This document shows positions 1 through 64,000 of a DNA stretch of 64,000 nt, piece by piece (positions within the stretch are counted from its first letter, which is position 1; every line of letters begins with the position of its first letter). Made by a program: the position numbers and the translations under genes. This DNA comes from a virus. Its lineage: Duplodnaviria; Caudoviricetes. Under the pieces are notes generated by a model. It saw only the letters and a list, made by a program, of their open reading frames with translations. It ran no database searches and had not been told where the DNA came from. The stretch is taken from IMG/VR virus record IMGVR_UViG_3300028833_000053. The stretch is one strand, 5' to 3'.

Positions 1-48
1 CCCAAGACGGGCTGCTATGGTCACGATGAGCCCGCCGATCCAACTACC

Positions 49-480
49 GTGGCGTTCGCCGACCGTCTGCGCAAGGACTTGGGAATCATGACGAACCTTG
101 AAGCCATCAAGTGCAAGGCGGCGAGGTTCTTCATCCACGCGGACGACAACGAGTTGTGTGGAGACGAGATTTCGGAATCCGGCGCAAAGGACAAGGACTA
201 CAACAAGAAGACGGACAAGTGGGAGCCGGGAAAGGCGAAGTGGGACACCCAGTCCTACACCTATGACCGAGTTTGCGAGGTTCTGCTTGACCATCTTGTG
301 AAGGATGGGCGTATCAATCTAACGGACCCGAAGTTCCTGGAAATGATGAAGATTGACGAAAAATATCTGAGCGAGTGGGACAAGAAGCATGAGCAATTCT
401 ATGATTTCCACAATGGCAAGTCTTTCACTTGGCAGGACTTGAAGTTCAATTCGCTTGCCTGGAATCTGCATGAGGGTTGA
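49..480 (+). CDS. Hypothetical protein, probably truncated at the window edge
   Basis: Open frame with phage-like codon usage, ends TGA. Confidence 0.6.
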   Translation: MAFADRLRKDLGIMTNLEAIKCKAARFFIHADDNELCGDEISESGAKDKDYNKKTDKWEPGKAKWDTQSYTYDRVCEVLLDHLVKDGRINLTDPKFLEMMKIDEKYLSEWDKKHEQFYDFHNGKSFTWQDLKFNSLAWNLHEG

Positions 481-751
481 TGTGAAATCAGACAACGAGA
501 TTCTTCTGCTTTGCGATTGTTCCTCTTGCGAGCATCAGTTGATTGTCTCTTGGAACAACGATGACAAGGAAGTTTATGTTCAGGTGCATCTTTCAACCTA
601 CAAGGGTTTTTGGAAACGCCTTTGGGGTGGATTGAAATACGCATTTGGGCATAGGTCCCGCTATGGGGATTTTGACGAAGTTATCTTGCGCAAGTCCGAC
701 GCGGAGAATCTGCAAAAAGTTGTTGACCATCTTAAATCAAAACCTCAATGA
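470..751 (+). CDS. Hypothetical protein (CxCxxxxH motif)
   Basis: Overlaps the upstream stop; LLCDCSSCEHQL. Confidence 0.6.
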   Translation: MRVDVKSDNEILLLCDCSSCEHQLIVSWNNDDKEVYVQVHLSTYKGFWKRLWGGLKYAFGHRSRYGDFDEVILRKSDAENLQKVVDHLKSKPQ

Positions 752-752
752 A

Positions 753-789
753 AAGAGGAGGCTGTGGTTCAATCCGTCAGCCTCCTCTT
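753..789. terminator. Probable bidirectional intrinsic terminator
   Basis: 12-bp inverted repeat AAGAGGAGGCTG/CAGCCTCCTCTT between convergent genes. Confidence 0.7.
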
Positions 790-821
790 CAATTTTGGAT
801 TCGGGAAAGAACACACTTGAC

Positions 822-1058
822 TTAACGCGCATACGAAAAGCCGTCCTTGTATTTCTGATCTTCTTCATAGTGCGCCCCGTCCCATGTGGAATCCCCCGTC
901 TTCAAGAGGTTCATAAGCCTCTGCGTCCAATATTTGAGTGGGTGCTTTGACCTGAACAAAATCTCGTCGGCAAGAAGTTCAAGCATGTGCCTGTACTCCT
1001 GTTCGCCGGCGGGCGTCAGTCCATGGCAAAGTTCCAATGTCTTTGTCTCGTATACCAT
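822..1058 (-). CDS. Hypothetical protein
   Basis: ORF downstream of GGTAAATA on the minus strand (1091-1098). Confidence 0.5.
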   Translation of the reverse strand: MVYETKTLELCHGLTPAGEQEYRHMLELLADEILFRSKHPLKYWTQRLMNLLKTGDSTWDGAHYEEDQKYKDGFSYAR

Positions 1059-1161
1059 GATGTTGTGTGTATGTTGTGTGTTCTTGAATATATTTACCAT
1101 TTACAAGACAAGTGAAAAGGGGTATAATACACTGACGCAAACATCAACAAAGGCTATTGAT

Positions 1162-1392
1162 ATGGACAATGAAGGTTATACTGACGAGGAACTTGAGCAA
1201 ATGTTCAAGGAACGCGAAGAGGCAGAGGCTTCTGGCTTGTTTGACACCATAGAGGAACCCGACAAGGTGTTGAAGTTGACCGAGGAACAGGAATATGACT
1301 TGTGGATGGCAACTTCCTATTTGTCAAGATTGGCGCAACAAACAAATTCCTCGATGTCGGACCTATTGAAGGCTGGTGGATGCCAAGTCTGA
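1162..1392 (+). CDS. Acidic hypothetical protein
   Basis: MDNEGYTDEELEQ..., TATAAT upstream. Confidence 0.6.
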   Translation: MDNEGYTDEELEQMFKEREEAEASGLFDTIEEPDKVLKLTEEQEYDLWMATSYLSRLAQQTNSSMSDLLKAGGCQV

Positions 1393-1427
1393 AACGCATA
1401 TAATTCTAATGAAGGAAAGACAACGGA

Positions 1428-1724
1428 ATGAATCTACATAGACTATTCGCAGTGCATTGGTGTGATTTCACAACAAACGCCAAAACCATCCTTGGAGTGT
1501 TCAGGGACGAAAACAACGCAATCATGTTCAAGAACGACAAGGAGAAGGAACTTGCGGAAAGCAATGGCAACAACCTGCCTGATGGCAGGTATGAGATATG
1601 GCAGTTGGTCACGGACATTGACGTAGATGACATTATAAACCAAATCGTGAAGATCAACAGACTCAACAGACTCAACAGCATGACAAGCCACAACTACAAG
1701 ATTGGTGGAGTCACGAGGCATTGA
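1428..1724 (+). CDS. Hypothetical protein
   Basis: ORF track; AAGGA upstream. Confidence 0.55.
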   Translation: MNLHRLFAVHWCDFTTNAKTILGVFRDENNAIMFKNDKEKELAESNGNNLPDGRYEIWQLVTDIDVDDIINQIVKINRLNRLNSMTSHNYKIGGVTRH

Positions 1725-1747
1725 CAATTTGAAAGGACAAAACAACT

Positions 1748-2728
1748 ATGTCAGAAGATACAAGCAACGAAGAGCATAATGAACTCAACGCCCAGTACGA
1801 TGAGTTGAAGAAGGTTATGGACGATGCCGCACGAATCAAGACGGACATCAACTCCAACTACAAGGAAACACTTAAGAACATGAAAAGGGAATTCTCCGAG
1901 TTCATGTTTGACAACATCGACCAGAACTTCAGGAGAACCGCAGAACGTCTTGGACTGTTCAATGGCTTTGCGGACGTTGAGGACAAGAAGAAGCGCGAGA
2001 AGAAAGAGGACGCCGCGCTCAAGTCCTTCTTTGGCAAGATGTTCATGAAGTCAAAGGAGTTCGAGTACCTCAAGAAGGGTGGAAAGCCCAAGGAGACAAC
2101 TCCGCCAAAGTGCGATTCCTACGTTATGGACATCATCGCAAGCATCTACGCTTCAAGGTTGATTCCAGAGGTGAAACGTGCATTGGACACCGCCGGGGTT
2201 GAAATCAACTTCACCAAGCCGGTGACGCAGCTTGACCTTGAAAACAACGAGGACGATCAGAAGACCATAAAGGACTACATTGACCGCGGAGCGAACATAC
2301 AGAACGAAATCTTCGAGAAGAACGCGGAAATCGAGGATGTCATCTTTGAGAACATTCCCGACAGGATGAAGTTCTCGGAGACCAATCCAAAGGGTATCAA
2401 GAAAGCGCAGTTCAGTGCATTGGCGGAACTTCAGGCGAAGTCCGACGAGCTTTCCATGAACGGTGACGCCGACAAGGCTTCCGACATCGTGGAGAAGCAA
2501 TGCGACAAGCACCACGAAAACTCCAAGAACCAGGAAATGCTGGCAATCGTCACGGAACTCATCCTCACGCCAAATGGGGAATCTGGTCCGAAAGAACCAA
2601 TGAACTACGAAGAGGCTCTTGGTGGTACGGAGGAAGTTGAAGAACCAGAAGAGCATGAAGAGCGGGAAGTTGAGGAACAGAAGCCGGCAAAGAACCTCGA
2701 CAAGCTCGTTGGAGAGGACATGGACTGA
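1748..2728 (+). CDS. Acidic, helical hypothetical protein (326 aa)
   Basis: Long ORF with strong codon bias, AAAGGA upstream. Confidence 0.8.
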   Translation: MSEDTSNEEHNELNAQYDELKKVMDDAARIKTDINSNYKETLKNMKREFSEFMFDNIDQNFRRTAERLGLFNGFADVEDKKKREKKEDAALKSFFGKMFMKSKEFEYLKKGGKPKETTPPKCDSYVMDIIASIYASRLIPEVKRALDTAGVEINFTKPVTQLDLENNEDDQKTIKDYIDRGANIQNEIFEKNAEIEDVIFENIPDRMKFSETNPKGIKKAQFSALAELQAKSDELSMNGDADKASDIVEKQCDKHHENSKNQEMLAIVTELILTPNGESGPKEPMNYEEALGGTEEVEEPEEHEEREVEEQKPAKNLDKLVGEDMD

Positions 2729-3069
2729 TGGGCGAGTCCTATTCAACATTGGTTGTGCAGCCAATCGACTTGGTGCGGGCGTTCAAGCTGGATTTCTGCT
2801 TTGCGTCCGTAATCAAGTGGCTGACGAAGTGGCACATGGAGAAGAAAACGGAATACTTGACAAGGGCGAAATACTACATCAACCTTTGCGACAACACCGA
2901 AAATCCAATGGGGCTTCTCTTTTCGCTTCGTATGTACTGCATATTGAATGGCTTTATGAAGAAGGATGCGCAGTCTTGTTTCTTGATGGATGTATGCACT
3001 CTCATATTGAAGGGCGACAAGGACAGTGCCAACTTCCTTTTGCTTAAGGGATGGGCCGATGAGCATTGA
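2728..3069 (+). CDS. Divergent DUF3310-like protein
   Basis: Y..LVVQPIDLV...LDF...VIKW...K.EYL.RAKYYI resembles the DUF3310 pattern. Confidence 0.5.
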   Translation: MGESYSTLVVQPIDLVRAFKLDFCFASVIKWLTKWHMEKKTEYLTRAKYYINLCDNTENPMGLLFSLRMYCILNGFMKKDAQSCFLMDVCTLILKGDKDSANFLLLKGWADEH

Positions 3070-3778
3070 TTAGCAATACGAAGACGCAATCCTCGCCGGA
3101 AACAACTACCTTGGGATTTAGCTTGCCTTGAAACAAGCTGAAAGCCAAGGTTTTTCCGTTCCAGCATACCACGGTACGTACCAGACCTTTGATGAATTCA
3201 AGGAACATGACATCGGGTTCCATTTCTCAAAGGACATAACGATTGCATAGAACCGCCTTGACGATAAGTTTGACGAATGCGACTACACCAATCCGGAACG
3301 TATACTTCATGTTGCACTGTCCATACACAATCCAATTGTGGTAAAGGCGGACATTGGATCTTGGTCTGCGAAGGACATATTGGACGCAGCATCGTACAAA
3401 TACACCAAAACCCCATTTATGTCTCAAGACAGTATGTATTTGTATGAGCAGAAAGCCTGGGCATAGGCGGCGCACAAGGTGTTGAAATCCATTGGCATAG
3501 ACAAGGAAACGGCGCTTGAATTGCGTTCGGGATTAAATACCAGTCCCAAATTGAATTCAGAATACACAGACCATCTGAGACAAAAGTGCATTGAAAGCAA
3601 ATACGATGCCATAATATATCCAAATGATTTTGAATTGCAAGAGGGATTTGACCCTACTTGCTACATCGTTTTCCAGCCAAACCAGATAAAGAGCCTGGAG
3701 CCAACGTATCTCGGCGATGGGAGTCTAATGAGACTGTCAGACAGGTTCAACATCAACTCCCCGTTTTTGAGCCATTGA
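3059..3778 (+). CDS. ADP-ribosyltransferase-like (ART-PolyVal-type) protein, 239 aa with 4 in-frame TAG
   Basis: Reading through TAG gives AYHGTYQTFDEF...IGFHFS...YDAIIY...YIVFQPNQIKS; ends TGA. Confidence 0.65.
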
Positions 3779-3885
3779 AGGTAAATATATCTTGACACCA
3801 ACATTCCCCTTACGTGGAATGATACATAAGTCAAAATGTAAAACCAACGATACACACATCAAGGTTTCGGAGATAGAGGCACAAA

Positions 3886-4575
3886 ATGGCAGACATCAAC
3901 ATACCAGTGACGAATCCATCGTTGAACGCAAGTCTGAGCGATCAATCGAAGGTAGACGACTCCATCAAGCAGGAGAGCGTGGTGATAAACGCATCCAGCG
4001 GGTCCACAATCAACAACAACTCCGGAAACAAGCATGGGGAACTGACAAGAAAGACCTCTATGATTATAATGATTCTTCTGTCTGCCTTATGCGACTGCGG
4101 ACTTGGGTTCATTCTCTACAACCACCAGCTGGAGATACGGTATCAGTCCAAGTAGGAGCAGTAGACACTCTCGCATCAGATAGCAGATACGAACAGGGAA
4201 CTAAAATAGGCCATCAAGGACGCCCAAGCCGCGCATAAGTGTTTGCATGACGAGACATAGGCCGTAAAGAAGCAGACCGAGTTGATGAAAAATGAGACGA
4301 AGACCCAGACCGAGATTGTGAGGAAGGAGGCGAAAGAGGGGACGATATGGTTGTTGCGAGACGATATCATCAAGACAATAGATATCCATGAAGCCATGAA
4401 GAAGATAACTCCCAAGCAGTACAAGCGGTTGAAGGACGAGTTCGATTACTACACCTCAATTGGCGGCAACCACGATGTAAAGGAAAGGTTTGACGATTTC
4501 ACGACCAAGATTTACGGCACGGGCGAAGTCAAGATGATCAATGAAATCCAACTTCTACAGGAAGAAAAGAAATAA
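3886..4575 (+). CDS. Holin-like membrane protein with 4 in-frame TAG
   Basis: One TM segment, coiled coil, then LLRDDI...YTSIGGNH; ORFs 3886 and 4282 are in one frame separated only by TAG. Confidence 0.55.
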
Positions 4576-4587
4576 GGGGAAACAATC

Positions 4588-4992
4588 ATGAAGAAACTCA
4601 TATACGTTGCGTCAATTTGCCTTGCACTTGTTTTGTGTGGATGCTTTGCCAAGGTCACGGTGAACAAGCGTCCAAACGTGGCACTTCCAATATACGATTC
4701 CTACAGCCAAATGTACTACCCCACCAACAAGCCAGTGATTGTCAACTACATGATTCTTGACCAGGGATATGAAGTGCAATACCGCAAGTTTGGATTCAAC
4801 ACGGACATCCAGTCAATGTCCGCCGAGATCACAACCAACAAGACCGTGAATTTCCAACTTGGGGGACTTCATTCAGTTTCTGCAACCACCAACAACATCA
4901 GTATAAAGTTGGATGAGATATTGAAGATTGCCCAATTGTTCAGGGATTCCACCAATGACGTAATTGTTATAGACCGTCAGGAATTGAAGTAA
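4588..4992 (+). CDS. Lipoprotein, possible spanin or lysis accessory
   Basis: Signal peptide with lipobox-like LVLCGC. Confidence 0.6.
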   Translation: MKKLIYVASICLALVLCGCFAKVTVNKRPNVALPIYDSYSQMYYPTNKPVIVNYMILDQGYEVQYRKFGFNTDIQSMSAEITTNKTVNFQLGGLHSVSATTNNISIKLDEILKIAQLFRDSTNDVIVIDRQELK

Positions 4993-5393
4993 AAATTTCC
5001 CAACATAAAATATTTTTCGTAACGCATATCGGATTTTCTCTTGATTTGCGTAAATATCCTTTGATGAAATGATGGAAGATTGGTTTTTCCACTTTATTTC
5101 TGACGCGAAAAGCTGTATAATTGAAAACGACATGAAGCATTGCAATACATATTGTGGATCAAGTTATTCCGCATCCCAAGTTTGGGGCGCGGAGAATGGA
5201 TCCATTTTGTTTGGCAACGCCGACCGTCGAGTGATCCTTCCCGCGCTGGAAAAAGAAGCAAAGTGGAATAGGAAGAAGAGGTCTACCATCATCTGAAGCG
5301 AAGAGAAGTTCAAGATAGACATAGGAAAGCAAGGAAGATGGGATGACCTGGAAGGAAAAAGGTCATCCCAAAATTTTTCTGAAAAATATTTTG

Positions 5394-5440
5394 AAACCCC
5401 CTTTACTTTGGAAACCGGATGTGATATACTGTGTGTGTTC
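5394..5440 (+). promoter_or_regulatory. Sigma70-type promoter P1 of the tRNA operon
   Basis: AAACCCC-TTTACT-17 nt-TATACT with TG extension. Confidence 0.7.
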
Positions 5441-5531
5441 TCTGCGAGAGGAAGGCTGATGAAACGAAGCCACCTCTGGCAGGTGAACGCGAGAGCCTGA
5501 GAAGCTGGGTAGAACCAGTGAGAAAGGCATC

Positions 5532-5561
5532 GTTCTTTGACAATTGAATGTTTTGACGTTT
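5532..5561 (+). promoter_or_regulatory. boxA-like antitermination element plus leader motif
   Basis: GTTCTTTGACAATTGAATGTTTTGACGTTT, compared with rrn boxA TGCTCTTTAACA. Confidence 0.6.
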
Positions 5562-5679
5562 GGTTGTTCCCCCGCAAGGGGGAATGAACCAAAGCGATAA
5601 AGGAAAGACTAGGCTTTGTTGTGCGAGTCTCCCCTTTGGCGGCGAACGTCCAGAGGTCTAAAGCAAACATCCTTGCTAT

Positions 5680-5754
5680 CACGGTGTAGCAAAATGGTCT
5701 TGCAACGGACTTTTAATCCGTGAGATGCGGGTTCGAGTCCCGTCACCGTGACCA
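5680..5754 (+). tRNA. tRNA-Lys(TTT)
   Basis: Cloverleaf, CACGGTG/CACCGTG, loop CT-TTT-AA, CCA. Confidence 0.9.
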
Positions 5755-5795
5755 AATCAAGTGAAACGCCTAAAAACTTTTTTCAGAATTTTCCG

Positions 5796-5842
5796 AAACC
5801 CCCTTGCTTTTGGGGAACGGATATGGTATACTGTGTGTGTTG
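5796..5842 (+). promoter_or_regulatory. Sigma70-type promoter P2
   Basis: AAACCCCC-TTGCTT-17 nt-TATACT. Confidence 0.7.
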
Positions 5843-5878
5843 ACGCGAAACAAGGTTTCCACGCGAAACAAGGTTTCC
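5843..5878 (+). repeat. Perfect 18-bp tandem duplication in the P2 leader
   Basis: ACGCGAAACAAGGTTTCC x2. Confidence 0.9.
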
Positions 5879-5925
5879 ATCAACGCCGCTCTTTGAAGGT
5901 TGCGCGAGCAACCGGCAAGAACAAA

Positions 5926-5944
5926 GCTCTTTGACAACTGAATG
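5926..5944 (+). promoter_or_regulatory. boxA-like element 2
   Basis: GCTCTTTGACAACTGAATG. Confidence 0.6.
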
Positions 5945-6116
5945 ATTCAATGTAGGAAAGACTGTTCCGCTTGGCGGAACATTCATCACGCAAGTCACCC
6001 CTTGGAGGAAACTCATAAGAGAACCTTGGGTCTAGCGCGGATGGTTCTACGATTTCAAACGATTCTTAAATTGGGCCGAAGCATCGGGCCCAAGCCAACG
6101 CGAGGCGATCAGTCCT

Positions 6117-6178
6117 TATCCACTGGCGTGGTTGCATACGAATGTGTGCAATGCGGGTTCGACTCCTGCGGTGGGATA
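6117..6178 (+). ncRNA. D-armless tRNA-like mini-RNA
   Basis: Acceptor-like stem, one hairpin, T-arm GCGGG-TTCGACT-CCTGC. Confidence 0.5.
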
Positions 6179-6197
6179 GATGCTCCAATTTCAAGAT

Positions 6198-6273
6198 TGC
6201 GGGACGGTGCATCGGTTGCATATCGGGTTCATACCCCGAAGATGGTTGGGTTCGACTCCCACTCCCGCTACCA
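6198..6273 (+). tRNA. Initiator tRNA-Met(CAT)
   Basis: 1:72 mismatch, GGG/CCC anticodon stem, CCA. Confidence 0.85.
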
Positions 6274-6787
6274 ATTTGGAATGACGACGTGAAGTTCTCT
6301 GGCAAGAGACGCGAACATACTGGACCGATAGTTCCCCAGAACGGGTCAAAGTTCATGATACTGAAGGTATGGGCGTTCCAATTCCATTTGAATCAAAGGT
6401 AAGGCGAATTTGCTCTGTGGTGTAAGCAAACACACCTCCTGACAATAGGAGGAATTGGCCTGCGATTGGTCTGGAGCAACCGTGGTATGAAAAATCCACA
6501 CCTCATATTAAAGGACAAAACGTCATTTGGAGTAATTGACCAGTTGGCGCCGAGAATATGATAGATTGCCTTTGAGAACGACCTTTCAAGGTCGTAAAGA
6601 ACGACCTTTTCAATTTGCGCAAAAGCCCAGACGTGGGCAAGGTTGTACGGTGAAGTACGTTATACCTGCGTTATAAAGGACATGAGCATCCGGACGATGC
6701 CGCCCCGAGAGTAAAATGGGGAAAGACCAGGGGTTCAACTCCCACATGTCCCAGCGAAATTTCAAATTGGTTGCGTTGCGCAACCTT

Positions 6788-6867
6788 GACGCGAATGGAA
6801 GCTGAAGAAGGTTTGAAATCGTAAGTTCAAATAGCGTTCAGCCCTTGGTCCGATTCCAAGGCGCGTC
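6788..6867 (+). ncRNA. D-armless tRNA-like mini-RNA
   Basis: GACGCG/CGCGTC stem, GCTGAA/TTCAGC helix, T-arm CTTGG-TCCGATT-CCAAG. Confidence 0.5.
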
Positions 6868-6881
6868 TTTACAATTTAGAT

Positions 6882-6969
6882 TCGGCAATACCCGAGTTGG
6901 TAGCAGGGGAGGGACTGTTAATCCCTTGGCGAAAGCCCGTCGCTGGTTCGAGTCCAGCTTGCCGAGCCA
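6882..6969 (+). tRNA. tRNA-Asn(GTT) with a long variable arm
   Basis: Loop CT-GTT-AA, V-arm GGC-GAAA-GCC, G73, CCA. Confidence 0.85.
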
Positions 6970-6976
6970 TTTCAAT

Positions 6977-7052
6977 GCTCCAGTAGCTCAATCGGCAGAG
7001 CATGGGACTCTTAATCCCGGGGTTGTGGGTCCGATTCCCACCTGGAGTACCA
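6977..7052 (+). tRNA. tRNA-Lys(CTT)
   Basis: Cloverleaf, CCA. Confidence 0.9.
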
Positions 7053-7057
7053 ATTTC

Positions 7058-7143
7058 CTTGCTGTTGCTGTTGGTTCAAATCCAACCTGGTCTGAAAGGC
7101 ATTGCCAGGACCGGAAAGCGATGCGATTGGTTTCAACAGCGGG
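7058..7143 (+). ncRNA. Circularly permuted tRNA-like RNA (YrlA/Y-RNA-like topology)
   Basis: Terminal 10-bp stem enclosing a T-arm, a loop-closed acceptor-like stem and a D-like arm, in that order. Confidence 0.45.
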
Positions 7144-7326
7144 ATTCTTTTCTTCAAACATTGAACGCCACACCTTTCGTATTAGTGGCTAGTACGCCCC
7201 GTGGCAGACGGGGAGAGGTTGGTTCGAGTCCAACAAGGTTAAAGCTGGCTTTCAATGTTTCGCGCCTTGCATCGGGCGCAGGTTGGCAAGGTGCGTGTTC
7301 TAGTTCGCGCAGTCCCAACTGAAACG

Positions 7327-7381
7327 TCCATATACGGCCTGAGTGATGATCACCACTCGTGGGTTCAACTCCCACTATGGA
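7327..7381 (+). ncRNA. D-armless tRNA-like mini-RNA
   Basis: TCCATA/TATGGA stem, one hairpin, T-arm GTGGG-TTCAACT-CCCAC. Confidence 0.5.
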
Positions 7382-7403
7382 AGTAGATGCGGCCTTTCTA
7401 AAT

Positions 7404-7482
7404 GGTTCCGTAGACCAATTTTGGCAGAGTCACATGCTTGAGGTGCATGACAGTATGGGTTCGAGTCCCATCGGAACTACCA
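7404..7482 (+). tRNA. tRNA-Leu(GAG), short variable loop
   Basis: Cloverleaf, CCA. Confidence 0.85.
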
Positions 7483-7484
7483 AT

Positions 7485-7561
7485 GGATGCGTAGCCCAAC
7501 GGCAGGAGGCAAATGACTCAAAATCATTACAGTGTGGGTCCGAATCCCACCGCATCTACCA
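7485..7561 (+). tRNA. tRNA-Leu(CAA), short variable loop
   Basis: Cloverleaf, CCA. Confidence 0.85.
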
Positions 7562-7570
7562 TTTCAAACT

Positions 7571-7649
7571 GGTGGCGTAGCCCAATTTGGCAGGAGGCAG
7601 CGGTTTCAAACTCCGCGTAGTATGGGTTCGAGTCCCTTCGCCACTACCA
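7571..7649 (+). tRNA. tRNA-Leu(CAA), second copy with a U31-U39 mismatch
   Basis: Leu-type D-loop, loop TT-CAA-AC, CCA. Confidence 0.7.
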
Positions 7650-7667
7650 CTTTGTATAATTGGATGT

Positions 7668-7958
7668 ATGGAAAACGATATTGTTCTTGACTTCATACAT
7701 CGCAGGTTTCCAGACGATTGCCGTTGGCTCAATGGAAACTGCTACTTCTTCGCGTTGATTCTCCGCGAACGTTTCCCATGCGGGAAAATCCTCTATGATG
7801 TCATAGACGGGCATTTCGTTTGCGAGATTGATGGAAAGAAGTACGATTGGTCTGGAATCGTGAATGAATCTGGTGAACACCAATGGGTTGAATGGGACAG
7901 ATTCTACGAATACGACAATCTTCAATTTGAACGTGTGGTGAAAGACTGCACGATGTGA
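7668..7958 (+). CDS. Hypothetical protein inside the tRNA array
   Basis: MENDIVLDFI...GNCYFFA...YDWSG; own TATAAT 7 nt upstream. Confidence 0.7.
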   Translation: MENDIVLDFIHRRFPDDCRWLNGNCYFFALILRERFPCGKILYDVIDGHFVCEIDGKKYDWSGIVNESGEHQWVEWDRFYEYDNLQFERVVKDCTM

Positions 7959-7995
7959 AACATCGCATGATGCAGAGCATCACACGTTATGACAT

Positions 7996-8074
7996 GGCGG
8001 TGTAGCCCAACTTGGCAGGAGGCAGCACGTTCAGGGCGTGTGTAGTGTGGGTCCGAATCCCACCATCGCTACCA
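7996..8074 (+). tRNA. tRNA-Leu(CAG), short variable loop
   Basis: Cloverleaf, CCA. Confidence 0.85.
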
Positions 8075-8076
8075 AT

Positions 8077-8154
8077 CAGTGAGTAGCTCAGTCTGGCTAG
8101 AGTGCCGGGCCCGGAACCCGTAGGTCGCAGGTTCAAATCCTGCCTCACTGACCA
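8077..8154 (+). tRNA. tRNA-Pro(CGG)
   Basis: C1-G72, A73, CCA. Confidence 0.85.
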
Positions 8155-8169
8155 TTTTCAATTTCACAA

Positions 8170-8244
8170 GTCGGGATAGCATAATGGTGGTGCTAGGGAA
8201 TCATAATCCCTCGGTTGTGGGTTCGAGTCCCTCTCCCGACACCA
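8170..8244 (+). tRNA. tRNA-Met or Ile2 (CAT)
   Basis: Cloverleaf, CCA. Confidence 0.8.
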
Positions 8245-8253
8245 AATTTCAAT

Positions 8254-8329
8254 TGGAGTATGGCGAAGTGGTTAACGCACTGGTCTGATACACCAGCATA
8301 CGATGGTTCGATCCCATCTACTCCAACCA
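8254..8329 (+). tRNA. tRNA-Ile(GAT)
   Basis: Cloverleaf, CCA. Confidence 0.9.
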
Positions 8330-8339
8330 ATTTTCAAAA

Positions 8340-8427
8340 CGTCAGGTGCAGCTGAGTAGCGAAGGCCTGTGACTGTAAATCACAGACATTGGAAACAACG
8401 TAGGTGCGAGTCCTACCCTGACGACCA
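8340..8427 (+). tRNA. tRNA-Tyr(GTA)
   Basis: Loop CT-GTA-AA, long V-arm, C1-G72, CCA. Confidence 0.85.
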
Positions 8428-8476
8428 ATTTCAAGTAGTTCATTAGATTTACACTGTAAATCTTGTAAATACTATT

Positions 8477-9151
8477 ATGAACTACAATAAGATTTATAAT
8501 GATTTGATTTAGAAGCGAATTGATCATCCTCTTGAACGAACCTATGACGCTTCAATTGAGGAACATCATATTATTCCTCGATCATTTGGTGGTACAAATG
8601 ACAAGACTAATTTGGTCAATCTGACTTTACGAGAACACTTTGTTGCGCATCTCCTTCTATGGCGCATAAACAAAAATGATTATGTGAAATGTGGTAAAAT
8701 GATAAGTGCGTTATTCTTTATGATGAAGAGGGCGCATAAACTATCATCCAGATTATATGAGAAATTGAGAGTAATGGGTGGTTCTTGGAACGGAAGACAC
8801 CATTCTATTGAAGTGCGTGAAAAAATAAGAATGTCAATGACACCATCTGAATCTTCAAATCCCAGAGTTTGGGTATGCAAAAATGGCATGGTAAAATACA
8901 TACCCAAGGAAAAATTGAATGACTTCTTATAGAAGGGGTGGATTAGAGGTAGAATGGGATATAAACCAAGGAAAAATAAATAGGGAACGATAATAGAAGA
9001 TGGCATAACAAAGGCATTCTATAAAACATGTGAAGGTAGGGTTTATATTCATAACGAAATCTTGAAATAGACCAAACGAGTAATAAAAGACGATGTTTCT
9101 GAATTTTAGAGAAGTGGCTGGAAACTCGGAAGAAAAATATACAACAAATAA
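8477..9151 (+). CDS. HNH homing endonuclease, 224 aa with 5 in-frame TAG
   Basis: MNYNKIYNDLI(TAG)KR...EEHHIIPRSFGGTNDKTNLVNLTLREHFVAH; NUMOD3-like GRHHSIE; ends TAA. Confidence 0.85.
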
Positions 9152-9154
9152 TTT

Positions 9155-18467: not shown

Positions 18468-18558
18468 GCTGAGGTCGTATAGTCTGGTCGATTACAATGG
18501 CTTCGTAAGCCATTATGCTTCTGGCATCACGTCAGTTCAAATCTGACCCTCAGCTCCA
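18468..18558 (+). tRNA. tRNA-Thr(CGT) with a long variable arm
   Basis: Loop TT-CGT-AA, V-arm ATGC-TTCTG-GCAT, CCA. Confidence 0.85.
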
Positions 18559-18562
18559 TTTG

Positions 18563-18645
18563 GCTAGGGTGGCTGAGAGACCGAAAGCGCGTCCATGGTA
18601 AGGACGTATTCCACATCGTCAGTTTGAATCTGACCCCTAGCTCCA
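18563..18645 (+). tRNA. tRNA-Thr(GGT)
   Basis: Loop AT-GGT-AA, 11-nt V region, CCA. Confidence 0.85.
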
Positions 18646-18654
18646 ATTTGAATT

Positions 18655-18684
18655 AGACCATAGGTGACAGCCTATGGTCTTTTC
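18655..18684 (+). terminator. Intrinsic terminator after the last tRNA
   Basis: AGACCATAGG/CCTATGGTCT followed by a T-run. Confidence 0.7.
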
Positions 18685-18762
18685 ATTAAATTTATGTATA
18701 ATTTATAGTAAATACTTTTATGGAGTCACTGTCATGACTTCAACAACAAAAAGGTAAAAACA

Positions 18763-19545
18763 ATGAAATGTGAAAAATGCGGTAACGAACATGATGGTTC
18801 TTATGGAACAGGTAGATTTTGTTCAGAAAGTTGCAAACAAGCATATGTTGCTGGTAAAGTAAAACATAGAAAAAGTGGATTTGCAATAAATAATCCAAAC
18901 CCAAAAGCAAAGTATGGAACGTGGAAATGCCGACTTTGCGGAATCATTTTCAATACACGGGCAACCTTAAAACAACATATGAATTTGGAACATCCATATG
19001 ACAAATCTCATGCGTGGAATTATGGAAAGACAAAAGAATCAGATAAACGTCTAAAAATCGCATCGGAAAAACTTTCAATAAACATGAAACGTTATTTGGC
19101 TTCGGGAAAAGTACGCAAACACATATGGAATGATTCTGAACGTAAAGCCCAATCTGAACGAGCAAAGAAAAACAAAATTGGAGGCTATCATAAACATGGT
19201 GGACGTGGAAAAAGAGGATGGTATAAAGGATATTGGTGCGATAGTTCATGGGAACTTGCTTATGTCATATACAATCTTGAACACGATATACATTTTGTCA
19301 GAAACAGAGTTGGATTTGAATATGAATATGGAGGAATGATTCGGAAATACTATCCCGATTATATTCTTGATGATGGAACTTATGTCGAAGTAAAAGGATA
19401 TGAAGACGAAAAGGTTAAAGTAAAACACAAAACATTTATTTCATCTGGACACATATTAAATGTCATAGGAAAAGAGGAGATAAAACCATACCTTCAATAC
19501 GTCATCGAGAAATATGGAAAGGACTTTACAAGGCTATATGAATGA
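18763..19545 (+). CDS. Putative homing endonuclease, paralog of 11735-12508
   Basis: CEKCGNEHDGSYGTGRFCSESC, C2H2 finger, DSSWE..YYPDY..YVEVKG. Confidence 0.75.
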   Translation: MKCEKCGNEHDGSYGTGRFCSESCKQAYVAGKVKHRKSGFAINNPNPKAKYGTWKCRLCGIIFNTRATLKQHMNLEHPYDKSHAWNYGKTKESDKRLKIASEKLSINMKRYLASGKVRKHIWNDSERKAQSERAKKNKIGGYHKHGGRGKRGWYKGYWCDSSWELAYVIYNLEHDIHFVRNRVGFEYEYGGMIRKYYPDYILDDGTYVEVKGYEDEKVKVKHKTFISSGHILNVIGKEEIKPYLQYVIEKYGKDFTRLYE

Positions 19546-19558
19546 TGTATAATATCAT

Positions 19559-19780
19559 ATGACAAACAAAGAATTAATAGCCAAACTTTCTGAATTTCCC
19601 GAAGATTCCGAAGTTGATTTCTGTCTGTTTTCAAACTTGACACCAAGGCGTTGTGACGTTAAGGATAACCACGTCATGATTAGGCGGTCGCCTCATACGG
19701 GATTGCTCTACATCATGCTTGACCTTGAACCCTATTGGGAAGAGGACATCAAGCGTTCCTTGGCAAGGAATTTTAATTAG
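19559..19780 (+). CDS. Small hypothetical protein
   Basis: MTNKELIAKLSEFPEDSEV, a common phage N-terminal motif. Confidence 0.7.
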   Translation: MTNKELIAKLSEFPEDSEVDFCLFSNLTPRRCDVKDNHVMIRRSPHTGLLYIMLDLEPYWEEDIKRSLARNFN

Positions 19781-19986
19781 CTTCCCAATGCGCGTTCGGA
19801 CGTCTAGCCACGTTTCTGCAGAATCTGTGGCGGCTCCGTCCAACTGCCTTTGGGGTGTGTCCACGCAGGTTAGCGGGTTGGCGTGGACTTCATACGGTCA
19901 GCACAGACTCCCAAATCCAACAAACCCAACATAGATGAGTGTGCGTTCTATGCTTGGCTGGATCCAAAAACCCGCGACCATTTATC

Positions 19987-20004
19987 AAACGTCAAAACAT
20001 TCAA
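19987..20004 (+). promoter_or_regulatory. Trailer motif, exact reverse complement of leader 5544-5561
   Basis: AAACGTCAAAACATTCAA. Confidence 0.75.
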
Positions 20005-20007
20005 GCG

Positions 20008-20037
20008 AAACGGCGCCGGAAAACCGGCGCCGTTTTT
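20008..20037 (+). terminator. Strong intrinsic terminator
   Basis: AAACGGCGCCGG-AAAA-CCGGCGCCGTTT plus TT. Confidence 0.85.
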
Positions 20038-20115
20038 GTTGTTGTCCACCATCTGTCAGCAAACTGAATTCAATTTGGAACTTTACGGTTTTCCTTCTTT
20101 CTGGTATAATATGGT

Positions 20116-23100
20116 ATGACAAACATTGACGATATAATGCACCAAATCGGCTTCATATCCGGGAAACTGGACGTGGTTGGTGGAAATGCTGAATCCTTGG
20201 TTGAACTTTGCCAAGAATGCAGCAAGGAACTTTCTGAAATAGCCGAAGAGTATTGGAAAGGTAAAGACGAAAATGGAAAACGAGACATCGAGCTTTGATG
20301 CTTTCTTGAAGGAGCCCGTTGACAAGATTGACGTTCTTCCTGCGAACATTGCGGTGGAGACTGTTGGAAAGCAGGTTCCAAGGGAGAGCCTTGAACGCAC
20401 AATGCGCTCCGCGATGGAAAACTTGGTTGAGGCCGGCATAGGGGATTCCAACACAAGCAAGCTGGCGAACGACACGAGGACGCTCCTGGTTTTCTGCCAG
20501 ATGATTTGGAACGAGAAGGAAGAGTGGAAACATCATTTCCGCCAAATGGCCGACAGGTACAACAAGCACCTTGACAATGAAATATCCCAATACAAGAGGA
20601 TGTTGGGAAAATGAGAAAAGAGAAGCGCGAATGTGACGTTGCCAACAGCTCCCAGGAATTGGTCAAGGCGTTTGTGGAACATTGCAACTATTGTGAACAA
20701 GGGTGTCCAATGGGATGCATTCGGCGAAGGGGCGAGATAATCGACTTGTTGGATTTTGACAGTTGGAAGTGTGGAAACATACTTCAATGCTTCGCCGAAT
20801 TCTGCATGTCAAGGGTAAGGGGTACTTGACTTTCCATTTGGATTTTGATATACTGGTTCTGCAAAAGAAGAAAGGCTTTTTATGAGCAAGAGCAGACATC
20901 AAAGGCACATCCGAACGTTGGACTCCCTCAACAAGAAGGGATGGCATGTCATAGCGGCATGGAACGCCAACAGGAGCATGGCTTGCAGTGGCAACATACA
21001 CTGGTCATTTCCGGGTTGGCATTATTTCCATTTGTTCAACGGGAAGTCTGATGGCTACTACACGCCACCGTTTGTCCAGATGCCCTATACCGTGTTCGTG
21101 GTGAAGAAGCAGTATGAAAAAGAACGCGAGATTGTCCTTCATGGGTGGAAGGAACTGCGGGAGTTCACGGCGGGTCCGGAGAGGTGGATTGAGAAAGAAG
21201 GAGGCAAGTGATGGAAAACGCAACGCCGGAGACCCTAGTTGTTGACAAGAACAAGTACGAGCAGATGGTAAAGCTGCTCAAGATGATATACAAGGCCGCC
21301 GAAACAGTCAATGGAAACTCAAGACTTGAAATCAACGCCGATGCGCTGAAGGAGACCATTGAGAAAGTCCTGCACATGGAGGTTGACGCGAAAGCGAAGC
21401 GCAACTGCGAAGTCTACAAGACACGGGACGAGGCTTGGAAAGCGTTTACGCACACAAGTGGATACATCATCAACGGCAACGGGTGGTTCAGCACCTGGCT
21501 TTTCAGGAAGTACAACCCAAACGAATACGAGGCGTGGTGAAATGAAATTCAAATTCAAGAAGTGGCATTGGCGGGACATCTTGTGCTGGATTAGACTCCA
21601 CGTCTGGGGCTTGTCAAAGGGATATACCCTGAAGCAGTTTTGCGGCGATTGCAAGAAGTGCAATGGCTTGTTTGGATATTGTGGCTGCATTCCCTGTCCC
21701 CTGAGATTCCCCATTGACGGTTCCGACTACACGAAGAAGGAACCCGACGAAACACCAAGCACATTGGGTTCTCCGAAGGAGGGTGAGTGATGCAACGTCA
21801 ATGCGAGATTTGCGGGAAGTTCCATTACAGGGTTTATGACGCAAGGGAACTGGCCAAAACCCTGAACTTGACACCAAGGGACAATTCAACGAACGATCCC
21901 GGCAAGTTCACCATCTGCATTGACTGCTACAACGACATTGAACGCGCCATTGCAAACGCATGGCTTACACCGATAAAGGACTGATAAAATGGATACCGAC
22001 AAACTGAAGAAGATAGCCGACAGGCTTTTGTACACCGCTCAGGTGAATGGCGGGACGATGGGGCATGAAATGCACGTATGCGCCACCCAAATAAACGAAG
22101 TTCTGGCTAATGAGAACACCTCCTATGTCAAGAACTGCCACAGGTTCAACAACTCCGAGGAAGCCCAAATCGCGTTTCTCAACGAGCGTTGGCTTACGTC
22201 CGTTGATGACCTTAAGGAGACTCCGTTTGACGATTGGACGGAGGAAATGAAATCCTGCTATGCCAAGTGGCTGATGAGCCCGGTTGACCCCAAGGTTTCG
22301 GAGTGCAAGTTGCGTGGGGAGATTGTGCGTCTGAACACGATATTGAAAAAGGCGAAGTCCATCGTGATTCAGCTTCTTGACGATTGGGACGATGAAGCCG
22401 ACCGCAGGTGGAACTGGGGACGTTTGTTTGAGGTGCTTGACATCAAGCGCGATACGGCAAAGGAAGAACGGCAAGCTGAAAGGGAACCGACAGATGAGTG
22501 CTGCAAAACGGAATTCCACCTTCCGCGGGGTCTTGACTGAAATGGGCGTTGAAGCAAGATGGAGATTGAAGTAAACAGAAACGAAAAGTGGGTGAAGGTG
22601 AAGCCCGAGGAACTGACAACCTACGAGCTTTGCGACTGCCTTTCACGCATCATGCTGGATTCTGACGAGTTCATTCCCCAACAGGAGATTGACGAGGGCT
22701 ATGCCGCAATCCAAGAGGCTATTCGCAGACTTGAAAAGAATGGAGAAGACGGAAATGGCTGACGCATTTGGAAAGAAGTTTGAAAACGGCGACATTCTCG
22801 CCCTTGTTGACGACTATGTTGGCATTGACAAGGACAAGATGGGCTTGGTTCGCGTGTACGAGGCGAACAAATACGTCATGCTCTACGTTCTGACGGGGAT
22901 GGATGGCAAGGGCCGATACCCAATGGAAAATGTGTTAATTGACAAGCACTACGAGAAGATTGGAGAATATTCCCCCGGCTCTTCCGATGAACTCCTTTTT
23001 TCCGGGCATGTCACGTTTGAGGAGGATGTATGAACATTGACATGACAATTGACTACGACAAGCTGCTTGAAGAGGCGAAGAAGAGGTACGAGAAAGTTCT

Positions 23101-26100
23101 CAAGCTCGATAGGAAAGCCACGAATCTGTTCATCAACGGCGTCCCGGGGAAGAAATACTGGCCCGTCCAGGAAAAGTTCCTCGCCGCGAGAGACGAATAC
23201 CGTAACTGGGAGAAGAACAACATTGACAAACTTGGGGTGAGTCTCATAACCAATTTTGAAAACGGAACCCCAATCGGGATTGACGCGGTGATTTCTGGAC
23301 ACGACAACTGGGGTAGAGGGAAGCATTGATGACAATTGACGAGAGAAAGATGGCAATTGCCTACGCGGACTTGCTGAACATACAGGAGCTTGTCCAGCAC
23401 ATCATGCGGATGGACGTAGACGATCTTATGGACGAGGACACGAGGCTCGCTTTTGTCAAATTGACCTTAAACTTGGACAAAGTTGCTTCCAAGGTTGGAA
23501 AGTACATGTCAGAGCATACAGACTTCAACGAGGAGAAAACCAATGACGATTGACGAATCGCGGAAGCATTATCCATTCATTTCATACGGTTCAGAGTACG
23601 ATCTGTGGGAAAAGACGGGGAAGTGGTACAAGTGGCTCCTGGACAGGATTCTGTCCGAGCGGCCATCTGAGGGAACTGACCATGACTGGAACAAGCTTGC
23701 GATATGGCTCCAGTTTGAGTTGAAGGAACGCAACGCGCTGTTCAGGCAGTTGCCAAAGCCCACGAAGGAACAGTACTCTGACAAAGACGACCCTGATTAC
23801 CCCTGGACTACCGGCAAGTGGCCCGAGGATGCAATGCCCGCAATCAGGACATTCGCCGAGAAGGAGGCGAAATGCCACGATGTTGGTGAGAAGGTGGCAG
23901 CGATATTGACGAAGAACGAGTACTGCAAGAAGGTGTTGAAGCAGAAAACCTACAAGTCCAGAAATCAGGAAGAGAAAGCGAGGAAGAGGAAATGAAATTG
24001 ACAACCAAGGAAGCCGTTGAGAAAATACGCGACCACATTCTTTGTGGAAACCACAGCGATGGCATAATTGCCCCGATTCTGAATTGGTGCGACAAGGCTC
24101 TTGCCGACTATGACGCTTCCGAGGATGAAAAGAAGCCCGCTCCCGTTGTGGAATCCCCCAAGAGGAAGGAAGCAAGGGAAATACGGGAAATGCAGTTGAC
24201 CTCGCCAATGGCAAAGATGTTTCAGGAAGCCCTTGCATCAGACCTTGACCACGAAGCCGACATGGAAGAGCGGAAACTTTCCCTTCCAAAGCGGAACTGC
24301 GACAGGGCAGACGCATGGACGTACACGGACGCCATTGACCTTTTCCTCAAGGAGAATCCCAAGGTTGATCATCGTGTCAACATTTGGAATTGGAACGAGT
24401 GGCACAAGTTCGTCCAGTGGATTTTCAAGAAACCGCCGGCAAAGAACTAACCAGAATCGTTCATTTCTGGTATAATAATGTGAGGAGAAGTTTGATATGA
24501 GAGTAAAGGAATTCATAGCCGGGCATTGCAAGTACTGCGATGACTTCGATTCTGACCTTGGATGCAGGGCGTATCTGAACGAGGAATGCGATGAAGCACA
24601 CGCGGAGCCGAAGTTCAAGGGAAAGACCATGCGTTTGCGAATTGACGAATACTGCGCAAAGCAGGGAATAAAGTACCTTACGAAGCTGCATGACGATTGG
24701 AAAGAGGAAACCAAGAAAAAGGCTCCGAAAAAGGCTCCGAAAAAGAAAACGGAGTTGATGACCCCCGGTGAACCCCTTGACGACATCATCCTCCAGATTT
24801 GGAATGACGGGGCCGAGTACATCATCTACGATGATTCGGACTTGAAGCATTTCAGAAAGCGCATCAGAGAAGCAGTATTGAATGAAGAAGCAAAGAAAGG
24901 AAAGAAAGGAAAGAAGTAAAATGTACAGTCCATCAAAGAAGAGAATCTGGGCAAAGAGGTTTGTCATGTTCTGCATTGGCGTTGCCATTGGCAGCGTTGG
25001 CATCAACATCTGGGAAGGGAAGTGGGTAGACGTTTGCACTTGGGTCACCGCCTTGCTCTGGGCAATTGGCTGGCGAATGGAGATGCAGAACTCCGATGAG
25101 GACAGGGCCGACGCGGACTATTGGAAGAACCTTTGGCTGAACAGTGAAGCCACAAAATCCTACGAAAACTCATTTTCAAACAGTGAACCACCGGTTCTTG
25201 ACGATCCGGAGAAGAAAGATGCCTGACGAAGAACGCATAACCGGGATTGAGGTGGATGGTGACATGTACGATGCCGTCAGATATGGAACTGGGAAATCCA
25301 TTTGCTGCAACTGCGATTTCCTGTTGTGGCGCATGGTGTGTCCGTTCAAGAATCCCGAAACGTGCAGAAACGTCATTGGCGAAAGAATCCTTGTGAAGAG
25401 AGAGGTGAAGTAAAATGAATTGGATAACTATAACTTGCATATCGGTGTACGTTGCCGGATTGATCATCATTCCAACTGTGATGGGAGTCCTTCAATCACG
25501 CGAAATCAGAAGGAACTTTATGGAGTGGGACGACTATGTTATACTTCTGATTATTATGCTCAGCTGGCCGGTTGTGCTTGGATTGGTGGCAATTTGGGGT
25601 ATTGGCTATGTCATTGGATATGTTCCGTTCACCCTGCTCAAATGGTGGATGAAGAAATGCGCCAGGTGTGCAGAATGGTGGGAGGAACGTCAAGTGAAGA
25701 AGCGCGTCCTTGAAAACCTGATGAAGGAGAAAAAGCAATGAGAGTTAATCTGTCCCCAGAAGTTGCATGGACTATCTATGGAATCGGAGTTGTCGTGTTC
25801 CCGATTCTTGTTGGCGCGATGTTCAAGGAAAAGAAGTTCAGTGTGATGGACGATGGCGTTCCGGTGTTTTTCCTGTCACTGACATGGCCGATTGTGCTTT
25901 TCCTTGTTGCAATAGTATGGTCCGTGATGGTGGCGTGTTTCATTCCTGGCTGGGTGTGGAACGGTCTTCTGCACCTTGGCGGAGAGATTGGATGGCGTTA
26001 TGGCATGTGGAAGGAAGTCCGTAACGCGAAGAAAAAGGCGAAGGAACGCGAGAGGAAAGAACGCGAGGAACGCGAACATGCAAAGCGGGTGTTGAACGCG

Positions 26101-26398
26101 AAGCCCGGCGACAAGGAATACTTTGATTATGTCTGCGATTGAAGATTTCAATTGAAAAGAAAGGAACATGGAAATGACGTGGGTTGAATTGGTGGCTGTC
26201 ATGTATGTCATTGGGTACGTCTGCACCCTTTACTACTTCATGCGTTTCTTTAATGATTTGCGTGGGCGTGAAGCCTCAGCTGGGATAATCACTTCACTTT
26301 TCATTTCGGTGTTCTGGCCGATCTTATGGACGTACAGGTTGATTGTGGAGACATTCTGCAAGGATAAGGATGACGAGGAATATGGATCAAGAAGTTAA
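20116..26398 (+). other. Block of about 22 short, co-oriented, overlapping early/accessory genes (hypothetical, Zn-binding and membrane proteins)
   Basis: Consecutive plus-strand ORFs with start/stop overlaps; promoter TTGACT-17 nt-TATACT at 20826-20854. Confidence 0.75.
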
Positions 26399-27899
26399 AC
26401 TTCCCTATGGCGTGTTGAACGCAGACTGTCTGGAGGCAATGAAGAAGTTTCCGGACAACTTCATCGACGCGGTTGTGACCGACCCGCCCTATGGGTTGTC
26501 GTTCATGGGCAAGGACTGGGATCATGGCGTTCCGGGTGTTGCATTTTGGAAAGAGGCTCTGAGGATAACGAAGCCCGGTGGTCATATCGTGGCGTTTGGT
26601 GGTTCAAGAACTTACCACCGCTTGACTTGCGCCATTGAGGACGCCGGCTGGGAAATACGAGACTGCCTTGGATGGCTGTATTCATCGGGTTTTCCGAAAT
26701 CCATGGACATTTCAAAGGCGATTGACAAGAAGTTGGGGGCGAAACGCGCCGATCGGGGTGGTGTTGGCGACCACGAAGGAACCGTTGACTTTGGAATGAA
26801 GAACCGCTGTCCCAAGTGCGGCAAGCCCTATTTCTCCGCCAATCCCTGCACATGCCCACGGGATGATCTTGTTCCAATAACGGACGAGGCGAAGAAGTGG
26901 AGTGGTTGGGGTACTTGTCTCAAGCCGGCGTTTGAGCCTATTGTGCTTGCAAGGAAGCCGTTGGAGGGAACTGTTGTCGAGAACGTGATGAAGCACGGTG
27001 TTGGTGGATTGAACATAGACGAGTGCCGCGTTCCCTATGAAGAAGGTGGAACGGCTGCGACAAACCCGTTGATTAGGGAGCTGCGTGGATGCAAGAACAA
27101 CCATGGTGCGGACACGGGTTCAAGCTGGAGAATCACCGGGGAAGAGGGTAAAGTGGGTCATGCCAACTTGAAGGGACGCTTCCCCGCCAACATCATCCAC
27201 GATGGCTCCGATGAAGTCATTGATGCGTTCGACAACAAATTGACGCCGGACTTCACTCCCATTGTACTTGCCAGAAAACCAATTGAGGGAACTGTCGCGG
27301 ACAACGTGATGAAGTATGGGGTTGGAGGCTTGAACATTGACGAATGCAGGGTTCCGTCCGACGAGCCAGTTGTGGTGCATTCCCCTGGGAAGGAGACCTT
27401 GTATGACAGCGGCCACGGTGACATGGGTACTTGGGTTGACAACCGAGGAAGGTTTCCCGCGAACATCATCCACGATGGTTCCGAAGAGGTTCTTGAAGTG
27501 TTCCCGGACAACGTAAAAGGTGGAACGTGGAACAGGACAAAGGGGGCGAGACCTTTCAACAACAACGGAAAGGACACCGAATACACCAGTGGCGGTTCGG
27601 ACAAGTCCGTGGGTTCCGCCGCAAGGTTCTTCTATTGTCCCAAAGCCAGCAAGAAGGAAAAGGGCAAGGACAACCCGCATCCAACCGTGAAGCCCATAGC
27701 CTTGATGGAATACCTTGTCAAGCTGGTTTCCCCCGAGGGATCGAAGGTTCTTGACCCGTTCATGGGGTCTGGGACAACCGGAGTTGCAGCCATCAATCTT
27801 GGGCGCAAGTTCATTGGCATCGAGAAGGAACCTGAATACTTCGAGGTTGCGAAAAAGCGCGTTGAAGAAGCTTTCCAAAAAACGCAAAAAGTGGTATAA
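26382..27899 (+). CDS. DNA amino-methyltransferase (N6A/N4C, beta-type motif order) with an internal duplication
   Basis: VVTDPPYG near the N-terminus; HPTVKP and VLDPFMGSGTTG near the C-terminus. Confidence 0.9.
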   Translation: MDQEVKLPYGVLNADCLEAMKKFPDNFIDAVVTDPPYGLSFMGKDWDHGVPGVAFWKEALRITKPGGHIVAFGGSRTYHRLTCAIEDAGWEIRDCLGWLYSSGFPKSMDISKAIDKKLGAKRADRGGVGDHEGTVDFGMKNRCPKCGKPYFSANPCTCPRDDLVPITDEAKKWSGWGTCLKPAFEPIVLARKPLEGTVVENVMKHGVGGLNIDECRVPYEEGGTAATNPLIRELRGCKNNHGADTGSSWRITGEEGKVGHANLKGRFPANIIHDGSDEVIDAFDNKLTPDFTPIVLARKPIEGTVADNVMKYGVGGLNIDECRVPSDEPVVVHSPGKETLYDSGHGDMGTWVDNRGRFPANIIHDGSEEVLEVFPDNVKGGTWNRTKGARPFNNNGKDTEYTSGGSDKSVGSAARFFYCPKASKKEKGKDNPHPTVKPIALMEYLVKLVSPEGSKVLDPFMGSGTTGVAAINLGRKFIGIEKEPEYFEVAKKRVEEAFQKTQKVV

Positions 27900-27922
27900 T
27901 ACAGTAGAACAAAGGAAACGCA

Positions 27923-28171
27923 ATGTCAAAGCTCAGTAAACTCGTGGACAAGTATTGCTTATTCAGCTTCTTCATCATAGCCGTGTGCGAAGCGGTGCAG
28001 TGCTATTGGATGTCGGCCCTTGGTTGGTTCATGGCCGGTCTTGGTTGGTATGCCTGGGAAGAGGAAAAGCAATTCTACGACATGCTTGCCGACTTGTACA
28101 GGAAACACCTCAAGGAGTGCAAGTGCAACAACGAAACAAAAGACGAAGATGAGAAGAAAGACAATGATTGA
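27923..28171 (+). CDS. Small membrane protein
   Basis: Two hydrophobic segments. Confidence 0.55.
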   Translation: MSKLSKLVDKYCLFSFFIIAVCEAVQCYWMSALGWFMAGLGWYAWEEEKQFYDMLADLYRKHLKECKCNNETKDEDEKKDND

Positions 28172-28346
28172 GTTGAAGAGATGTCCGTTTTGCGATGGGG
28201 AGCCCGAAATTCGCCACGGTGGATTGCCTTGGATGGCAACCATTGCATGTCCAGATTGCGGCGCGGAGATAAAGGTCATCAACGAGGACGTGAGCATGGT
28301 CGTCATTGACGCAATAGAGAGGTGGAACAGGAGGGTAAACGGATGA
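28164..28346 (+). CDS. Lar-like Zn-ribbon protein
   Basis: ELKRCPFCDG...CPDCGA...AIERWNRR. Confidence 0.7.
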   Translation: MIELKRCPFCDGEPEIRHGGLPWMATIACPDCGAEIKVINEDVSMVVIDAIERWNRRVNG

Positions 28347-28660
28347 ACGTGTTGGCTTTCATATTTGGCTACTGCCTTGTTGGGTGGATTGTCATGCTGA
28401 TAATGGGGTGGTTTGACGAGGACAACACCTGCAACGCGGATTTGATTTGGACCGCGGGACTGATGTGGCCGCTGTTCCTGGCTGTCCTTTTTGTGTGGAA
28501 AACACTGGAGTGTTTGATTGCACTTGGAGAAAGGTTCCAGTGGATTGGAAAGGTTCTCCACTGCATTGGAATGGTGTTCCGTCCATATTCACTTGGGCAG
28601 GAAATTTACGAATTGTTCAAGAAGAAAAACAAAAAGGAATCTGAAGATGATGACGATTGA
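28343..28660 (+). CDS. Membrane protein of the WP-motif family
   Basis: TM helices, LMWPLFL. Confidence 0.6.
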   Translation: MNVLAFIFGYCLVGWIVMLIMGWFDEDNTCNADLIWTAGLMWPLFLAVLFVWKTLECLIALGERFQWIGKVLHCIGMVFRPYSLGQEIYELFKKKNKKESEDDDD

Positions 28661-29117
28661 GGACATGAAGGAACTCTCAAAGAGAATTTACGCAGAGGCT
28701 TTGAGGTACAGCACGATAAGCCAGGTGTACCATGACCTTATGGATGCCTGTGCAATCATAGACCACTACGTTAAACTGGTGGAATCCAAAAGCCTTGGGA
28801 AAGAAGATGATGGTGAATAGTTGTTCAGCCCCGAATTGCCGGTTGACCAGGTGTTGAAGATTGGACGCGACTTCCAAAACCAGGACAGTTGGCATGGTGC
28901 GCATTACGACACCGCGAGGTTGCTTTGCGACACCATAGAGAGGTTGAATGGAGAGTTGAAACGGAAAAGGGAAACGTCAAAGGACATTACGTCCGCCATC
29001 GAGGAACTTATTCAGATGACCTGCTCGTTGTGCAAGTATAAATCCTGCGATGGCAAGGGAGACTGCTCCGGAATAGACAACGCAAGGAAAGCACTTGCTG
29101 AACTGAAAGGAGAATGA
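28647..29117 (+). CDS. Hypothetical protein with 1 in-frame TAG (28818-28820)
   Basis: The ORF ending at 28820 and the ORF starting at 28821 are contiguous in one frame. Confidence 0.55.
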
Positions 29118-29118
29118 A

Positions 29119-29616
29119 ATGACTTACGAAGAGTACAAGAACATCCACAAGGAATGGGTGGAGACGGACTCCATCAACCGGAAGAAGGAAATAGAGGAAA
29201 CCATATTCAACACAGCCTATGACCTGTTCCGGAAACTGCATGAGGTCTACAAGATGCGCGGCAAGAAGTTCGTACAGGACGACGAATACAGTGAAGTCAG
29301 GGGACATTACACGCTTGACATCGAAGACCTTGATCTTGATTGGAATGGCGACAACGTATACTTGCGATACGAGGACAGTTGGGCGTATGGTGGATATTGC
29401 GACATCACGATAACCGTCCCCATGAAGTATTTGGATGAAGGGAAACTTGCGGAACTTGACCGTCAGTTGCTGGAGGAGCGCATTGAGGAACTGCGCAAGA
29501 AGATAGACGATTCCAACGCGGGAATCCGCAGACTTGAGGAATACAAGCTCATCTGCTGCAATGATCTCAACGCCTGCAACAAGGAACTCCGCAAACTCAA
29601 TGGAGAGAGGGAATGA
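29119..29616 (+). CDS. Hypothetical protein with a coiled-coil C-terminus
   Basis: AAGGAG RBS, ORF track. Confidence 0.7.
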   Translation: MTYEEYKNIHKEWVETDSINRKKEIEETIFNTAYDLFRKLHEVYKMRGKKFVQDDEYSEVRGHYTLDIEDLDLDWNGDNVYLRYEDSWAYGGYCDITITVPMKYLDEGKLAELDRQLLEERIEELRKKIDDSNAGIRRLEEYKLICCNDLNACNKELRKLNGERE

Positions 29617-30414
29617 CCATATACGAGACAAACGCCGCTTTTGAGAAGAAGTACAACTACCGCCTTGCGGAGAAATGTTGCTTGAACTGCCAGTGGGGAA
29701 ATCCAGAATACGAGGGTGAGGCGACTTGTTGCCACCCAGAACGTGAAGTGCCTGTTGAGGAAACCGGTGAGACCTACATTGACCGACACAACACATGCGA
29801 ATGCAATGTCTGCGATGCATGGGAGAAGAAAAAGGAAATCAAGAAATGAACACCGAGAATATCACAACCGTTGGGGAACTCATTGACGCTCTCAGGGGGA
29901 TTCCACAGAACATGCGGATTTGCGGTTCAAAGCCAAACGGGCATGACGAATACGATTGCGAGGAAAGACCTTTCTGGGTGAAGAGGTACTATGATGGAAC
30001 CGAAGATGGTGTCATCTACATTGGCATCGACTACAAGCACCCAAACTGAAAAGGCAAGGGCGTTTGTCTCTACAGTGAAGAAGCTGGCCGAGAGGCAAAA
30101 CCTAAACGTGTTCATAGTGACCGATGGAGCGTCCGCAACGTTGAACAAGGGAAACCGGGCCGTGAGGAACGCAAGGGAAGCACATATCAAATGGGAACTT
30201 GAACATGGGTTTGATCCAAACGAGGAATACTGAAATGGATGGAAAATACGAGAAGTTTGTGGTTATGTGGAACAAAGGCAACGTTCCTCCAAATGCGATG
30301 CCCTGGACGGGAATTCATCAGGTGATGGCGTTCATCCAAGAGAAGCTTGAAGAGGGTTGCAACGTCCAAGTCAAGCCATTTACCAGAGAGGAATGGGCGA
30401 ACAAGGGTAAATAA
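29613..30414 (+). other. Four small hypothetical genes
   Basis: ORFs starting 29613, 29846, 29991 and 30235, closely spaced or overlapping. Confidence 0.6.
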
Positions 30415-30430
30415 ATTGAATTTATTTTAC

Positions 30431-30478
30431 AAACCCCATTGACTTCCGATGGGGGATATGTTATACTGTAGGTGTTCT
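30431..30478 (+). promoter_or_regulatory. Early sigma70-type promoter
   Basis: AAACCCC-A-TTGACT-17 nt-TATACT-GTAGGTGTTC. Confidence 0.75.
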
Positions 30479-30523
30479 GAGGGAAAGAAGCCCCCTACGA
30501 GTGCTTCAACAGGAGTAGTCAAG

Positions 30524-31141
30524 ATGGAGAAGTTCGTTGCTGTGAAGGTTGTCAAGGGTCGCAAGTTCCGTGGCGAGGCGTATGACATTGGGGCGCGGGT
30601 CTACACGTCCACCTTCAACATCTGGGGTCATGGCAAGGGTGGCTGGCGTTCCTGCGAGTCCATCAAGCTGTGGTCTCCCGACAAGGGCTATGTCTGGTGC
30701 AACCCATCCTATCTGGAGGAGCGCGAGGTGGCTCCCGAGGTGGAGCAGGCCGACTACGCCAAGTATGTCGATTTCCTCTTTGAGGACACCCTCAAGTTCT
30801 GCCGTTCCCGCTCCGCTGGCAAGCCCGAGAGCGAGGTGATTCGCTTCGCCAGGGCCTGCATCCGCAAGCACCACCCGGAGATTCTCGCCCTTTTTGACGA
30901 GAAGAACGGCTACCACGAGGACGTTGCCACCGTGGTTCAGTCCACCCTTGACTGGGCGTTCAAACTGGGCTATTCCAACGCCAAGTGCGTCCGCATCGCG
31001 CTCAAGGCTCTGCGCAAGAAGGGCGTGTTCGACAGCCCCGCGTTTGTCCCCGCCTGGACGATTTACCTTGACCTCCGTGGTCTGGGACATCTCGTCACCA
31101 AGTATTTCGCAGACTATGGCATCGTGGATTGCGTTGCCTGA
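30524..31141 (+). CDS. Hypothetical early protein (205 aa)
   Basis: AGGAG RBS, GC-rich codon bias. Confidence 0.8.
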   Translation: MEKFVAVKVVKGRKFRGEAYDIGARVYTSTFNIWGHGKGGWRSCESIKLWSPDKGYVWCNPSYLEEREVAPEVEQADYAKYVDFLFEDTLKFCRSRSAGKPESEVIRFARACIRKHHPEILALFDEKNGYHEDVATVVQSTLDWAFKLGYSNAKCVRIALKALRKKGVFDSPAFVPAWTIYLDLRGLGHLVTKYFADYGIVDCVA

Positions 31142-31423
31142 TTGGTAAATGAAGAGGTATGAAAATAGTGAAGTGCATAAAAGGATTCTTTGGTTGGGTA
31201 TACAACAGCTTTGCCCGTATTGTGTTCATGACGGTGTTCCTTGCCGTTGAGGCGTTGTGGATTTGGTTCTTGTACAAGGTTGGAAAGTTTCTCGTACTTG
31301 GCTTGATAAGCTTGTTCTGAGGTCGAATTCCCATTGATATTACAAGGGAATTAAATGAAGATGGGTGATTGGATAATGCCAACCACCCGTTTTTATTGTT
31401 CTCAAACACCATTGATATTATTA

Positions 31424-32158
31424 TCAAATGGAACGTAGAAACCTGTCAACAGCGCCCTTCATCTTCATGAACTTTTCGGCCTGGTCATTTGGTAGCGTTT
31501 TCAACGCATTCTTGAACTGGTCAACTGCCCTTGACTCCACTATGAGACGGTTGGAGTCCACAAGGTACTCAATGGATTCAAGTATGCCATTCACGGCCTT
31601 GCTTTCCTGCTTTGCATCGCAGAACCTTCCAATAGAGGGGTCGCAAACAAGGTCAATCGTGATAAGCTGATAGTCCCCAACGTAGGTGTTGCCCTCTTCA
31701 TCCTCTTCCGGGTTCCCAAGTCCACGGGTGGAGAATCCCATTCTTGTGCCATATTGCAGCATTGAACCAACGATTGTTCCACAAGGGGTTCCGGGAATAC
31801 CTGCCTTGGGGTCTCCCTGCATGATGATGGCTTCACCCAAGAAGGTCTTTTCATCGTGCGGGTCTTGGTAGAACTTCGTGATTCTTGCGCAAACGCGGTC
31901 GGGATTGATGTTGATGTCATCTGGATGTTCAAGTTCACTTAACGCACGGTGGGCGTTGATAACCTCTTGAAACTTCTTGCACTCCTCCACCATTTCCTCA
32001 AGGTGGTACATTCTGCTGTTGTTGTTCAACGTCTCGCATACGGCGAACGGACCCGCCAGCTTCAACAAGGTGGAACCGTCCTTGCCGGATTCCTTGATTA
32101 GGTCGTAGTCGTGCAAATCCGATTCAACAATGAGTTTCTTGGCTGTTAGTTTTCCCAT
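31424..32158 (-). CDS. T4 gp21-like prohead protease
   Basis: NNNSRMY, ALSELEHP, GTPCG, GFSTRGLG, ITIDLVCDPS motifs. Confidence 0.9.
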   Translation of the reverse strand: MGKLTAKKLIVESDLHDYDLIKESGKDGSTLLKLAGPFAVCETLNNNSRMYHLEEMVEECKKFQEVINAHRALSELEHPDDININPDRVCARITKFYQDPHDEKTFLGEAIIMQGDPKAGIPGTPCGTIVGSMLQYGTRMGFSTRGLGNPEEDEEGNTYVGDYQLITIDLVCDPSIGRFCDAKQESKAVNGILESIEYLVDSNRLIVESRAVDQFKNALKTLPNDQAEKFMKMKGAVDRFLRSI

Positions 32159-32197
32159 ATCACATCACTCTCTGTTTATGTTCTTTCTTGTATTGTA

Positions 32198-32236
32198 TAT
32201 TTACCAAACTCGTTTCAAAAATGGAATTGGTAAATA
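32198..32236. promoter_or_regulatory. Back-to-back putative late promoters (GGTAAATA)
   Basis: Motif on the minus strand at 32198-32205 and on the plus strand at 32229-32236. Confidence 0.6.
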
Positions 32237-32265
32237 TCATTGTAACCGAATAAGGAGACAACAAA

Positions 32266-32469
32266 ATGAAAATCACAAGACACCTTCTCGACAATGGCAT
32301 GGACATCATGCATGTAAAGTATTCCAAGGCAGAAATCAAGGCGGCAGTTGAACGCATAAAAGCACACAAGGCGGAATTGGAAAAGAAGAAAGAAGAGGAG
32401 AAGAAGCAAGAGGAAGAAGGGGAAACGTCTCGTAAGACGAAGAAAGGAACAAAGAGGAATGCAAAGTGA
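32266..32469 (+). CDS. Small charged hypothetical protein
   Basis: AAGGAG RBS. Confidence 0.6.
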   Translation: MKITRHLLDNGMDIMHVKYSKAEIKAAVERIKAHKAELEKKKEEEKKQEEEGETSRKTKKGTKRNAK

Positions 32470-33349
32470 ATTCCCCGTTGACCTTGTTGTAACTTACGTT
32501 GACAACACGGACCCTGTATGGCAAGAGGCAATCTCGCAATACGACACGGAGATTGAACCAAAGCGATACAGGAGTTGGGACATTTTTCACTACTGGTTCA
32601 GGGGCGTGGAGAAGAACATGCCCTTCATACGTACAGTCCATCTTGTAGTGTCGAACATAGAGCAGGTTCCGAAGTGGCTTGACCAAAGCAAAGTCCATGT
32701 GGTTCTGCACAAGGACATAATACCGGAGAAACTGCTTCCCACGTTCAACAGCACGACCATAGAAATGTACCTGTACAAGATTCCGGGATTGGCGGAGCAT
32801 TTCATCTATTCCAACGATGACATGATGCCAATCAATCCAATGACGGTTGGGGACTTCTTCAGGGATGGACTGCCCATATACTAGTTGATTGAAAAGGCAA
32901 GTTCACGCAACGTATTCAGAATGCAGTGCAAGAATTCCTACAGGCTTGCAGCAGAACTTGCACATCATCCAATACAGGGACTGAAATACTTCTACATCAA
33001 GCACTCCATGGACCCGATGCTGAAGAGCGTATGCGATGAAGTCCATCAAAAAGCCGGCTAGAAGATTCAAAGCGTCTGCACGAAGTTCCGTGAACCATTC
33101 AACTACACGCAATATCTGTTCCCGGACTATGGCTACTTGACAAGTAGGGGCGTTCTTGGAACATACTCTTTCGTGTATGCCAACATTGGAAACCTCAGCT
33201 ATGCCTGTCAGTTGCTTAAAAGCAATTCCATAAGAATTGTGTGCATAAATGATTCTGGCAAAGTCAAGGACTTTGAACTGGCAAAACAGATAATGACGCA
33301 AACCCTGAACTAGAGGTTTCCACACAAATCGAGGTTTGAAAACCAATGA
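32459..33349 (+). CDS. Stealth-family hexose-1-phosphate transferase with 3 in-frame TAG
   Basis: DLVVTYVD (CR1), PTFNS..IE and FIYSNDD (CR2); CIND and FPHKSRFE (CR4) are reached only by reading through TAG. Confidence 0.9.
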
Positions 33350-34026
33350 AACTTTCAAAACAGGTGTTAGACACGCTTCGTAGAAACTTTGCCATGAGGT
33401 TTATGGCAAAGCATCCTTTGATAATAGGAAACAATTGCCTTTCATCATATGTCTATTCTTGTTCCCAATCCCAATTCAATACCCCATTTGTATGGTCTGT
33501 TGTTTCCCCCAAAGACATGTTGTTTTTGATGGACAACTTCTGGAACATTGACTTCAATGACGTGGAGTTTAGTTTGGTATAGCAAACAACATAGATTTTT
33601 AGTAAAGAATATGTAAAAGCATGTATAAACAAAAAAGTGGATATACATTTCATACACTATATTACACACATTGAAGGTAAAGGAACTAGAAACAACTTGG
33701 TTTCGGATGAAATACTTGACATAGCCAAGGAAAAATATTTTAACCGTTTGCAAAGAATGATGCAAATGAAGGGAAATGCAGATCCCTTTTTCATGGTCTA
33801 CGTTAATTCTTCTGAAGATATGAAACTTGAAGGGTTTGAAAATGCCATACACGAAATGAAGAATAGAAAAGATGTCCATATAATATATCAAAGAACAGAT
33901 AAATCGGACAATACATTCAAGGATGATTATTCAAACCTGTTCATATATGACAGGAAGAAAAAAACCAGAATCCAAGAAGGTATGTTGTATACTTTATTGG
34001 AATACTTGAACGATCAATGCAATTGA
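33346..34026 (+). CDS. DUF1919-like polysaccharide-locus protein with 2 in-frame TAG
   Basis: IIGNNC...FNTPFV...IHFIHY. Confidence 0.55.
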
Positions 34027-34035
34027 GAAAAAACA

Positions 34036-34896
34036 ATGTCAAAAAAGAGGAATAAGTTCATCCGCTGGGTTTCCCAATTGAAAATATGCACCTTGATGAC
34101 CAAAGAGGATATTAGGGAGGCTGAAAATTTCTACGAGAATAAATAGGGCAGGGAAGAAATAACCATCTGCATGGCTACACATCCTCCAAAGGGAATATTG
34201 TGGAAAAACGCATATTCGGATTTACGAGAACAATGCGATAGGTTTATCCTGGTTCTCGGCGGCGACTACTGCATCAATGGAATTCCGGATGGGTTTCTTG
34301 ACGATAACCATAAACGCGACATTGAATCGGGAAAATTGAAGATTGTCATTGCCGGAAAGGACGGACTTCCAAAAGACAAGGGATGCCAGAACAAGTTCAT
34401 GTTCTATGGTGATTTTCCAGGTTACTACTGCACATTTGACGATGACTTCAGATGGTCGAAGAATTGCGTATATCAATTGATTCAAAAATACGAAGCATAC
34501 AAGAGAAAAGCCATCGTATCCTTTCTTGGATTTAGATATTCAACGAAAAATGGGAAGATAAATACCAAAAAGAAACATCCTGTTCATTGCATTAGATGCC
34601 ATTTAGACTAGCCTTGCCACATAATAGGTGGTGGTTGTTCCGTGTCAAGACCAATTGACTTCAATTTGACGAAAAACGAATTCCTAGATTAGCCTAAAAA
34701 CATGGGTGATGACGAAATTCTGGCTTTGTGGGCATAGCGGAACAATGTGCCATTGATTGCTGTAGACAACACCCATTGTTTAATTGAATCCCAGAAATAC
34801 GATATCAAAATAGCTCTTTGTTACATTCACCGACTTGACGACCATAGGTTCAAGGTATTAAACACATATTCAAACTGGCATTTGGTTACGCCTTGA
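34036..34896 (+). CDS. GT-A fold glycosyltransferase with 4 in-frame TAG
   Basis: ICMATHP, NKF, TFDDDF, IIGGGC, MGDDE. Confidence 0.7.
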
Positions 34897-34901
34897 TGAC
34901 G

Positions 34902-36017
34902 TTAACTTCCACTCCCGCTACTGGAACCACTGCTTCCTGAATCTCCATGAAGTACAAGAAGTCCGTCAATGCAGTAGCAAATCACTGGGAAGGTATTTCC
35001 TGACGAAGATACACCCAAATACCAAATAGGGGCATTCTATGCCACGTCGGCTCTTGTTATTCCATCAAACCAAACCTCGGTAAGATTATCACATCCGTAG
35101 AATGCCCCCATCCCAATGTCACTCGGAGACGATATTGAATCGGGTATGGCTAATCTTTGCATATTATAAAAGCCTCTAAATACGCCGTCATCAAGATAAG
35201 TTACGGAAGTTCCTATTTGCATTTCCTCAATGTCCTGTTCATATACGGGAAAATAAGCACTCCATGTATTATAACTTACCATTCCTTCAATTAAAGCTGA
35301 ATAACTAACATGCCCTACAGTAGTTAGTGAAGTTTCACGCCCGCGTATTTCCTACGCGCTTCCTTCACTACTGCTTCCCTCACCACCATTCAACACAAGC
35401 AACCCGTCCTGACAATGCACGATTACGGGCCATGTTGCCCAGCCTGAGATTTCAAATCCCAATCCCCAATCAGACCCGCCATGAATGGAAACATAATCAC
35501 GCTGGAAACTCTCCATCCACACTTCTTGTAAACCATTACATCCCCAAAACGCCCCCAACCCTATTGATGGTGTACTATCTATTGTCACGCTCGTCAGACC
35601 TCTGCAGCCGGAGAACGCAGACTCCCCGATGCTCGTCACGCTGTTAGGAATCGTCACGCTAGTCAGGCCGCTGCAATCGGTGAACGCATTCCACCCGATG
35701 CTCGTAACGCTATTGGGTATTGTCATGCTCGTAAGCCCACTGCAATTGTAGAACGCCTGATACCTGATGCTCGTCACGGTGTTTCCAACTTCCACTGCAA
35801 CAACATCTGTTCTTGAATGTCCGTCAATGTTGTCTATCTTTGCCTGTGTCAGTTCCCCAGTTATGGCAACGTCGGAATATGCCGCATCCCTTGATTGCAC
35901 ATTTCCGCTTCTAGGTGCAGTCCACCACAGTCGGGTCAAAGCCGGGTCTCTGTAACCATTTGTCATCACGTTGATGCTACCACCAACCAGTTTGTCCACA
36001 GTAATTTTTATTGCCAT
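34902..36017 (-). CDS. BspA-type leucine-rich-repeat protein, 371 aa with 2 in-frame TAG
   Basis: Repeats of [21 protein letters not shown]; two modules each ending PVI..C.DGLLVL.G plus a Ser/Gly tail. Confidence 0.85.
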
Positions 36018-36105
36018 TTTTATCCACCTATTGAACTTGTATAACTTTATTTACAAACAAAACATCAAATACGGAAATGGTAAATACCTGAAAGAGATTT
36101 TACCA

Positions 36106-37245
36106 ATGCAGATAAGAAACTGGAATAGCGAACTGCGCATAGCAAACATCATGTTCGCCTCGTTGTTCAGGAACTTCCGAATAACAAGGTCATAGGACTC
36201 GGAAAACAAGACCGTCGAGACGTTTGACGTTCCCGTTGTCATCGCCGACCGCAGCCGCATATTCAAGAACTTGGAGAAGTCAGGATTGAAGTTGCCATTG
36301 ATAACGGTGTAGAGAACGGGCATTTCGGTGGCAACGTCAAGGATAACAAACCTCCACAACGAAATCAAGAACCAGGAAATGGAGGGGCGCATAAACTACA
36401 ACCTCTATACTCCATGCCCAATTGACCTTCAATTTTAGGTGACGTTGGTTTCAAGATGGATGTCCGACATTGACATGATGCTTGGGCAGATAATGCCGTT
36501 CTTCAACACGGACGTCTACGTTTCCCACAGACATCCAAAGTATTCCAACGTGAAGTATTCATCCCAGGTTGTGATGTCTCCAGACATAAGCATAGAATCC
36601 TCTCCCGACATTTCAAATGACACGGATGAAATCCACACCGCCCAATTGACGTTCACCTACAAGACGCACATATTCGGTGGAACGGAACAGGCTAAACTTT
36701 CCGCAATCAATCCATACACCGCGCCCATTACGAAGATTGGCATTGAACTTCACGCCGTCCCCTATCTTGAACCGGATGATGGCAATATCCCATACAACAC
36801 AAGCGGACATCTTGAAGGACATAATTCGGACATAAACCACAAGGAGATGACCATAGAGAACTACCTTGGAAAACTTGACAACGGTGAAATCCCATATCCG
36901 GAGTATGAAATGATTGATTGGATATTGGACTACGAAAGGAATCCTGAAACAGGAGAGCTTGAACCTGTCACAGATCCAAACAAACCCTTTGCATATACAC
37001 CACAAGCGGGTGATGGTCTTACATATGTCAACAAACGCCACAGGCTTTATGATTAGGAAGTTGAAATAACTCCCGATCACATGAAGAAAACCATACAGTC
37101 CCAAAACTACGTCAATCAATGGGGGTTGCCTTATACAGAAATCGAAACAAGACCTTGGAACGATGCTGGAATAATAAGCGAGGTGACAGAAGAAGATCTC
37201 CAGAAGGAGAACCCCATGGGAACGGATGACTACACACCTTATTGA
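36106..37245 (+). CDS. T4 gp15-like tail sheath stabiliser/completion protein with 4 in-frame TAG
   Basis: FASLFRNFRITR..FDVPV..KLPLI..PCPIDL.F.VTLVSRW.SDIDMMLGQIMPFFN. Confidence 0.75.
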
Positions 37246-38480
37246 TTGAACATTTCAATATTCAGGTTTTTAATGTCTTTACCTCGCAAGATGATAACAT
37301 TATTTGCCAACATACATTGATGCTTTGCTTCCATGACTTTGCATCTCCACTCGTACTCTTCATCAGACAAGTCTCCTTTCCATGTCATGTACATTTCTTC
37401 TTCTCCAGTTGTTTCGTTTATCCTGAAGAAGTTGTCGCCCTTGACTTCCACTATTCTGTCACCAACAAGAAAGTCTGGATGATAATAGTGTCTCGTTCCT
37501 TCGCAATAATATGGGATGGCTATAGCTGGTTGATACTTGAATTGGATATTGTGTTCAACAAGAAAGTCATAGACCTTGAACTCCCATGATGTAGCGAATT
37601 CCATATCAGGATACTTTGGATTTGTGTATTTCCATTTTCGTGTATAGTCATTAGATTGCTGATAATAATCAACACCCCATTTATGTTGACAGGTTTTTCT
37701 CGCTTTCTTCATTAACTCTTTAGAACGAGCAGGATTATCGACACCAAATCTATCAAGACAAGTCTTTTTGGCTTTCTTCATAATCTCATTTGATTGTAAT
37801 GGATGTTTGACCCCATGTCGTTTCAACATGGTTGCTTTACATTTATTATAAACTTCTATTGAACATGTTGGTGAATTTCCTCCATACAGAACCCTATTGG
37901 TGCGCTTTGCCTTTTCCTGTATTTCCTTGCACTTCATAGGATTGTCTACGCCAAGATTTTTCATTAATGTTGCTTTAGACTTCTCAATAACACTTTGAAC
38001 TAATAGTGATGATTTAACACCAAATTTGTTCATGTTTCCGTCAATAACTCGCTGCCCAAACGAAGGATCTTCGTTGTTACACTTCAAACAACAAAATTTG
38101 CTTATTCGATTTCTTTTATCGTCCCAACCAACAAAATTGTGAGTTGGGCAATTTGGGTTTTGGCAAATCGGTGGTTCAGTTATATTGTGTTCTATGCAAT
38201 ATATTCTTGCCCTGATGGGAACCTTCTTATCTTGGTAAAATATATTCCACAAAGAAGTTCTATTACACAATTCAAGATATAAGTTTGGACTGACTTTACT
38301 TAAATTGCAAGATAACCACCAATATGTGTTATGCCCTTGAATATTGTGTATCAATTGAAGCAACTCCAAGTTGGAAATTTTCTTCAATTCTTCTTCACTA
38401 TAGTGTATAATTTCTTTAGTCATTTGTGATACCTCGTATATCATAAGTGATTTGGTGGTTGGGATGCCAGTCTCAATCAC
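37239..38480 (-). CDS. Putative homing endonuclease with repeated K.T...(Y/F)GV.NP units and a PD-(D/E)XK C-terminus; start uncertain
   Basis: TSWE..YHPDF..VEVKG; AT-rich insertion. Confidence 0.7.
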   Translation of the reverse strand: MIETGIPTTKSLMIYEVSQMTKEIIHYSEEELKKISNLELLQLIHNIQGHNTYWWLSCNLSKVSPNLYLELCNRTSLWNIFYQDKKVPIRARIYCIEHNITEPPICQNPNCPTHNFVGWDDKRNRISKFCCLKCNNEDPSFGQRVIDGNMNKFGVKSSLLVQSVIEKSKATLMKNLGVDNPMKCKEIQEKAKRTNRVLYGGNSPTCSIEVYNKCKATMLKRHGVKHPLQSNEIMKKAKKTCLDRFGVDNPARSKELMKKARKTCQHKWGVDYYQQSNDYTRKWKYTNPKYPDMEFATSWEFKVYDFLVEHNIQFKYQPAIAIPYYCEGTRHYYHPDFLVGDRIVEVKGDNFFRINETTGEEEMYMTWKGDLSDEEYEWRCKVMEAKHQCMLANNVIILRGKDIKNLNIEMFNQ

Positions 38481-38558
38481 CTTTACTATTTACAATTATA
38501 CGAAATAAATAGTAATAGCATATATTGTGATTAAGGACATGCTTGTATAATTCAATGT

Positions 38559-39008
38559 ATGGACAATTCACATACATTCTACATTTGCTACCAACTTGAA
38601 AAGGACTCCGAACTAAATGGAAACAAGATTGTTTCCGGTTTCTACAGATATACCTATGACCTTTCCGGGGTTGACGTTCCAAATCCTTGCCAATATTCCA
38701 AGGACCGATATGAATGGACTGATTGTGACACGTTCAAGAGCCTTGCGGAGTTCCAGGACTTCTTTGACAAGAAGATTGAACCAAAACCCATCAAGTTCGA
38801 GCAAGAGAACTATATCGAGACCATGACGTATCGTGGAAAGGCCGTACCCATATTCAACGACGACTACGGGCAATGCTTCTACTGCATATTCAACAACGAA
38901 GTGCTTTCATTCGGTTCGTTCCAACCCGATTACGAATATGAAGTGAAGAGCCTTATTGACTACGAAATCGACAAACGCCCTCCAAACATTTCTTCTTCCC
39001 ACGCATAA
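38559..39008 (+). CDS. Hypothetical protein
   Basis: ORF track, TATAAT upstream. Confidence 0.65.
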   Translation: MDNSHTFYICYQLEKDSELNGNKIVSGFYRYTYDLSGVDVPNPCQYSKDRYEWTDCDTFKSLAEFQDFFDKKIEPKPIKFEQENYIETMTYRGKAVPIFNDDYGQCFYCIFNNEVLSFGSFQPDYEYEVKSLIDYEIDKRPPNISSSHA

Positions 39009-39044
39009 TGATTGTTGTTCCGGAATGGTAAATACCTTTATCGT

Positions 39045-40517
39045 ATGGCAGAACAACACGAAGAGATTACCCAATATCTGGACAACATACAGTTCCTCTC
39101 ACCTAACGAGCCTATAACCCGCTAGGGGATTGAGCGCATTCTGAAACAGATGAACAACGCCACGTTGGACTTGGAGTATTACCTTGGGGCGGGAAAGAAA
39201 ACCATCGTGATGTGGAACCCGAACCTCTCCTATGACAAGGACGAAATCGTGTTGTACTACAAGACGGAAAACGAGCAACGGGCCCCTGAAGTTGAGAAAA
39301 GGGAATTCGTGTTCGTGCTTGTGTCAACGAAGAACGGCAACACGTCGATGCCGAACTACACCTTGGTTGATGGCATTCCCGATTTCGGAAAGTCCAATTG
39401 GCGTTTGATGAACCCCCTTTCCTACCTTTTGCAAGACCTCATAGGGATGCGTGAAGTTGTGAAGGAAGTGTTCGAGAACTTGTTGAAGGAGCATGTTGAA
39501 GAGGAACATGGTCTGCTTGGAAGTGAGGACATTGCCAGCAACTTGGTGAAGAAGGACTATTCCAACCTGAACGCAACTTGGAACATGGGTTCTTTGGCGT
39601 TGGGCATAAACGGCGGCGGCCAAGTTGAAAAGACGGACAAAATCACCTACCTCTGCAAGTTGAACTCCAATGGCGTGATGGAGTACCAAATAAAGTATTC
39701 CTTCGACTCAAAAGCCAATCAACTCATCCGCATAAAGGACAAGAGGTACTATTACGAAAAGTCCCCCATTTGGGATGAATCCGACCAGTCCATCTTTTCA
39801 CAGAAATACACGGAAGACAATTTGTTCTCTGTAAACGTCAACAAGCGGGAGACTGGACTTGGCGATGAGCAGATTCGCATACGCGACTTGATATACACGG
39901 AAATCCAAAACTACCTTGGGTTGCACATCTACGAAGGGAACAACTCCGATTCACGAAATGCGGTGCGCGCCGATATGGAAAAGCTTTTGGAAGGGTTCAA
40001 GTAGAAGAAGGACATACTTGAATACACAATCAGCCTGAACAAGGCAAGTGAAAACGATTGGCGTTTGGCGTTTGGTTGGAAGGTTATACAGGAAGACGCG
40101 GTGTTAATGTCGGAGTTTCTGTTCAAGACATCCAACATCGTGTTCCAGAAAAACACCACCCAGACCAAACTTGAATACGTCTCGTTCTACAACTTGAGGT
40201 ATGGCACTAACGTGTTTCATTCACAAATAGAGTTCCCCGAGGATTTCCCCCAGTTCGTGAATGACCAGTACATGGTGTTCTTCGACACGTATGGAAATGG
40301 AGATTTCGTCTTTGGATATGACCGTGACGAGATAATGTCAAAGGACGAACCCACCTATGACGCGGTTGTTTCGTTGCCAATGCTGATGAACAAGACGGAA
40401 AGGGGATTTGACGTGGTGCTTCCTGTGCATACGTATTTCAATTCAATGCAAAAATACAACGTCGGCGTTCCGTGGAGCAACGTGTTCACGATGCAGGTGA
40501 TAGGGCGTTACAGATGA
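39045..40517 (+). CDS. Probable virion protein, 490 aa with 2 in-frame TAG
   Basis: GGTAAATA upstream; ORFs 39150 and 40065 join in frame. Confidence 0.65.
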
Positions 40518-40538
40518 AGATTTAAGAGGTAAAGAGAA

Positions 40539-42374
40539 ATGAGCGTAGAAAACCACAGACATTGCCAAGCCACAGTATTGTCGGCAAGCGGAACGTCAAA
40601 AGGGGGAGGAGCCACTTGGAACACCATAAGCGGCTTGAACACCCTTACCAATTTGATGCCAACAAACTGGAAAAACAAATTCCTCAACAACACGTCCAAC
40701 ATAACACAGGACTTCAAGTCAACGTTGGAGATAATAAATGACACCGCGGCTTCCTTGAAAAGTTCCATCACCAACCTCACGAACACGGTCAATGGATATG
40801 GTGGAAGAATCCAGAACATCGAGGGGTCTATGGGCAAGCTCTACAATCAGAACATCGCTTGCTACATTGCGCCAAACCAAGCATATTTTGATGTTTTGGT
40901 GGAAAAAGGAATCTTGGAAAAACACACTGACGATGGAACATACTATACCGTGAAAAGCGGACACAACCCCATTGACTACATGTCATATTGTTATCTGGTT
41001 TCGGGTCAGCAAAGGATATATCCAGGAAGCGACTCCAATTCAAACCTTGAAAACCAATACAAAAACAATGGCAAGGAAGATTAGAAAAAATATCCGTTGT
41101 TCACGTTTAACAAGGCAATGGTGTACTTGGCTAGATACAGGTCTTCCGGTTCCATAACATACCATGTGAAAACCCAATTTGGGGACTACGACTATGGAGA
41201 GACTTTTCAATCCGTAAGGCTGGTTGACGCTCAAGCGGGTTCCACCTTGTTGATTTCGCCAGAAATGACAATTGAACAACAAGAAAGACTTGCTGGCTAT
41301 ATAGGCGGGGAGTCCTATTTCACTGGAAGCACATATCAAGACAGCGGACTTGTCCGAACGCGCTTTGTATGGAATGACAGGGAAAAACTCAACCCCAGTG
41401 ACACAAACTATAAAACCGCTAATCAATATTGGTCAGCATGGTAGTCCCACATAGCATTTTATGACTCTGTAACCATATGTAGAGAGGTTGGGTTTGCCCT
41501 GCAACGCAAACGTCCAATTGAAGCATACAACAAACATGGCATGACATATGATGTCATATAGGTGAAAAGTGGGACGGTGTATTTCTATCAATGTGTTTTC
41601 AGGAACAGTTATTTCCACTCAAACACCGCCCAAGAACCTCCAACCATCAGTTTCCATTGGAATACGGTAAATCCAGACTATTTGAGAACATCCACTTACA
41701 GACTTCCATATCTCAAGAGCGATTGGGAAGGAAAACCCGATGCAGAGAAAACGTTCAATCAAAACAATGTAGCAAAATGGCAATTGCCAAGTGTGTTTGT
41801 TGATGATAGCCCTCCGGATGGCGTAACTAGTACAGACGGCAAAAACAAGATAGCTACACCATATATAAGATTGGGGGCAGGTGAAAACGCAACTATGTTG
41901 ATGCAACTTTCCTATATTATATTCCGTAACAAACGCGACGCAGATTATCTTATTAGCATTGGCTCGGGTGATACATTAAAAATTTAGATGGCATATAATC
42001 TTCCAAGCAGGTTGGTGTTCGTCAATGATGGATGTGGGTTCACAAGAGCACCAATATAGTTCACGGCAATGACACAGGGAGTTATGAACCAATCTGGATT
42101 TGATCCCAACACCCATATATTAGAAACCACAAGCGATCAATTGCAAATACATTTCGTTGACTCTACAACTTCAACTGTGCCATCGTGGTTGAAATGCCAA
42201 ATGGACGTAGTTAGTACATCAAATTCGCATAAAATAATCAACGCCACCAATAAAATAACTAACCACAAGGACTATGACCCGGAACATGGAAACTACAATT
42301 TGATAACCCGGTATCTATGGACGAATAACAATATGGTATTTTTCAATGGCGCATCCATTCCAACAGGTAAATAA
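40539..42374 (+). CDS. Probable tail or fibre protein, 611 aa with 5 in-frame TAG
   Basis: Four ORF-track fragments in one frame; N-terminal coiled coil; ends TAA. Confidence 0.65.
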
Positions 42375-42381
42375 AAATGTC

Positions 42382-42606
42382 ATGACAACTTTTCAAGAAG
42401 ACATACAAAACGCAAGAAAGTGGGTGGATAAAAACAAAATAGACTTAATCTATCCAACTGAATCAAGGGAAGAACTTGACTAGATTTGGAGACGCTGGCA
42501 GAAACTCCCAGATAGGGACAAGATGAAGTCCGACGAAAAGTCCATTGAGATTTTCGGAATGGACAACGCCAGCCACTACGACATACTTGGACTGCTCTAT
42601 GTATAA
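42382..42606 (+). CDS. Small hypothetical protein with 1 in-frame TAG
   Basis: Fills the gap between genes; missing from the ORF track because of the TAG. Confidence 0.55.
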
Positions 42607-42615
42607 TTCCAATGT

Positions 42616-43239
42616 ATGACATTTCCATTCATAAAGCACTTTGGCAAGAATTATCAATAGATAAAAGAATGTGGCATTGAGAACAAGTTCCGCATTGTCG
42701 GAGACCTTGCCGTTGTAAAACCATTGAACAATGACAACGTTTTCCTGGTAGACGTTGAAACTTGGGACAAATTGCCCTGGTCAGGTTGGAAAATCAACAA
42801 GTCGGGCTATGTTTCATGTTGCAACGTGCCACTTCACCAGATAGTGGCGTACTTGAATGGAATCGAGTTCAACCGTGACACGGTGATAGACCACAAGAAC
42901 CGTAACCGCCTTGACAACAGGTTTGAGAACCTACGCCCATGCACCGCCATAGAAAACGGATGGAACAACGAAAGGAAACACGGGCACCAGTTGAAGAACG
43001 GCAAGTGGAAGTTCACCTTCAGCAAATCCTATCCAACTATGGCTGAAGCAGAGCAAGGTCTAATCAACGAGGGTTTCCAGTACATGAGCAAAAACAGAAC
43101 GTGCTTCATCACGGAAACATTTGATTCATACGAAGATGGATATTGGTGGTGGAGGTATCAAGCAGGAATCCACTATGGGGAATTCTCGCCATTTGCGAAT
43201 CCATACAAAAGCTGTGAGGAAATAATCAAAGGAAACTAA
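42616..43239 (+). CDS. HNH endonuclease with 1 in-frame TAG
   Basis: LHQIVA..IDHKNRNRLDNRFENLR..N. Confidence 0.8.
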
Positions 43240-43253
43240 ATAAGAGCCACCAG

Positions 43254-43964
43254 TTAAGCTTCTTTTTCCACCCAACCTTTTTCGATCAAGAAGTCCCGAA
43301 CATATTGTTTCTTGAATACATAATTTGAAAATGCACATTTAATCATTGCGTTTGTGGCATTTCTATTTCGTGGATGTATATGTATTCCAGAATACACATA
43401 ACAGCACCTATCAAATTTCTTGATTTTGCAATCCTCTATTGAATCATATTGCGCAAAGTGCCAATAAATATCCTCACCCAAATGGATGTTTTCATGGGAA
43501 AATGGCTGGAACTTGTCCGATCTAAATATCATACTGAAGGGCGCATTTGGAGATGTCCAATTTGCTTGTCTCCATCTGTTTCTCCAATGCCATTTGATAA
43601 ACATAAGTTCCATATCTTTATTCACTGAATAGAACTCATATATACGTTGAAGTACATCATTTGACTCCAATTTATCATCTCCATCAACAAACCAAATGAA
43701 ATCTGAGGGTTGGGAATTCAAAGATTGGTAGTACCCTTGATTCCTAGTTTCCCCCGGACCGAGATTTTTAGAATTCCTGACAATGGTGAATTTTCCAGGA
43801 TGTTCACTAGAATAATTCATCAACACGTTATAAGTATTGTCACTAGAATAGTCGTCCACACATACAACATGGTAATTTGCAAACGTTTGATTCATGATTG
43901 AATCAAGTGTTACACCTATTGTATGTTCCACATTGAAACATGGTATTATAAACTTGATAAACAT
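43254..43964 (-). CDS. Family 2 glycosyltransferase
   Basis: IIPCFN, VDDYSSD, NLGPGETRN.G, FVDGDD, GED. Confidence 0.9.
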   Translation of the reverse strand: MFIKFIIPCFNVEHTIGVTLDSIMNQTFANYHVVCVDDYSSDNTYNVLMNYSSEHPGKFTIVRNSKNLGPGETRNQGYYQSLNSQPSDFIWFVDGDDKLESNDVLQRIYEFYSVNKDMELMFIKWHWRNRWRQANWTSPNAPFSMIFRSDKFQPFSHENIHLGEDIYWHFAQYDSIEDCKIKKFDRCCYVYSGIHIHPRNRNATNAMIKCAFSNYVFKKQYVRDFLIEKGWVEKEA

Positions 43965-43973
43965 AGTTTTATA

Positions 43974-44639
43974 TCAGTCTGAAAGACTTGCAAACACCCA
44001 ATTGGGGTTGTATTCCTTATATACAGATTGGTTGAACATATCATTGTGTCTATTAACATAATATGTTGGCTGAATAAAATCCTATTTTCGTGGAACAATA
44101 TACATTGGAATTTTATTGTTATGACAATGTAACGCCAGCATTCCATCTGCACCAACATCGGGATTCTTCAATTGCCCCAACGTGGGGGAAAAACCTATAT
44201 TACCTGGAATAAATATAGAGCAGCCTGTTCCAGCAATTATAGTCTAATGTCCTTCATCTAATGAGTTTCTAGGAAACACATATTTTTTGCTTTCCTTTAT
44301 TATGCCCAATAACGTCATCACCCAATTTGGATGACCGTCCAGCATATTGCACATATAATCAACATAGTTATCCGGATAGCTGAAATCATCATCGACGGTT
44401 AAAACATAGTCATCTTTGAACTTGTCAATTCCATAAAACTTTCCCTTATCATGCAAATTAGTTCCATCACATATGGGAATACAATTTTGAAATTTGCCAA
44501 TTTCTTCGGGAATATCTTCGTATCCATCCAGATACAACTAAAACTAATCGCATTGCTTACATAATTCACCCAAACGGTCAATCATTCCATTGTACCTTTT
44601 GGGAAAACTTGCCATGCAAACTATTTTTTCTTTGCTCAT
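43974..44639 (-). CDS. GT-A glycosyltransferase, paralog of 34036-34896, with 4 in-frame TAG
   Basis: VCMASFPKR, KGKF, TVDDDF.YP, IAGTGC, GAD. Confidence 0.75.
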
Positions 44640-45449
44640 TTATACAGCTCCATTTATTTCCTGTGATATCACCTACTTATAATTATCCAGTCCTGATAAA
44701 AATATGTCAGATATTTTACTACATTCGCCAAATCTTATTTGATGCTTTCTACCCATCATGCAGTATGGGCAAATTTCATCATTCAATTTTATGAAACTAT
44801 CCTAATCATTGAACAAATCCCTAAAATGCTCTTTGAAATAATGTTCTTTCCCCAATAAAATACATATTGATTTACATGCCGTATTGTGATAATAATAGAT
44901 TTTTCCATGCAGCTTGAAAATTCCCTTTCCACAAACCTTGAAACAACCGCATTTATTATATGGAACTCTATCATTTGTTGGTTCACCATACAAAAAATTA
45001 TAATGAACATTTTTTCTATCAGAAATTGAAAAGCTTCCCCTTCTACCACTTACAATTTTATCATAGTTTCCATAGATTCCACGCCAATAATTTGCCTATT
45101 CCTCTGACATAAAATCTACATATATCTATTTGTACTTACGATCTAAAATGGTTTTAATTACATCTTTGTTAATACCATTAGTCACAACTAGAATTCTTCC
45201 AGTATCTATATTGAATTTCTATTGGTCAAGCCAGTCTAAAATATCCATAAGATATGGATTTGTAGTCGGTTCACCCCCAATTATGGCAATATATTTGGAA
45301 AAACGATAATCCTTTATTTCATCGTATATCATTTTTATATCATCCAATGTCATTATAGACAACGGATTTTTGGGAACTTGATCGCAAAGGCGGTTACATG
45401 CCGCGCATTTCAAATTGCATTCTAATGTTATGTCTATTTCTAGGTTCAT
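44640..45449 (-). CDS. Radical SAM protein with 5 in-frame TAG
   Basis: CNLKCAAC, GGEP, VTNG, C-terminal Cys cluster CPYC. Confidence 0.85.
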
Positions 45450-45450
45450 C

Positions 45451-46902
45451 TTATCTATACCTCATTGTGTTATTCCATCCAGTAATTAGCATGTTGGATA
45501 TTCTTTTTGTTCCCTTGTATTCCAATTCAAGTGGATGTAAAATCCCTCCTAATATCTCCGCCCAACGCAGTGGATATTTAGGATGTCGATGCTGGTAAAT
45601 GCGTGTGTCTTTCCAACACGATTTTAATTGATCAAACCGCTAATCCAATATTCCATTCAGTCTGTCAAACCATTTCTATGTAAATTCCGTTTTGGGTTTG
45701 CAAATGAACCATCCATTACATATTAAATGTTCCACAGTTTCGGGATTGTTATATTTCTTTATTGGAGAACCACCAACAATTTCTTTTGCACCGACAACCC
45801 ACACTTCTGGATTGTTGTTCAAGAATTCAAAACATTCCTTCCAATTGTTTTCCCTTGTGTAGTGTTTTATGTCGGCATATCCACCGCCATAAAAGTGCAT
45901 TAAATAACAGCGTAAATAATCCGCTTTATGTGTTGCTGACAAAAACCAATATGCGGGATGAAATGGATGTTCTTCAATCTGCATTTGAATAATTGAGTCT
46001 GGATTAAGGAATTTAGTTTCAACACCAAGATTCTATCTAGTATTCCATGCGGAGTTTCTGTCTTTGGACATGGAATTTACGTCTGTCCATAACTGCCATA
46101 TGTACTAATCCCATGTCTCGTATGGTTCATCTTGAATTGAATTATTGTCCATTAAATATTTATAGTTAGATAAATAATCAAGCCAAGGATTTGGTTTATA
46201 TCCAATATGTTCAAATATGGATTTGAATGTTCTTGGTAAAAGTGCCTGCTTTATTACATGGTTATTTCTTTTTTTATTAAATGCCTTGCAAATTCCCATC
46301 TCACATTGTGGCACGCCGCAGTTTTCGGGAAAACGAATCTCTTTGAATATGTTTTTATGCCGCAGCATACATTGTTGATTATATGTATAGAAATAATTGT
46401 CCTGTATATAGGTCAAAAAATTTGGCGTTTCAACATAATTCAATAAATCAACATGTCCATCACAATTGGCAACACGTATTCCCCCATTTCCCTGTTCCTT
46501 TAGCATTTCAACTAGTTCAGTGAAATCAAATTCATGTTTTAGCAGCCAATCATCTTCAACAGTCAATGCCACGTCACTATGCTCATATGCCTTGTCCAAA
46601 GCCTTGTTCAATACATGACCATATCCCCAACTATTATCGTCACACTATACAATTTCATAATCATTGAAATTCAACTTCTTGCAAATGTTCTCAAGTGCTT
46701 CTATATGCTCCTATGTGCTTCTATCGCAACAAAGATACAAGTAAATGCCATCTTTGTATTTGCAATTGTTTAGAAGATGTTCAAGACAATAACAGGCACA
46801 CTTGGTTTTATTATGTGTTGAAACCGTAACAGGAAGACGTTGTTTTAGTTCCGCGTACTATTTTAGATTGAGCATTTGTTCTGCTTTAGTTACAATATCC
46901 AT
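45451..46902 (-). CDS. Two-domain glycosyltransferase (GT2-like plus GT32-like) with 7 in-frame TAG
   Basis: TVEDDW in the first domain; HKADYLR...YGGGYADIK and YPLRWAEILG in the second. Confidence 0.75.
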
Positions 46903-46937
46903 ACATATCCTTTACCCTACATCAAAACTATTTACCA

Positions 46938-47246
46938 TTACTTCCTTGAATTCCATTTCTTGACAACGTTATTGACACCCTTTGCTTTCATGCTCACCCT
47001 GCACTTCTGGCATATTATCTCCCACTCGTTCTTGTACTCGTATGCCAATCCAAGATAGGGCTTTCCACCGCAAAACGGACATTTTTCAAGTCCAGACGTA
47101 TGCGTTCTGAAATCTGGACAGTCCTTGCACTCAAACTTCGTGTCATTGAACTTGCATTTTTCAGGATCGGCGTTCCTTGAACATGTGTCAAGGCTGTAAG
47201 CACCCACATAATGATAGTGTACGCATTTTCTCTTTTTCATTGACAC
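46938..47246 (-). CDS. Lar-like Zn-ribbon protein
   Basis: LEKCPFCGG...CQKC...KWNSR. Confidence 0.7.
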   Translation of the reverse strand: MSMKKRKCVHYHYVGAYSLDTCSRNADPEKCKFNDTKFECKDCPDFRTHTSGLEKCPFCGGKPYLGLAYEYKNEWEIICQKCRVSMKAKGVNNVVKKWNSRK

Positions 47247-47596
47247 TCCTTTATCGTGATAAGCTTAATTCCCAATTTGTCTGCAAGGGCTTGGCAATTC
47301 GCGCAAGGCTTTATCGGACGCCATTCCCCGCTATGCCCAATCCTTGAAATGAATATGGTCTTGATGAGATCACCATACTTCATCATCAACTTGTATTCTG
47401 CGTGAACGCCAATCCCAGGCTTTCCCTCTACCCCATCCGGGGGAAGTCCATTGAACGCACGTCCAATGAACTCTCCGCGCTTGTCAAATGCCATTGCCGA
47501 AATCCTGTACTTTGACCTTGACTGCGAGGCTTTCTTCCCCAGCATTTCAAGGAGAAATGGGAGCGCGTTGCTTGAAAGTCTGGGCATCTTTCTCAT
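47237..47596 (-). CDS. Cytidine/deoxycytidylate deaminase-fold protein
   Basis: HAE and PCANC Zn-binding motifs. Confidence 0.8.
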   Translation of the reverse strand: MRKMPRLSSNALPFLLEMLGKKASQSRSKYRISAMAFDKRGEFIGRAFNGLPPDGVEGKPGIGVHAEYKLMMKYGDLIKTIFISRIGHSGEWRPIKPCANCQALADKLGIKLITIKECQ

Positions 47597-48582
47597 TAGA
47601 AGAACAATGGCGCGTATTTCATGAAATCTGCACTGAACTTTTTCCTTGCATCATCCAGCTTCTTGCTCTTGAAAGGCTCGACCTTGACTTCCCATGTGTC
47701 GGTGTCAATGAAGGTGTTTGGACTCCATTGGTCTGACTCCATGTCGCGCTCATATCCACGGGGATTGCAGAGAATTGTCTGGTTGTTGTCCCCAATCTTC
47801 GCAATGGTGACGCTGTGGACGTGACCACAGCACCAAACGCGGATATTCGGATTCTTGATGATGAAGTCCTCAAGGTCCGAAACGTAGGAAGCGTTCATGT
47901 TGTTGTTGACGTATTGTTCGGAGATGCACTTTGGCGAAGGGCAGTGATGAGACATAATTATTATGTCTCTATCCTTGTTTTCCTGCACCAACTGCTCAAT
48001 TTTTTTGAAGGTGATTTCAAACCACTTCTTGTAATCGTCTGGACGCAGATACCTCTGCTTCAATCCACGGTCGTCGAACTCGTCCTCAACGTGACCCCAG
48101 CGGAAATCGTTGAGACCTCGGGAGGCCGCTGCCATGTTCACAACTTCGGGAGTCAATGGCTCTTCGCCATGCTCGGCGCGTATCTTATTGCCGCTTTCTA
48201 TGCAGCGTTTTGTGAATTCCCCCTGATATTGATAGTCCGTGTAGAGGGTTGAACCAATGACAAGAATGTTTGTGCCCGGAACCATCTTTGACATAACGCC
48301 AACCTGTTCGTCCATGAAGGTGACGTTGCCATCTTCCGGAAACTTCTCATGCAGAAATTCCTTCTGCTTCTTGATAGTCCACCCAAGATCGTTGTAGGCT
48401 GGATCATGGTTGCCAACAATGAACATGCCATTGTGGACGTTTTGCTGAATCCATTTTGCGGTACCCTTCACGTTGCCAGACACGTCACCGGGTATGAGAG
48501 TGAAAGTCTCCTTGTCCCGCAAGGACAATGGAAATCTTTGGTTGATGTCAATGTGAATGTCGGAGAATACTCTAATCTTCAT
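47596..48582 (-). CDS. Calcineurin-like metallophosphoesterase
   Basis: SDIH, GD, GNHD, HH.P, GHVH motifs. Confidence 0.9.
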   Translation of the reverse strand: MKIRVFSDIHIDINQRFPLSLRDKETFTLIPGDVSGNVKGTAKWIQQNVHNGMFIVGNHDPAYNDLGWTIKKQKEFLHEKFPEDGNVTFMDEQVGVMSKMVPGTNILVIGSTLYTDYQYQGEFTKRCIESGNKIRAEHGEEPLTPEVVNMAAASRGLNDFRWGHVEDEFDDRGLKQRYLRPDDYKKWFEITFKKIEQLVQENKDRDIIIMSHHCPSPKCISEQYVNNNMNASYVSDLEDFIIKNPNIRVWCCGHVHSVTIAKIGDNNQTILCNPRGYERDMESDQWSPNTFIDTDTWEVKVEPFKSKKLDDARKKFSADFMKYAPLFF

Positions 48583-48701
48583 CGTCTGAATCCTTTATTA
48601 TCCATTGAATTATACCCCAAATGGCTATGATTGTAAAGTTGCCTTTCCATATCTTCCAAAATATGCCCAAAATTGAACATTATTTTTCACAAAATATTTT
48701 C

Positions 48702-48750
48702 AAAACCCTATTGCGTTTTCGCGCCATTTGTGGTATACTGTAAGTGTTCT
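48702..48750 (+). promoter_or_regulatory. Early sigma70-type promoter
   Basis: AAAACCC-TA-TTGCGT-17 nt-TATACT-GTAAGTGTTC. Confidence 0.7.
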
Positions 48751-48789
48751 TTGGGAGAGGAAGGATGCCCGCGAGTTCCTTCAAGGAGA

Positions 48790-50202
48790 ATGGCCATGGC
48801 TGACAAAAAGATTGTTGAAGTGAAAGAGACCGTGATGAAGGGTCTGGAGTATGCGCGTTGGAAGTTGCTTGAGAAGTCCCCCTTCATTGGGGAGATGCTT
48901 CTCCGTTTTTCCATTGTCCCCACCTACGATTGCCGTTGCAACACCGCGGCGACCGATGGCTCAAAGATTTTCTTTGACTGCGAGTTCTATTCCAAGTTGA
49001 ACGAGAAGCAGCGCGAGTTCGTTCTTGCGCACGAAGTTTGGCACAATATCTTCCTTCACTTCCGCCGCCGTCAGACCCGCGAGCCAATGATGTGGAACAT
49101 TGCAACGGACATGGAAATCAACCACATGCTCCAGAACGAGGGCATGGAAGTTCTGGCCGATGCTTGCCTTCCCGATCCCATTGTGGCGGGCAAGAACGCG
49201 GAGGACATCTACGCGCATCTGATGAAGCAGCAGCAAAAGCAGCAGAAGCAGAACGGCAAGGGGAAGGGTCAGGGCAATGGTTCCGACAATTCCAATGAGG
49301 ATGGCGAGGGTGACGGTGACAGCGATGGTGATTCGCAGTCATCCTCTTCTGGTGGTTCTTCTGGCAATGGCAAGAAGTCATCCTCTTCTTCATCCAACAA
49401 CGGCAACAACAAGGGCAAGCATGGCAACCAGTTTGACCGCCACATCTACGAGGGCGAGACCGCCGGTGATGGCGAAAAGCAGGAGGGCAAATGGGGTGAG
49501 AAGGGCTTTGACGAGGACTTCAACCCGTCCATGAAGGACGCGAAGGAGACCGAGGACAAGATCAAGGAAATGGTGACGTCCGTTGCGCAGAGCATTGAGC
49601 GCAAGCAGGGACACCTTCCCGCAGGGGTTGCTTCCCTTGTGGAGAAGATGCTCAAGCCAGAAATCAACTGGAAGGAGGCGTTGTCCCAGTTCGTGACGAA
49701 GACGCTTGGTGGCGAACACTCTTGGTCCCGTTGCTCCCGTCACGCGCTTGCCCGTGGTCACTACCTTCCTGGCAAGACGGACATGAAGATCAAGGCCGCG
49801 CTTGTGCTTGACACCTCTGGCTCCTACCTTCAGGACTTGCCGAAGTTCCTGGCAGAGTTCAAGGCTCTGGTTGAGTCCTTTGGCAAGTACGAAATCACGA
49901 TGGTGCAGTGCGATGCCGAGGTGCAGGATGTCAAGACCTATGACGCGGAGACGCCGATGGAGTTCGACAAGTTCGAGGCAAAGGGTGGTGGTGGTTCCGA
50001 CTTCCGCCCCGCGTTCAAGAAGCTGCGCGAACTGGGCGACGACTTCAATTGCTGCATCACCTTCACGGACGGCTACATCACGATGCCCACCTATCCGCCG
50101 CCCTACCCCACGCTGTTTGTCCTCACGCCTGACGCCGACAAGGACTTCGTGGAATGGGGCGAGAAGATGGTGTACAAGCCCGACTACCGCGAAGAGTTCT
50201 AA
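48790..50202 (+). CDS. DUF2201-type HEXXH metallopeptidase-like plus vWA protein
   Basis: TAATDG, LAHEVWH, WNIATD.EIN, low-complexity linker, LDTSGS, GGGSDF.P, FTDG. Confidence 0.85.
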   Translation: MAMADKKIVEVKETVMKGLEYARWKLLEKSPFIGEMLLRFSIVPTYDCRCNTAATDGSKIFFDCEFYSKLNEKQREFVLAHEVWHNIFLHFRRRQTREPMMWNIATDMEINHMLQNEGMEVLADACLPDPIVAGKNAEDIYAHLMKQQQKQQKQNGKGKGQGNGSDNSNEDGEGDGDSDGDSQSSSSGGSSGNGKKSSSSSSNNGNNKGKHGNQFDRHIYEGETAGDGEKQEGKWGEKGFDEDFNPSMKDAKETEDKIKEMVTSVAQSIERKQGHLPAGVASLVEKMLKPEINWKEALSQFVTKTLGGEHSWSRCSRHALARGHYLPGKTDMKIKAALVLDTSGSYLQDLPKFLAEFKALVESFGKYEITMVQCDAEVQDVKTYDAETPMEFDKFEAKGGGGSDFRPAFKKLRELGDDFNCCITFTDGYITMPTYPPPYPTLFVLTPDADKDFVEWGEKMVYKPDYREEF

Positions 50203-51090
50203 TGGAAACGGAGACGAAAATGGCTAATGAAAGCGGACGAAAACTCAGGGGCCGCAAACTCATCCTGAACTGGGGAAATTTGAAGCTGGAGATTTCCAAG
50301 CTGCCCCATCGCCACGCCGCGGACACTCTCATATTTGACTTGTTTGGGAGCGGTGTCCTTTTGGCAAACGTATATGAAACCCCAGATGGTCACTTGGAGG
50401 ACGAGATTCTTGGACAGCCAGCAGGATGGCGCGGCGACGGTACGATGCTTGAGGGGTATCGCATTGGGCAATACGTGACGGACAACGGATATTGGAAAAC
50501 CATCGGAGAGGCAAATTCAACGAAAGAAGGAAACGCACAATGAACCAACTTGAAACCAAATTCTATGAACACGTCCCATATCTTTTGGGTAAAATCGTAA
50601 AGCAGCTTAAGACCATGAACAAACTCAAGGCATTGGAACTGAAAGCCAAGCCATTTGAAAACAACATCACTCCAGAAATGGTGGATGACATTATGGAGGG
50701 TTGAAATGGAATCACATTGGCTCATACCAATTATGGCGTTCACCATTGTGCCAATCGTGGTTTTGCTTCTTGCAGTGGTGGCTCAAATCTTGGCCGACAT
50801 TTTTGGATAAGGAGAATGTAAGCATGGACGATGACATAAAGGTAAGCCGTTATTGGGACGGCACACGATTGCGAAACACCATCACTTTGATGGAGCAGTT
50901 CTACGTTCTCATGAACGATGAGCGACTGGACGAGAAGCACCGTATTTGCGCAAAGCGTTTGTTTGAGCATGAGCGCCGTCTTGCAATGAACCTCTTGATG
51001 AAGGAGTTTCCCAAGGACTTCAAGACCGACATGTTCATCAACAGCATGTACATTGACGATATGTTCAAGAAATATCCAGACAAGGATTGA
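50202..51090 (+). other. Three small hypothetical genes (50202-50543, 50540-50704, 50701-51090)
   Basis: Overlapping start and stop codons. Confidence 0.6.
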
Positions 51091-51092
51091 CT

Positions 51093-51473
51093 ATGGAAGC
51101 CTCCATCGAGGAGATAATCCGGAACCTCAACAACGTCTATGACTACTGCAAGCCATGGGGAAACCAACACGTCATATTTGAATTTGACTTCCACGAATTC
51201 GGTGAACCCCTGACATACTCCAACATGACCAGACGGGGATATAGGTTCAAGGTTGCGCATACGTCGGATGAACTGACGCAAATAATGTTTGACCTGTCAA
51301 TGAACTCATACATTGTGAACGTGAACATGGACATACGTGTGGGTTGGGTGAAGTTCAACGTGTCGTTGGTTGAAAGTCCCGATCACGGAACAAACATAAC
51401 GCCCGAACTCGTGGAGACATTCAACAGGATATTTGAACTTGACCACACCGATTAGGGCAAAGAGATTGTATGA
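51093..51473 (+). CDS. ES-x-x-x-x-TN family paralog 1, with 1 in-frame TAG
   Basis: Reading through TAG ends at a TGA overlapping the next ATG (ATGA). Confidence 0.65.
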
Positions 51474-51859
51474 AGATTCAGAAAACGGAAGACCTGATTG
51501 AATGGGTGGATGGCGTGTACAACCAATGCGGCAAGTGGAGCAACTGCGCCCCAAGTTTCGAGTTTGGTGTAATGGGTGTTGGCAACGGTATTTCCCAATA
51601 CAATGTCTATGACATCATATCACGCCCCAAGAGTTTCCTTGGGCGGGTCTCAACACGAGACGACCTGTGCAAGATGCTCTTTGAAGTGTCACTCAGATAC
51701 TCCATTGCGCACATTGATGTCAACTTCTACCAACTTGGGGAAAACGTCACCTTCATTCTGGTTCTTGTTGAAAGCCCCAACCACGGAACCAACATAGTGC
51801 CTGAAATGGTGGATGCGTTTCTGAGAATGTTTGAACTTGACAAGCGTGGAAGAGGATGA
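51470..51859 (+). CDS. ES-x-x-x-x-TN family paralog 2
   Basis: LVESPNHGTNIVPEMVDAFLRMFELD. Confidence 0.65.
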   Translation: MKIQKTEDLIEWVDGVYNQCGKWSNCAPSFEFGVMGVGNGISQYNVYDIISRPKSFLGRVSTRDDLCKMLFEVSLRYSIAHIDVNFYQLGENVTFILVLVESPNHGTNIVPEMVDAFLRMFELDKRGRG

Positions 51860-51866
51860 GGGACCG

Positions 51867-52199
51867 ATGAGCAGCGAGGAAGTGGAGTCTGGTTTCAACG
51901 ACTTTGTCCAGAAGGTGAAGACGGGAAAACTGTTCTGGGGAGTCTACGTCTGGTGGGAGCAAAAGCACCGCAAGTTCTTCCAGGGGATGAATGGGAAAAT
52001 CCTTGACGATGACGATTTGATTGGCGTTCTGTTTGAACTATCCATCTCAAGGAAAATCACGGAAATAAGCTCTAACAGGTATGGACAGGAAATAGGATTT
52101 CCAGCAATTGCTCTGCACATAACATTTGGTGAAAGTGGTTCAGTTGAAACCAACGTCAGCGAAAAGGCGTTGTCAACACTGTCGGAGCTGCCAAAATGA
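51867..52199 (+). CDS. ES-x-x-x-x-TN family paralog 3 (divergent)
   Basis: LFELSI..GESGSVETNV. Confidence 0.55.
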   Translation: MSSEEVESGFNDFVQKVKTGKLFWGVYVWWEQKHRKFFQGMNGKILDDDDLIGVLFELSISRKITEISSNRYGQEIGFPAIALHITFGESGSVETNVSEKALSTLSELPK

Positions 52200-52534
52200 A
52201 GATGATGACAAATAGACAGATAGTGGACATCATAAGCCACGAGCCGGAACTTGAAAACAAGACATGCTGCATTTGGCTCTGCACAGATGGGAAATGCGAT
52301 GTAATTGACATTTGCAGGTTCAAGACGGTAGATGAGTTTTCCGAGTTTCTGTTTGGGATTTCCCTTACGCATTTCGTGGAGGATGTTCATAGGTTTGATT
52401 CAAGAAACCACACCGACATTGACATCTTCATGGATGAATCAACCAACGGACGCACGAACATTGATGTCAAGGTTGTTGATTCAATCCTGGACTATTTCTT
52501 GAAAATTCAAGACGGTGAACAAGTTTAGATGTGA
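52196..52534 (+). CDS. ES-x-x-x-x-TN family paralog 4 (divergent)
   Basis: LFGISL..DESTNGRTNI; TAG two codons before TGA. Confidence 0.55.
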
Positions 52535-52598
52535 CAACCGACAAGTAAACCAAAAAGTTGCCAGTTGTCATCTTTATGCCCGAATGGTAAATACAAGC

Positions 52599-54464
52599 AT
52601 GGCAATCATTCAATCATAGGAAGCTGACGGTCTGCGAATTGGCAGTATGCAGAATCTCTACGCCGAGTCAATGGTGCAAGAGAACTACATACGTGACCAA
52701 ATACGTGCGTATGGAACCGACATACGGTACTTCAAGTTGAAGACCCCATATCCTGAGGTGTTCAAGCCCATACTTGACGCAAACAACCTTGCCATTCATG
52801 CCTATGGCGAGGGATATGTTCAGGAATGGGAAGATCCAGTGCGGATGATTGCATACCTCAAATGGGATTCCGACTCCATCATTCTCAACGCCTATGGGGT
52901 GTAGCCAGATTCAACCTTGACGATGTGGCTTGACCAGACGGACTTCGCAATTTCCCTTGCGAAGAAACTTTCACAATGGAGGGAATACAAGGTTGTCGGG
53001 CATTCTGAATTCATTTTGGATTTTGACGGAGTTGATGATTTGGCGCGAAACCAAAACAACGTTGCGATGGAGTTCACAACTGACCTTTTTGACGGCTCAC
53101 TACGCGCCATAATAACAAACCATACATTGAACAAGCTGTTAACCAATGACAGTTGTGAAAAACTGGAAACGCCAATAACAATACCTTGCGACATACTTGA
53201 CCACGGGCCATTGAAGATAGACACAGGGCGCATAAACCCCCTTCTCTACAAGGGAAACCACTATGACCCGTTTGAGGACAACATGGTGGATTGTCACCTT
53301 CATCTTGAAGTCACTTCCATATTGAGGGACAAGCACGGTTGCATAAAGATAATGGGTGGAATACGCGGCGGTGTAATCTACCACGATACCACGGTGATTG
53401 GAAAGTACATTGACAAGGTGAAGCCTGAAGTTGGGGACTTGATTGACGTTCCAGTTCCTGGAAAAGACGGAACTGAGCAGATATACAACCAGAAATACGA
53501 AATCGTACACATAGAGGAAACCATCACAAACGAATCCTACATGAATCCGTTTCTGAGGAAGTACATCTACCAGTGCAATCTTCGTGCATATGTGGCAAGC
53601 GGTCAGACGGAACCCGACGAACAAGAAGCAACGAAGGAAAAGGCAGACAACTTGGCTTTGATAAACCAGGCTGCGGAAAACGCGGCAAAGAAGATTGGGC
53701 TGTACGAGGACTTCGAGGATGACGTATATGGCGGATACCACAAGATAAACAAGCGCACCACCGCCAGCGTACAACGTGATGCTAAAAACTCAACCATAAA
53801 CAACTTTGACGCACCGGAAGACACTACTGGATTGAAGAAGTCCGTAATGCCATTGTTCATATTCAAGGATATGGAAATGGTGTTGTCCTTGGTGTCAAAC
53901 GGCAAGGAGAACGAATCACACTTGAAGTTGTCCGCTCTGAACCAATACACCAACCTTGACCCGAACTTCCAATACATAAATTATTTGAGAGCGGACGATG
54001 ACAACTTGGTTCTTGCAGATGGGACAAGGGCGTATTTGCTTGCAGGAAGATTCAAGCAGCAAGAGTTGGATGATGAGACATATTGTCTCAAGCCCATACG
54101 TCTGAAGCACGAAGTCTACGCCCAGCACAATGGTTGGGCAGACCAACCCTTCCACCAAGTTGACGCTCCAACCCCACCAGAGGTTTCAGACTGCAAGGGG
54201 GAAGAAGAGCTGGATATGAACCTTCAGGACTTGCTTGGAAAGAACACCACACACAAATGGAAATCCGCTTCCGAAAACCGGTTGACGTTCCCATGGACAA
54301 ACACCTATCTTGAGGTGGAATACGAAAAAGTGGAAGCAGACCCAGAAGATGAAGAAAGCAAGACCTTTGAAATATGGACTTGCTTTGCCGTGTTTGCGGG
54401 GGATAAATCAGAAGAAGGGCAAAAGGGGCATTGGCCGATTTGTTCGTATATCAGGACTCTTTGA
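52599..54464 (+). CDS. T4 gp14-like neck protein, enlarged (621 aa, 2 in-frame TAG)
   Basis: QIRAYGTDIRYF and KPEVGDLI..KYEIVHIE..NPF; GGTAAATA upstream. Confidence 0.65.
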
Positions 54465-54759
54465 CGATTTCCAAAAGCCTTTCCAATTTCTATATGAATT
54501 GGTTGTCACGCCCACGGTTTATGACTTCGTACATATCATTTTGGACATCCTCTATGTCGCGCTTGTCGCGGCCACAAAGACGGCAAGGAAGTTTGTTCCC
54601 GTTGTCGTCAAGTTCATAGCAGTTCATGTTGTAGAGAATGGAATTTCCAAGTACGCCACCGGCGGCGTGACCCAACAATCCATATTGATCTCCGCAACCA
54701 ATGTCTCGTAGAAAATCCTTGAGTTCCTCAAGCAAGGTTATGGCTTCTGACTTCTTCAT
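54451..54759 (-). CDS. Small hypothetical protein with 1 in-frame TAG
   Basis: Continues through TAG to a TGA at 54451. Confidence 0.5.
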
Positions 54760-54773
54760 AAAGATATTTACAA

Positions 54774-55871
54774 TTATCTGTGCTTCTTGTCTTCAGGGAA
54801 GATCATTGTGTTCAGGATTTCTCGTATGTACCACAATCCCTTTGTGAAGTTGTCCTTGCCAACTTTTTGACGCTCTTTGTTTTCCTTCTCCATTGTTGTA
54901 CTGAGTTGGTGGACAAGGCTGGACAAGTCGTTGTACGTCATATAATGTTCCTTGTCAAATATGCAGCAATCATACCTGAACACCAAAAGACACTCAACCT
55001 GCAAGATGAATCCATAAAGGCTCTTCAGTGAGCCATAGAACAGACTGTAGAACAAGGATGATTGGGACAAACCATAATACGTGTCCTTGTGGCATTGTGG
55101 GCAAAGTTCCGTGTTGAAGCAGTTTTCAAGTCTGTTTATGAAATAACCGGTGACCTTTGCGAACACGCCATCTTCATCGTCAAACATCACCATTGACGGC
55201 AATGCGTTGAGACAGTCCAATCTTCCCTGCATTGTGTCTATGGCTTCAAGATCAACGCTGGCTTCTGGCGTATGTGTCGCGTCCAATCCCCTGTATACCA
55301 CAACTTTCTTCACGAACGCCAAAACAAGGTTTATGCCAAATTGGGTTTGCTCCATTTCCTCCGTAACCACGCCAAGCTCCTCATAGAAGTAGTGCATCAA
55401 CTTTGACATGGTTTTCACGGTCGGCCAACCCATAGTGAATTCGTATATCTTGGACTTGTACGGTATTTCCACAACCTGGTCTTCAACATACGCATTGTCC
55501 ATCTTGCAAAGGTACTTTGACATATCATAGCGGTAGTTGATGTCAACCCCGCAATGTGGACACTTGTACGTTATGGGGTCTTTGAAGAAGGACATTTGGA
55601 AAAACACCATCAAGCAGTAAAGTCTGTCAAACTCCGTGAATTCCTTTACGTCAACGTTGTCGGTAAGAAGCATTACCTGCAGGTATTCCGTCACTGCGTC
55701 ATATATCACGTCCATTTGCCTCCTGTCAAAGTTGTCAATGATGGTCTTGGCTATGGACTTGAGTTCAGTCACGGTGGTTTCGCGCAAAACGACAGGCAAG
55801 CCGGAACTTGGCAACGTAATGGGTATTCTGTTTGTTGGAAACCCCTTGCTGAACAAGTCCCGGTTTGTCAT
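54774..55871 (-). CDS. T4 gp26/gp51-like baseplate hub protein, paralog A
   Basis: ITLPSSG..V.LRE.TV.ELK, TEFDR, YKCPHC, C-terminal CPQC. Confidence 0.6.
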   Translation of the reverse strand: MTNRDLFSKGFPTNRIPITLPSSGLPVVLRETTVTELKSIAKTIIDNFDRRQMDVIYDAVTEYLQVMLLTDNVDVKEFTEFDRLYCLMVFFQMSFFKDPITYKCPHCGVDINYRYDMSKYLCKMDNAYVEDQVVEIPYKSKIYEFTMGWPTVKTMSKLMHYFYEELGVVTEEMEQTQFGINLVLAFVKKVVVYRGLDATHTPEASVDLEAIDTMQGRLDCLNALPSMVMFDDEDGVFAKVTGYFINRLENCFNTELCPQCHKDTYYGLSQSSLFYSLFYGSLKSLYGFILQVECLLVFRYDCCIFDKEHYMTYNDLSSLVHQLSTTMEKENKERQKVGKDNFTKGLWYIREILNTMIFPEDKKHR

Positions 55872-55899
55872 CGTCAACTCTCCGTTATGTCACATGGCA

Positions 55900-56898
55900 T
55901 TAGCCGCCAAGGAAGTCCGTGATGTTGGCGACCTGTCCATCCTGCTGCGCACCGCAATAGGCGCAATCCTGGTACTTGAACACATCGTTCATCGGCGTGA
56001 CAAACTCCTTGATAATCTTGTTGATTACTCCAATGTCCTCGTCAAACAAGATGCTCTGAGGCAGGGAGTCGATGATTTGAACCCTCTCAGGATACGTGAG
56101 TTCCTCAAGATTTGCCGTCAAAGAATCTTCTGGGTCGGAGATTTCCGAAACGGTAATCTTCTTGATGAACATGATGATGTACTCAACCTGGGAAAGACTG
56201 TCCATGGACTCCTTCACGTTCTTGTTGGAACCCTCGTACTTTCTGTAGTAGTTCTTGAAGAAGTCCTCGATGTTCCTGACATTCGCCCAACCGGCTGTGA
56301 ACGTGAACTTGCGGTTACCCGCCTCAATCTCAATCTCGGTGTCGGGTTTGTAGGTCTTTGCGAAGTTGCGCAGAAGTTTCGCCGTGTCCAGACGGTAGGA
56401 GTTTTCCTTTTCGCAATTCTGGCATGTGTACTTGATTTCGGGATTGAGCTTGTTCATCTGCTGAAGGTTCAACGTGATGAAGATTCTCTCGAACTCCGTG
56501 TAGTCGCGGATGTCAAAACCCTTCTCAAGGGCAAGACGGTTAATCATTGAAGTCATGGCGCAGTACATGACGTCCGCCCTTGACTTGTTTTCCAACGCCA
56601 TCTTTGACATGTCCTTCTGCTCGGCGGTGGAGATTTCCTTGAACTCCACGGTCTTGCCGACGCTGGGCAGGTCAATTGGTGTTGAATTCGTGGACATCTT
56701 CTGACGGAAGGCGTTCACAATGTTTGCCGCGTTTGTGGGCTTCTTCTCCTGTTTCTTCACGGGAAGAACCTTCAATTCCGGAGTTGCCTCCGATGTCTGG
56801 GAAGCCGCTGCTTCCTTCTCCAGCTCCTGATTTACAAGATTCGCCGTAGCGGTGTCAGCCGGAACTTCGTCCTTGTAGTGTGTAATAGGTGGTTGCAT
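55900..56898 (-). CDS. T4 gp26-like baseplate hub protein, paralog B
   Basis: IDLPSVG..VEFKE.STAEQK, TEFER, YTCQNC, CAYC. Confidence 0.6.
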   Translation of the reverse strand: MQPPITHYKDEVPADTATANLVNQELEKEAAASQTSEATPELKVLPVKKQEKKPTNAANIVNAFRQKMSTNSTPIDLPSVGKTVEFKEISTAEQKDMSKMALENKSRADVMYCAMTSMINRLALEKGFDIRDYTEFERIFITLNLQQMNKLNPEIKYTCQNCEKENSYRLDTAKLLRNFAKTYKPDTEIEIEAGNRKFTFTAGWANVRNIEDFFKNYYRKYEGSNKNVKESMDSLSQVEYIIMFIKKITVSEISDPEDSLTANLEELTYPERVQIIDSLPQSILFDEDIGVINKIIKEFVTPMNDVFKYQDCAYCGAQQDGQVANITDFLGG

Positions 56899-57695
56899 TA
56901 TTTTACCTCGCTTTTCCTTGTTTTAGATTTCCTCGCCTTGCCTTTTTTCGCAGGCTTCTTTTCCGCCTTTTCGGACTTCTCGGTCTTTTCCTTGTCATCC
57001 ATTCCAATCTCAACGGCTCCAGTGGAGTCCTTGTTTTGAAGATTTGACATGAAAGACTGCAGCTTCTTCATTTGCTCCCTCTTCGCCTTGTTTGTCTCGC
57101 GGTTGATGATGTCAACCTTCTTGCGGAAACGCTCCACCACCTCATCGGCGTGAAGCCAAATATCCTTGCCGTCCAGCACCTCCTGGATTTCCTTCTTGGT
57201 GAGGAAGTGCTTGTAGATTTCGTTGAAGAAGTTTTCCAACCAAGGGTTGTAGAATTCCTCCTCCTTCTTGATGTCGGATTGCTTTCCAAACGAACATCCA
57301 GATGACGTGTGGATCATCATATAGCCATGTGGATAGCAAATCAAGCCATCGCAAGCCAAGGCAACCATAGTCGCCGCGCTTGCACATGCGGACTCAATTT
57401 GGCAAACAACTTGCGCTTGGCACAACTTTATCTGCGTCACTATCTGGATTGCGGTGAACAAATCCCCGCCAAAGCAGTTGATGTGAATTACAACAAGGTC
57501 GTCCTCTCCGGCGGATTGAAGGATGTCAAACCACTTCAAGAAGCACCTTGCATCTCCAATCTCGTCAATCAGCCAAAGATGGAATATGTTCTTTACCTGT
57601 TTTCCATAGGAAACCATATTCTCCTTGTCAAACTGTCCATCCTCGTCGGAAAGCCCTGGGAGCAGCCCCTTGAAACTTTCTATCTTCGTTTTCAT
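56898..57695 (-). CDS. ClpP-family serine protease
   Basis: HINCFGGD, ACASAAT, MMIH, DIWLHADE. Confidence 0.85.
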   Translation of the reverse strand: MKTKIESFKGLLPGLSDEDGQFDKENMVSYGKQVKNIFHLWLIDEIGDARCFLKWFDILQSAGEDDLVVIHINCFGGDLFTAIQIVTQIKLCQAQVVCQIESACASAATMVALACDGLICYPHGYMMIHTSSGCSFGKQSDIKKEEEFYNPWLENFFNEIYKHFLTKKEIQEVLDGKDIWLHADEVVERFRKKVDIINRETNKAKREQMKKLQSFMSNLQNKDSTGAVEIGMDDKEKTEKSEKAEKKPAKKGKARKSKTRKSEVK

Positions 57696-57866
57696 AATTT
57701 AACTCTCGGTTGTGAAGGTTGTTTGTTGGAAACCCATATGTCAGGGAGTCCAATTTGGTCTGTATCATATATGTTCAATTATACGGGATCTCGGTCCAAA
57801 ACGACACTAAATTGAATTAAAACAACCCACATTTGGGTTTGCGCTTCTTGTAAATAATACTATGAT

Positions 57867-58580
57867 ATGGTTGTTCCCCATACGGGCTGCCATAAACATA
57901 CACAACAACATGATACAGAGGGTAAAACTTTGAGAAAGAGAAAAACCCGTAGTTCATACAGAAACAAATCTGACCTTCGCCCCGATTCAGGAGCAAGGCA
58001 CAAGAAGAAGAACAAGAAAAGATATGTCGAAAACCAGAAGGAGAAGTTCAGAAAGTCAAAGGAGTGGAAGGAATTTAGAGGTCGGATGGCAAAGCTGTTC
58101 AACCACCGCGACTACATAACGGGCAGAAAGCTCGTAAAGGGGTTCAACGTCCACCATTTAAGGACGGAACAGGACGCCGAAAACTATTGCGACATATCCA
58201 ATGAAGAGGAATTCATACCTCTGAATTCATATTGCCACAAGATGCTTCATTATCTGTTCATCTTCTACCAAAAGGACAAGACAATCATGAACAGAATAAG
58301 AGAAATACTTGACAAGATGTGCGACCTTTCGGTGAAGCACGGTGTAGACCCCGTTGACCTTGATCATTGTCTTCAAGACATAGAAGAAACCGAACCCCAA
58401 GACGAGTATGACCCGGAAATTGACGGAGACGGTGGCAACGAGGAAATGCTTGAATAGATGGAAGACATAGAGCAACTGGATGAAACCCAGCCGGAATATG
58501 ACATTCCAGAGCAGGAACCTGACGAATACATTTCATCTAAGGAACTTGGAAATCAAATGTTTCCAAAACCCGAAGTATGA
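57867..58580 (+). CDS. HNH-like protein with an acidic tail and 1 in-frame TAG; start uncertain
   Basis: SKEWKEFR, NVHHL, LNSYCHKMLH. Confidence 0.65.
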
Positions 58581-58581
58581 T

Positions 58582-58845
58582 TTACAGGGCTATTGTATGA
58601 GCCTGTGAGAATGGAATTCTTGTGCTGGTTATTGGCGGCATAAGGGACTGGTTGTACAACGCCTCGTTCTCCGCGTTCATTCGGTCAATTTCCTCATAGT
58701 CCTTTGCCAATCTCAAGTCAATGTCAAGTTGGGACAATTCATCCTCTACGTATTCTTGGGGTTTTGGCAATTTGGCGTTGGGGTCTGACTTGAACAAGCC
58801 CGGACGCAAATTCCTGTCCCATGCCAATGGATTTCTGTACGCCAT
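58582..58845 (-). CDS. Small hypothetical protein
   Basis: ORF directly after the portal gene. Confidence 0.5.
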   Translation of the reverse strand: MAYRNPLAWDRNLRPGLFKSDPNAKLPKPQEYVEDELSQLDIDLRLAKDYEEIDRMNAENEALYNQSLMPPITSTRIPFSQAHTIAL

Positions 58846-58860
58846 TAATCCACCCCGTCA

Positions 58861-60807
58861 TTAACCAAAGGGATTGTCTCCGCCCTCGTCACCACCTGCG
58901 TCATCTCCACCTTCATCGCCTCCAGCTTCATCTCCACCAGCGGCGTCGTCACCACCTTCTTCTCCGCCACCTTCTCCCCCTTCACCATTCTCCTCATCGG
59001 CGGTTGTGACGTTTATCTTGTTGGTGTTGAAAATGCTATGTGCAAGCAGTTCCTCAAGGCTGGACATAGACATTGTCTTCAACTTCGTAATCTGAGAAGC
59101 GTCAATCTCGCCACCCATGTACTTCTCGCCAATGCCCTCAACCATTGCGGCCATGATACCATCAAACAAACGAAGTTGGTTCATTTCGTTTATCTCTGCG
59201 TCAGTCATTCCCAAGATGTTCTTCTGCGCCCAAGTCTTTGACATTTCATCGCGGTCGGCATACTTGGCGTAAAGATCCATCTTCTGTGTGATTTCCTGGT
59301 TGGAAATGAACTTGGAATAGACGTATGGCGGAGTGAATTCAACGTAGAAGTCACTTTCCTTCATCTGGTTCTTCTGCCATATTCCACGCAGCTTCAAATG
59401 GACGATGAACGAGTCTTGCAACGCCTTTGCGAACTTCATTTGAATGCCAAGTTCCATCTTGGAGAAGGAGAATTCCTCTTGCGTGATTTCGGTTGAAGCA
59501 CGGTAGGAATTGGATTCAAGGTTGTCCCAGCGCGTGTATGGAACGCCAAATTGCTTTATGAGACGTTTCAAGAAGAACTTGAGGTCTTCAATCTGGTCGT
59601 ATTGCGCCGTTGATTCAACAGTGGAAACCGTAGTGCCATCGTTTGCGTTGGATTTCGGGAACACCCAGGAATCCAACATGGAACTTGGATTGTAGGTCTT
59701 GCCAATCATGGAATTGTTGGACTGGCGGTCAATCTTCGCAACCTTCTTTTCGGAAAGTTTCTGCGCAAACTTCCTAACATATTCATGCGCAACCTTGTCC
59801 GCCATTCCACCAGTTGCTATGTTGAAGAGAAGTCTCTGCGGTGCCCTCGTAACGCGGAGAATAACCGCGGCGTCCTGCAAGAGAACCAATTGGTAGTACG
59901 CCTGCTTCACGCCCTCAATGATGGAATAGGTCACTCGCCCATTTGGAGATTTCTTGTCATGCGAGAAATACGTTATCTGCGGGAACAGCAAAGGCACAAC
60001 GTTCTGCGCCGAACTGAAATCCAATCCACGGTAGCCATTGGTGTAAATGGTGTTGAATATGGCGGAGTTCTGCGAGTAGTACGCGGACAAAGTGTATTGA
60101 AGTTCCTGTGCGTACTTGTCAAGGTCAAAGTAGATGCCGCAATTCTCGCCAGTAGCCTGGTTGATGAGAATGTCGTAGAAATCGTTTCTCAACCGCTTCA
60201 CGCCTATGATTCCCAAGGACGGAATGTCGTGGTTGATGATGTTTTCCCAGGCAACCTCGCCCTCAATTACATAGGTGCGGATGATGTCCACAATGTTGTT
60301 GCGGATGTCAAACAACTTGATGAAGTTGGAAAACTCCTTCTAAATGAGTTCCTGTTGCTGTGGCGTTATCTTGTCGGAAATGTCCTCGGAGAAATTCAAT
60401 CGTATGAACTCTCCAGTAGATGACACCGTAAGGAAGTCGGACGCGATTTCGTTTATGCACCAGTTGCACTCGGGGAATTCAGAAATGGCGCGGTACTGCC
60501 AAAGACGTTGGCACTTGTCCGTTATGAGGGGAATGTAGTTGTGGTTGAACTCGTCTGAGACGTAGCCAAAGAACGCCGTGGAAATTCCAGGATTCTGCAG
60601 GGACACGATACCCTGCTTCTCCACAATCTTTTCAATCTTTGAGGTATAGGACTTGAAAGTCTCGAAGTTACGGTTCTATGCGAGAATCTATATCCTGTCC
60701 TCTCCCTCTGGTCCGACGTTTCCCGCGCCCTACGTGTTAAGCTTGTTCATTCTGTCCACGGGGCTCGCGGATGCAGTCAATACGCTATGGTTGTTGTTGT
60801 TCGCCAT
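58861..60807 (-). CDS. T4 gp20-like portal protein, 648 aa with 4 in-frame TAG
   Basis: QYRAISEFPEC..INEI; QLVLLQDAAVILRVTRAPQRLLFNI; SMLDSWVFPK; QIEDLKFF. Confidence 0.9.
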
Positions 60808-60850
60808 TATGGAATATACCCTAAATCAATTATATGAGTATTTACCATTA

Positions 60851-61660
60851 TCAACCGCATTCGCAATAAAGAACCTGGACATCGGCGTGCTTGTTGAAAT
60901 CGGAATCCCAGCCATTGAGAGCGTAGATGGACTTCGAGTCCTGACCATTTCCACCCTGACCCATTTCAATTCCGAAGAGACGCTCACCTTCATTGATTCG
61001 CCTCTTCAACTGATCAAGGTCTGAACACCACTTGTCAAGTTCCACATCATAGCCCTCTGCAATAAGACGTTCGGTGTTCTCTATGGTGTTCATGGTGATT
61101 TCGTAAAGACCCATGTAGTTGGCGCGTGAATAGGAACACTCATCGTGGCACTTCTTGGCGCAGTCCAGGATATTTCCCACAACGCGCTTGCGGTATTCCT
61201 GGTCGGATTCCACGTCCTTGTTGTGCCACCCAACAATGCTGTAATGCATGGTTTCCGCGTCAACGGTGATTCCACACGCGATTATCGGCTCTTCAATCTC
61301 AATCTCATCATCGGACTCCGAAAGAACCTTGGGCTTGGGGAAATCGGGGTCGGCATCCATGTTCTTCATATCAATTTTGAACTCGTCAATCCACTTCTTT
61401 CCGGTTATCTTCGTGGTGAAAGTCCCCGCCTTGAAAGAACCCAGGAACAACAGCTCAAAAGTATTGAGGCAGTATTCAAGGTTCCGACGGTTGTTGTCAT
61501 CAAGCTCCTTGACGAATTCCTCGGGGTAGTCATAGTCCTTGTCCTCTGAACACGCCTTTACGACATCCTTGACAAAATCCTTGAAGGGATAGTTCTTCGT
61601 GAGAACCACCACAAAGCTGCTTGAACTTGAATTGCTGACGTAATCACTTCTGATTTTCAT
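60851..61660 (-). CDS. SNSSSSSF-tag protein 5 (269 aa)
   Basis: Starts MKIRSDYVSNSSSSSFVV. Confidence 0.85.
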   Translation of the reverse strand: MKIRSDYVSNSSSSSFVVVLTKNYPFKDFVKDVVKACSEDKDYDYPEEFVKELDDNNRRNLEYCLNTFELLFLGSFKAGTFTTKITGKKWIDEFKIDMKNMDADPDFPKPKVLSESDDEIEIEEPIIACGITVDAETMHYSIVGWHNKDVESDQEYRKRVVGNILDCAKKCHDECSYSRANYMGLYEITMNTIENTERLIAEGYDVELDKWCSDLDQLKRRINEGERLFGIEMGQGGNGQDSKSIYALNGWDSDFNKHADVQVLYCECG

Positions 61661-62135
61661 TGGTTGCCTCCTTCACTACTTCCAACCTGTCCAAAATCCT
61701 TCCAAGGAAGGTGTCTCTATCCCGAAAGGCGTGTTCGGTGTCTGAATCGTCTGGCTCAAAACCAAATTTCTTGAAATACTTGTAGAGGAACGCAAGGTTG
61801 CCCATCGCCTCCTTATCCCAATCATCGCACTCAAAGCCCAGAGCCGTGATTTCCTCGGGCTTCTTGGGGTCTGCGTGGGTGTCGGTGTCACCATCGTACT
61901 CGCCCTGAATGTAGTCCTCGCAGAACTTGCTGGGGTTGTTCCAGTCAAGCCAGTCATCCGGACCGCTGTTGGTGGTGAGAACGCCAACGTTCATGGTCTC
62001 GCCCAATGGGTCATAGGCGCCGTAGATGCAATCCCCGAAATCTTCAAGGAACATCTTGGCCGCCTTGTCGGCATCCTTCTTGATGATGAAGGAGCTGGAA
62101 CTTGAATTGCTGACGTAATCGCTTCTCACTTTCAT
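61644..62135 (-). CDS. SNSSSSSF-tag protein 4 (163 aa)
   Basis: Starts MKVRSDYVSNSSSSSFII. Confidence 0.85.
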   Translation of the reverse strand: MKVRSDYVSNSSSSSFIIKKDADKAAKMFLEDFGDCIYGAYDPLGETMNVGVLTTNSGPDDWLDWNNPSKFCEDYIQGEYDGDTDTHADPKKPEEITALGFECDDWDKEAMGNLAFLYKYFKKFGFEPDDSDTEHAFRDRDTFLGRILDRLEVVKEATNENQK

Positions 62136-62153
62136 TTCATTTCTCCTTGATAC

Positions 62154-62618
62154 TCAACCACACTCGTTGAAGAATGTCGATCCACTGGCGTCCGAACCAC
62201 CCGTGACAATATCCACCTCATCGTACTTCGCGTCCAATCCCTTCTCGTTGAGCGCGTCAACAACTCGGGTCTTGTACTCCTTCAAGGTTTCGGTGTCCTT
62301 CATCTTGTTGTCGCCAGACTTCATGTCATAGCCAACCAAAACTTCCTCAACATCTTCTCCCCAATCACGTTGGGCAATCTGGAAGTCAAGCCCAGCATTC
62401 TCAAGAACCCGATACAACACCTCAGAGAAGGATTCCAGCTCAATGAATTCCTCAATGGACTCGCATTCGGAACCGTATTCGTGGTTCAAGTCCTCCAGCA
62501 GCTTGCCCTTGTCCTTCACCAGCTTGTCCATAAGCCCGTCAACGTCGGAAAACACCTTCCCAACTATCACGAAACTGGATGAACTGGAATTGCTAACGTA
62601 GTCTGTGCGGATTTTCAT
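62154..62618 (-). CDS. SNSSSSSF-tag protein 3 (154 aa)
   Basis: Starts MKIRTDYVSNSSSSSFVI. Confidence 0.85.
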   Translation of the reverse strand: MKIRTDYVSNSSSSSFVIVGKVFSDVDGLMDKLVKDKGKLLEDLNHEYGSECESIEEFIELESFSEVLYRVLENAGLDFQIAQRDWGEDVEEVLVGYDMKSGDNKMKDTETLKEYKTRVVDALNEKGLDAKYDEVDIVTGGSDASGSTFFNECG

Positions 62619-62626
62619 TGTTTACC

Positions 62627-63109
62627 TCAAAGGTCAAGGTCCGAACCACGAATGCTGTTGTAGTCAAAGTGGTCGTCCCCACTGATTTCAATCTGCTTGT
62701 ACTTGCTCTCAAGGATGGTGGCAACCTGCACTGCGTTTGCCAAGTCCTCGCCAAAATCGTCACCGCACTGGCAGTAGACAGAACTATTCTCCTGTTGAAG
62801 AACGAGACGGATGAAGTTCATTTGACCATAGCCATCCTCGGCCATGATGTTGTCGGAGTCAACGTTCACCTCAATGTCCAACTCGTCATCGTACTTCCAT
62901 ATCTCAACGTTCTGTCCAAAGACGGTTTTCGCCTTTTTCTCAAACTCATTCAACTGTTCAAGGCTTTCGCAATGGCAGCGAAGGGTGATTCCATGAACGT
63001 GCTTGAGCAGCTTCATAAAGCCCTCGTCAATGCAGGCTCCCTTGTCCTCAAAGTCAATGATGAAGGAACTGGAGCTGGAATTGCTAACATAGTCGTTTCT
63101 GATTTTCAT
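62627..63109 (-). CDS. SNSSSSSF-tag protein 2 (160 aa)
   Basis: Starts MKIRNDYVSNSSSSSFII. Confidence 0.85.
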   Translation of the reverse strand: MKIRNDYVSNSSSSSFIIDFEDKGACIDEGFMKLLKHVHGITLRCHCESLEQLNEFEKKAKTVFGQNVEIWKYDDELDIEVNVDSDNIMAEDGYGQMNFIRLVLQQENSSVYCQCGDDFGEDLANAVQVATILESKYKQIEISGDDHFDYNSIRGSDLDL

Positions 63110-63122
63110 TTCTTGATTCTCC

Positions 63123-63401
63123 TTAATGGTTGTTTGACCACTTTATGAATTCGGGATCCAACATGCACATGGTGTCGTAGAGGCTGCGGACGCATTCCTC
63201 ATCGTTGTCATATCCCTCCACGTTGTGTTCATCGTCATAGCCGTAGAACTCAACGCACTTCAATCCGTTGTGAAGCCCGTCACAGTAGTTCGCTTCAATC
63301 TCGGGCGCACCATACTTCTCGTAGTACCGATTGTAGGTGTCGCAGTCCACTATGAAACTGGACGAACTTGAATTGCTCACATAGTCGTTTCTCAGTTTCA
63401 T
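63123..63401 (-). CDS. SNSSSSSF-tag protein 1 (92 aa)
   Basis: Starts MKLRNDYVSNSSSSSFIV. Confidence 0.85.
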   Translation of the reverse strand: MKLRNDYVSNSSSSSFIVDCDTYNRYYEKYGAPEIEANYCDGLHNGLKCVEFYGYDDEHNVEGYDNDEECVRSLYDTMCMLDPEFIKWSNNH

Positions 63402-63694
63402 TGCTGCAAAGCCTTTCCAAAGTATTCCTTGATTTCCTTCTTCACCTTGCCCCACACGTCCGACAAGTCTCTATTTCTCCTCAGATTCTCGTTGCTCCAT
63501 CCATAGGGGTCAATGTCAACGTTGAACTCGTTGTCAACGCAATCTATGTCAAAGCCCTCTACGCCAGACAAGCCACAACATTCCTCGAAGAACCCAACCA
63601 ACTCATCCAAGAGTTCATCAACAGAGGAAACAACAAGCGTGTCCTCCGCGTCTGCGCAATTGTCTGCCCAATAGCAATTCACATTGAATGTCAT
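63398..63694 (-). CDS. Acidic hypothetical protein
   Basis: AAGGAG RBS, ATGA overlap with the next gene. Confidence 0.65.
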   Translation of the reverse strand: MTFNVNCYWADNCADAEDTLVVSSVDELLDELVGFFEECCGLSGVEGFDIDCVDNEFNVDIDPYGWSNENLRRNRDLSDVWGKVKKEIKEYFGKALQQ

Positions 63695-63712
63695 TGTATT
63701 TTCTCCTTTATT

Positions 63713-64000
63713 TCAACCGTTGTCGTTGCCACCGCGGATGTAGGACTCCTTGAAGCGGAGGAAATCGTACAAGGCATCCTCGGACTCAAACATTTCCATG
63801 CAGCTGCCCTCGGACGAAGCCGACTGGTGGTCGATGTAGAACTCATCGTCAATGCAAGTCCAGGCGTGGTAGCCCTTCTCCTCATCGTGGAAAATCTTCG
63901 TCTTGATGGCATCGGCGTTCAGCTTGACGTTGAAGTGAAACTTCTCCTTGCAGACCTTCCGAAGCATGTTCATAGAGACGGTCAAAGTCCTTGCCAGTGA
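63713..64000 (-). CDS. Hypothetical protein, probably starting beyond the window edge
   Basis: Open frame ending ...YIRGGNDNG. Confidence 0.5.
   Translation of the reverse strand, partial: SLARTLTVSMNMLRKVCKEKFHFNVKLNADAIKTKIFHDEEKGYHAWTCIDDEFYIDHQSASSEGSCMEMFESEDALYDFLRFKESYIRGGNDNG

Follow-up and report, generated by a model that had tools for sequence, protein, structure and literature searches.

Probable reassignment of TAG to glutamine in a 434-kb T4-related phage

A circular 433.8-kb T4-related phage (433,768 bp once an end overlap of 127 bp is removed) very probably uses genetic code 15, in which TAG encodes glutamine and the terminators are TAA and TGA. The analysed DNA, here called the window, is a 64-kb stretch of this genome. 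Two complete related genomes, G001 and G002, of 414 and 418 kb, are recoded too. Gut and rumen phages with this type of recoding have been described before, in the crAss-like, Lak, Jade, Sapphire, Agate, Garnet, Amethyst and Topaz clades (bioRxiv 10.1101/2021.08.26.457843), and peptide proof that TAG is read as Gln exists for two crAss-like phages (PMC9523058). The phage described here adds one example, and with it a T4-related lineage of approximately 414-434 kb, leaving the current picture of phage recoding unchanged.

In the window, some 22-25 genes are broken by in-frame TAG codons alone, about 70 codons in total. This agrees with the preliminary description, which reported more than 20 genes split by TAG only; the in-frame codons lie where it had placed them. 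When TAG is treated as a sense codon, the window is filled with closely packed ORFs containing one to seven TAGs each. The ORF list obtained in this way has 71 TAGs in 23 listed ORFs; in the stricter gene set selected by coding score, TAG occurs in 23 of the 76 window genes, 55 codons in all. For the coding-score sets, coding density in the window is 63.1% under code 11, 69.8% with TAG as sense, 54.7% with TGA as sense and 61.2% with TAA as sense; in the region 32.4-47 kb it rises from 60.7 to 83.9% with TAG as sense. The respective values for the whole genome are 83.1, 86.0, 75.7 and 81.2%. Thus density increases for TAG alone and drops for the other two stops, and gene length and summed coding score also improve solely when TAG is sense. 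Clean junctions, defined as single in-frame stops with at least 40 well-scoring codons on each side, number 53 for TAG, 13 for TGA and 6 for TAA in the genome (6, 1 and 0 in the window). Giant ORFs of 4834, 3591, 3356 and 2147 aa require read-through of 11-12 TAGs each.

Read-through had been described as restoring conserved motifs of the portal, of gp15, of the Stealth protein and of the radical SAM enzyme, and indeed Pfam domains cross TAGs in all four genes. The T4 gp20-type portal (58861-60807, minus strand; Portal_T4, E=5e-64) has TAGs at residues 26, 40, 44 and 156. In the T4 gp15-like tail sheath stabiliser (36106-37245, plus strand, four TAGs), PF16724 spans TAGs 75, 114 and 156; the open frame reaches back to 35971, and alignments with homologues begin at ORF residue 46. 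The conserved regions CR1, CR2 and CR4 of the Stealth-family transferase (32459-33349, plus strand, TAGs at residues 142, 201 and 285) fall into one ORF only after read-through. Of 120 homologues (approximately 292 aa), 104 have their last residue at query position 295 or 296, the last two of the ORF and 10-11 residues beyond the last TAG, and in general TAG columns do not align with protein ends. Several of these homologues come from Bacteroidales. In the radical SAM enzyme (44640-45449, minus strand, five TAGs), PF04055 (residues 7-115) spans TAGs 77 and 108. The same is seen in a family 2 glycosyltransferase (45451-46902, minus strand), which with seven TAGs is the densest gene of the window and has PF00535 (residues 26-149) spanning TAGs 64 and 86, and in an ADP-ribosyltransferase of the ART-PolyVal type (3026-3778, plus strand, four TAGs, start codon uncertain), where PF18760 (residues 41-224) spans TAGs 75 and 147. 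The label gp14, also given earlier, found no Pfam or PHROG match of such kind among the ORFs scanned.

Start and stop coupling is restored as well, at the junctions reported before. The DUF1919 gene (33346-34026, plus strand, two TAGs) overlaps the Stealth stop codon by ATGA at 33346, and a small gene with a TAG five codons ahead of its TGA (51087-51473, plus strand) overlaps the next gene in the same way at 51470. On the minus strand, the TAA of the radical SAM gene (44642-44640) is directly followed by the ATG, at 44639, of a glycosyltransferase-like gene with four TAGs (43974-44639). An HNH endonuclease gene with five TAGs and a weak HNH Pfam match (8477-9151, plus strand) lies within an array of 34 tRNAs (5680-18645; ARAGORN), which also contains two ordinary tRNA-Gln genes, UUG and CUG (15890-16048, plus strand; ARAGORN). 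Its start MNYNKIYNDLIxKR is read directly as proposed, and the true gene start is at about 8477, the ORF being open from 8303. Another endonuclease gene, of the HNH_3 type (42616-43239, plus strand), has one TAG. A BspA-type leucine-rich-repeat protein (34902-36017, minus strand; Pfam LRR_5, E=1e-32) has two.

The remaining TAG-bearing genes of the window have no assigned function. On the plus strand, four TAGs each occur at 3886-4575, which is open and well scoring solely with TAG as sense, and at 34036-34896; two TAGs occur in the gene of a 501-aa protein with a high coding score (39012-40517), five in that of a 611-aa protein (40539-42374), two in that of a protein of about 626 aa (52584-54464; open from 52515, with the start MVNTSMAII according to relatives) and one at 57867-58580. 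A small minus-strand gene (63123-63500) has one TAG close to its start. The region 20-32 kb is a block of small genes almost without TAG, and one gene in it (28518-29117, plus strand) carries a single TAG. Finally, the small plus-strand gene at 52196-52534, ending in ...QV-TAG-ATG-TGA, is the sole window gene whose TAG could be a working stop.

Glutamine emerges as the residue from the codons aligned to TAG in the complete relatives. At 245 TAG positions compared with G001 or G002, the aligned codons are CAG (58), CAA (18), TAG (21), AAG (21) and others in smaller numbers. Among the 223 aligned sense codons, Q occurs 76 times, K 28, D 14 and E 13, plus others, and Gln leads the next residue, Lys, by 168 lnL units. 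In the reverse direction, TAGs of the relatives stand opposite CAG (37) and CAA (30) in the phage genome. The pooled CAG:CAA ratio, 95:48, equals the genome's 64:36 usage among aligned codons, and thus it is the residue that is conserved; mutational proximity, a one-step C/T neighbourhood effect, does not account for the pattern. In the conserved portal column 156, Q is present in 59 of 78 homologues with less than 70% identity. At this level of identity Q ranks first, weakly, over ten columns; the TAG columns of gp15 and Stealth are variable and polar, and there Gln is compatible and not decisive. Against Gln, the T4 proteins carry L, L, H and E opposite four of the TAGs, but these positions are variable and come from alignments with 20-25% identity. 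Both checks proposed in the preliminary description, on coding density and on the residues aligned to TAG, gave results that support it.

The genome carries a single tRNA with anticodon CUA, the candidate decoder, 81 kb outside the window at genome coordinates c[410487,410576] (ARAGORN). Its score with the tRNA-clan covariance model, 33.6 bits, is below the gathering score. The molecule is 90 nt long and has a long class II-like extra arm and A73 instead of G73; in Rfam it comes closest to the tRNA-Sec model, with a score below threshold, and it resembles the phage tRNA-Gln genes no more than several other tRNAs. The body of this tRNA does not by itself point to Gln. On the other hand, it has the U1-A72 pair and U35, features favoured by bacterial GlnRS. 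No GlnRS was found in the phage genome, and thus charging would be by the GlnRS of the host. Since the phage genome encodes no release factor (no RF-1 domain was found), the tRNA would compete with release factor 1 of the host. In G002, ARAGORN found no tRNA(CUA) despite in-frame TAGs there.

The unusual tRNA, together with Lys as the second commonest aligned residue, is what speaks for a sense meaning other than Gln, that is, Ser, Leu, Tyr, Lys or pyrrolysine. This is very unlikely. The margin of Gln over Ser, Leu and Tyr is even larger than that over Lys; Y, L and W account for 2, 3 and 0 of the 223 aligned codons; and the portal column is mainly Q. Moreover, the phage tRNAs for Thr, Asn, Arg and Ala have long arms too and those for Leu have short ones, so arm length is no guide to identity here, and in the closest relative the tRNA(CUA) lacks a long arm. 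Pyrrolysine decoding of UAG, for which PylS and a Pyl biosynthesis operon would be expected beside the tRNA(CUA), is not supported, as no PylS is encoded in the genome (TIGR02367 is unmatched); the designation tRNA-Pyl is a mere ARAGORN label for the CUA anticodon.

Genes that appear fragmented under code 11 might in principle be pseudogenes, products of assembly or sequencing errors, or parts of a decaying genome. Nothing specific favours such damage, and it is barely conceivable given that the interruptions are all of one codon type, that they occur in essential single-copy virion genes, for example the portal, and that a matching tRNA(CUA) is encoded. Indeed, two independently assembled complete relatives share the habit, partly at the same positions (the 21 TAG-TAG pairs).

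The preliminary description spoke of a genome-wide reassignment to Gln. The reassignment and the residue are supported, whereas the extent is smaller: 295 in-frame TAGs are spread over 120 of 451 genes (27%), and TAG, with a 7.3% share of Gln codons, is a minor Gln codon. The recoded genes lie in several modules scattered through the genome. Hundreds of in-frame TAGs depend on the tRNA(CUA), which would thus serve a recoded genome as a whole, as opposed to one or a few sites. TAG-free genes number 331, compared with 276 +/- 6 expected under an even spread. They include those for the gp23 capsid, sheath, prohead protease, DNA polymerase B, NrdD, helicases, a GyrB-like protein and chaperonin, and TAGs are found in the portal, gp15, tail-repeat proteins, glycosylation genes and homing nucleases. 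Across coding-score quartiles, the number of TAGs per 100 codons decreases from 0.47 to 0.13; as conservation rises, it decreases from 0.37 to about 0.14. Genes with low conservation and poor codon adaptation are enriched in TAG, and so are the ends of genes.

This usage would be expected if decoding of TAG were slower or leakier than that of CAG and CAA. Expression of the portal, gp15, glycosylation genes and homing nucleases would then depend on making the phage tRNA. One tentative reading goes further and sees in TAG a graded attenuator in place of a clean switch between early and late genes. With one phage tRNA competing against the host RF1, TAG would be a slow or leaky codon for Gln. Genes whose products are scarce, which evolve fast or were acquired recently, would tolerate it, as would gene ends, whereas the virion and replication genes with the highest expression would have lost it; a small number of ancestral TAG stops would persist as conserved terminal TAGs followed by throw-away tails.

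The gene ends deserve separate consideration. Stop codons immediately after alignments reaching the C-terminus in relatives are TGA in 143 cases, TAA in 52 and TAG in none (n=195). The last six codons of genes contain 13 of the 295 TAGs, compared with 65 of 3750 CAG/CAA codons, a 2-3 fold enrichment (p=0.004). Tandems TAG-TGA and TAG-TAA occur at two gene ends; two genes have orthologues that end precisely at the position of the phage's TAG; and three have a terminal TAG that is kept in relatives and followed by unrelated tails. One of the latter is 52196-52534, whose orthologue in G001, the closest relative, has TAG at the same place and then an unrelated 24-codon tail. Hence the earlier statement that no gene needs TAG as its stop is nearly right, this window gene being ambiguous. 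The enrichment, and about five genes with TAG where homology ends, allow for some termination at TAG, or for indifference to it; a small number of terminal TAGs could be former stops.

These observations are the basis for a double meaning of TAG, in which it terminates some genes, or all genes early, before tRNA(CUA) is made, and is later read as Gln, the code being switched or leaky. An early/late code switch is proposed by the published model for such phages (bioRxiv 10.1101/2021.08.26.457843; PMC9523058); in addition, the phage has no release factor of its own to tip the balance, and 73% of its genes fit either code. However, the gene ends are equally well explained by terminal TAA codons that drifted to TAG and so gained a short, harmless extension. 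None of the 195 stops at conserved C-termini is TAG, and the TAG-free genes are not just the early ones: the capsid, sheath and prohead protease are among them, whereas the portal and gp15 bear TAGs. A double meaning is therefore conceivable here, although we would not call it probable, and the early/late split described for code 15 phages is not clean in this genome.

Otherwise the phage resembles known code 15 phages in having in-frame TAGs in part of its genes (27%, compared with 26-71% per clade; bioRxiv 10.1101/2021.08.26.457843), a tRNA(CUA), recoded genes distributed over several modules of a large genome, and replication genes largely free of TAG. It differs in size and in its T4-type gp20, gp23 and gp15 virion genes. 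Its 434 kb fall between the clade means, 562 +/- 44 kb for Lak and approximately 210 kb or less for the others (bioRxiv 10.1101/2021.08.26.457843), and size sets it apart from the Lak megaphages of approximately 540-660 kb. Some Lak and Agate phages carry RF2, which is absent here.

A survey of 10,754 jumbo phage genomes described Portal_GP20 in TAG-separated pieces under code 11 and whole under code 15, as well as suppressor tRNAs with the CTA anticodon, and used a 10% gain of coding density as the threshold for recoding (PMC13037316). The portal considered here presents the same picture, whereas the estimated genome-wide gain is about 3 points (83.1 to 86.0%). Thus sparse, expression-linked use of TAG, as observed in this phage, could escape such density-based screens, and if TAG is indeed a graded attenuator, sparsely recoded phages may be under-counted. 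Genes of the phage and its relatives must be called with code 15, as code 11 shatters the portal, gp15, the four giant ORFs and the glycosylation genes. Public protein sets already contain such fragments: the close matches of gp15 begin just past a TAG, and only 3 of 42 close homologues of the portal begin at residue 1, the rest being cut at their own TAGs.

The window corresponds to positions 265268-329267 of a virus record, read on the minus strand; the record is one contig of 433,895 bases with a GC content of 46.6%. The first 127 bases of the record are identical to the last 127, and thus the genome is complete and either circular or terminally redundant. T4-type virion genes are present: those of the gp20 portal, gp15, a ClpP-like head maturation protease (PHROG match) and a gp21-like prohead core protease (Pfam Peptidase_S77) lie in the window, those of the gp23 capsid protein and the sheath elsewhere in the genome. 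The relatives in IMG/VR include two complete genomes, G001 (418 kb) and G002 (414 kb); portal identity is 87-94%.

When TAG is read as a sense codon, the window resolves into tightly packed ORFs with one to seven TAGs apiece. The gene junctions of the preliminary description (ATGA at 33346 and 51470, TAA/ATG at 44640/44639) and the HNH protein start MNYNKIYNDLIxKR, where x is a TAG position, are read directly in the sequence; the name gp14 used there is unsupported by Pfam or PHROGs for the TAG-bearing ORFs scanned. A codon log-odds score was trained on 129 long ORFs of the standard code (code 11), and the best-scoring non-overlapping ORFs were selected under four codes. For the whole genome, code 11 yields 569 genes and a coding density of 83.1%, and TAG as sense yields 451 genes, a density of 86.0% and the highest summed score of the four codes; the density is 75.7% with TGA and 81.2% with TAA as sense. 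The corresponding window densities are 63.1% (code 11), 69.8% (TAG), 54.7% (TGA) and 61.2% (TAA), and in the TAG-rich block at 32.4-47 kb the density rises from 60.7 to 83.9% when TAG is sense. The proposed genome-wide reassignment of TAG is thus accompanied by a gain in coding density, in the window as in the genome, whereas reading TGA or TAA as sense causes a loss.

Among true stops TGA is far more common than the others, yet single in-frame stops with 40 good-scoring open codons on each side are mostly TAG (53 TAG, 13 TGA, 6 TAA). Four giant ORFs outside the window, at genome positions 135513-150017 (4834 aa), 222937-233007 (3356 aa), 9196-19971 (3591 aa) and 410670-417113 (2147 aa), each require read-through of 11-12 TAGs to stay open. 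Pfam domains cross TAGs in the portal, gp15, Stealth, radical SAM, ART-PolyVal and GT2 genes. The density, the stop types and the Pfam domains together demonstrate that the in-frame TAGs are real and that the effect is specific to TAG.

Reassignment of TGA or TAA was considered and rejected. Reading TGA as sense opens many long frames, but the gene set selected by coding score gets worse, and therefore these frames are a composition effect; the sequence is rich in TGA triplets (1460).

Each of the 451 proteins, its TAG positions written as X, was aligned to six-frame translations of the complete G001 and G002 genomes. The codons facing the 245 aligned TAG positions are CAG (58), TAG (21), AAG (21), CAA (18), GAG (11) and, less frequently, others. 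In the reverse direction, in-frame TAGs of the relatives face CAG (37) and CAA (30) in this genome. With substitution profiles of the 20 amino acids derived from the same alignments, glutamine gives the best fit to the 223 aligned sense codons, exceeding lysine by 168 lnL units. Tyrosine, leucine and tryptophan are almost missing among the residues opposite TAG. The pooled CAG:CAA ratio opposite TAG, 95:48, agrees with the 64:36 at which the two codons are normally used in the alignments, and therefore it reflects conservation of the residue rather than the fact that CAG and TAG differ by a single C/T step.

At larger distances, portal residue 156 is glutamine in 59 of 78 homologues (35-59% identity), the background frequency of glutamine being 4.4%. 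The remaining TAG columns of the portal, gp15 and Stealth proteins are variable and polar (E/Q/D, S/T/Q/N, K/E/A/T/Q), and glutamine comes first, narrowly. The choice of glutamine in the preliminary description is borne out by the relatives, and the more distant homologues give a thinner but concordant picture. Pairwise alignment with the solved structures of T4 gp20 and gp15 has an identity of 20-25%, too low for reading the TAG columns. A word-index search for homologues of the radical SAM gene yielded just two fragments and was uninformative, and a search for loci related to a 611-aa gene found nothing.

One tRNA with the anticodon CUA was identified by ARAGORN at genome positions c[410487,410576], 81 kb outside the window and approximately 90 nt downstream of the 2147-aa ORF, which has 12 TAGs. 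Its bases include the U1-A72 pair and A73, the CCA end is encoded, and the extra arm is long. Its match to the tRNA-clan covariance model is below threshold. At the gathering threshold, Rfam has no match to the locus, ribozyme families included; at the E-value threshold the only match is the tRNA-Sec model, below its cut-off. The identity of this tRNA is not readable from its body alone, and odd long arms occur in other phage tRNAs as well. It has no clear nearest relative among the phage's own tRNAs; the 7-mer TCTGAAG is common to its extra arm and the anticodon arm of the phage tRNA-Gln(CUG). At the syntenic site of G001, tRNA(CUA) is 77 nt long and has no extra arm, and thus this feature is not universal in the lineage. 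In G002 it was not found by ARAGORN, with relaxed settings or by a crude pattern scan, which does not prove its absence; in-frame TAGs occur in G002 as well. Since RF-1 domain proteins, GlnRS and PylS are all missing from the phage genome, we infer from the knowledge of amber suppressors that the host GlnRS would charge tRNA(CUA) and that this tRNA would compete with the host RF1.

The window itself carries an array of 34 tRNA genes (5680-18645, plus strand) with interspersed homing-type nucleases, among them an HNH nuclease (8477-9151, plus strand) and a NUMOD3 protein (11621-12508). Several of these tRNAs have unusual shapes: those for threonine, asparagine and alanine are 81-91 nt long with long extra arms, and the four leucine tRNAs have just 77-79 nt. 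There are no tRNA-Tyr or tRNA-Gly genes in the genome. At 12588-12684 (plus strand) ARAGORN calls a 97-nt tRNA-like gene with the 6-nt anticodon loop CTTTGA, labelled 'Lys|Gln, anticodon tt'; its extra arm is long, and the CCA end is lacking. This could be a tRNA whose loop is unusual or else a degenerate gene resembling tRNA-Gln(UUG).

The use of TAG is sparse and uneven. It accounts for 7.3% of the glutamine codons (295 TAG, 2193 CAG, 1557 CAA) and is present in 120 of the 451 genes; 331 genes are TAG-free, against 276 +/- 6 expected under an even spread. Long TAG-free genes in the genome encode the gp23 capsid protein, the tail sheath, DNA polymerase B, NrdD, two helicases, a GyrB-like protein, a chaperonin, methylases and an ArdA polyprotein. 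In the window, the genes for the ClpP-like protease (56898-57695), the gp21-like protease (31424-32158), the DNA methylase and two proteins at 54774-56898 that weakly match baseplate-hub-like PHROGs are free of TAG too. Thus the division is not simply between early and late genes. The number of TAGs per 100 codons falls from 0.47 to 0.13 across rising quartiles of codon adaptation. With conservation it drops likewise, being 0.37 for genes that lack an orthologue and about 0.14 for those of at least 70% identity. The TAG counts by block of the window are 2 at 20-32 kb (small genes), about 40 at 32.4-47 kb (accessory genes: Stealth, DUF1919, LRR, gp15, HNH, GT2, radical SAM) and 11 at 47-64 kb (head genes).

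The sugar-modifying block at 32459-46902 comprises a Stealth transferase, DUF1919, two GT2-like genes and radical SAM, plus a BspA-type LRR protein. Its codon-adaptation scores are low, no other part of the window is as dense in TAG, and the Stealth gene has homologues of approximately 40% identity in genomes of Bacteroidales. These features suggest that the genes came from a donor with the standard code and gained TAG codons later, in the phage.

When an alignment extends to the C-terminal residue of a protein of this genome, the following codon in the relatives is TGA in 143 cases, TAA in 52 and TAG in none. Of 120 Stealth homologues, several of them from Bacteroidales, 104 end at residues 295-296 of the read-through ORF, 10-11 residues past the last TAG. 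The last six codons of genes are nevertheless enriched in TAG (13 of 295 TAGs vs. 65 of 3750 CAG/CAA, p=0.004). Some of these terminal TAGs are plain glutamine codons followed by a conserved tail, as in KKDxTY vs. KKDQTY and LLFRxFTERYTH vs. LLFRQFTERYTH. For two genes, the stop of both orthologues coincides exactly with a TAG of this genome. In three others, including the small gene 52196-52534, the TAG is retained in the relatives and is followed by unrelated tails of differing length. The TAGs at which homology ends resemble former stops, originally TAG or else TAA that became TAG by drift, with harmless short tails, and these cases leave room for some termination at TAG.

Both the observation of TAG recoding and its interpretation are supported. 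TAG-to-glutamine recoding with suppressor tRNAs is already established in crAss-like phages, Lak and six other gut-phage clades (bioRxiv 10.1101/2021.08.26.457843) and has been proven by peptide evidence in two crAss-like phages (PMC9523058). A 2026 survey of jumbo phages illustrates a Portal_GP20 gene fragmented by TAG (PMC13037316). In the restoration of conserved genes, the coding density, the aligned residues and the suppressor tRNA, the present genome fits the phages of code 15, in which TAG is glutamine. It is not of Lak size. The 10% density criterion of the survey (PMC13037316) would probably miss it, because the genome-wide gain is only about 3 points. The modest addition made here is the sparse, graded use of TAG and the apparently vestigial terminal TAGs.

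Two TAG-free genes of the window deserve mention. The 509-aa protein encoded at 48673-50202 (plus strand) contains the DUF2201_N (putative metallopeptidase) and VWA-like DUF2201 domains, and the label of its PHROGs family, 'HNH endonuclease', looks like a mislabel. A homing-endonuclease-like gene (DUF7487) at 37239-38480, on the minus strand directly after gp15, has a very low coding score and is probably a mobile insertion within the tail gene block.

Follow-up and report, generated by a model that had tools for sequence, protein, structure and literature searches.

Candidate tRNA-mimic RNA families in the tRNA operon of a 434-kb rumen-type phage

Three elements in the tRNA operon of a 434-kb rumen-type phage, E1 (6117-6178), E2 (6788-6867) and E3 (7327-7381), are probably working tRNA mimics and not dead tRNA genes, with at least two of them kept by selection in relatives. 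Positions refer to the window, the whole 64,000-nucleotide stretch of DNA that was analysed and that represents this operon. Huge phages are known for their large tRNA sets; to our knowledge, what their tRNA operons encode besides tRNAs has received almost no annotation. In the present phage, which also has Ro60, much of one operon stretch is filled by conserved tRNA-shaped RNAs that neither decode nor become charged. At the least, two conserved families of structured RNA are new here and come with a covariance model each, which aids the annotation of related rumen phages.

Results

A T-arm-rich operon

ARAGORN and Rfam together place about 39 tRNA genes in the array of this phage, and E1, E2 and E3 all lie among them. 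The array is one-stranded; promoter-like sites lie at 5402 and 14960, and a strong terminator first occurs at 20007. Nearly all of its canonical tRNAs encode CCA. The phage also carries a tmRNA and a CTA suppressor tRNA. Searches of its genome for a CCA-adding enzyme, RtcB and SmpB found none of them. Public phage records gave similarity to the array at the tRNA level only, and 20 kb of the window returned no megablast match; on these grounds the phage has no annotated relative.

Across the whole 434-kb genome, a T-arm motif with a 5-bp stem occurs 40 times on the strand of the array, and 34 of these copies fall inside the 13-kb array. The roughly 420 kb outside it hold 13, both strands combined, which corresponds to an approximately 150-fold enrichment in the array. 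At least eight array T-arms are located outside called tRNAs, and the strict module of T-arm plus acceptor is found 25 times on the + strand of the window and never on the - strand. Because of this array context, we exclude that the folds of E1-E3 arose by chance.

Architecture of E1, E2 and E3

For each of the three elements, the RNAfold minimum free energy fold coincides with the centroid (E1, -22.9 kcal/mol, z -1.9; E2, -28.9 kcal/mol, z -3.8; E3, -18.4 kcal/mol, z -2.1). The initial annotation had placed all three on one tRNA-like plan without a D-arm, and the folds bear this out: an acceptor-like stem is followed by a 7-8 nt linker bearing GG, a single hairpin and a canonical T-arm. The elements, their flanking structures and two neighbouring cloverleaves are as follows.

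6071-6093, + strand: E1 upstream hairpin H1, TTGGGCC / loop GAAGCATCG / GGCCCAA, with the architecture of the E3 unit
6117-6178, + strand: E1 core, defined by its fold and matched by the E3 model, not by the tRNA model
6177-6187, + strand: E1 3′ tail, TAGATGC, then T-CCA, then the usual spacer of the array, ATTTCAAG
6678-6751, + strand: CCA-less cloverleaf with an 11-nt 'anticodon' loop, from its fold and orthologues in L091, L094 and L095
6769-6785, + strand: E2 upstream hairpin, GGTTGC-loop-GCAACC, conserved, though with other loops, in G001 and L095
6788-6867, + strand: E2 core, from its fold (z -3.8), with orthologues elsewhere in the array in G001 and L095
7167-7243, + strand: cloverleaf without CCA, its 'anticodon' loop variable, carried by a long leader/trailer helix (7156-7260)
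7262-7279, + strand: hairpin H1 of the E3 unit, GCGCC / loop TTGCATCG / GGCGC, whose stem covaries (GCGTC/GACGC in G001)
7281-7320, + strand: variable hairpin H2 of the E3 unit, GTTGG...CCAAC, with unrelated hairpins in its place in L091, L089 and G002
7321-7384, + strand: E3 core, from its fold, three structural variants in relatives and pair counts; one copy per genome
7385-7397, + strand: conserved E3 3′ tail, A-GATGC-GGCC-TTT, without CCA, 92-100% identical in all relatives

In E1 the acceptor-like stem pairs TATCCAC with GTGGGATA, leaving one bulged G; the linker TGGCGTGG leads to an 8-bp hairpin with a GAAT loop (6132-6151) and to the T-arm GCGGG-TTCGACT-CCTGC (6153-6169). This fold is not unique, as the 121-nt E1 unit has a competing minimum-energy fold. 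E2 combines the acceptor GACGCG / CGCGTC and the linker AATGGAA with a two-tier hairpin (6801-6842) that displays the invariant loop ATCGTAAG (6818-6825), and with the T-arm CCTTGG-TCCGATT-CCAAGG (6843-6861). The E3 core starts with GAAAC at its 5′ end; its acceptor TCCATA / TATGGA (7327-7332 with 7376-7381) is extended by the pairs A7324-T7384 and C7325-G7383, and encloses the linker TACGGCCT, the hairpin GAGTG-8 nt-CACTC (7341-7358) and the T-arm GTGGG-TTCAACT-CCCAC (7359-7375).

None of the three behaves as a tRNA gene. ARAGORN makes no call at E1, E2 or E3, the tRNA model RF00005 (threshold 29 bits) does not match them even at E<=10, and at the same cut-off no known Rfam family covers any of them. 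The position of the D stem is taken by the unpaired 7-8 nt linker. The hairpin loops measure 4, 8 and 8 nt in E1, E2 and E3, a 7-nt anticodon loop with U33 is absent from all three, and the loops of E3 orthologues, unrelated in sequence, measure 5, 8 and 9-11 nt. The elements were also described initially as devoid of CCA, which is correct for E2 and E3. In E1, GATGC-T-CCA (6179-6187) lies just past the end assigned at the time; the CCA, six bases beyond that end, thus follows only after a 5-nt extension and reads TCA in L088. With no anticodon loop and no functional CCA, E1-E3 therefore cannot decode or be charged.

E1 and E3 form one family

No other segment in the neighbourhood of E3 is as well conserved. 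Among the seven relatives compared, five carry an E3 core that is 96-98% identical and a tail that is 100% identical; in L089 and G002, which bear structural variants, the values are 71% for the core and 92-100% for the tail. Identity amounts to 46-65% in the flanking spacers of divergent relatives and to 32-64% in the neighbouring tRNA slot, and the sequence beyond the E3 tail differs among relatives. In three variants the hairpin is fully replaced and one acceptor pair is swapped on both sides, and the fold is kept. In the family alignment, which was fitted to the model and, as for each family here, holds only 3-5 distinct sequences, all 138 of 138 cells are paired and 11 of 18 pairs have changed on both sides. 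No shuffle out of 500 matched the observed pairing, and slid controls paired at 34-53%. Since the variants are 77, 79 and 82 nt long and contain different hairpins, E3 is not coding; likewise, coding potential of the elements was rejected from orthologue indels that are not multiples of three.

The E3 covariance model matches E1 over its full length (18.9 bits, E~0.007 in 141 kb). In both elements TAGATGC directly follows the acceptor and a hairpin with the loop GCATCG lies upstream, and the order H1, H2, tRNA-like domain, tail recurs in E1, E3 and a paralogue in G002. Judged by sequence comparison, E1 and E3 are one paralogous family and E2 is separate, which revises the initial view of a single family with unrelated sequences. 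Viral contigs searched for exact copies of the E1 hairpin, and prokaryote genome contigs searched for the E3 pattern, returned no match.

The H1 loop GCATC is complementary to the tail GATGC both in E1 (6081-6085 with 6179-6183) and in E3 (7269-7273 with 7386-7390). The G002 paralogue, a cloverleaf with an upstream hairpin and without CCA, has the loop ACACC and the tail GGTGT, and so this complementarity survives two double changes (GCAUC/GAUGC to ACACC/GGUGU) in one independent paralogue. On the strength of that paralogue, we infer that the H1 loop may pair with the 3′ tail as a pseudoknot. Two other pairings with the tail, one between its GGCC and the GGCC of the E3 linker and one involving a leader GGCU, were also considered and discarded, as neither is conserved in relatives.

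E2 displays an invariant loop

The inner stem of the E2 hairpin covaries (TTTGAA/TTCAAA, GTCTGA/TCAGAC and TCAGA/TCTGA), with three pairs changed on both sides among three sequences around the invariant AUCGUAAG loop. A search for the E2 pattern in viral contigs matched only G001, and the complement of the loop, taken as a possible target, occurs at or below chance. A recurrent CGUAA loop motif that would tie E2 to other hairpins was dismissed because it is not enriched (17 in the array vs 24 in the rest of the window). The alignments indicate that E2 and E3 are under purifying selection with compensatory changes and are not decaying pseudogenes.

Further tRNA-like elements and Ro60

Non-decoding tRNA-like elements additional to those listed initially are present at 6678-6751, 7058-7143, 7167-7243 and 13290-13372. 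In the orthologues of 6678-6751 (L091, L094 and L095), the acceptor, D and T stems covary, and the loop has 6 nt in L095. A 15-mer from 7167-7243 yielded 50 matches, mostly chance. The segments near 11160, 16054 and 17606, regarded initially as looser versions of E1-E3, are indeed tRNA-like and have other architectures.

An intact open frame for Ro60 (TROVE) occurs in all three complete phage genomes, G000, G001 and G002. In the window phage it is located at about 342.3-343.1 kb (G000:C1), on the same strand, ~13 kb before the window start and ~19 kb from E1. With regard to the Ro60-binding motif GGUCCGA / GNCGAAN0-1G, which Yrn1-type Y RNAs have on the 5′ strand of the terminal stem, E1 contains GGGCCGAAG at 6073-6081, and E2 and E3 contain none; at a background of 0.58 per kb, the GNCGAAN0-1G match in E1 (GCCGAAG, H1 loop region) is compatible with chance and not significant alone.

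Discussion

We propose that E1-E3 would be made from the long + strand transcript of the phage tRNA operon. They retain the tRNA parts that build the coaxial acceptor/T-arm stack and the elbow, namely the canonical T-loop and the single-stranded GG-bearing linker that occupies the place of the D-arm. A hairpin without an anticodon loop stands in for the D-stem and anticodon arm. Such RNAs should still be read by factors that recognize tRNA shape, including RNase P, enzymes of the TruB/TrmA type and tRNA- or Y-RNA-binding proteins. In E1 and E3, pairing of the 5′ hairpin loop with the 3′ tail (GCAUC with GAUGC) would cap the acceptor end, and E2, as a second family, would present its invariant loop on a tRNA scaffold. 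In sum, E1-E3 may well be tRNA-derived, non-decoding RNAs that act as stable tRNA-mimic scaffolds of the Y-RNA kind, with the phage's own Ro60 and/or host tRNA-binding proteins as partners, a reading for which we see roughly even prospects.

A role as processing punctuation and nothing more, whereby the host's RNase P and 3′ trimming enzymes would release neighbouring non-tRNA RNAs by cutting the transcript here, appears unlikely to us. An acceptor/T-arm stack with a T-loop is a minimal RNase P substrate. E1-E3 contain this stack and sit, within one transcription unit, between structured non-tRNA RNAs (7058-7143, 7167-7243 and H1/H2); M1 RNA, moreover, cuts Mycobacterium smegmatis YrlA (PMC4201824). 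However, the genuine tRNAs flanking the region would already punctuate the transcript, RNase P cleavage needs neither the invariant loop of E2 nor the invariant tail of E3 and the H1 loop that matches it, and the acceptor stems comprise 6 bp plus extensions instead of the 7 bp that RNase P favours.

The phage invests heavily in the takeover of translation, as is evident from its ~39 tRNAs, tmRNA and CTA suppressor tRNA, and the topology of E1-E3 is that of a capped tmRNA tRNA-like domain. Both would suit decoys that soak up host tRNA-binding factors such as SmpB, anticodon nucleases, tRNA-directed toxins or other defence proteins, yet we rate this role as quite improbable. E1-E3 offer no anticodon loop for anticodon nucleases to recognise. 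They also lack G3:U70 (the third acceptor pair is U-A in E1 and C-G in E2 and E3) and an ACCA end, so that entry into the tmRNA pathway is impossible. The window phage has no SmpB gene, a defence or toxin context was not found, and a real tmRNA gene in the same array of relatives fits poorly with an SmpB decoy.

That E1-E3 are decaying pseudo-tRNAs or recombination scars without function is very unlikely for the set as a whole and most plausible for E1. This element is found only in the window phage and L088, two near-identical genomes; it is missing from L091 and L095 as a clean indel between spacer repeats, and its site in G001 and L094 is occupied by other sequence. Slots for tRNAs in these arrays turn over fast, and fragments of homing endonucleases are scattered among them. 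Nevertheless, E1 lacks no feature of the E1/E3 family: its T-arm is intact, and both the H1 loop and the tail are present. Under neutral divergence, stems would break at the same rate as spacers; E2 and E3 do not show this, and their compensatory changes under purifying selection speak against decay. The covariation check put forward in the initial annotation thus comes out against decaying pseudo-tRNAs for E2 and E3, and E1 is represented by only two near-identical copies. Finally, armless, mitochondria-like working tRNAs overlooked by detectors can be set aside as almost certainly wrong: other tRNAs here are indeed very divergent, such as the CTT tRNA-like gene of G001 that ARAGORN misses, but E1-E3 have no 7-nt loop with U33, the loops of E3 orthologues vary, and E2 and E3 lack CCA, in contrast to nearly all canonical tRNAs of the array, in a phage without a CCA-adding enzyme.

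Returning to scaffolds of the Y-RNA kind, a bolder and rather speculative extension is that the operon encodes a set of Y-like RNAs (E1/E3, E2, the permuted 7058-7143 and the CCA-less cloverleaves) whose RNPs with the phage's own Ro60 would divert host exoribonucleases or tRNA quality control in infected cells; the pseudoknot capping the acceptor would then be a new design of an uncharged, untrimmed tRNA mimic. If the elements are Y-RNA-like partners or tRNA-mimic effectors, bacterial-type Y RNA biology would extend to megaphages. The proposal, if true, would provide a compact, testable model of a tRNA mimic with a pseudoknot-capped acceptor end, and would mean that tRNA finders undercount functional tRNA-derived genes in phage genomes.

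Comparison with known systems

The initially noted topological likeness to the tRNA-like domain of tmRNA is real: acceptor strand, single-stranded D-loop analogue, helix, T-arm and acceptor strand follow in the same order. Unlike in tmRNA, the helix of E1-E3 is a capped hairpin and not a P2 that leads to a tag reading frame. The tmRNA model RF00023 gives no match at the sites of E1-E3, and the real tmRNA of the phage is located elsewhere; derivation of E1-E3 from it was rejected, as the ends are dissimilar.

The tRNA cluster of phage T4 yields stable non-tRNA RNAs, species 1 and 2 (rnaC/rnaD), which are processed there and whose function is unknown. Compared by description only, they resemble E1-E3 as non-tRNA RNAs within a phage tRNA cluster. 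Plant-virus tRNA-like structures of the TYMV/BMV type have pseudoknotted acceptor arms. As in these, the 3′ tail of E1 and E3 is complementary to a hairpin loop beside the acceptor helix, and E1 then ends in N-CCA. In contrast to the plant-virus type, the pairing hairpin of E1/E3 is placed 5′ of the whole tRNA-like domain, and CCA is absent from E3 and from the G002 paralogue. RF00233 does not match E1-E3, its sub-threshold matches being confined to canonical tRNAs.

The YrlA RNAs of bacteria and mycobacteriophages are likewise tRNA mimics with a T-arm and elbow, and the present phage encodes Ro60. YrlA is, however, circularly permuted, with the acceptor closed by a loop and the ends at the anticodon side, whereas the ends of E1-E3 are at the acceptor side; 7058-7143 fits the YrlA topology better than they do. 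Published YrlA genes lie on the same strand as Ro60 and within about 4 kb of it (PMC4201824); E1 shares the strand and lies ~19 kb away. The Rfam YrlA model RF02553 (gathering score 69) gave only tRNA-type sub-threshold matches, the best in the genome scoring 22.5 bits on a tRNA.

Going by the modelled folds, the plan of E1-E3 is closer to the tRNA-like module of Deinococcus radiodurans Yrn1 than to the tRNA-like domain of tmRNA. The Yrn1 module has a terminal stem at the acceptor position, an anticodon-like hairpin with a 6-nt loop and a T arm, and has neither a full D arm nor a V arm; Deinococcus Y RNAs are co-transcribed with a tRNA (Chen et al. 2014, PMC4201824). The folds of E1-E3 follow this plan, a likeness of plan only and not homology: sequence homology is not detectable, the strand motif that binds Ro60 is seen in E1 only (GCCGAAG), and E1/E3 add a putative loop/tail pseudoknot, none being described for Yrn1. 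Common to both are a helix with both RNA ends at the acceptor position, D-loop features in the absence of a full D arm, a single anticodon-like hairpin with a loop length other than 7 nt, a canonical T arm and no variable arm, as well as a tandem arrangement with other T-arm RNAs, predicted co-transcription with tRNA and a Ro60 orthologue in the genome.

The tRNA array and its T-arm motifs

The virus record containing the window is complete (433,895 bp, direct terminal repeats), and the phage has a T4-type portal gene. Portal-based and pattern-based searches retrieved two complete relatives, G001 (418 kb) and G002 (414 kb), and six distinct metagenome contigs bearing parts of the same tRNA array. 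In the window, this array (5680-18645) comprises, on one strand, 34 tRNAs called by ARAGORN and about five found by Rfam only; promoter-like sites occur at 5402 and at 14960, and 20007 marks the first strong terminator. Each canonical tRNA is preceded by a TTTCAAT-type leader, and nearly all encode CCA. T-arm motifs with a five-bp stem number 40 on the array strand genome-wide, 34 of them inside the 13-kb array; with both strands counted, the rest of the genome (~420 kb) has just 13. A search of the window for a strict T-arm-plus-acceptor module gave 25 instances on the + strand and none on the - strand. The abundance of T-arm motifs in the array is not due to chance, and at least eight T-arms (6153, 6844, 7070, 7218, 7359, 9309, 13349 and 17688) lie outside called tRNAs.

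In G001 and G002 a tmRNA gene (L019:13261-13596(-) and L020:15538-15870(-), respectively) lies inside the tRNA array, between tRNA-Phe and tRNA-Arg(acg); it is absent from the syntenic window site 10423-10772, and the window phage has one elsewhere (G000:C1:234921-235286). The counterpart of the tRNA-Lys(CTT) slot 6977-7052 in G001 (L019:~15960-16040(-)) is a very divergent tRNA-like gene with a CTT anticodon, missed by both ARAGORN and Rfam. Since the flanks of this replaced slot are near-identical, tRNA slots are replaced more quickly than the adjoining non-tRNA RNAs. The array also contains a NUMOD3-type homing-endonuclease ORF (11621-12508), and fragments resembling its 5' end recur at other array positions in relatives, at several places in L089 and L095; these sequences suggest that reshuffling of the array may be driven by homing endonuclease. 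Far outside the array, a tRNA with a CTA anticodon (amber suppressor-type) is present at G000:C1:410487-410576(-).

Structure and conservation of the tRNA-like elements

Non-decoding tRNA-like elements
6117-6178, + strand: E1
6788-6867, + strand: E2
7327-7381, + strand: E3
6678-6751: full cloverleaf without CCA; 11-nt 'anticodon' loop (6 nt in L095); acceptor, D and T stems covary
7167-7243: full cloverleaf without CCA; variable loops; on a long covarying leader/trailer helix (about 7156-7260)
7058-7143: permuted tRNA-like RNA of YrlA topology; stems covary
13290-13372: orphan tRNA-like element without CCA; acceptor GGGAGCA/TGCTTCC, T-arm GTGGG-TCCGAAT-CCCAC

For E1, E2 and E3 the minimum-energy and centroid structures coincide and bear out the plan proposed in the initial annotation. 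A GG-containing linker of 7-8 nt joins the acceptor-like stem to a single hairpin; this hairpin abuts the stem of a canonical T-arm, and the 3' strand of the acceptor begins right after the T-arm. Fold z-scores versus dinucleotide shuffles are -1.9, -3.8 and -2.1, respectively. ARAGORN calls no tRNA at any of these sites, and the Rfam tRNA model has no match there with E<=10.

E3 is present once per complete genome, in three variants. Variant A has the acceptor TCCATA/TATGGA and the hairpin GAGTG-8 nt-CACTC; variant B, from G002, has TCCAAA/TTTGGA, a U-A to A-U swap, and GGGC...GCCC; variant C, from L089, has TCTGAA/TTTGGA with two G-U pairs, and AAATGGCA-GTGAA-TGCCATTT. Their lengths of 77, 79 and 82 nt exclude a coding sequence. 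Common to all variants are the 5' RAAAC, the linker GGC, the T-arm and the 3' tail GTAGRTGCGGCCTTT, after which similarity ends. Seven relatives were compared: five have a core identity of 96-98% and a tail identity of 100%, and L089 and G002, the two with variants C and B, show 71% and 92-100%. Identity is 46-65% in the adjacent spacers of divergent relatives and 32-64% in the neighbouring tRNA-Lys slot. A covariance model was built from five distinct sequences and the structure proposed here; in its alignment, which contains paralogues and was made by fitting to the model, 138/138 cells pair and 11 of 18 pairs change on both sides. None of 500 shuffles scored as high, and shifting the partners one to three columns as a control lowered pairing to 34-53%.

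G001 and L095 have E2 orthologues elsewhere in the array, at a site corresponding to window ~15690, and L094 lacks E2 at the position it has in the window. Acceptor and T-arm are nearly invariant, the inner stem exists in three versions (TTTGAA/TTCAAA, GTCTGA/TCAGAC and TCAGA/TCTGA), and its closing 8-nt loop ATCGTAAG is invariant. Among only three sequences, three pairs change on both sides (0 in slid controls), and all three carry a small upstream hairpin, GGTTGC-loop-GCAACC. Stem pairs in E3 and E2 thus change on both sides, whereas the initial annotation named missing covariation, along with missing discrete transcripts, as the mark of decaying pseudo-tRNAs.

E1 was found only in the window and L088. 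Covariation evidence is lacking for it because these two copies are nearly identical and the site is empty or replaced in other relatives: in L091 and L095 a clean indel, bounded by spacer repeats, leaves out the whole ~125-nt block, and in G001 and L094 other sequence occupies the site. The 121-nt unit also has a competing minimum-energy fold, and for E1 a neutral relic is a rival reading. The absence of CCA, noted initially for all three elements, holds for E2 and E3 and only just for E1, as its tail runs on into T-CCA at 6184-6187 (TCA in L088).

E1 and E3 had been described as unrelated in sequence; they are instead paralogues. Searched with the E3 model, E1 scores 18.9 bits along its entire length (E~0.007 in 141 kb), and a CCA-less cloverleaf of G002 (L020:15342-15430, minus strand) scores 22.4 bits. 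All three units share the order H1, H2, leader, tRNA-like domain and tail, where H1 is a hairpin with an 8-9 nt loop, H2 a variable second hairpin, the leader GAAAY-type (diverged in E1), and the tail begins TAG. A pentamer of the H1 loop is complementary to the tail in each unit: GCAUC with GAUGC identically in E3 and E1, and ACACC with GGUGU, two double compensatory changes, in the G002 paralogue; G002's own E3 has GCAUC with GGUGC, one wobble. The H1 stem covaries as well (GCGCC/GGCGC to GCGTC/GACGC in G001). From this kept complementarity and stem covariation we infer a loop/tail pseudoknot that would cap the acceptor end of the family.

The same stretch encodes further conserved CCA-less tRNA-like RNAs (6678-6751, 7167-7243 and 7058-7143). 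Six relatives conserve the permuted RNA at 7058-7143 at 79-96%, and in G002 it has diverged; it shows the covarying stem changes TGGTC/GACCG to TGGGC/GCCCG and GGC/GCC to CTC/GAG. For 13290-13372, a weak Rfam tmRNA match is the sole database signal. Just upstream of the E1 unit, a ~130-nt block (5923-6056) is 77-86% conserved in all relatives; it includes CTCTTTGACAA, followed by covarying hairpins, and may be a promoter or leader element.

Relation to known tRNA mimics

The initial observation is confirmed and extended, and its interpretation is supported in part. E1-E3 are not working tRNAs, having neither anticodon loop nor CCA, nor the tRNA-like domain of tmRNA, as they lack G3:U70 and ACCA, match no tmRNA model and do not resemble the ends of the phage's own tmRNA; by the Rfam model of YrlA they are not YrlA either. 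One rival explanation is that they serve only as processing punctuation, another that they are defence or SmpB decoys; SmpB, CCA-adding enzyme and RtcB are not encoded in the window phage.

E1-E3, whose structure is well supported, are probably tRNA-mimic non-coding RNAs, a kind already known. Their plan corresponds to that of the tRNA-like module of Deinococcus Yrn1, which combines a T arm with an anticodon-like arm whose loop has 6 nt, lacks a V arm, shows D-loop features but no complete D arm, and is oriented opposite to YrlA (Chen et al. 2014, PMC4201824); we read this orientation as placing the terminal stem of the Yrn1 RNA in the acceptor position. Deinococcus T-arm RNAs occur in tandem, co-transcribed with a tRNA (PMC4201824). 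An open frame for the Y RNA partner Ro60 (TROVE) is intact in G000, G001 and G002; that of the window phage (577 aa) is at G000:C1:~342300-343100(-), ~13 kb upstream of where the window begins. Of the three elements, E1 alone has the Ro60-binding strand motif of Y RNAs (GGGCCGAAG), at a frequency that chance could explain, and Ro60 lies ~19 kb from the elements, versus <=4 kb reported for YrlA. Weighed against this motif and distance, the Yrn1 plan and the presence of Ro60 make action as a Y-RNA-type tRNA mimic the leading, albeit unproven, reading of E1-E3.

Follow-up and report, generated by a model that had tools for sequence, protein, structure and literature searches.

Internal-protein loci of T-even phages carry a common leader on variable bodies, and three-residue cyclophane systems were reportedly treated by Nguyen and colleagues in 2020. 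Among radical-SAM/SPASM enzymes, the RiPP maturases comprise PqqE/PqqA, MftC/MftA, StrB/SuiB for streptide and the maturases of sactipeptides and ranthipeptides (PMC10114670). In the three-residue cyclophane systems FxSxx-COOH/FxsB and XyeB/GrrB, which the same source cites (PMC10114670), SPASM enzymes form ring-to-C-beta cross-links on an aromatic-x-residue motif. AtsB and anSME are anaerobic sulfatase-maturating SPASM enzymes, with AtsB abstracting the C-beta hydrogen of a serine (PMC10114670), and CrpC cross-links a whole Cys-rich protein (PMC13692751). In the phage locus analysed here, small proteins with unrelated bodies start with a common tag that almost always accompanies one unusual radical-SAM enzyme, which points to an undescribed protein-modification system.

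The window, a stretch of 64,000 nucleotides, comes from a stop-codon-recoded 434-kb phage whose head genes are T4-like. On the minus strand five ORFs follow one another (Table 1); each is preceded by a Shine-Dalgarno-like sequence, and they are identical in kind over their first 16-17 residues, as the original prediction had stated; the array turned out to be longer than first noted, with two further tagged genes past the end of the window. Together with four copies elsewhere, the tag MKxRxD(Y/F)VSNSSSSSF opens 11 genes of the genome. In the sixth tagged gene, the tag and the first 105 codons span ~64283 (beyond the window) down to ~63969, ORF 63713-63985 represents the C-terminal half in a different frame, and orthologs of 188-190 aa match in both frames by tblastn. 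A 173-aa tagged gene stands ahead of the 327-aa tagged paralog. The portal gene does adjoin the array and contains four in-frame TAG codons, read as Gln; a ClpP-like protease gene lies nearby. The absence of in-frame TAG, reported earlier for the five array genes, extends to all 11 tagged copies (1,934 codons), an absence expected by chance with P = 0.002 if TAG were as frequent as in the whole genome and P = 1e-5 if as frequent as in TAG-containing genes. This suggests expression of the tagged copies before recoding, and from their codon content the tagged proteins are probably made early.

Table 1. Tagged genes, radical-SAM genes and neighbouring features (feature; position in the window unless stated otherwise; strand; evidence or remarks)
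Tagged gene 1	63123..63401	-	92 aa; N-terminal match to phrog_7397; orthologs in relatives
Tagged gene 2	62627..63109	-	160 aa; phrog_7397 E 1.4e-4; ortholog group of its own
Tagged gene 3	62154..62618	-	154 aa; AlphaFold model made; no fold match
Tagged gene 4	61644..62135	-	163 aa; body family common with the 154-aa and 129-aa copies via intermediates
Tagged gene 5	60851..61660	-	269 aa; AlphaFold pLDDT 88; no PDB fold match
Sixth tagged gene, interrupted by a frameshift of 1 nt	63713..64000 (in-window part)	-	tblastn with orthologs
Untagged 98-aa gene within the array	63398..63694	-	no family match
Tagged paralog, 327 aa	1..480 (C-terminal 159 aa in window)	+	start precedes the window
T4-like portal gene (context only, outside the system)	58861..60807	-	Portal_T4 E 5e-64
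Tag-linked enzyme of this phage, 405 aa, TAG-free	genome 254987-256201 (outside window)	same as array	profile match
Different radical-SAM gene, 269 aa, 5 TAG, not the tag's partner	44640..45449	-	Pfam scan

Across the 11 copies the tag shows a nucleotide identity of 72% versus an amino-acid identity of 83%, and because its Ser codons mix AGY and TCN boxes, selection acts on the peptide, in agreement with the earlier proposal. Out of 1.84 billion representatives, a profile of the first 40 residues matched 20,094 protein clusters (E <= 1e-3), and among the 150 best matches listed the tag begins at residue 1 almost always. All 11 copies (11/11) also match phrog_7397, a PHROG family of unknown function, from profile position 1 over its first 18-105 positions, albeit weakly (E between 2e-6 and 0.06) and in most cases over no more than the tag; a search for longer tag carriers gave two weak matches among six candidates. 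The tag holds an invariant aromatic-Val-Ser/Thr triplet followed by Asn and five invariant serines, with the Asn-Ser dipeptide itself invariant. It contains no cysteine, Glu is absent from the first 18 residues in 31 of 31 aligned tags, and in the megaphage lineage it is as invariant as elsewhere. The motif was not found in the literature, where a search on phage radical-SAM/SPASM systems returned nothing relevant and no paper describing the tag together with an enzyme. The five genes are confirmed as real members of a very large family, in which otherwise unrelated small phage proteins have a common, invariant serine-rich start of 16 residues.

Behind the tag, the bodies fall into at least seven groups without profile-level similarity (hhalign probability <= 2% between groups), and they are individually conserved as ortholog groups across megaphages. 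The view that the bodies do not align was correct for most pairs but not for the 154-aa and 163-aa proteins, which form one body family with a 129-aa protein outside the window, linked through intermediates. Likewise, the late strand followed by Gly/Asp and the ECG ends exist and recur within ortholog groups, but they are not common to all groups. A convincing Pfam domain was found in none of 99 tagged proteins, for the five array proteins no Pfam or NCBIfam match rose above noise, and a protein atlas search with the latter led only to unnamed viral clusters (0.86-0.87). The 269-aa tagged protein has 69 homologs, some on contigs of 420-437 kb, and no tblastn match in cultured phages. The structure prediction suggested earlier was run on two proteins: residues 1-11 of the tag fall below a pLDDT of 50 in the 269-aa model (overall 88) and residues 1-12 in the 154-aa model (overall 83), and in both the first strand (15-23 in the latter) begins at the Phe closing the tag. 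In both models the tag is predicted to stand outside the confidently folded domain as a low-confidence N-terminal tail. For this reason, and because the bodies share no profile similarity, the possibility that the tag merely represents the opening strands of some known enzyme fold (PP-loop, HAD or Toprim-like) was rejected. Foldseek against the PDB gave no match at E <= 1e-3 for either model, VIA-align reached best Z values of 4.9 and 4.5, in alignments confined to small pieces of ferredoxin-like or helical structure, and the best E in a BFVD fold search was 0.04, absent matches that do not establish new folds.

In other phages, the tag arrays come directly after a Cys-rich protein of ~360 aa. 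A profile of this enzyme matched 45 of 51 tag-bearing viral records, and all 18 of the tag-bearing records that are at least 90% complete carry it in one copy each; among cultured phages it occurs in 167 of 50,697 records overall. Starting from the enzyme, tags were detected at most 10 kb away in 65 of 80 viral loci, with 300 of 301 on the enzyme's strand and a median gap of 917 nt to the first downstream tag, and when the enzymes are clustered at 50% identity, tags lie within this distance in 18 of the 21 clusters. Loci from bacteria and MAGs gave the same picture, with tags in the flank in 71 of 80 cases (viral and bacterial flanks of 8-10 kb) and 119 of 119 tags co-directional with the enzyme. 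The tag is found in Clostridia, Bacteroidales and other bacteria too, and in the bacterial loci inspected the enzyme gene is directly preceded by a tagged gene of ~130 aa, the two frames abutting or overlapping. Phage genomes carry 3-13 tagged genes versus one enzyme copy, and both parts are present in E. coli phage RB16 and many T4-like phages of Klebsiella, Enterobacter and Citrobacter. In RB16 the enzyme is RB16p156, and RB16p106 and RB16p111 are among the tagged proteins; Klebsiella phages of the Miro/KP15 type carry the enzyme too. In relatives, orthologs of the enzyme of our phage precede the arrays by 2-8 kb. The distance to the main array is 56 kb in one complete relative and ~20 kb in RB16-type phages, so that tag and enzyme are linked at the level of the genome without always sharing an operon. 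This linkage was seen from the tag to the enzyme as well as from the enzyme to the tag. The profile search and neighbourhood analysis proposed at the outset led to a large family whose genes lie near one radical-SAM/SPASM enzyme family, and the core idea of a common leader, under selection as a peptide, on divergent bodies and as part of an undescribed system is upheld.

Tag-adjacent enzymes of the main branch match the SPASM model TIGR04085 (one member scores 28 bits and another 21 bits, the cut-off being 27) and, weakly, Pfam Radical_SAM (E 3e-5). Further weak matches were obtained to PqqE, MftC, WgkB-type maturases (E 4e-4 only) and SkfB and, over the SPASM part, to anSME structures; pseudo-radical-SAM families are among the weak NCBIfam matches. 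The spacings of the cluster cysteines are other than the canonical CX3CX2C, ending in Cys-Tyr-Gln, and a SPASM block CX2CX5CX3C is present. Judged from these matches and motifs, the enzyme appears to be a divergent radical-SAM/SPASM family that is barely detected by Pfam. In Pfam scans of the present genome, Radical_SAM and SPASM matched nothing but NrdG and one radical-SAM gene of 269 aa, and the impression of a clade without partner enzyme, gained at the Pfam level, was overturned when the family-specific profile found the 405-aa protein (hhalign probability 99.7%, E 1e-26). Its gene precedes the array by 8.4 kb, and both belong to one conserved block of TAG-free genes. This protein has no Pfam Radical_SAM match, shows C-x8-C-x2-C followed by Tyr instead of the canonical motif, and keeps the first SPASM block without the last CX2CX5CX3C block, which makes it twitch-like. 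The megaphage branch has a degenerate Gly-Gly-Glu-like SAM motif and an additional N-terminal domain of ~80 aa, and it matches nothing in Pfam or NCBIfam. Both branches retain three cluster cysteines near the N-terminus as well as two invariant blocks, Gly-Phe-Asp-Ser-Cys and Cys...Ser-Phe. Because of the degenerate motifs, the missing last block and the lack of a family match, the megaphage enzyme could be inactive or do something else.

The 269-aa radical-SAM gene of the window is located in a low-GC glycosyltransferase island. It shows at most weak generic similarity to other phage radical-SAM genes, and a peptide-pattern search gave no relatives in viral contigs. As a partner of the tag it was rejected because it is missing from two complete relatives that keep the arrays and has no similarity to the tag-adjacent enzymes.

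For prediction of a complex, the enzyme was combined with the first 40 residues of a tagged protein, SAM and two clusters. The prediction scored 0.55 (best control 0.01). Of 80 solved complexes 58 cleared the mark, as did 2 of 110 mismatches, and the passes scoring <= 0.60 comprise 7 of the 80 solved complexes and both passing mismatches; in this band a pass is more likely to be false than true, except where the prior is high. Runs agreed in at least 80% of contacts, and the pLDDT of the partner was at least 52. The predicted complex lends weak support to a contact between tag and enzyme and does not tell a substrate from a subunit.

Compared with the RiPP maturases, the arrangement is similar in that one SPASM-type enzyme stands beside several co-directional genes with a common recognition peptide that differ elsewhere, and the weak matches to PqqE, MftC, WgkB and SkfB point in the same direction. 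In contrast to the short peptides of those systems, the tagged proteins are 92-327 aa in length with unrelated bodies, and their tag begins at Met1 and varies far less than leaders typically do. No accompanying protease or exporter was found with the tagged genes, and no protease is conserved in the arrays; moreover, the system occurs mainly in large phages, and the first cluster motif of the enzyme is non-canonical. A RiPP in the strict sense is a short precursor from which the leader is removed, whereas the bodies here are predicted to be confidently folded. The invariant triplet of the tag fits the aromatic-x-residue motif of the three-residue cyclophanes; however, it is N-terminal and single instead of C-terminal and repeated, the Asn and the five serines are outside that chemistry, and the likeness of the enzyme to their clade consists of the WgkB match only. 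With AtsB/anSME and CrpC the system would share a radical-SAM/SPASM enzyme acting on a full-size protein, as predicted here, and with anSME a weak sequence match in the SPASM part, but the tag has neither the Ser/Cys-x-Pro/Ala-x-Arg sulfatase motif nor the cysteines of the CrpC substrate, and many unrelated clients per enzyme set it apart from both. The internal proteins of T-even phages are alike in their short common N-terminal leader on highly variable small proteins and in their tandem loci in T4-like phages; they differ in their Glu-ended protease site, which the tag lacks, and the tagged genes are TAG-free, probably early, linked to an enzyme instead of head genes, and present in bacteria too.

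The best reading of the tag is that of a handle or substrate peptide of the enzyme. We consider it probable that the 16 residues are a portable mark and that the unrelated small TAG-free phage proteins carrying it are clients of one dedicated radical-SAM enzyme of the SPASM/twitch type. In the alternatives offered originally, a modification or a targeting tag, modification is best supported because the tag co-occurs with and adjoins one radical-SAM/SPASM family, while T4-like capsid targeting linked to the portal is not supported; a docking hairpin for variable effectors survives only as docking to the enzyme. Mechanistically, the flexible tag may thread into the enzyme like a RiPP leader or core peptide, and the enzyme would then make a covalent, radical-mediated change in or beside the aromatic-Val-Ser/Thr-Asn-Ser5 stretch. 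This change could be a Phe-x-Ser-type cross-link from an aromatic residue to a C-beta, or it could be the oxidation of serine; to our knowledge, no single known radical-SAM reaction explains the five invariant serines. The folded bodies would subsequently do different jobs, most likely in host take-over or counter-defence. Tentatively, and at slightly less than even confidence, this may amount to a general maturation system of large phages and many anaerobic bacteria, in which modification of the N-terminal tag by one radical-SAM/SPASM enzyme makes dozens of unrelated early proteins per lineage active or stabilised anti-host effectors. Points against the tag as a substrate of the enzyme are the size of the clients and their folding in the models, unlike classical RiPP precursors, the five serines that no single reaction explains, the distance between enzyme and array in some phages, the low band in which the complex score falls, and the atypical megaphage branch.

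Alternatively, the tag could be a docking handle that stays chemically unchanged, with the bodies as exchangeable specificity or regulatory subunits that bring host proteins, nucleic acids or metabolites to the enzyme. One enzyme copy for 3-13 tagged genes and folded bodies that are each conserved as an ortholog group would agree with such adaptors, and the predicted contact fits a subunit as well as a substrate. PqqE/MftC-type enzymes have small partner proteins encoded nearby, which the bacterial ~130-aa tagged protein just upstream of the enzyme resembles. However, the known small SPASM partners (PqqD, MftB) have one conserved fold and not many unrelated ones, a candidate third-party substrate conserved beside the arrays was not found, and an invariant, serine-rich N-terminus that is predicted to be disordered looks more like a substrate peptide than an interface. 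We regard adaptors as unlikely.

Improbable in our opinion is a megaphage homolog without radical chemistry that binds, holds or assembles the tagged proteins as a chaperone-like scaffold or storage partner. The degenerate SAM motif, the truncated SPASM region, the additional N-terminal domain, the absent Pfam/NCBIfam match and the pseudo-radical-SAM families that the main branch weakly matches would all suit an inactive enzyme, but the cluster cysteines and the two invariant blocks are kept in both branches, and the equal invariance of the tag in the megaphage lineage argues for the same constraint.

A capsid-targeting signal, by which the tag would load proteins into the prohead for injection, could account for the adjacent portal, the ClpP-like protease gene nearby and the resemblance to T-even internal-protein loci. 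It is very unlikely, as the tag has no hydrophobic-x-Glu site, the 11 genes are free of TAG whereas the portal and other late genes use it, the arrays follow the enzyme and not head genes in 57 other viral loci, and the same tag stands beside the enzyme in bacterial chromosomes and MAGs. Self-processing at Asn10-Ser11, which would expose an N-terminal serine without a partner enzyme, is suggested by the invariant Asn-Ser dipeptide but very unlikely, as the segment around this dipeptide is predicted to lack structure, so that no fold would put strain on the bond, and the tight two-way linkage to the enzyme would be left unexplained.

If the maturation of tagged proteins is true, the post-translational modification would be a new one whose clients number more than 20,000 protein clusters, with 3-13 client genes per genome, and it would extend the leader-guided chemistry of radical-SAM/SPASM enzymes from peptides to whole, diverse proteins. 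The 16-residue tag, being portable, might then serve as a tool. RB16 and the T4-like phages of Klebsiella, Enterobacter and Citrobacter make the system testable in the laboratory. Should the enzyme indeed modify the tag, few uncharacterised modifications of phage proteins would be more widespread, and many phage proteins without a known domain would gain a first lead to their function.

The five consecutive genes originally predicted to share an N-terminal peptide were all confirmed on the minus strand, each starting with Met-Lys-(Ile/Val/Leu)-Arg-x-Asp-Tyr-Val-Ser-Asn-Ser5-Phe (the tag), after which come two or three beta-branched residues. The phage record containing the window is 433,895 bp long and has terminal repeats; the window corresponds to its bases 265268-329267, read on the reverse strand. 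The genome carries 34 tRNA genes and many genes that are open only if TAG is read as a residue. A six-frame scan of the whole genome led to 11 tagged genes, the additional six being two past the window end, which extend the array, two before the window start and two distant ones. An additional base at about codon 105 splits one of the two genes that extend the array, whose orthologs of 188-190 aa align in two frames; the extra base could be a sequencing error, the mark of a pseudogene or a programmed frameshift.

Searches of Pfam and NCBIfam gave no family for the tagged proteins, and a convincing Pfam domain was detected in none of 99 tagged proteins of the wider family; every copy matches phrog_7397 (unknown function) at the initial positions of that family. 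For the 269-aa protein there are 69 homologs, and several of these lie on contigs of 420-437 kb. Related megaphages retain synteny across the entire array, with a separate ortholog group for each paralog, indicating that the copies are old and individually maintained. The bodies following the tag had been described as not alignable, which holds between the BLAST groups into which the tag-less bodies split (profile-profile probability 2% or less), but not for the 129-, 154- and 163-aa proteins, which form one group joined through intermediates. The 269-aa and 154-aa proteins were modelled by AlphaFold at pLDDT 88 and 83, respectively; both models have values below 50 for residues 1-11 or 1-12 and a first strand beginning at the tag-final Phe, and neither has a convincing match in the PDB or among viral models. 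When 1.84 billion representative proteins were searched with a profile spanning residues 1-40, 20,094 clusters were detected at E <= 1e-3; in nearly all of the 150 best hits, the match was at residue 1. Overall, the tag is an invariant, flexible peptide at the N-terminus of many folded bodies unrelated to one another. Its Ser codons alternate between AGY and TCN, and identity is 72% at the nucleotide compared to 83% at the amino-acid level, so that selection acts on the peptide, as had been proposed. Across the 11 copies the codon is invariably AGC for Ser9, AGY for Ser12 and TCN for Ser13, while Ser11, Ser14 and Ser15 switch boxes; the fixed boxes may be a legacy of codon history or the result of an additional constraint. 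The lack of in-frame TAG noticed in the five genes extends to all 11 (0 of 1,934 codons; P = 0.002 when the genome-wide rate is assumed, about 1e-5 with that of TAG-containing genes). In recoded phages of this kind recoding marks late genes, and the TAG-free tagged genes suggest expression before the code switch.

Apart from NrdG, Pfam-level searches of the genome detected a single radical-SAM gene, of 269 aa and inside a low-GC glycosyltransferase island. It was rejected as partner of the tag, as two complete relatives that retain arrays lack it, and in one of these NrdG is the sole radical-SAM match at this level. Tag-bearing viral contigs were gathered by a degenerate DNA pattern, and subsequent inspection of the array neighbours led to a Cys-rich protein of about 355-380 aa directly upstream of arrays in other phages. 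This enzyme matched Pfam at E 3e-5 only, but contains SPASM cysteine blocks and matched TIGR04085 at around its cut-off and, weakly, PqqE, MftC, WgkB, SkfB and anSME. A profile built from seven tag-adjacent enzymes detected a family member in this phage (hhalign probability 99.7%, E 1e-26). It heads a conserved, co-directional, TAG-free block in the order enzyme, LemA-like gene, two unknown genes, kinase-NADAR fusion, seven tagged genes, portal. The fusion is syntenic in every relative examined; two genes inserted between enzyme and array in this genome, absent in the relative G002, are probably mobile nucleases.

Positions of tagged genes, enzyme genes and neighbouring features
Feature	Coordinates	Strand	Remarks
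C-terminal 159 residues of a tagged gene	window 1-480	plus	gene begins before the window
Three or four glycosyltransferase-like genes, short radical-SAM gene with Cys-rich tail	window 43254-46902		low-GC (about 34%) island; genes rich in in-frame TAG (4-7 each)
Radical-SAM gene, 269 aa	window 44640-45449		
Lar-like restriction-alleviation protein, small deaminase-like protein, calcineurin-like phosphoesterase	window 46938-48582		three-gene row
ClpP-like protease, two T4 baseplate-family proteins	window 54774-57695		near portal region; protease TAG-free
T4-like portal	window 58861-60807		four in-frame TAG
Five tagged genes	window 60851-63401	minus	92, 160, 154, 163 and 269 aa
Split tagged gene	window 63713-64000, on to about 64283		C-terminal half corresponds to the "90-aa ORF" at 63713-63985
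Kinase-NADAR fusion	genome 263172-264386		404 aa; P-loop (deoxy)nucleoside-kinase-like and NADAR domains; directly upstream of array, just beyond window end
TAG-containing nuclease-like gene, HNH endonuclease	genome about 256292-259422		first gene with ROS/MucR-like and restriction-endonuclease-like parts
Enzyme	genome 254987-256201	as array	405 aa, no TAG; 8.4 kb upstream of array; found with family profile
RB16 enzyme, RB16p156	HM134276.1, 90403-91557		annotated putative radical SAM protein
RB16 tagged genes, RB16p106 and RB16p111	HM134276.1, 66610-71000		on either side of a vWA-domain gene; distance to enzyme about 20 kb

The enzyme profile matched 45 of 51 tag-bearing viral records, the six without match all being incomplete, and among records at least 90% complete the enzyme was present in 18/18, one copy each; for comparison, 167 of 50,697 cultured phage records contain it. 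In the reverse direction, 80 viral loci chosen by the enzyme alone had tags within 10 kb in 65 cases, with 300 of the 301 tags there on the strand of the enzyme and a median distance of 917 nt to the first downstream tag. After clustering of the enzymes at 50% identity, tags remained in 18 of 21 clusters. In some phages (viral contigs L203, L209 and L176), the enzyme is followed by a single run of 11-13 tagged genes. Among 80 enzyme loci from bacterial genomes and MAGs (Clostridia, Lachnospiraceae, Ruminococcus, Bacteroidales, Chitinophaga and others), 71 likewise have tags, and every tag there runs in the direction of the enzyme. The bacterial loci inspected have a tagged gene of about 130 aa just upstream of the enzyme gene, its frame abutting or overlapping the start of the latter. 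Tagged protein and enzyme form a minimal module there, the tag often being a variant with Lys at position 4 and Thr/Cys within the serine run.

We somewhat favour the tag as recognition and reaction peptide of the enzyme, which would bind it and change it covalently. By analogy, the change could be a ring-to-C-beta cross-link of the FxsB/XyeB type on the invariant aromatic-Val-Ser/Thr triplet or a serine C-beta oxidation as catalysed by AtsB (PMC10114670); no single known radical-SAM reaction explains the five invariant serines. Whole proteins are substrates of the SPASM enzymes anSME and CrpC (PMC13692751). When the enzyme of this phage was predicted in complex with a client's N-terminal 40 residues, SAM and two clusters, the score was 0.55 (runs 0.63, 0.55 and 0.54; best control 0.01), with at least 80% agreement in contacts between runs and a partner pLDDT of at least 52. 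Of 80 solved complexes, 58 attained this mark, as did 2 of 110 mismatches; at a score of 0.60 or under, it was attained by only 7 of the 80 and by both passing mismatches. The prediction points weakly to tag-enzyme contact. In a rival explanation, the tag is an adaptor docking exchangeable subunits onto the enzyme. Compared to the main branch, the megaphage branch has an additional N-terminal domain of about 80 aa, a C-x8-C-x2-C-Tyr motif and a degenerate SAM motif and lacks the last SPASM block; judged from these sequence features, the enzyme may be twitch-like or even altered in activity, and for this lineage an inactive enzyme or a chaperone is a further rival to modification. Asn-Ser self-cleavage of the tag is another. 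The capsid-targeting signal of the original prediction is unlikely, as the tag has no Glu-ended cut site, the tagged genes are TAG-free, arrays elsewhere are preceded by the enzyme rather than by head genes, and the tag also occurs in bacteria.

A tag modified by its enzyme would work like RiPP-type radical-SAM/SPASM systems, but falls outside the strict RiPP definition, as the clients are folded proteins and no leader is removed. Our literature search found no paper describing the tag or the pairing of this enzyme with such clients. From the TAG-free coding, the lack of known domains and the many copies per genome, one may guess that the bodies are host take-over or counter-defence proteins. 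The system is accessible to test in E. coli phage RB16, which has the enzyme and two clients.
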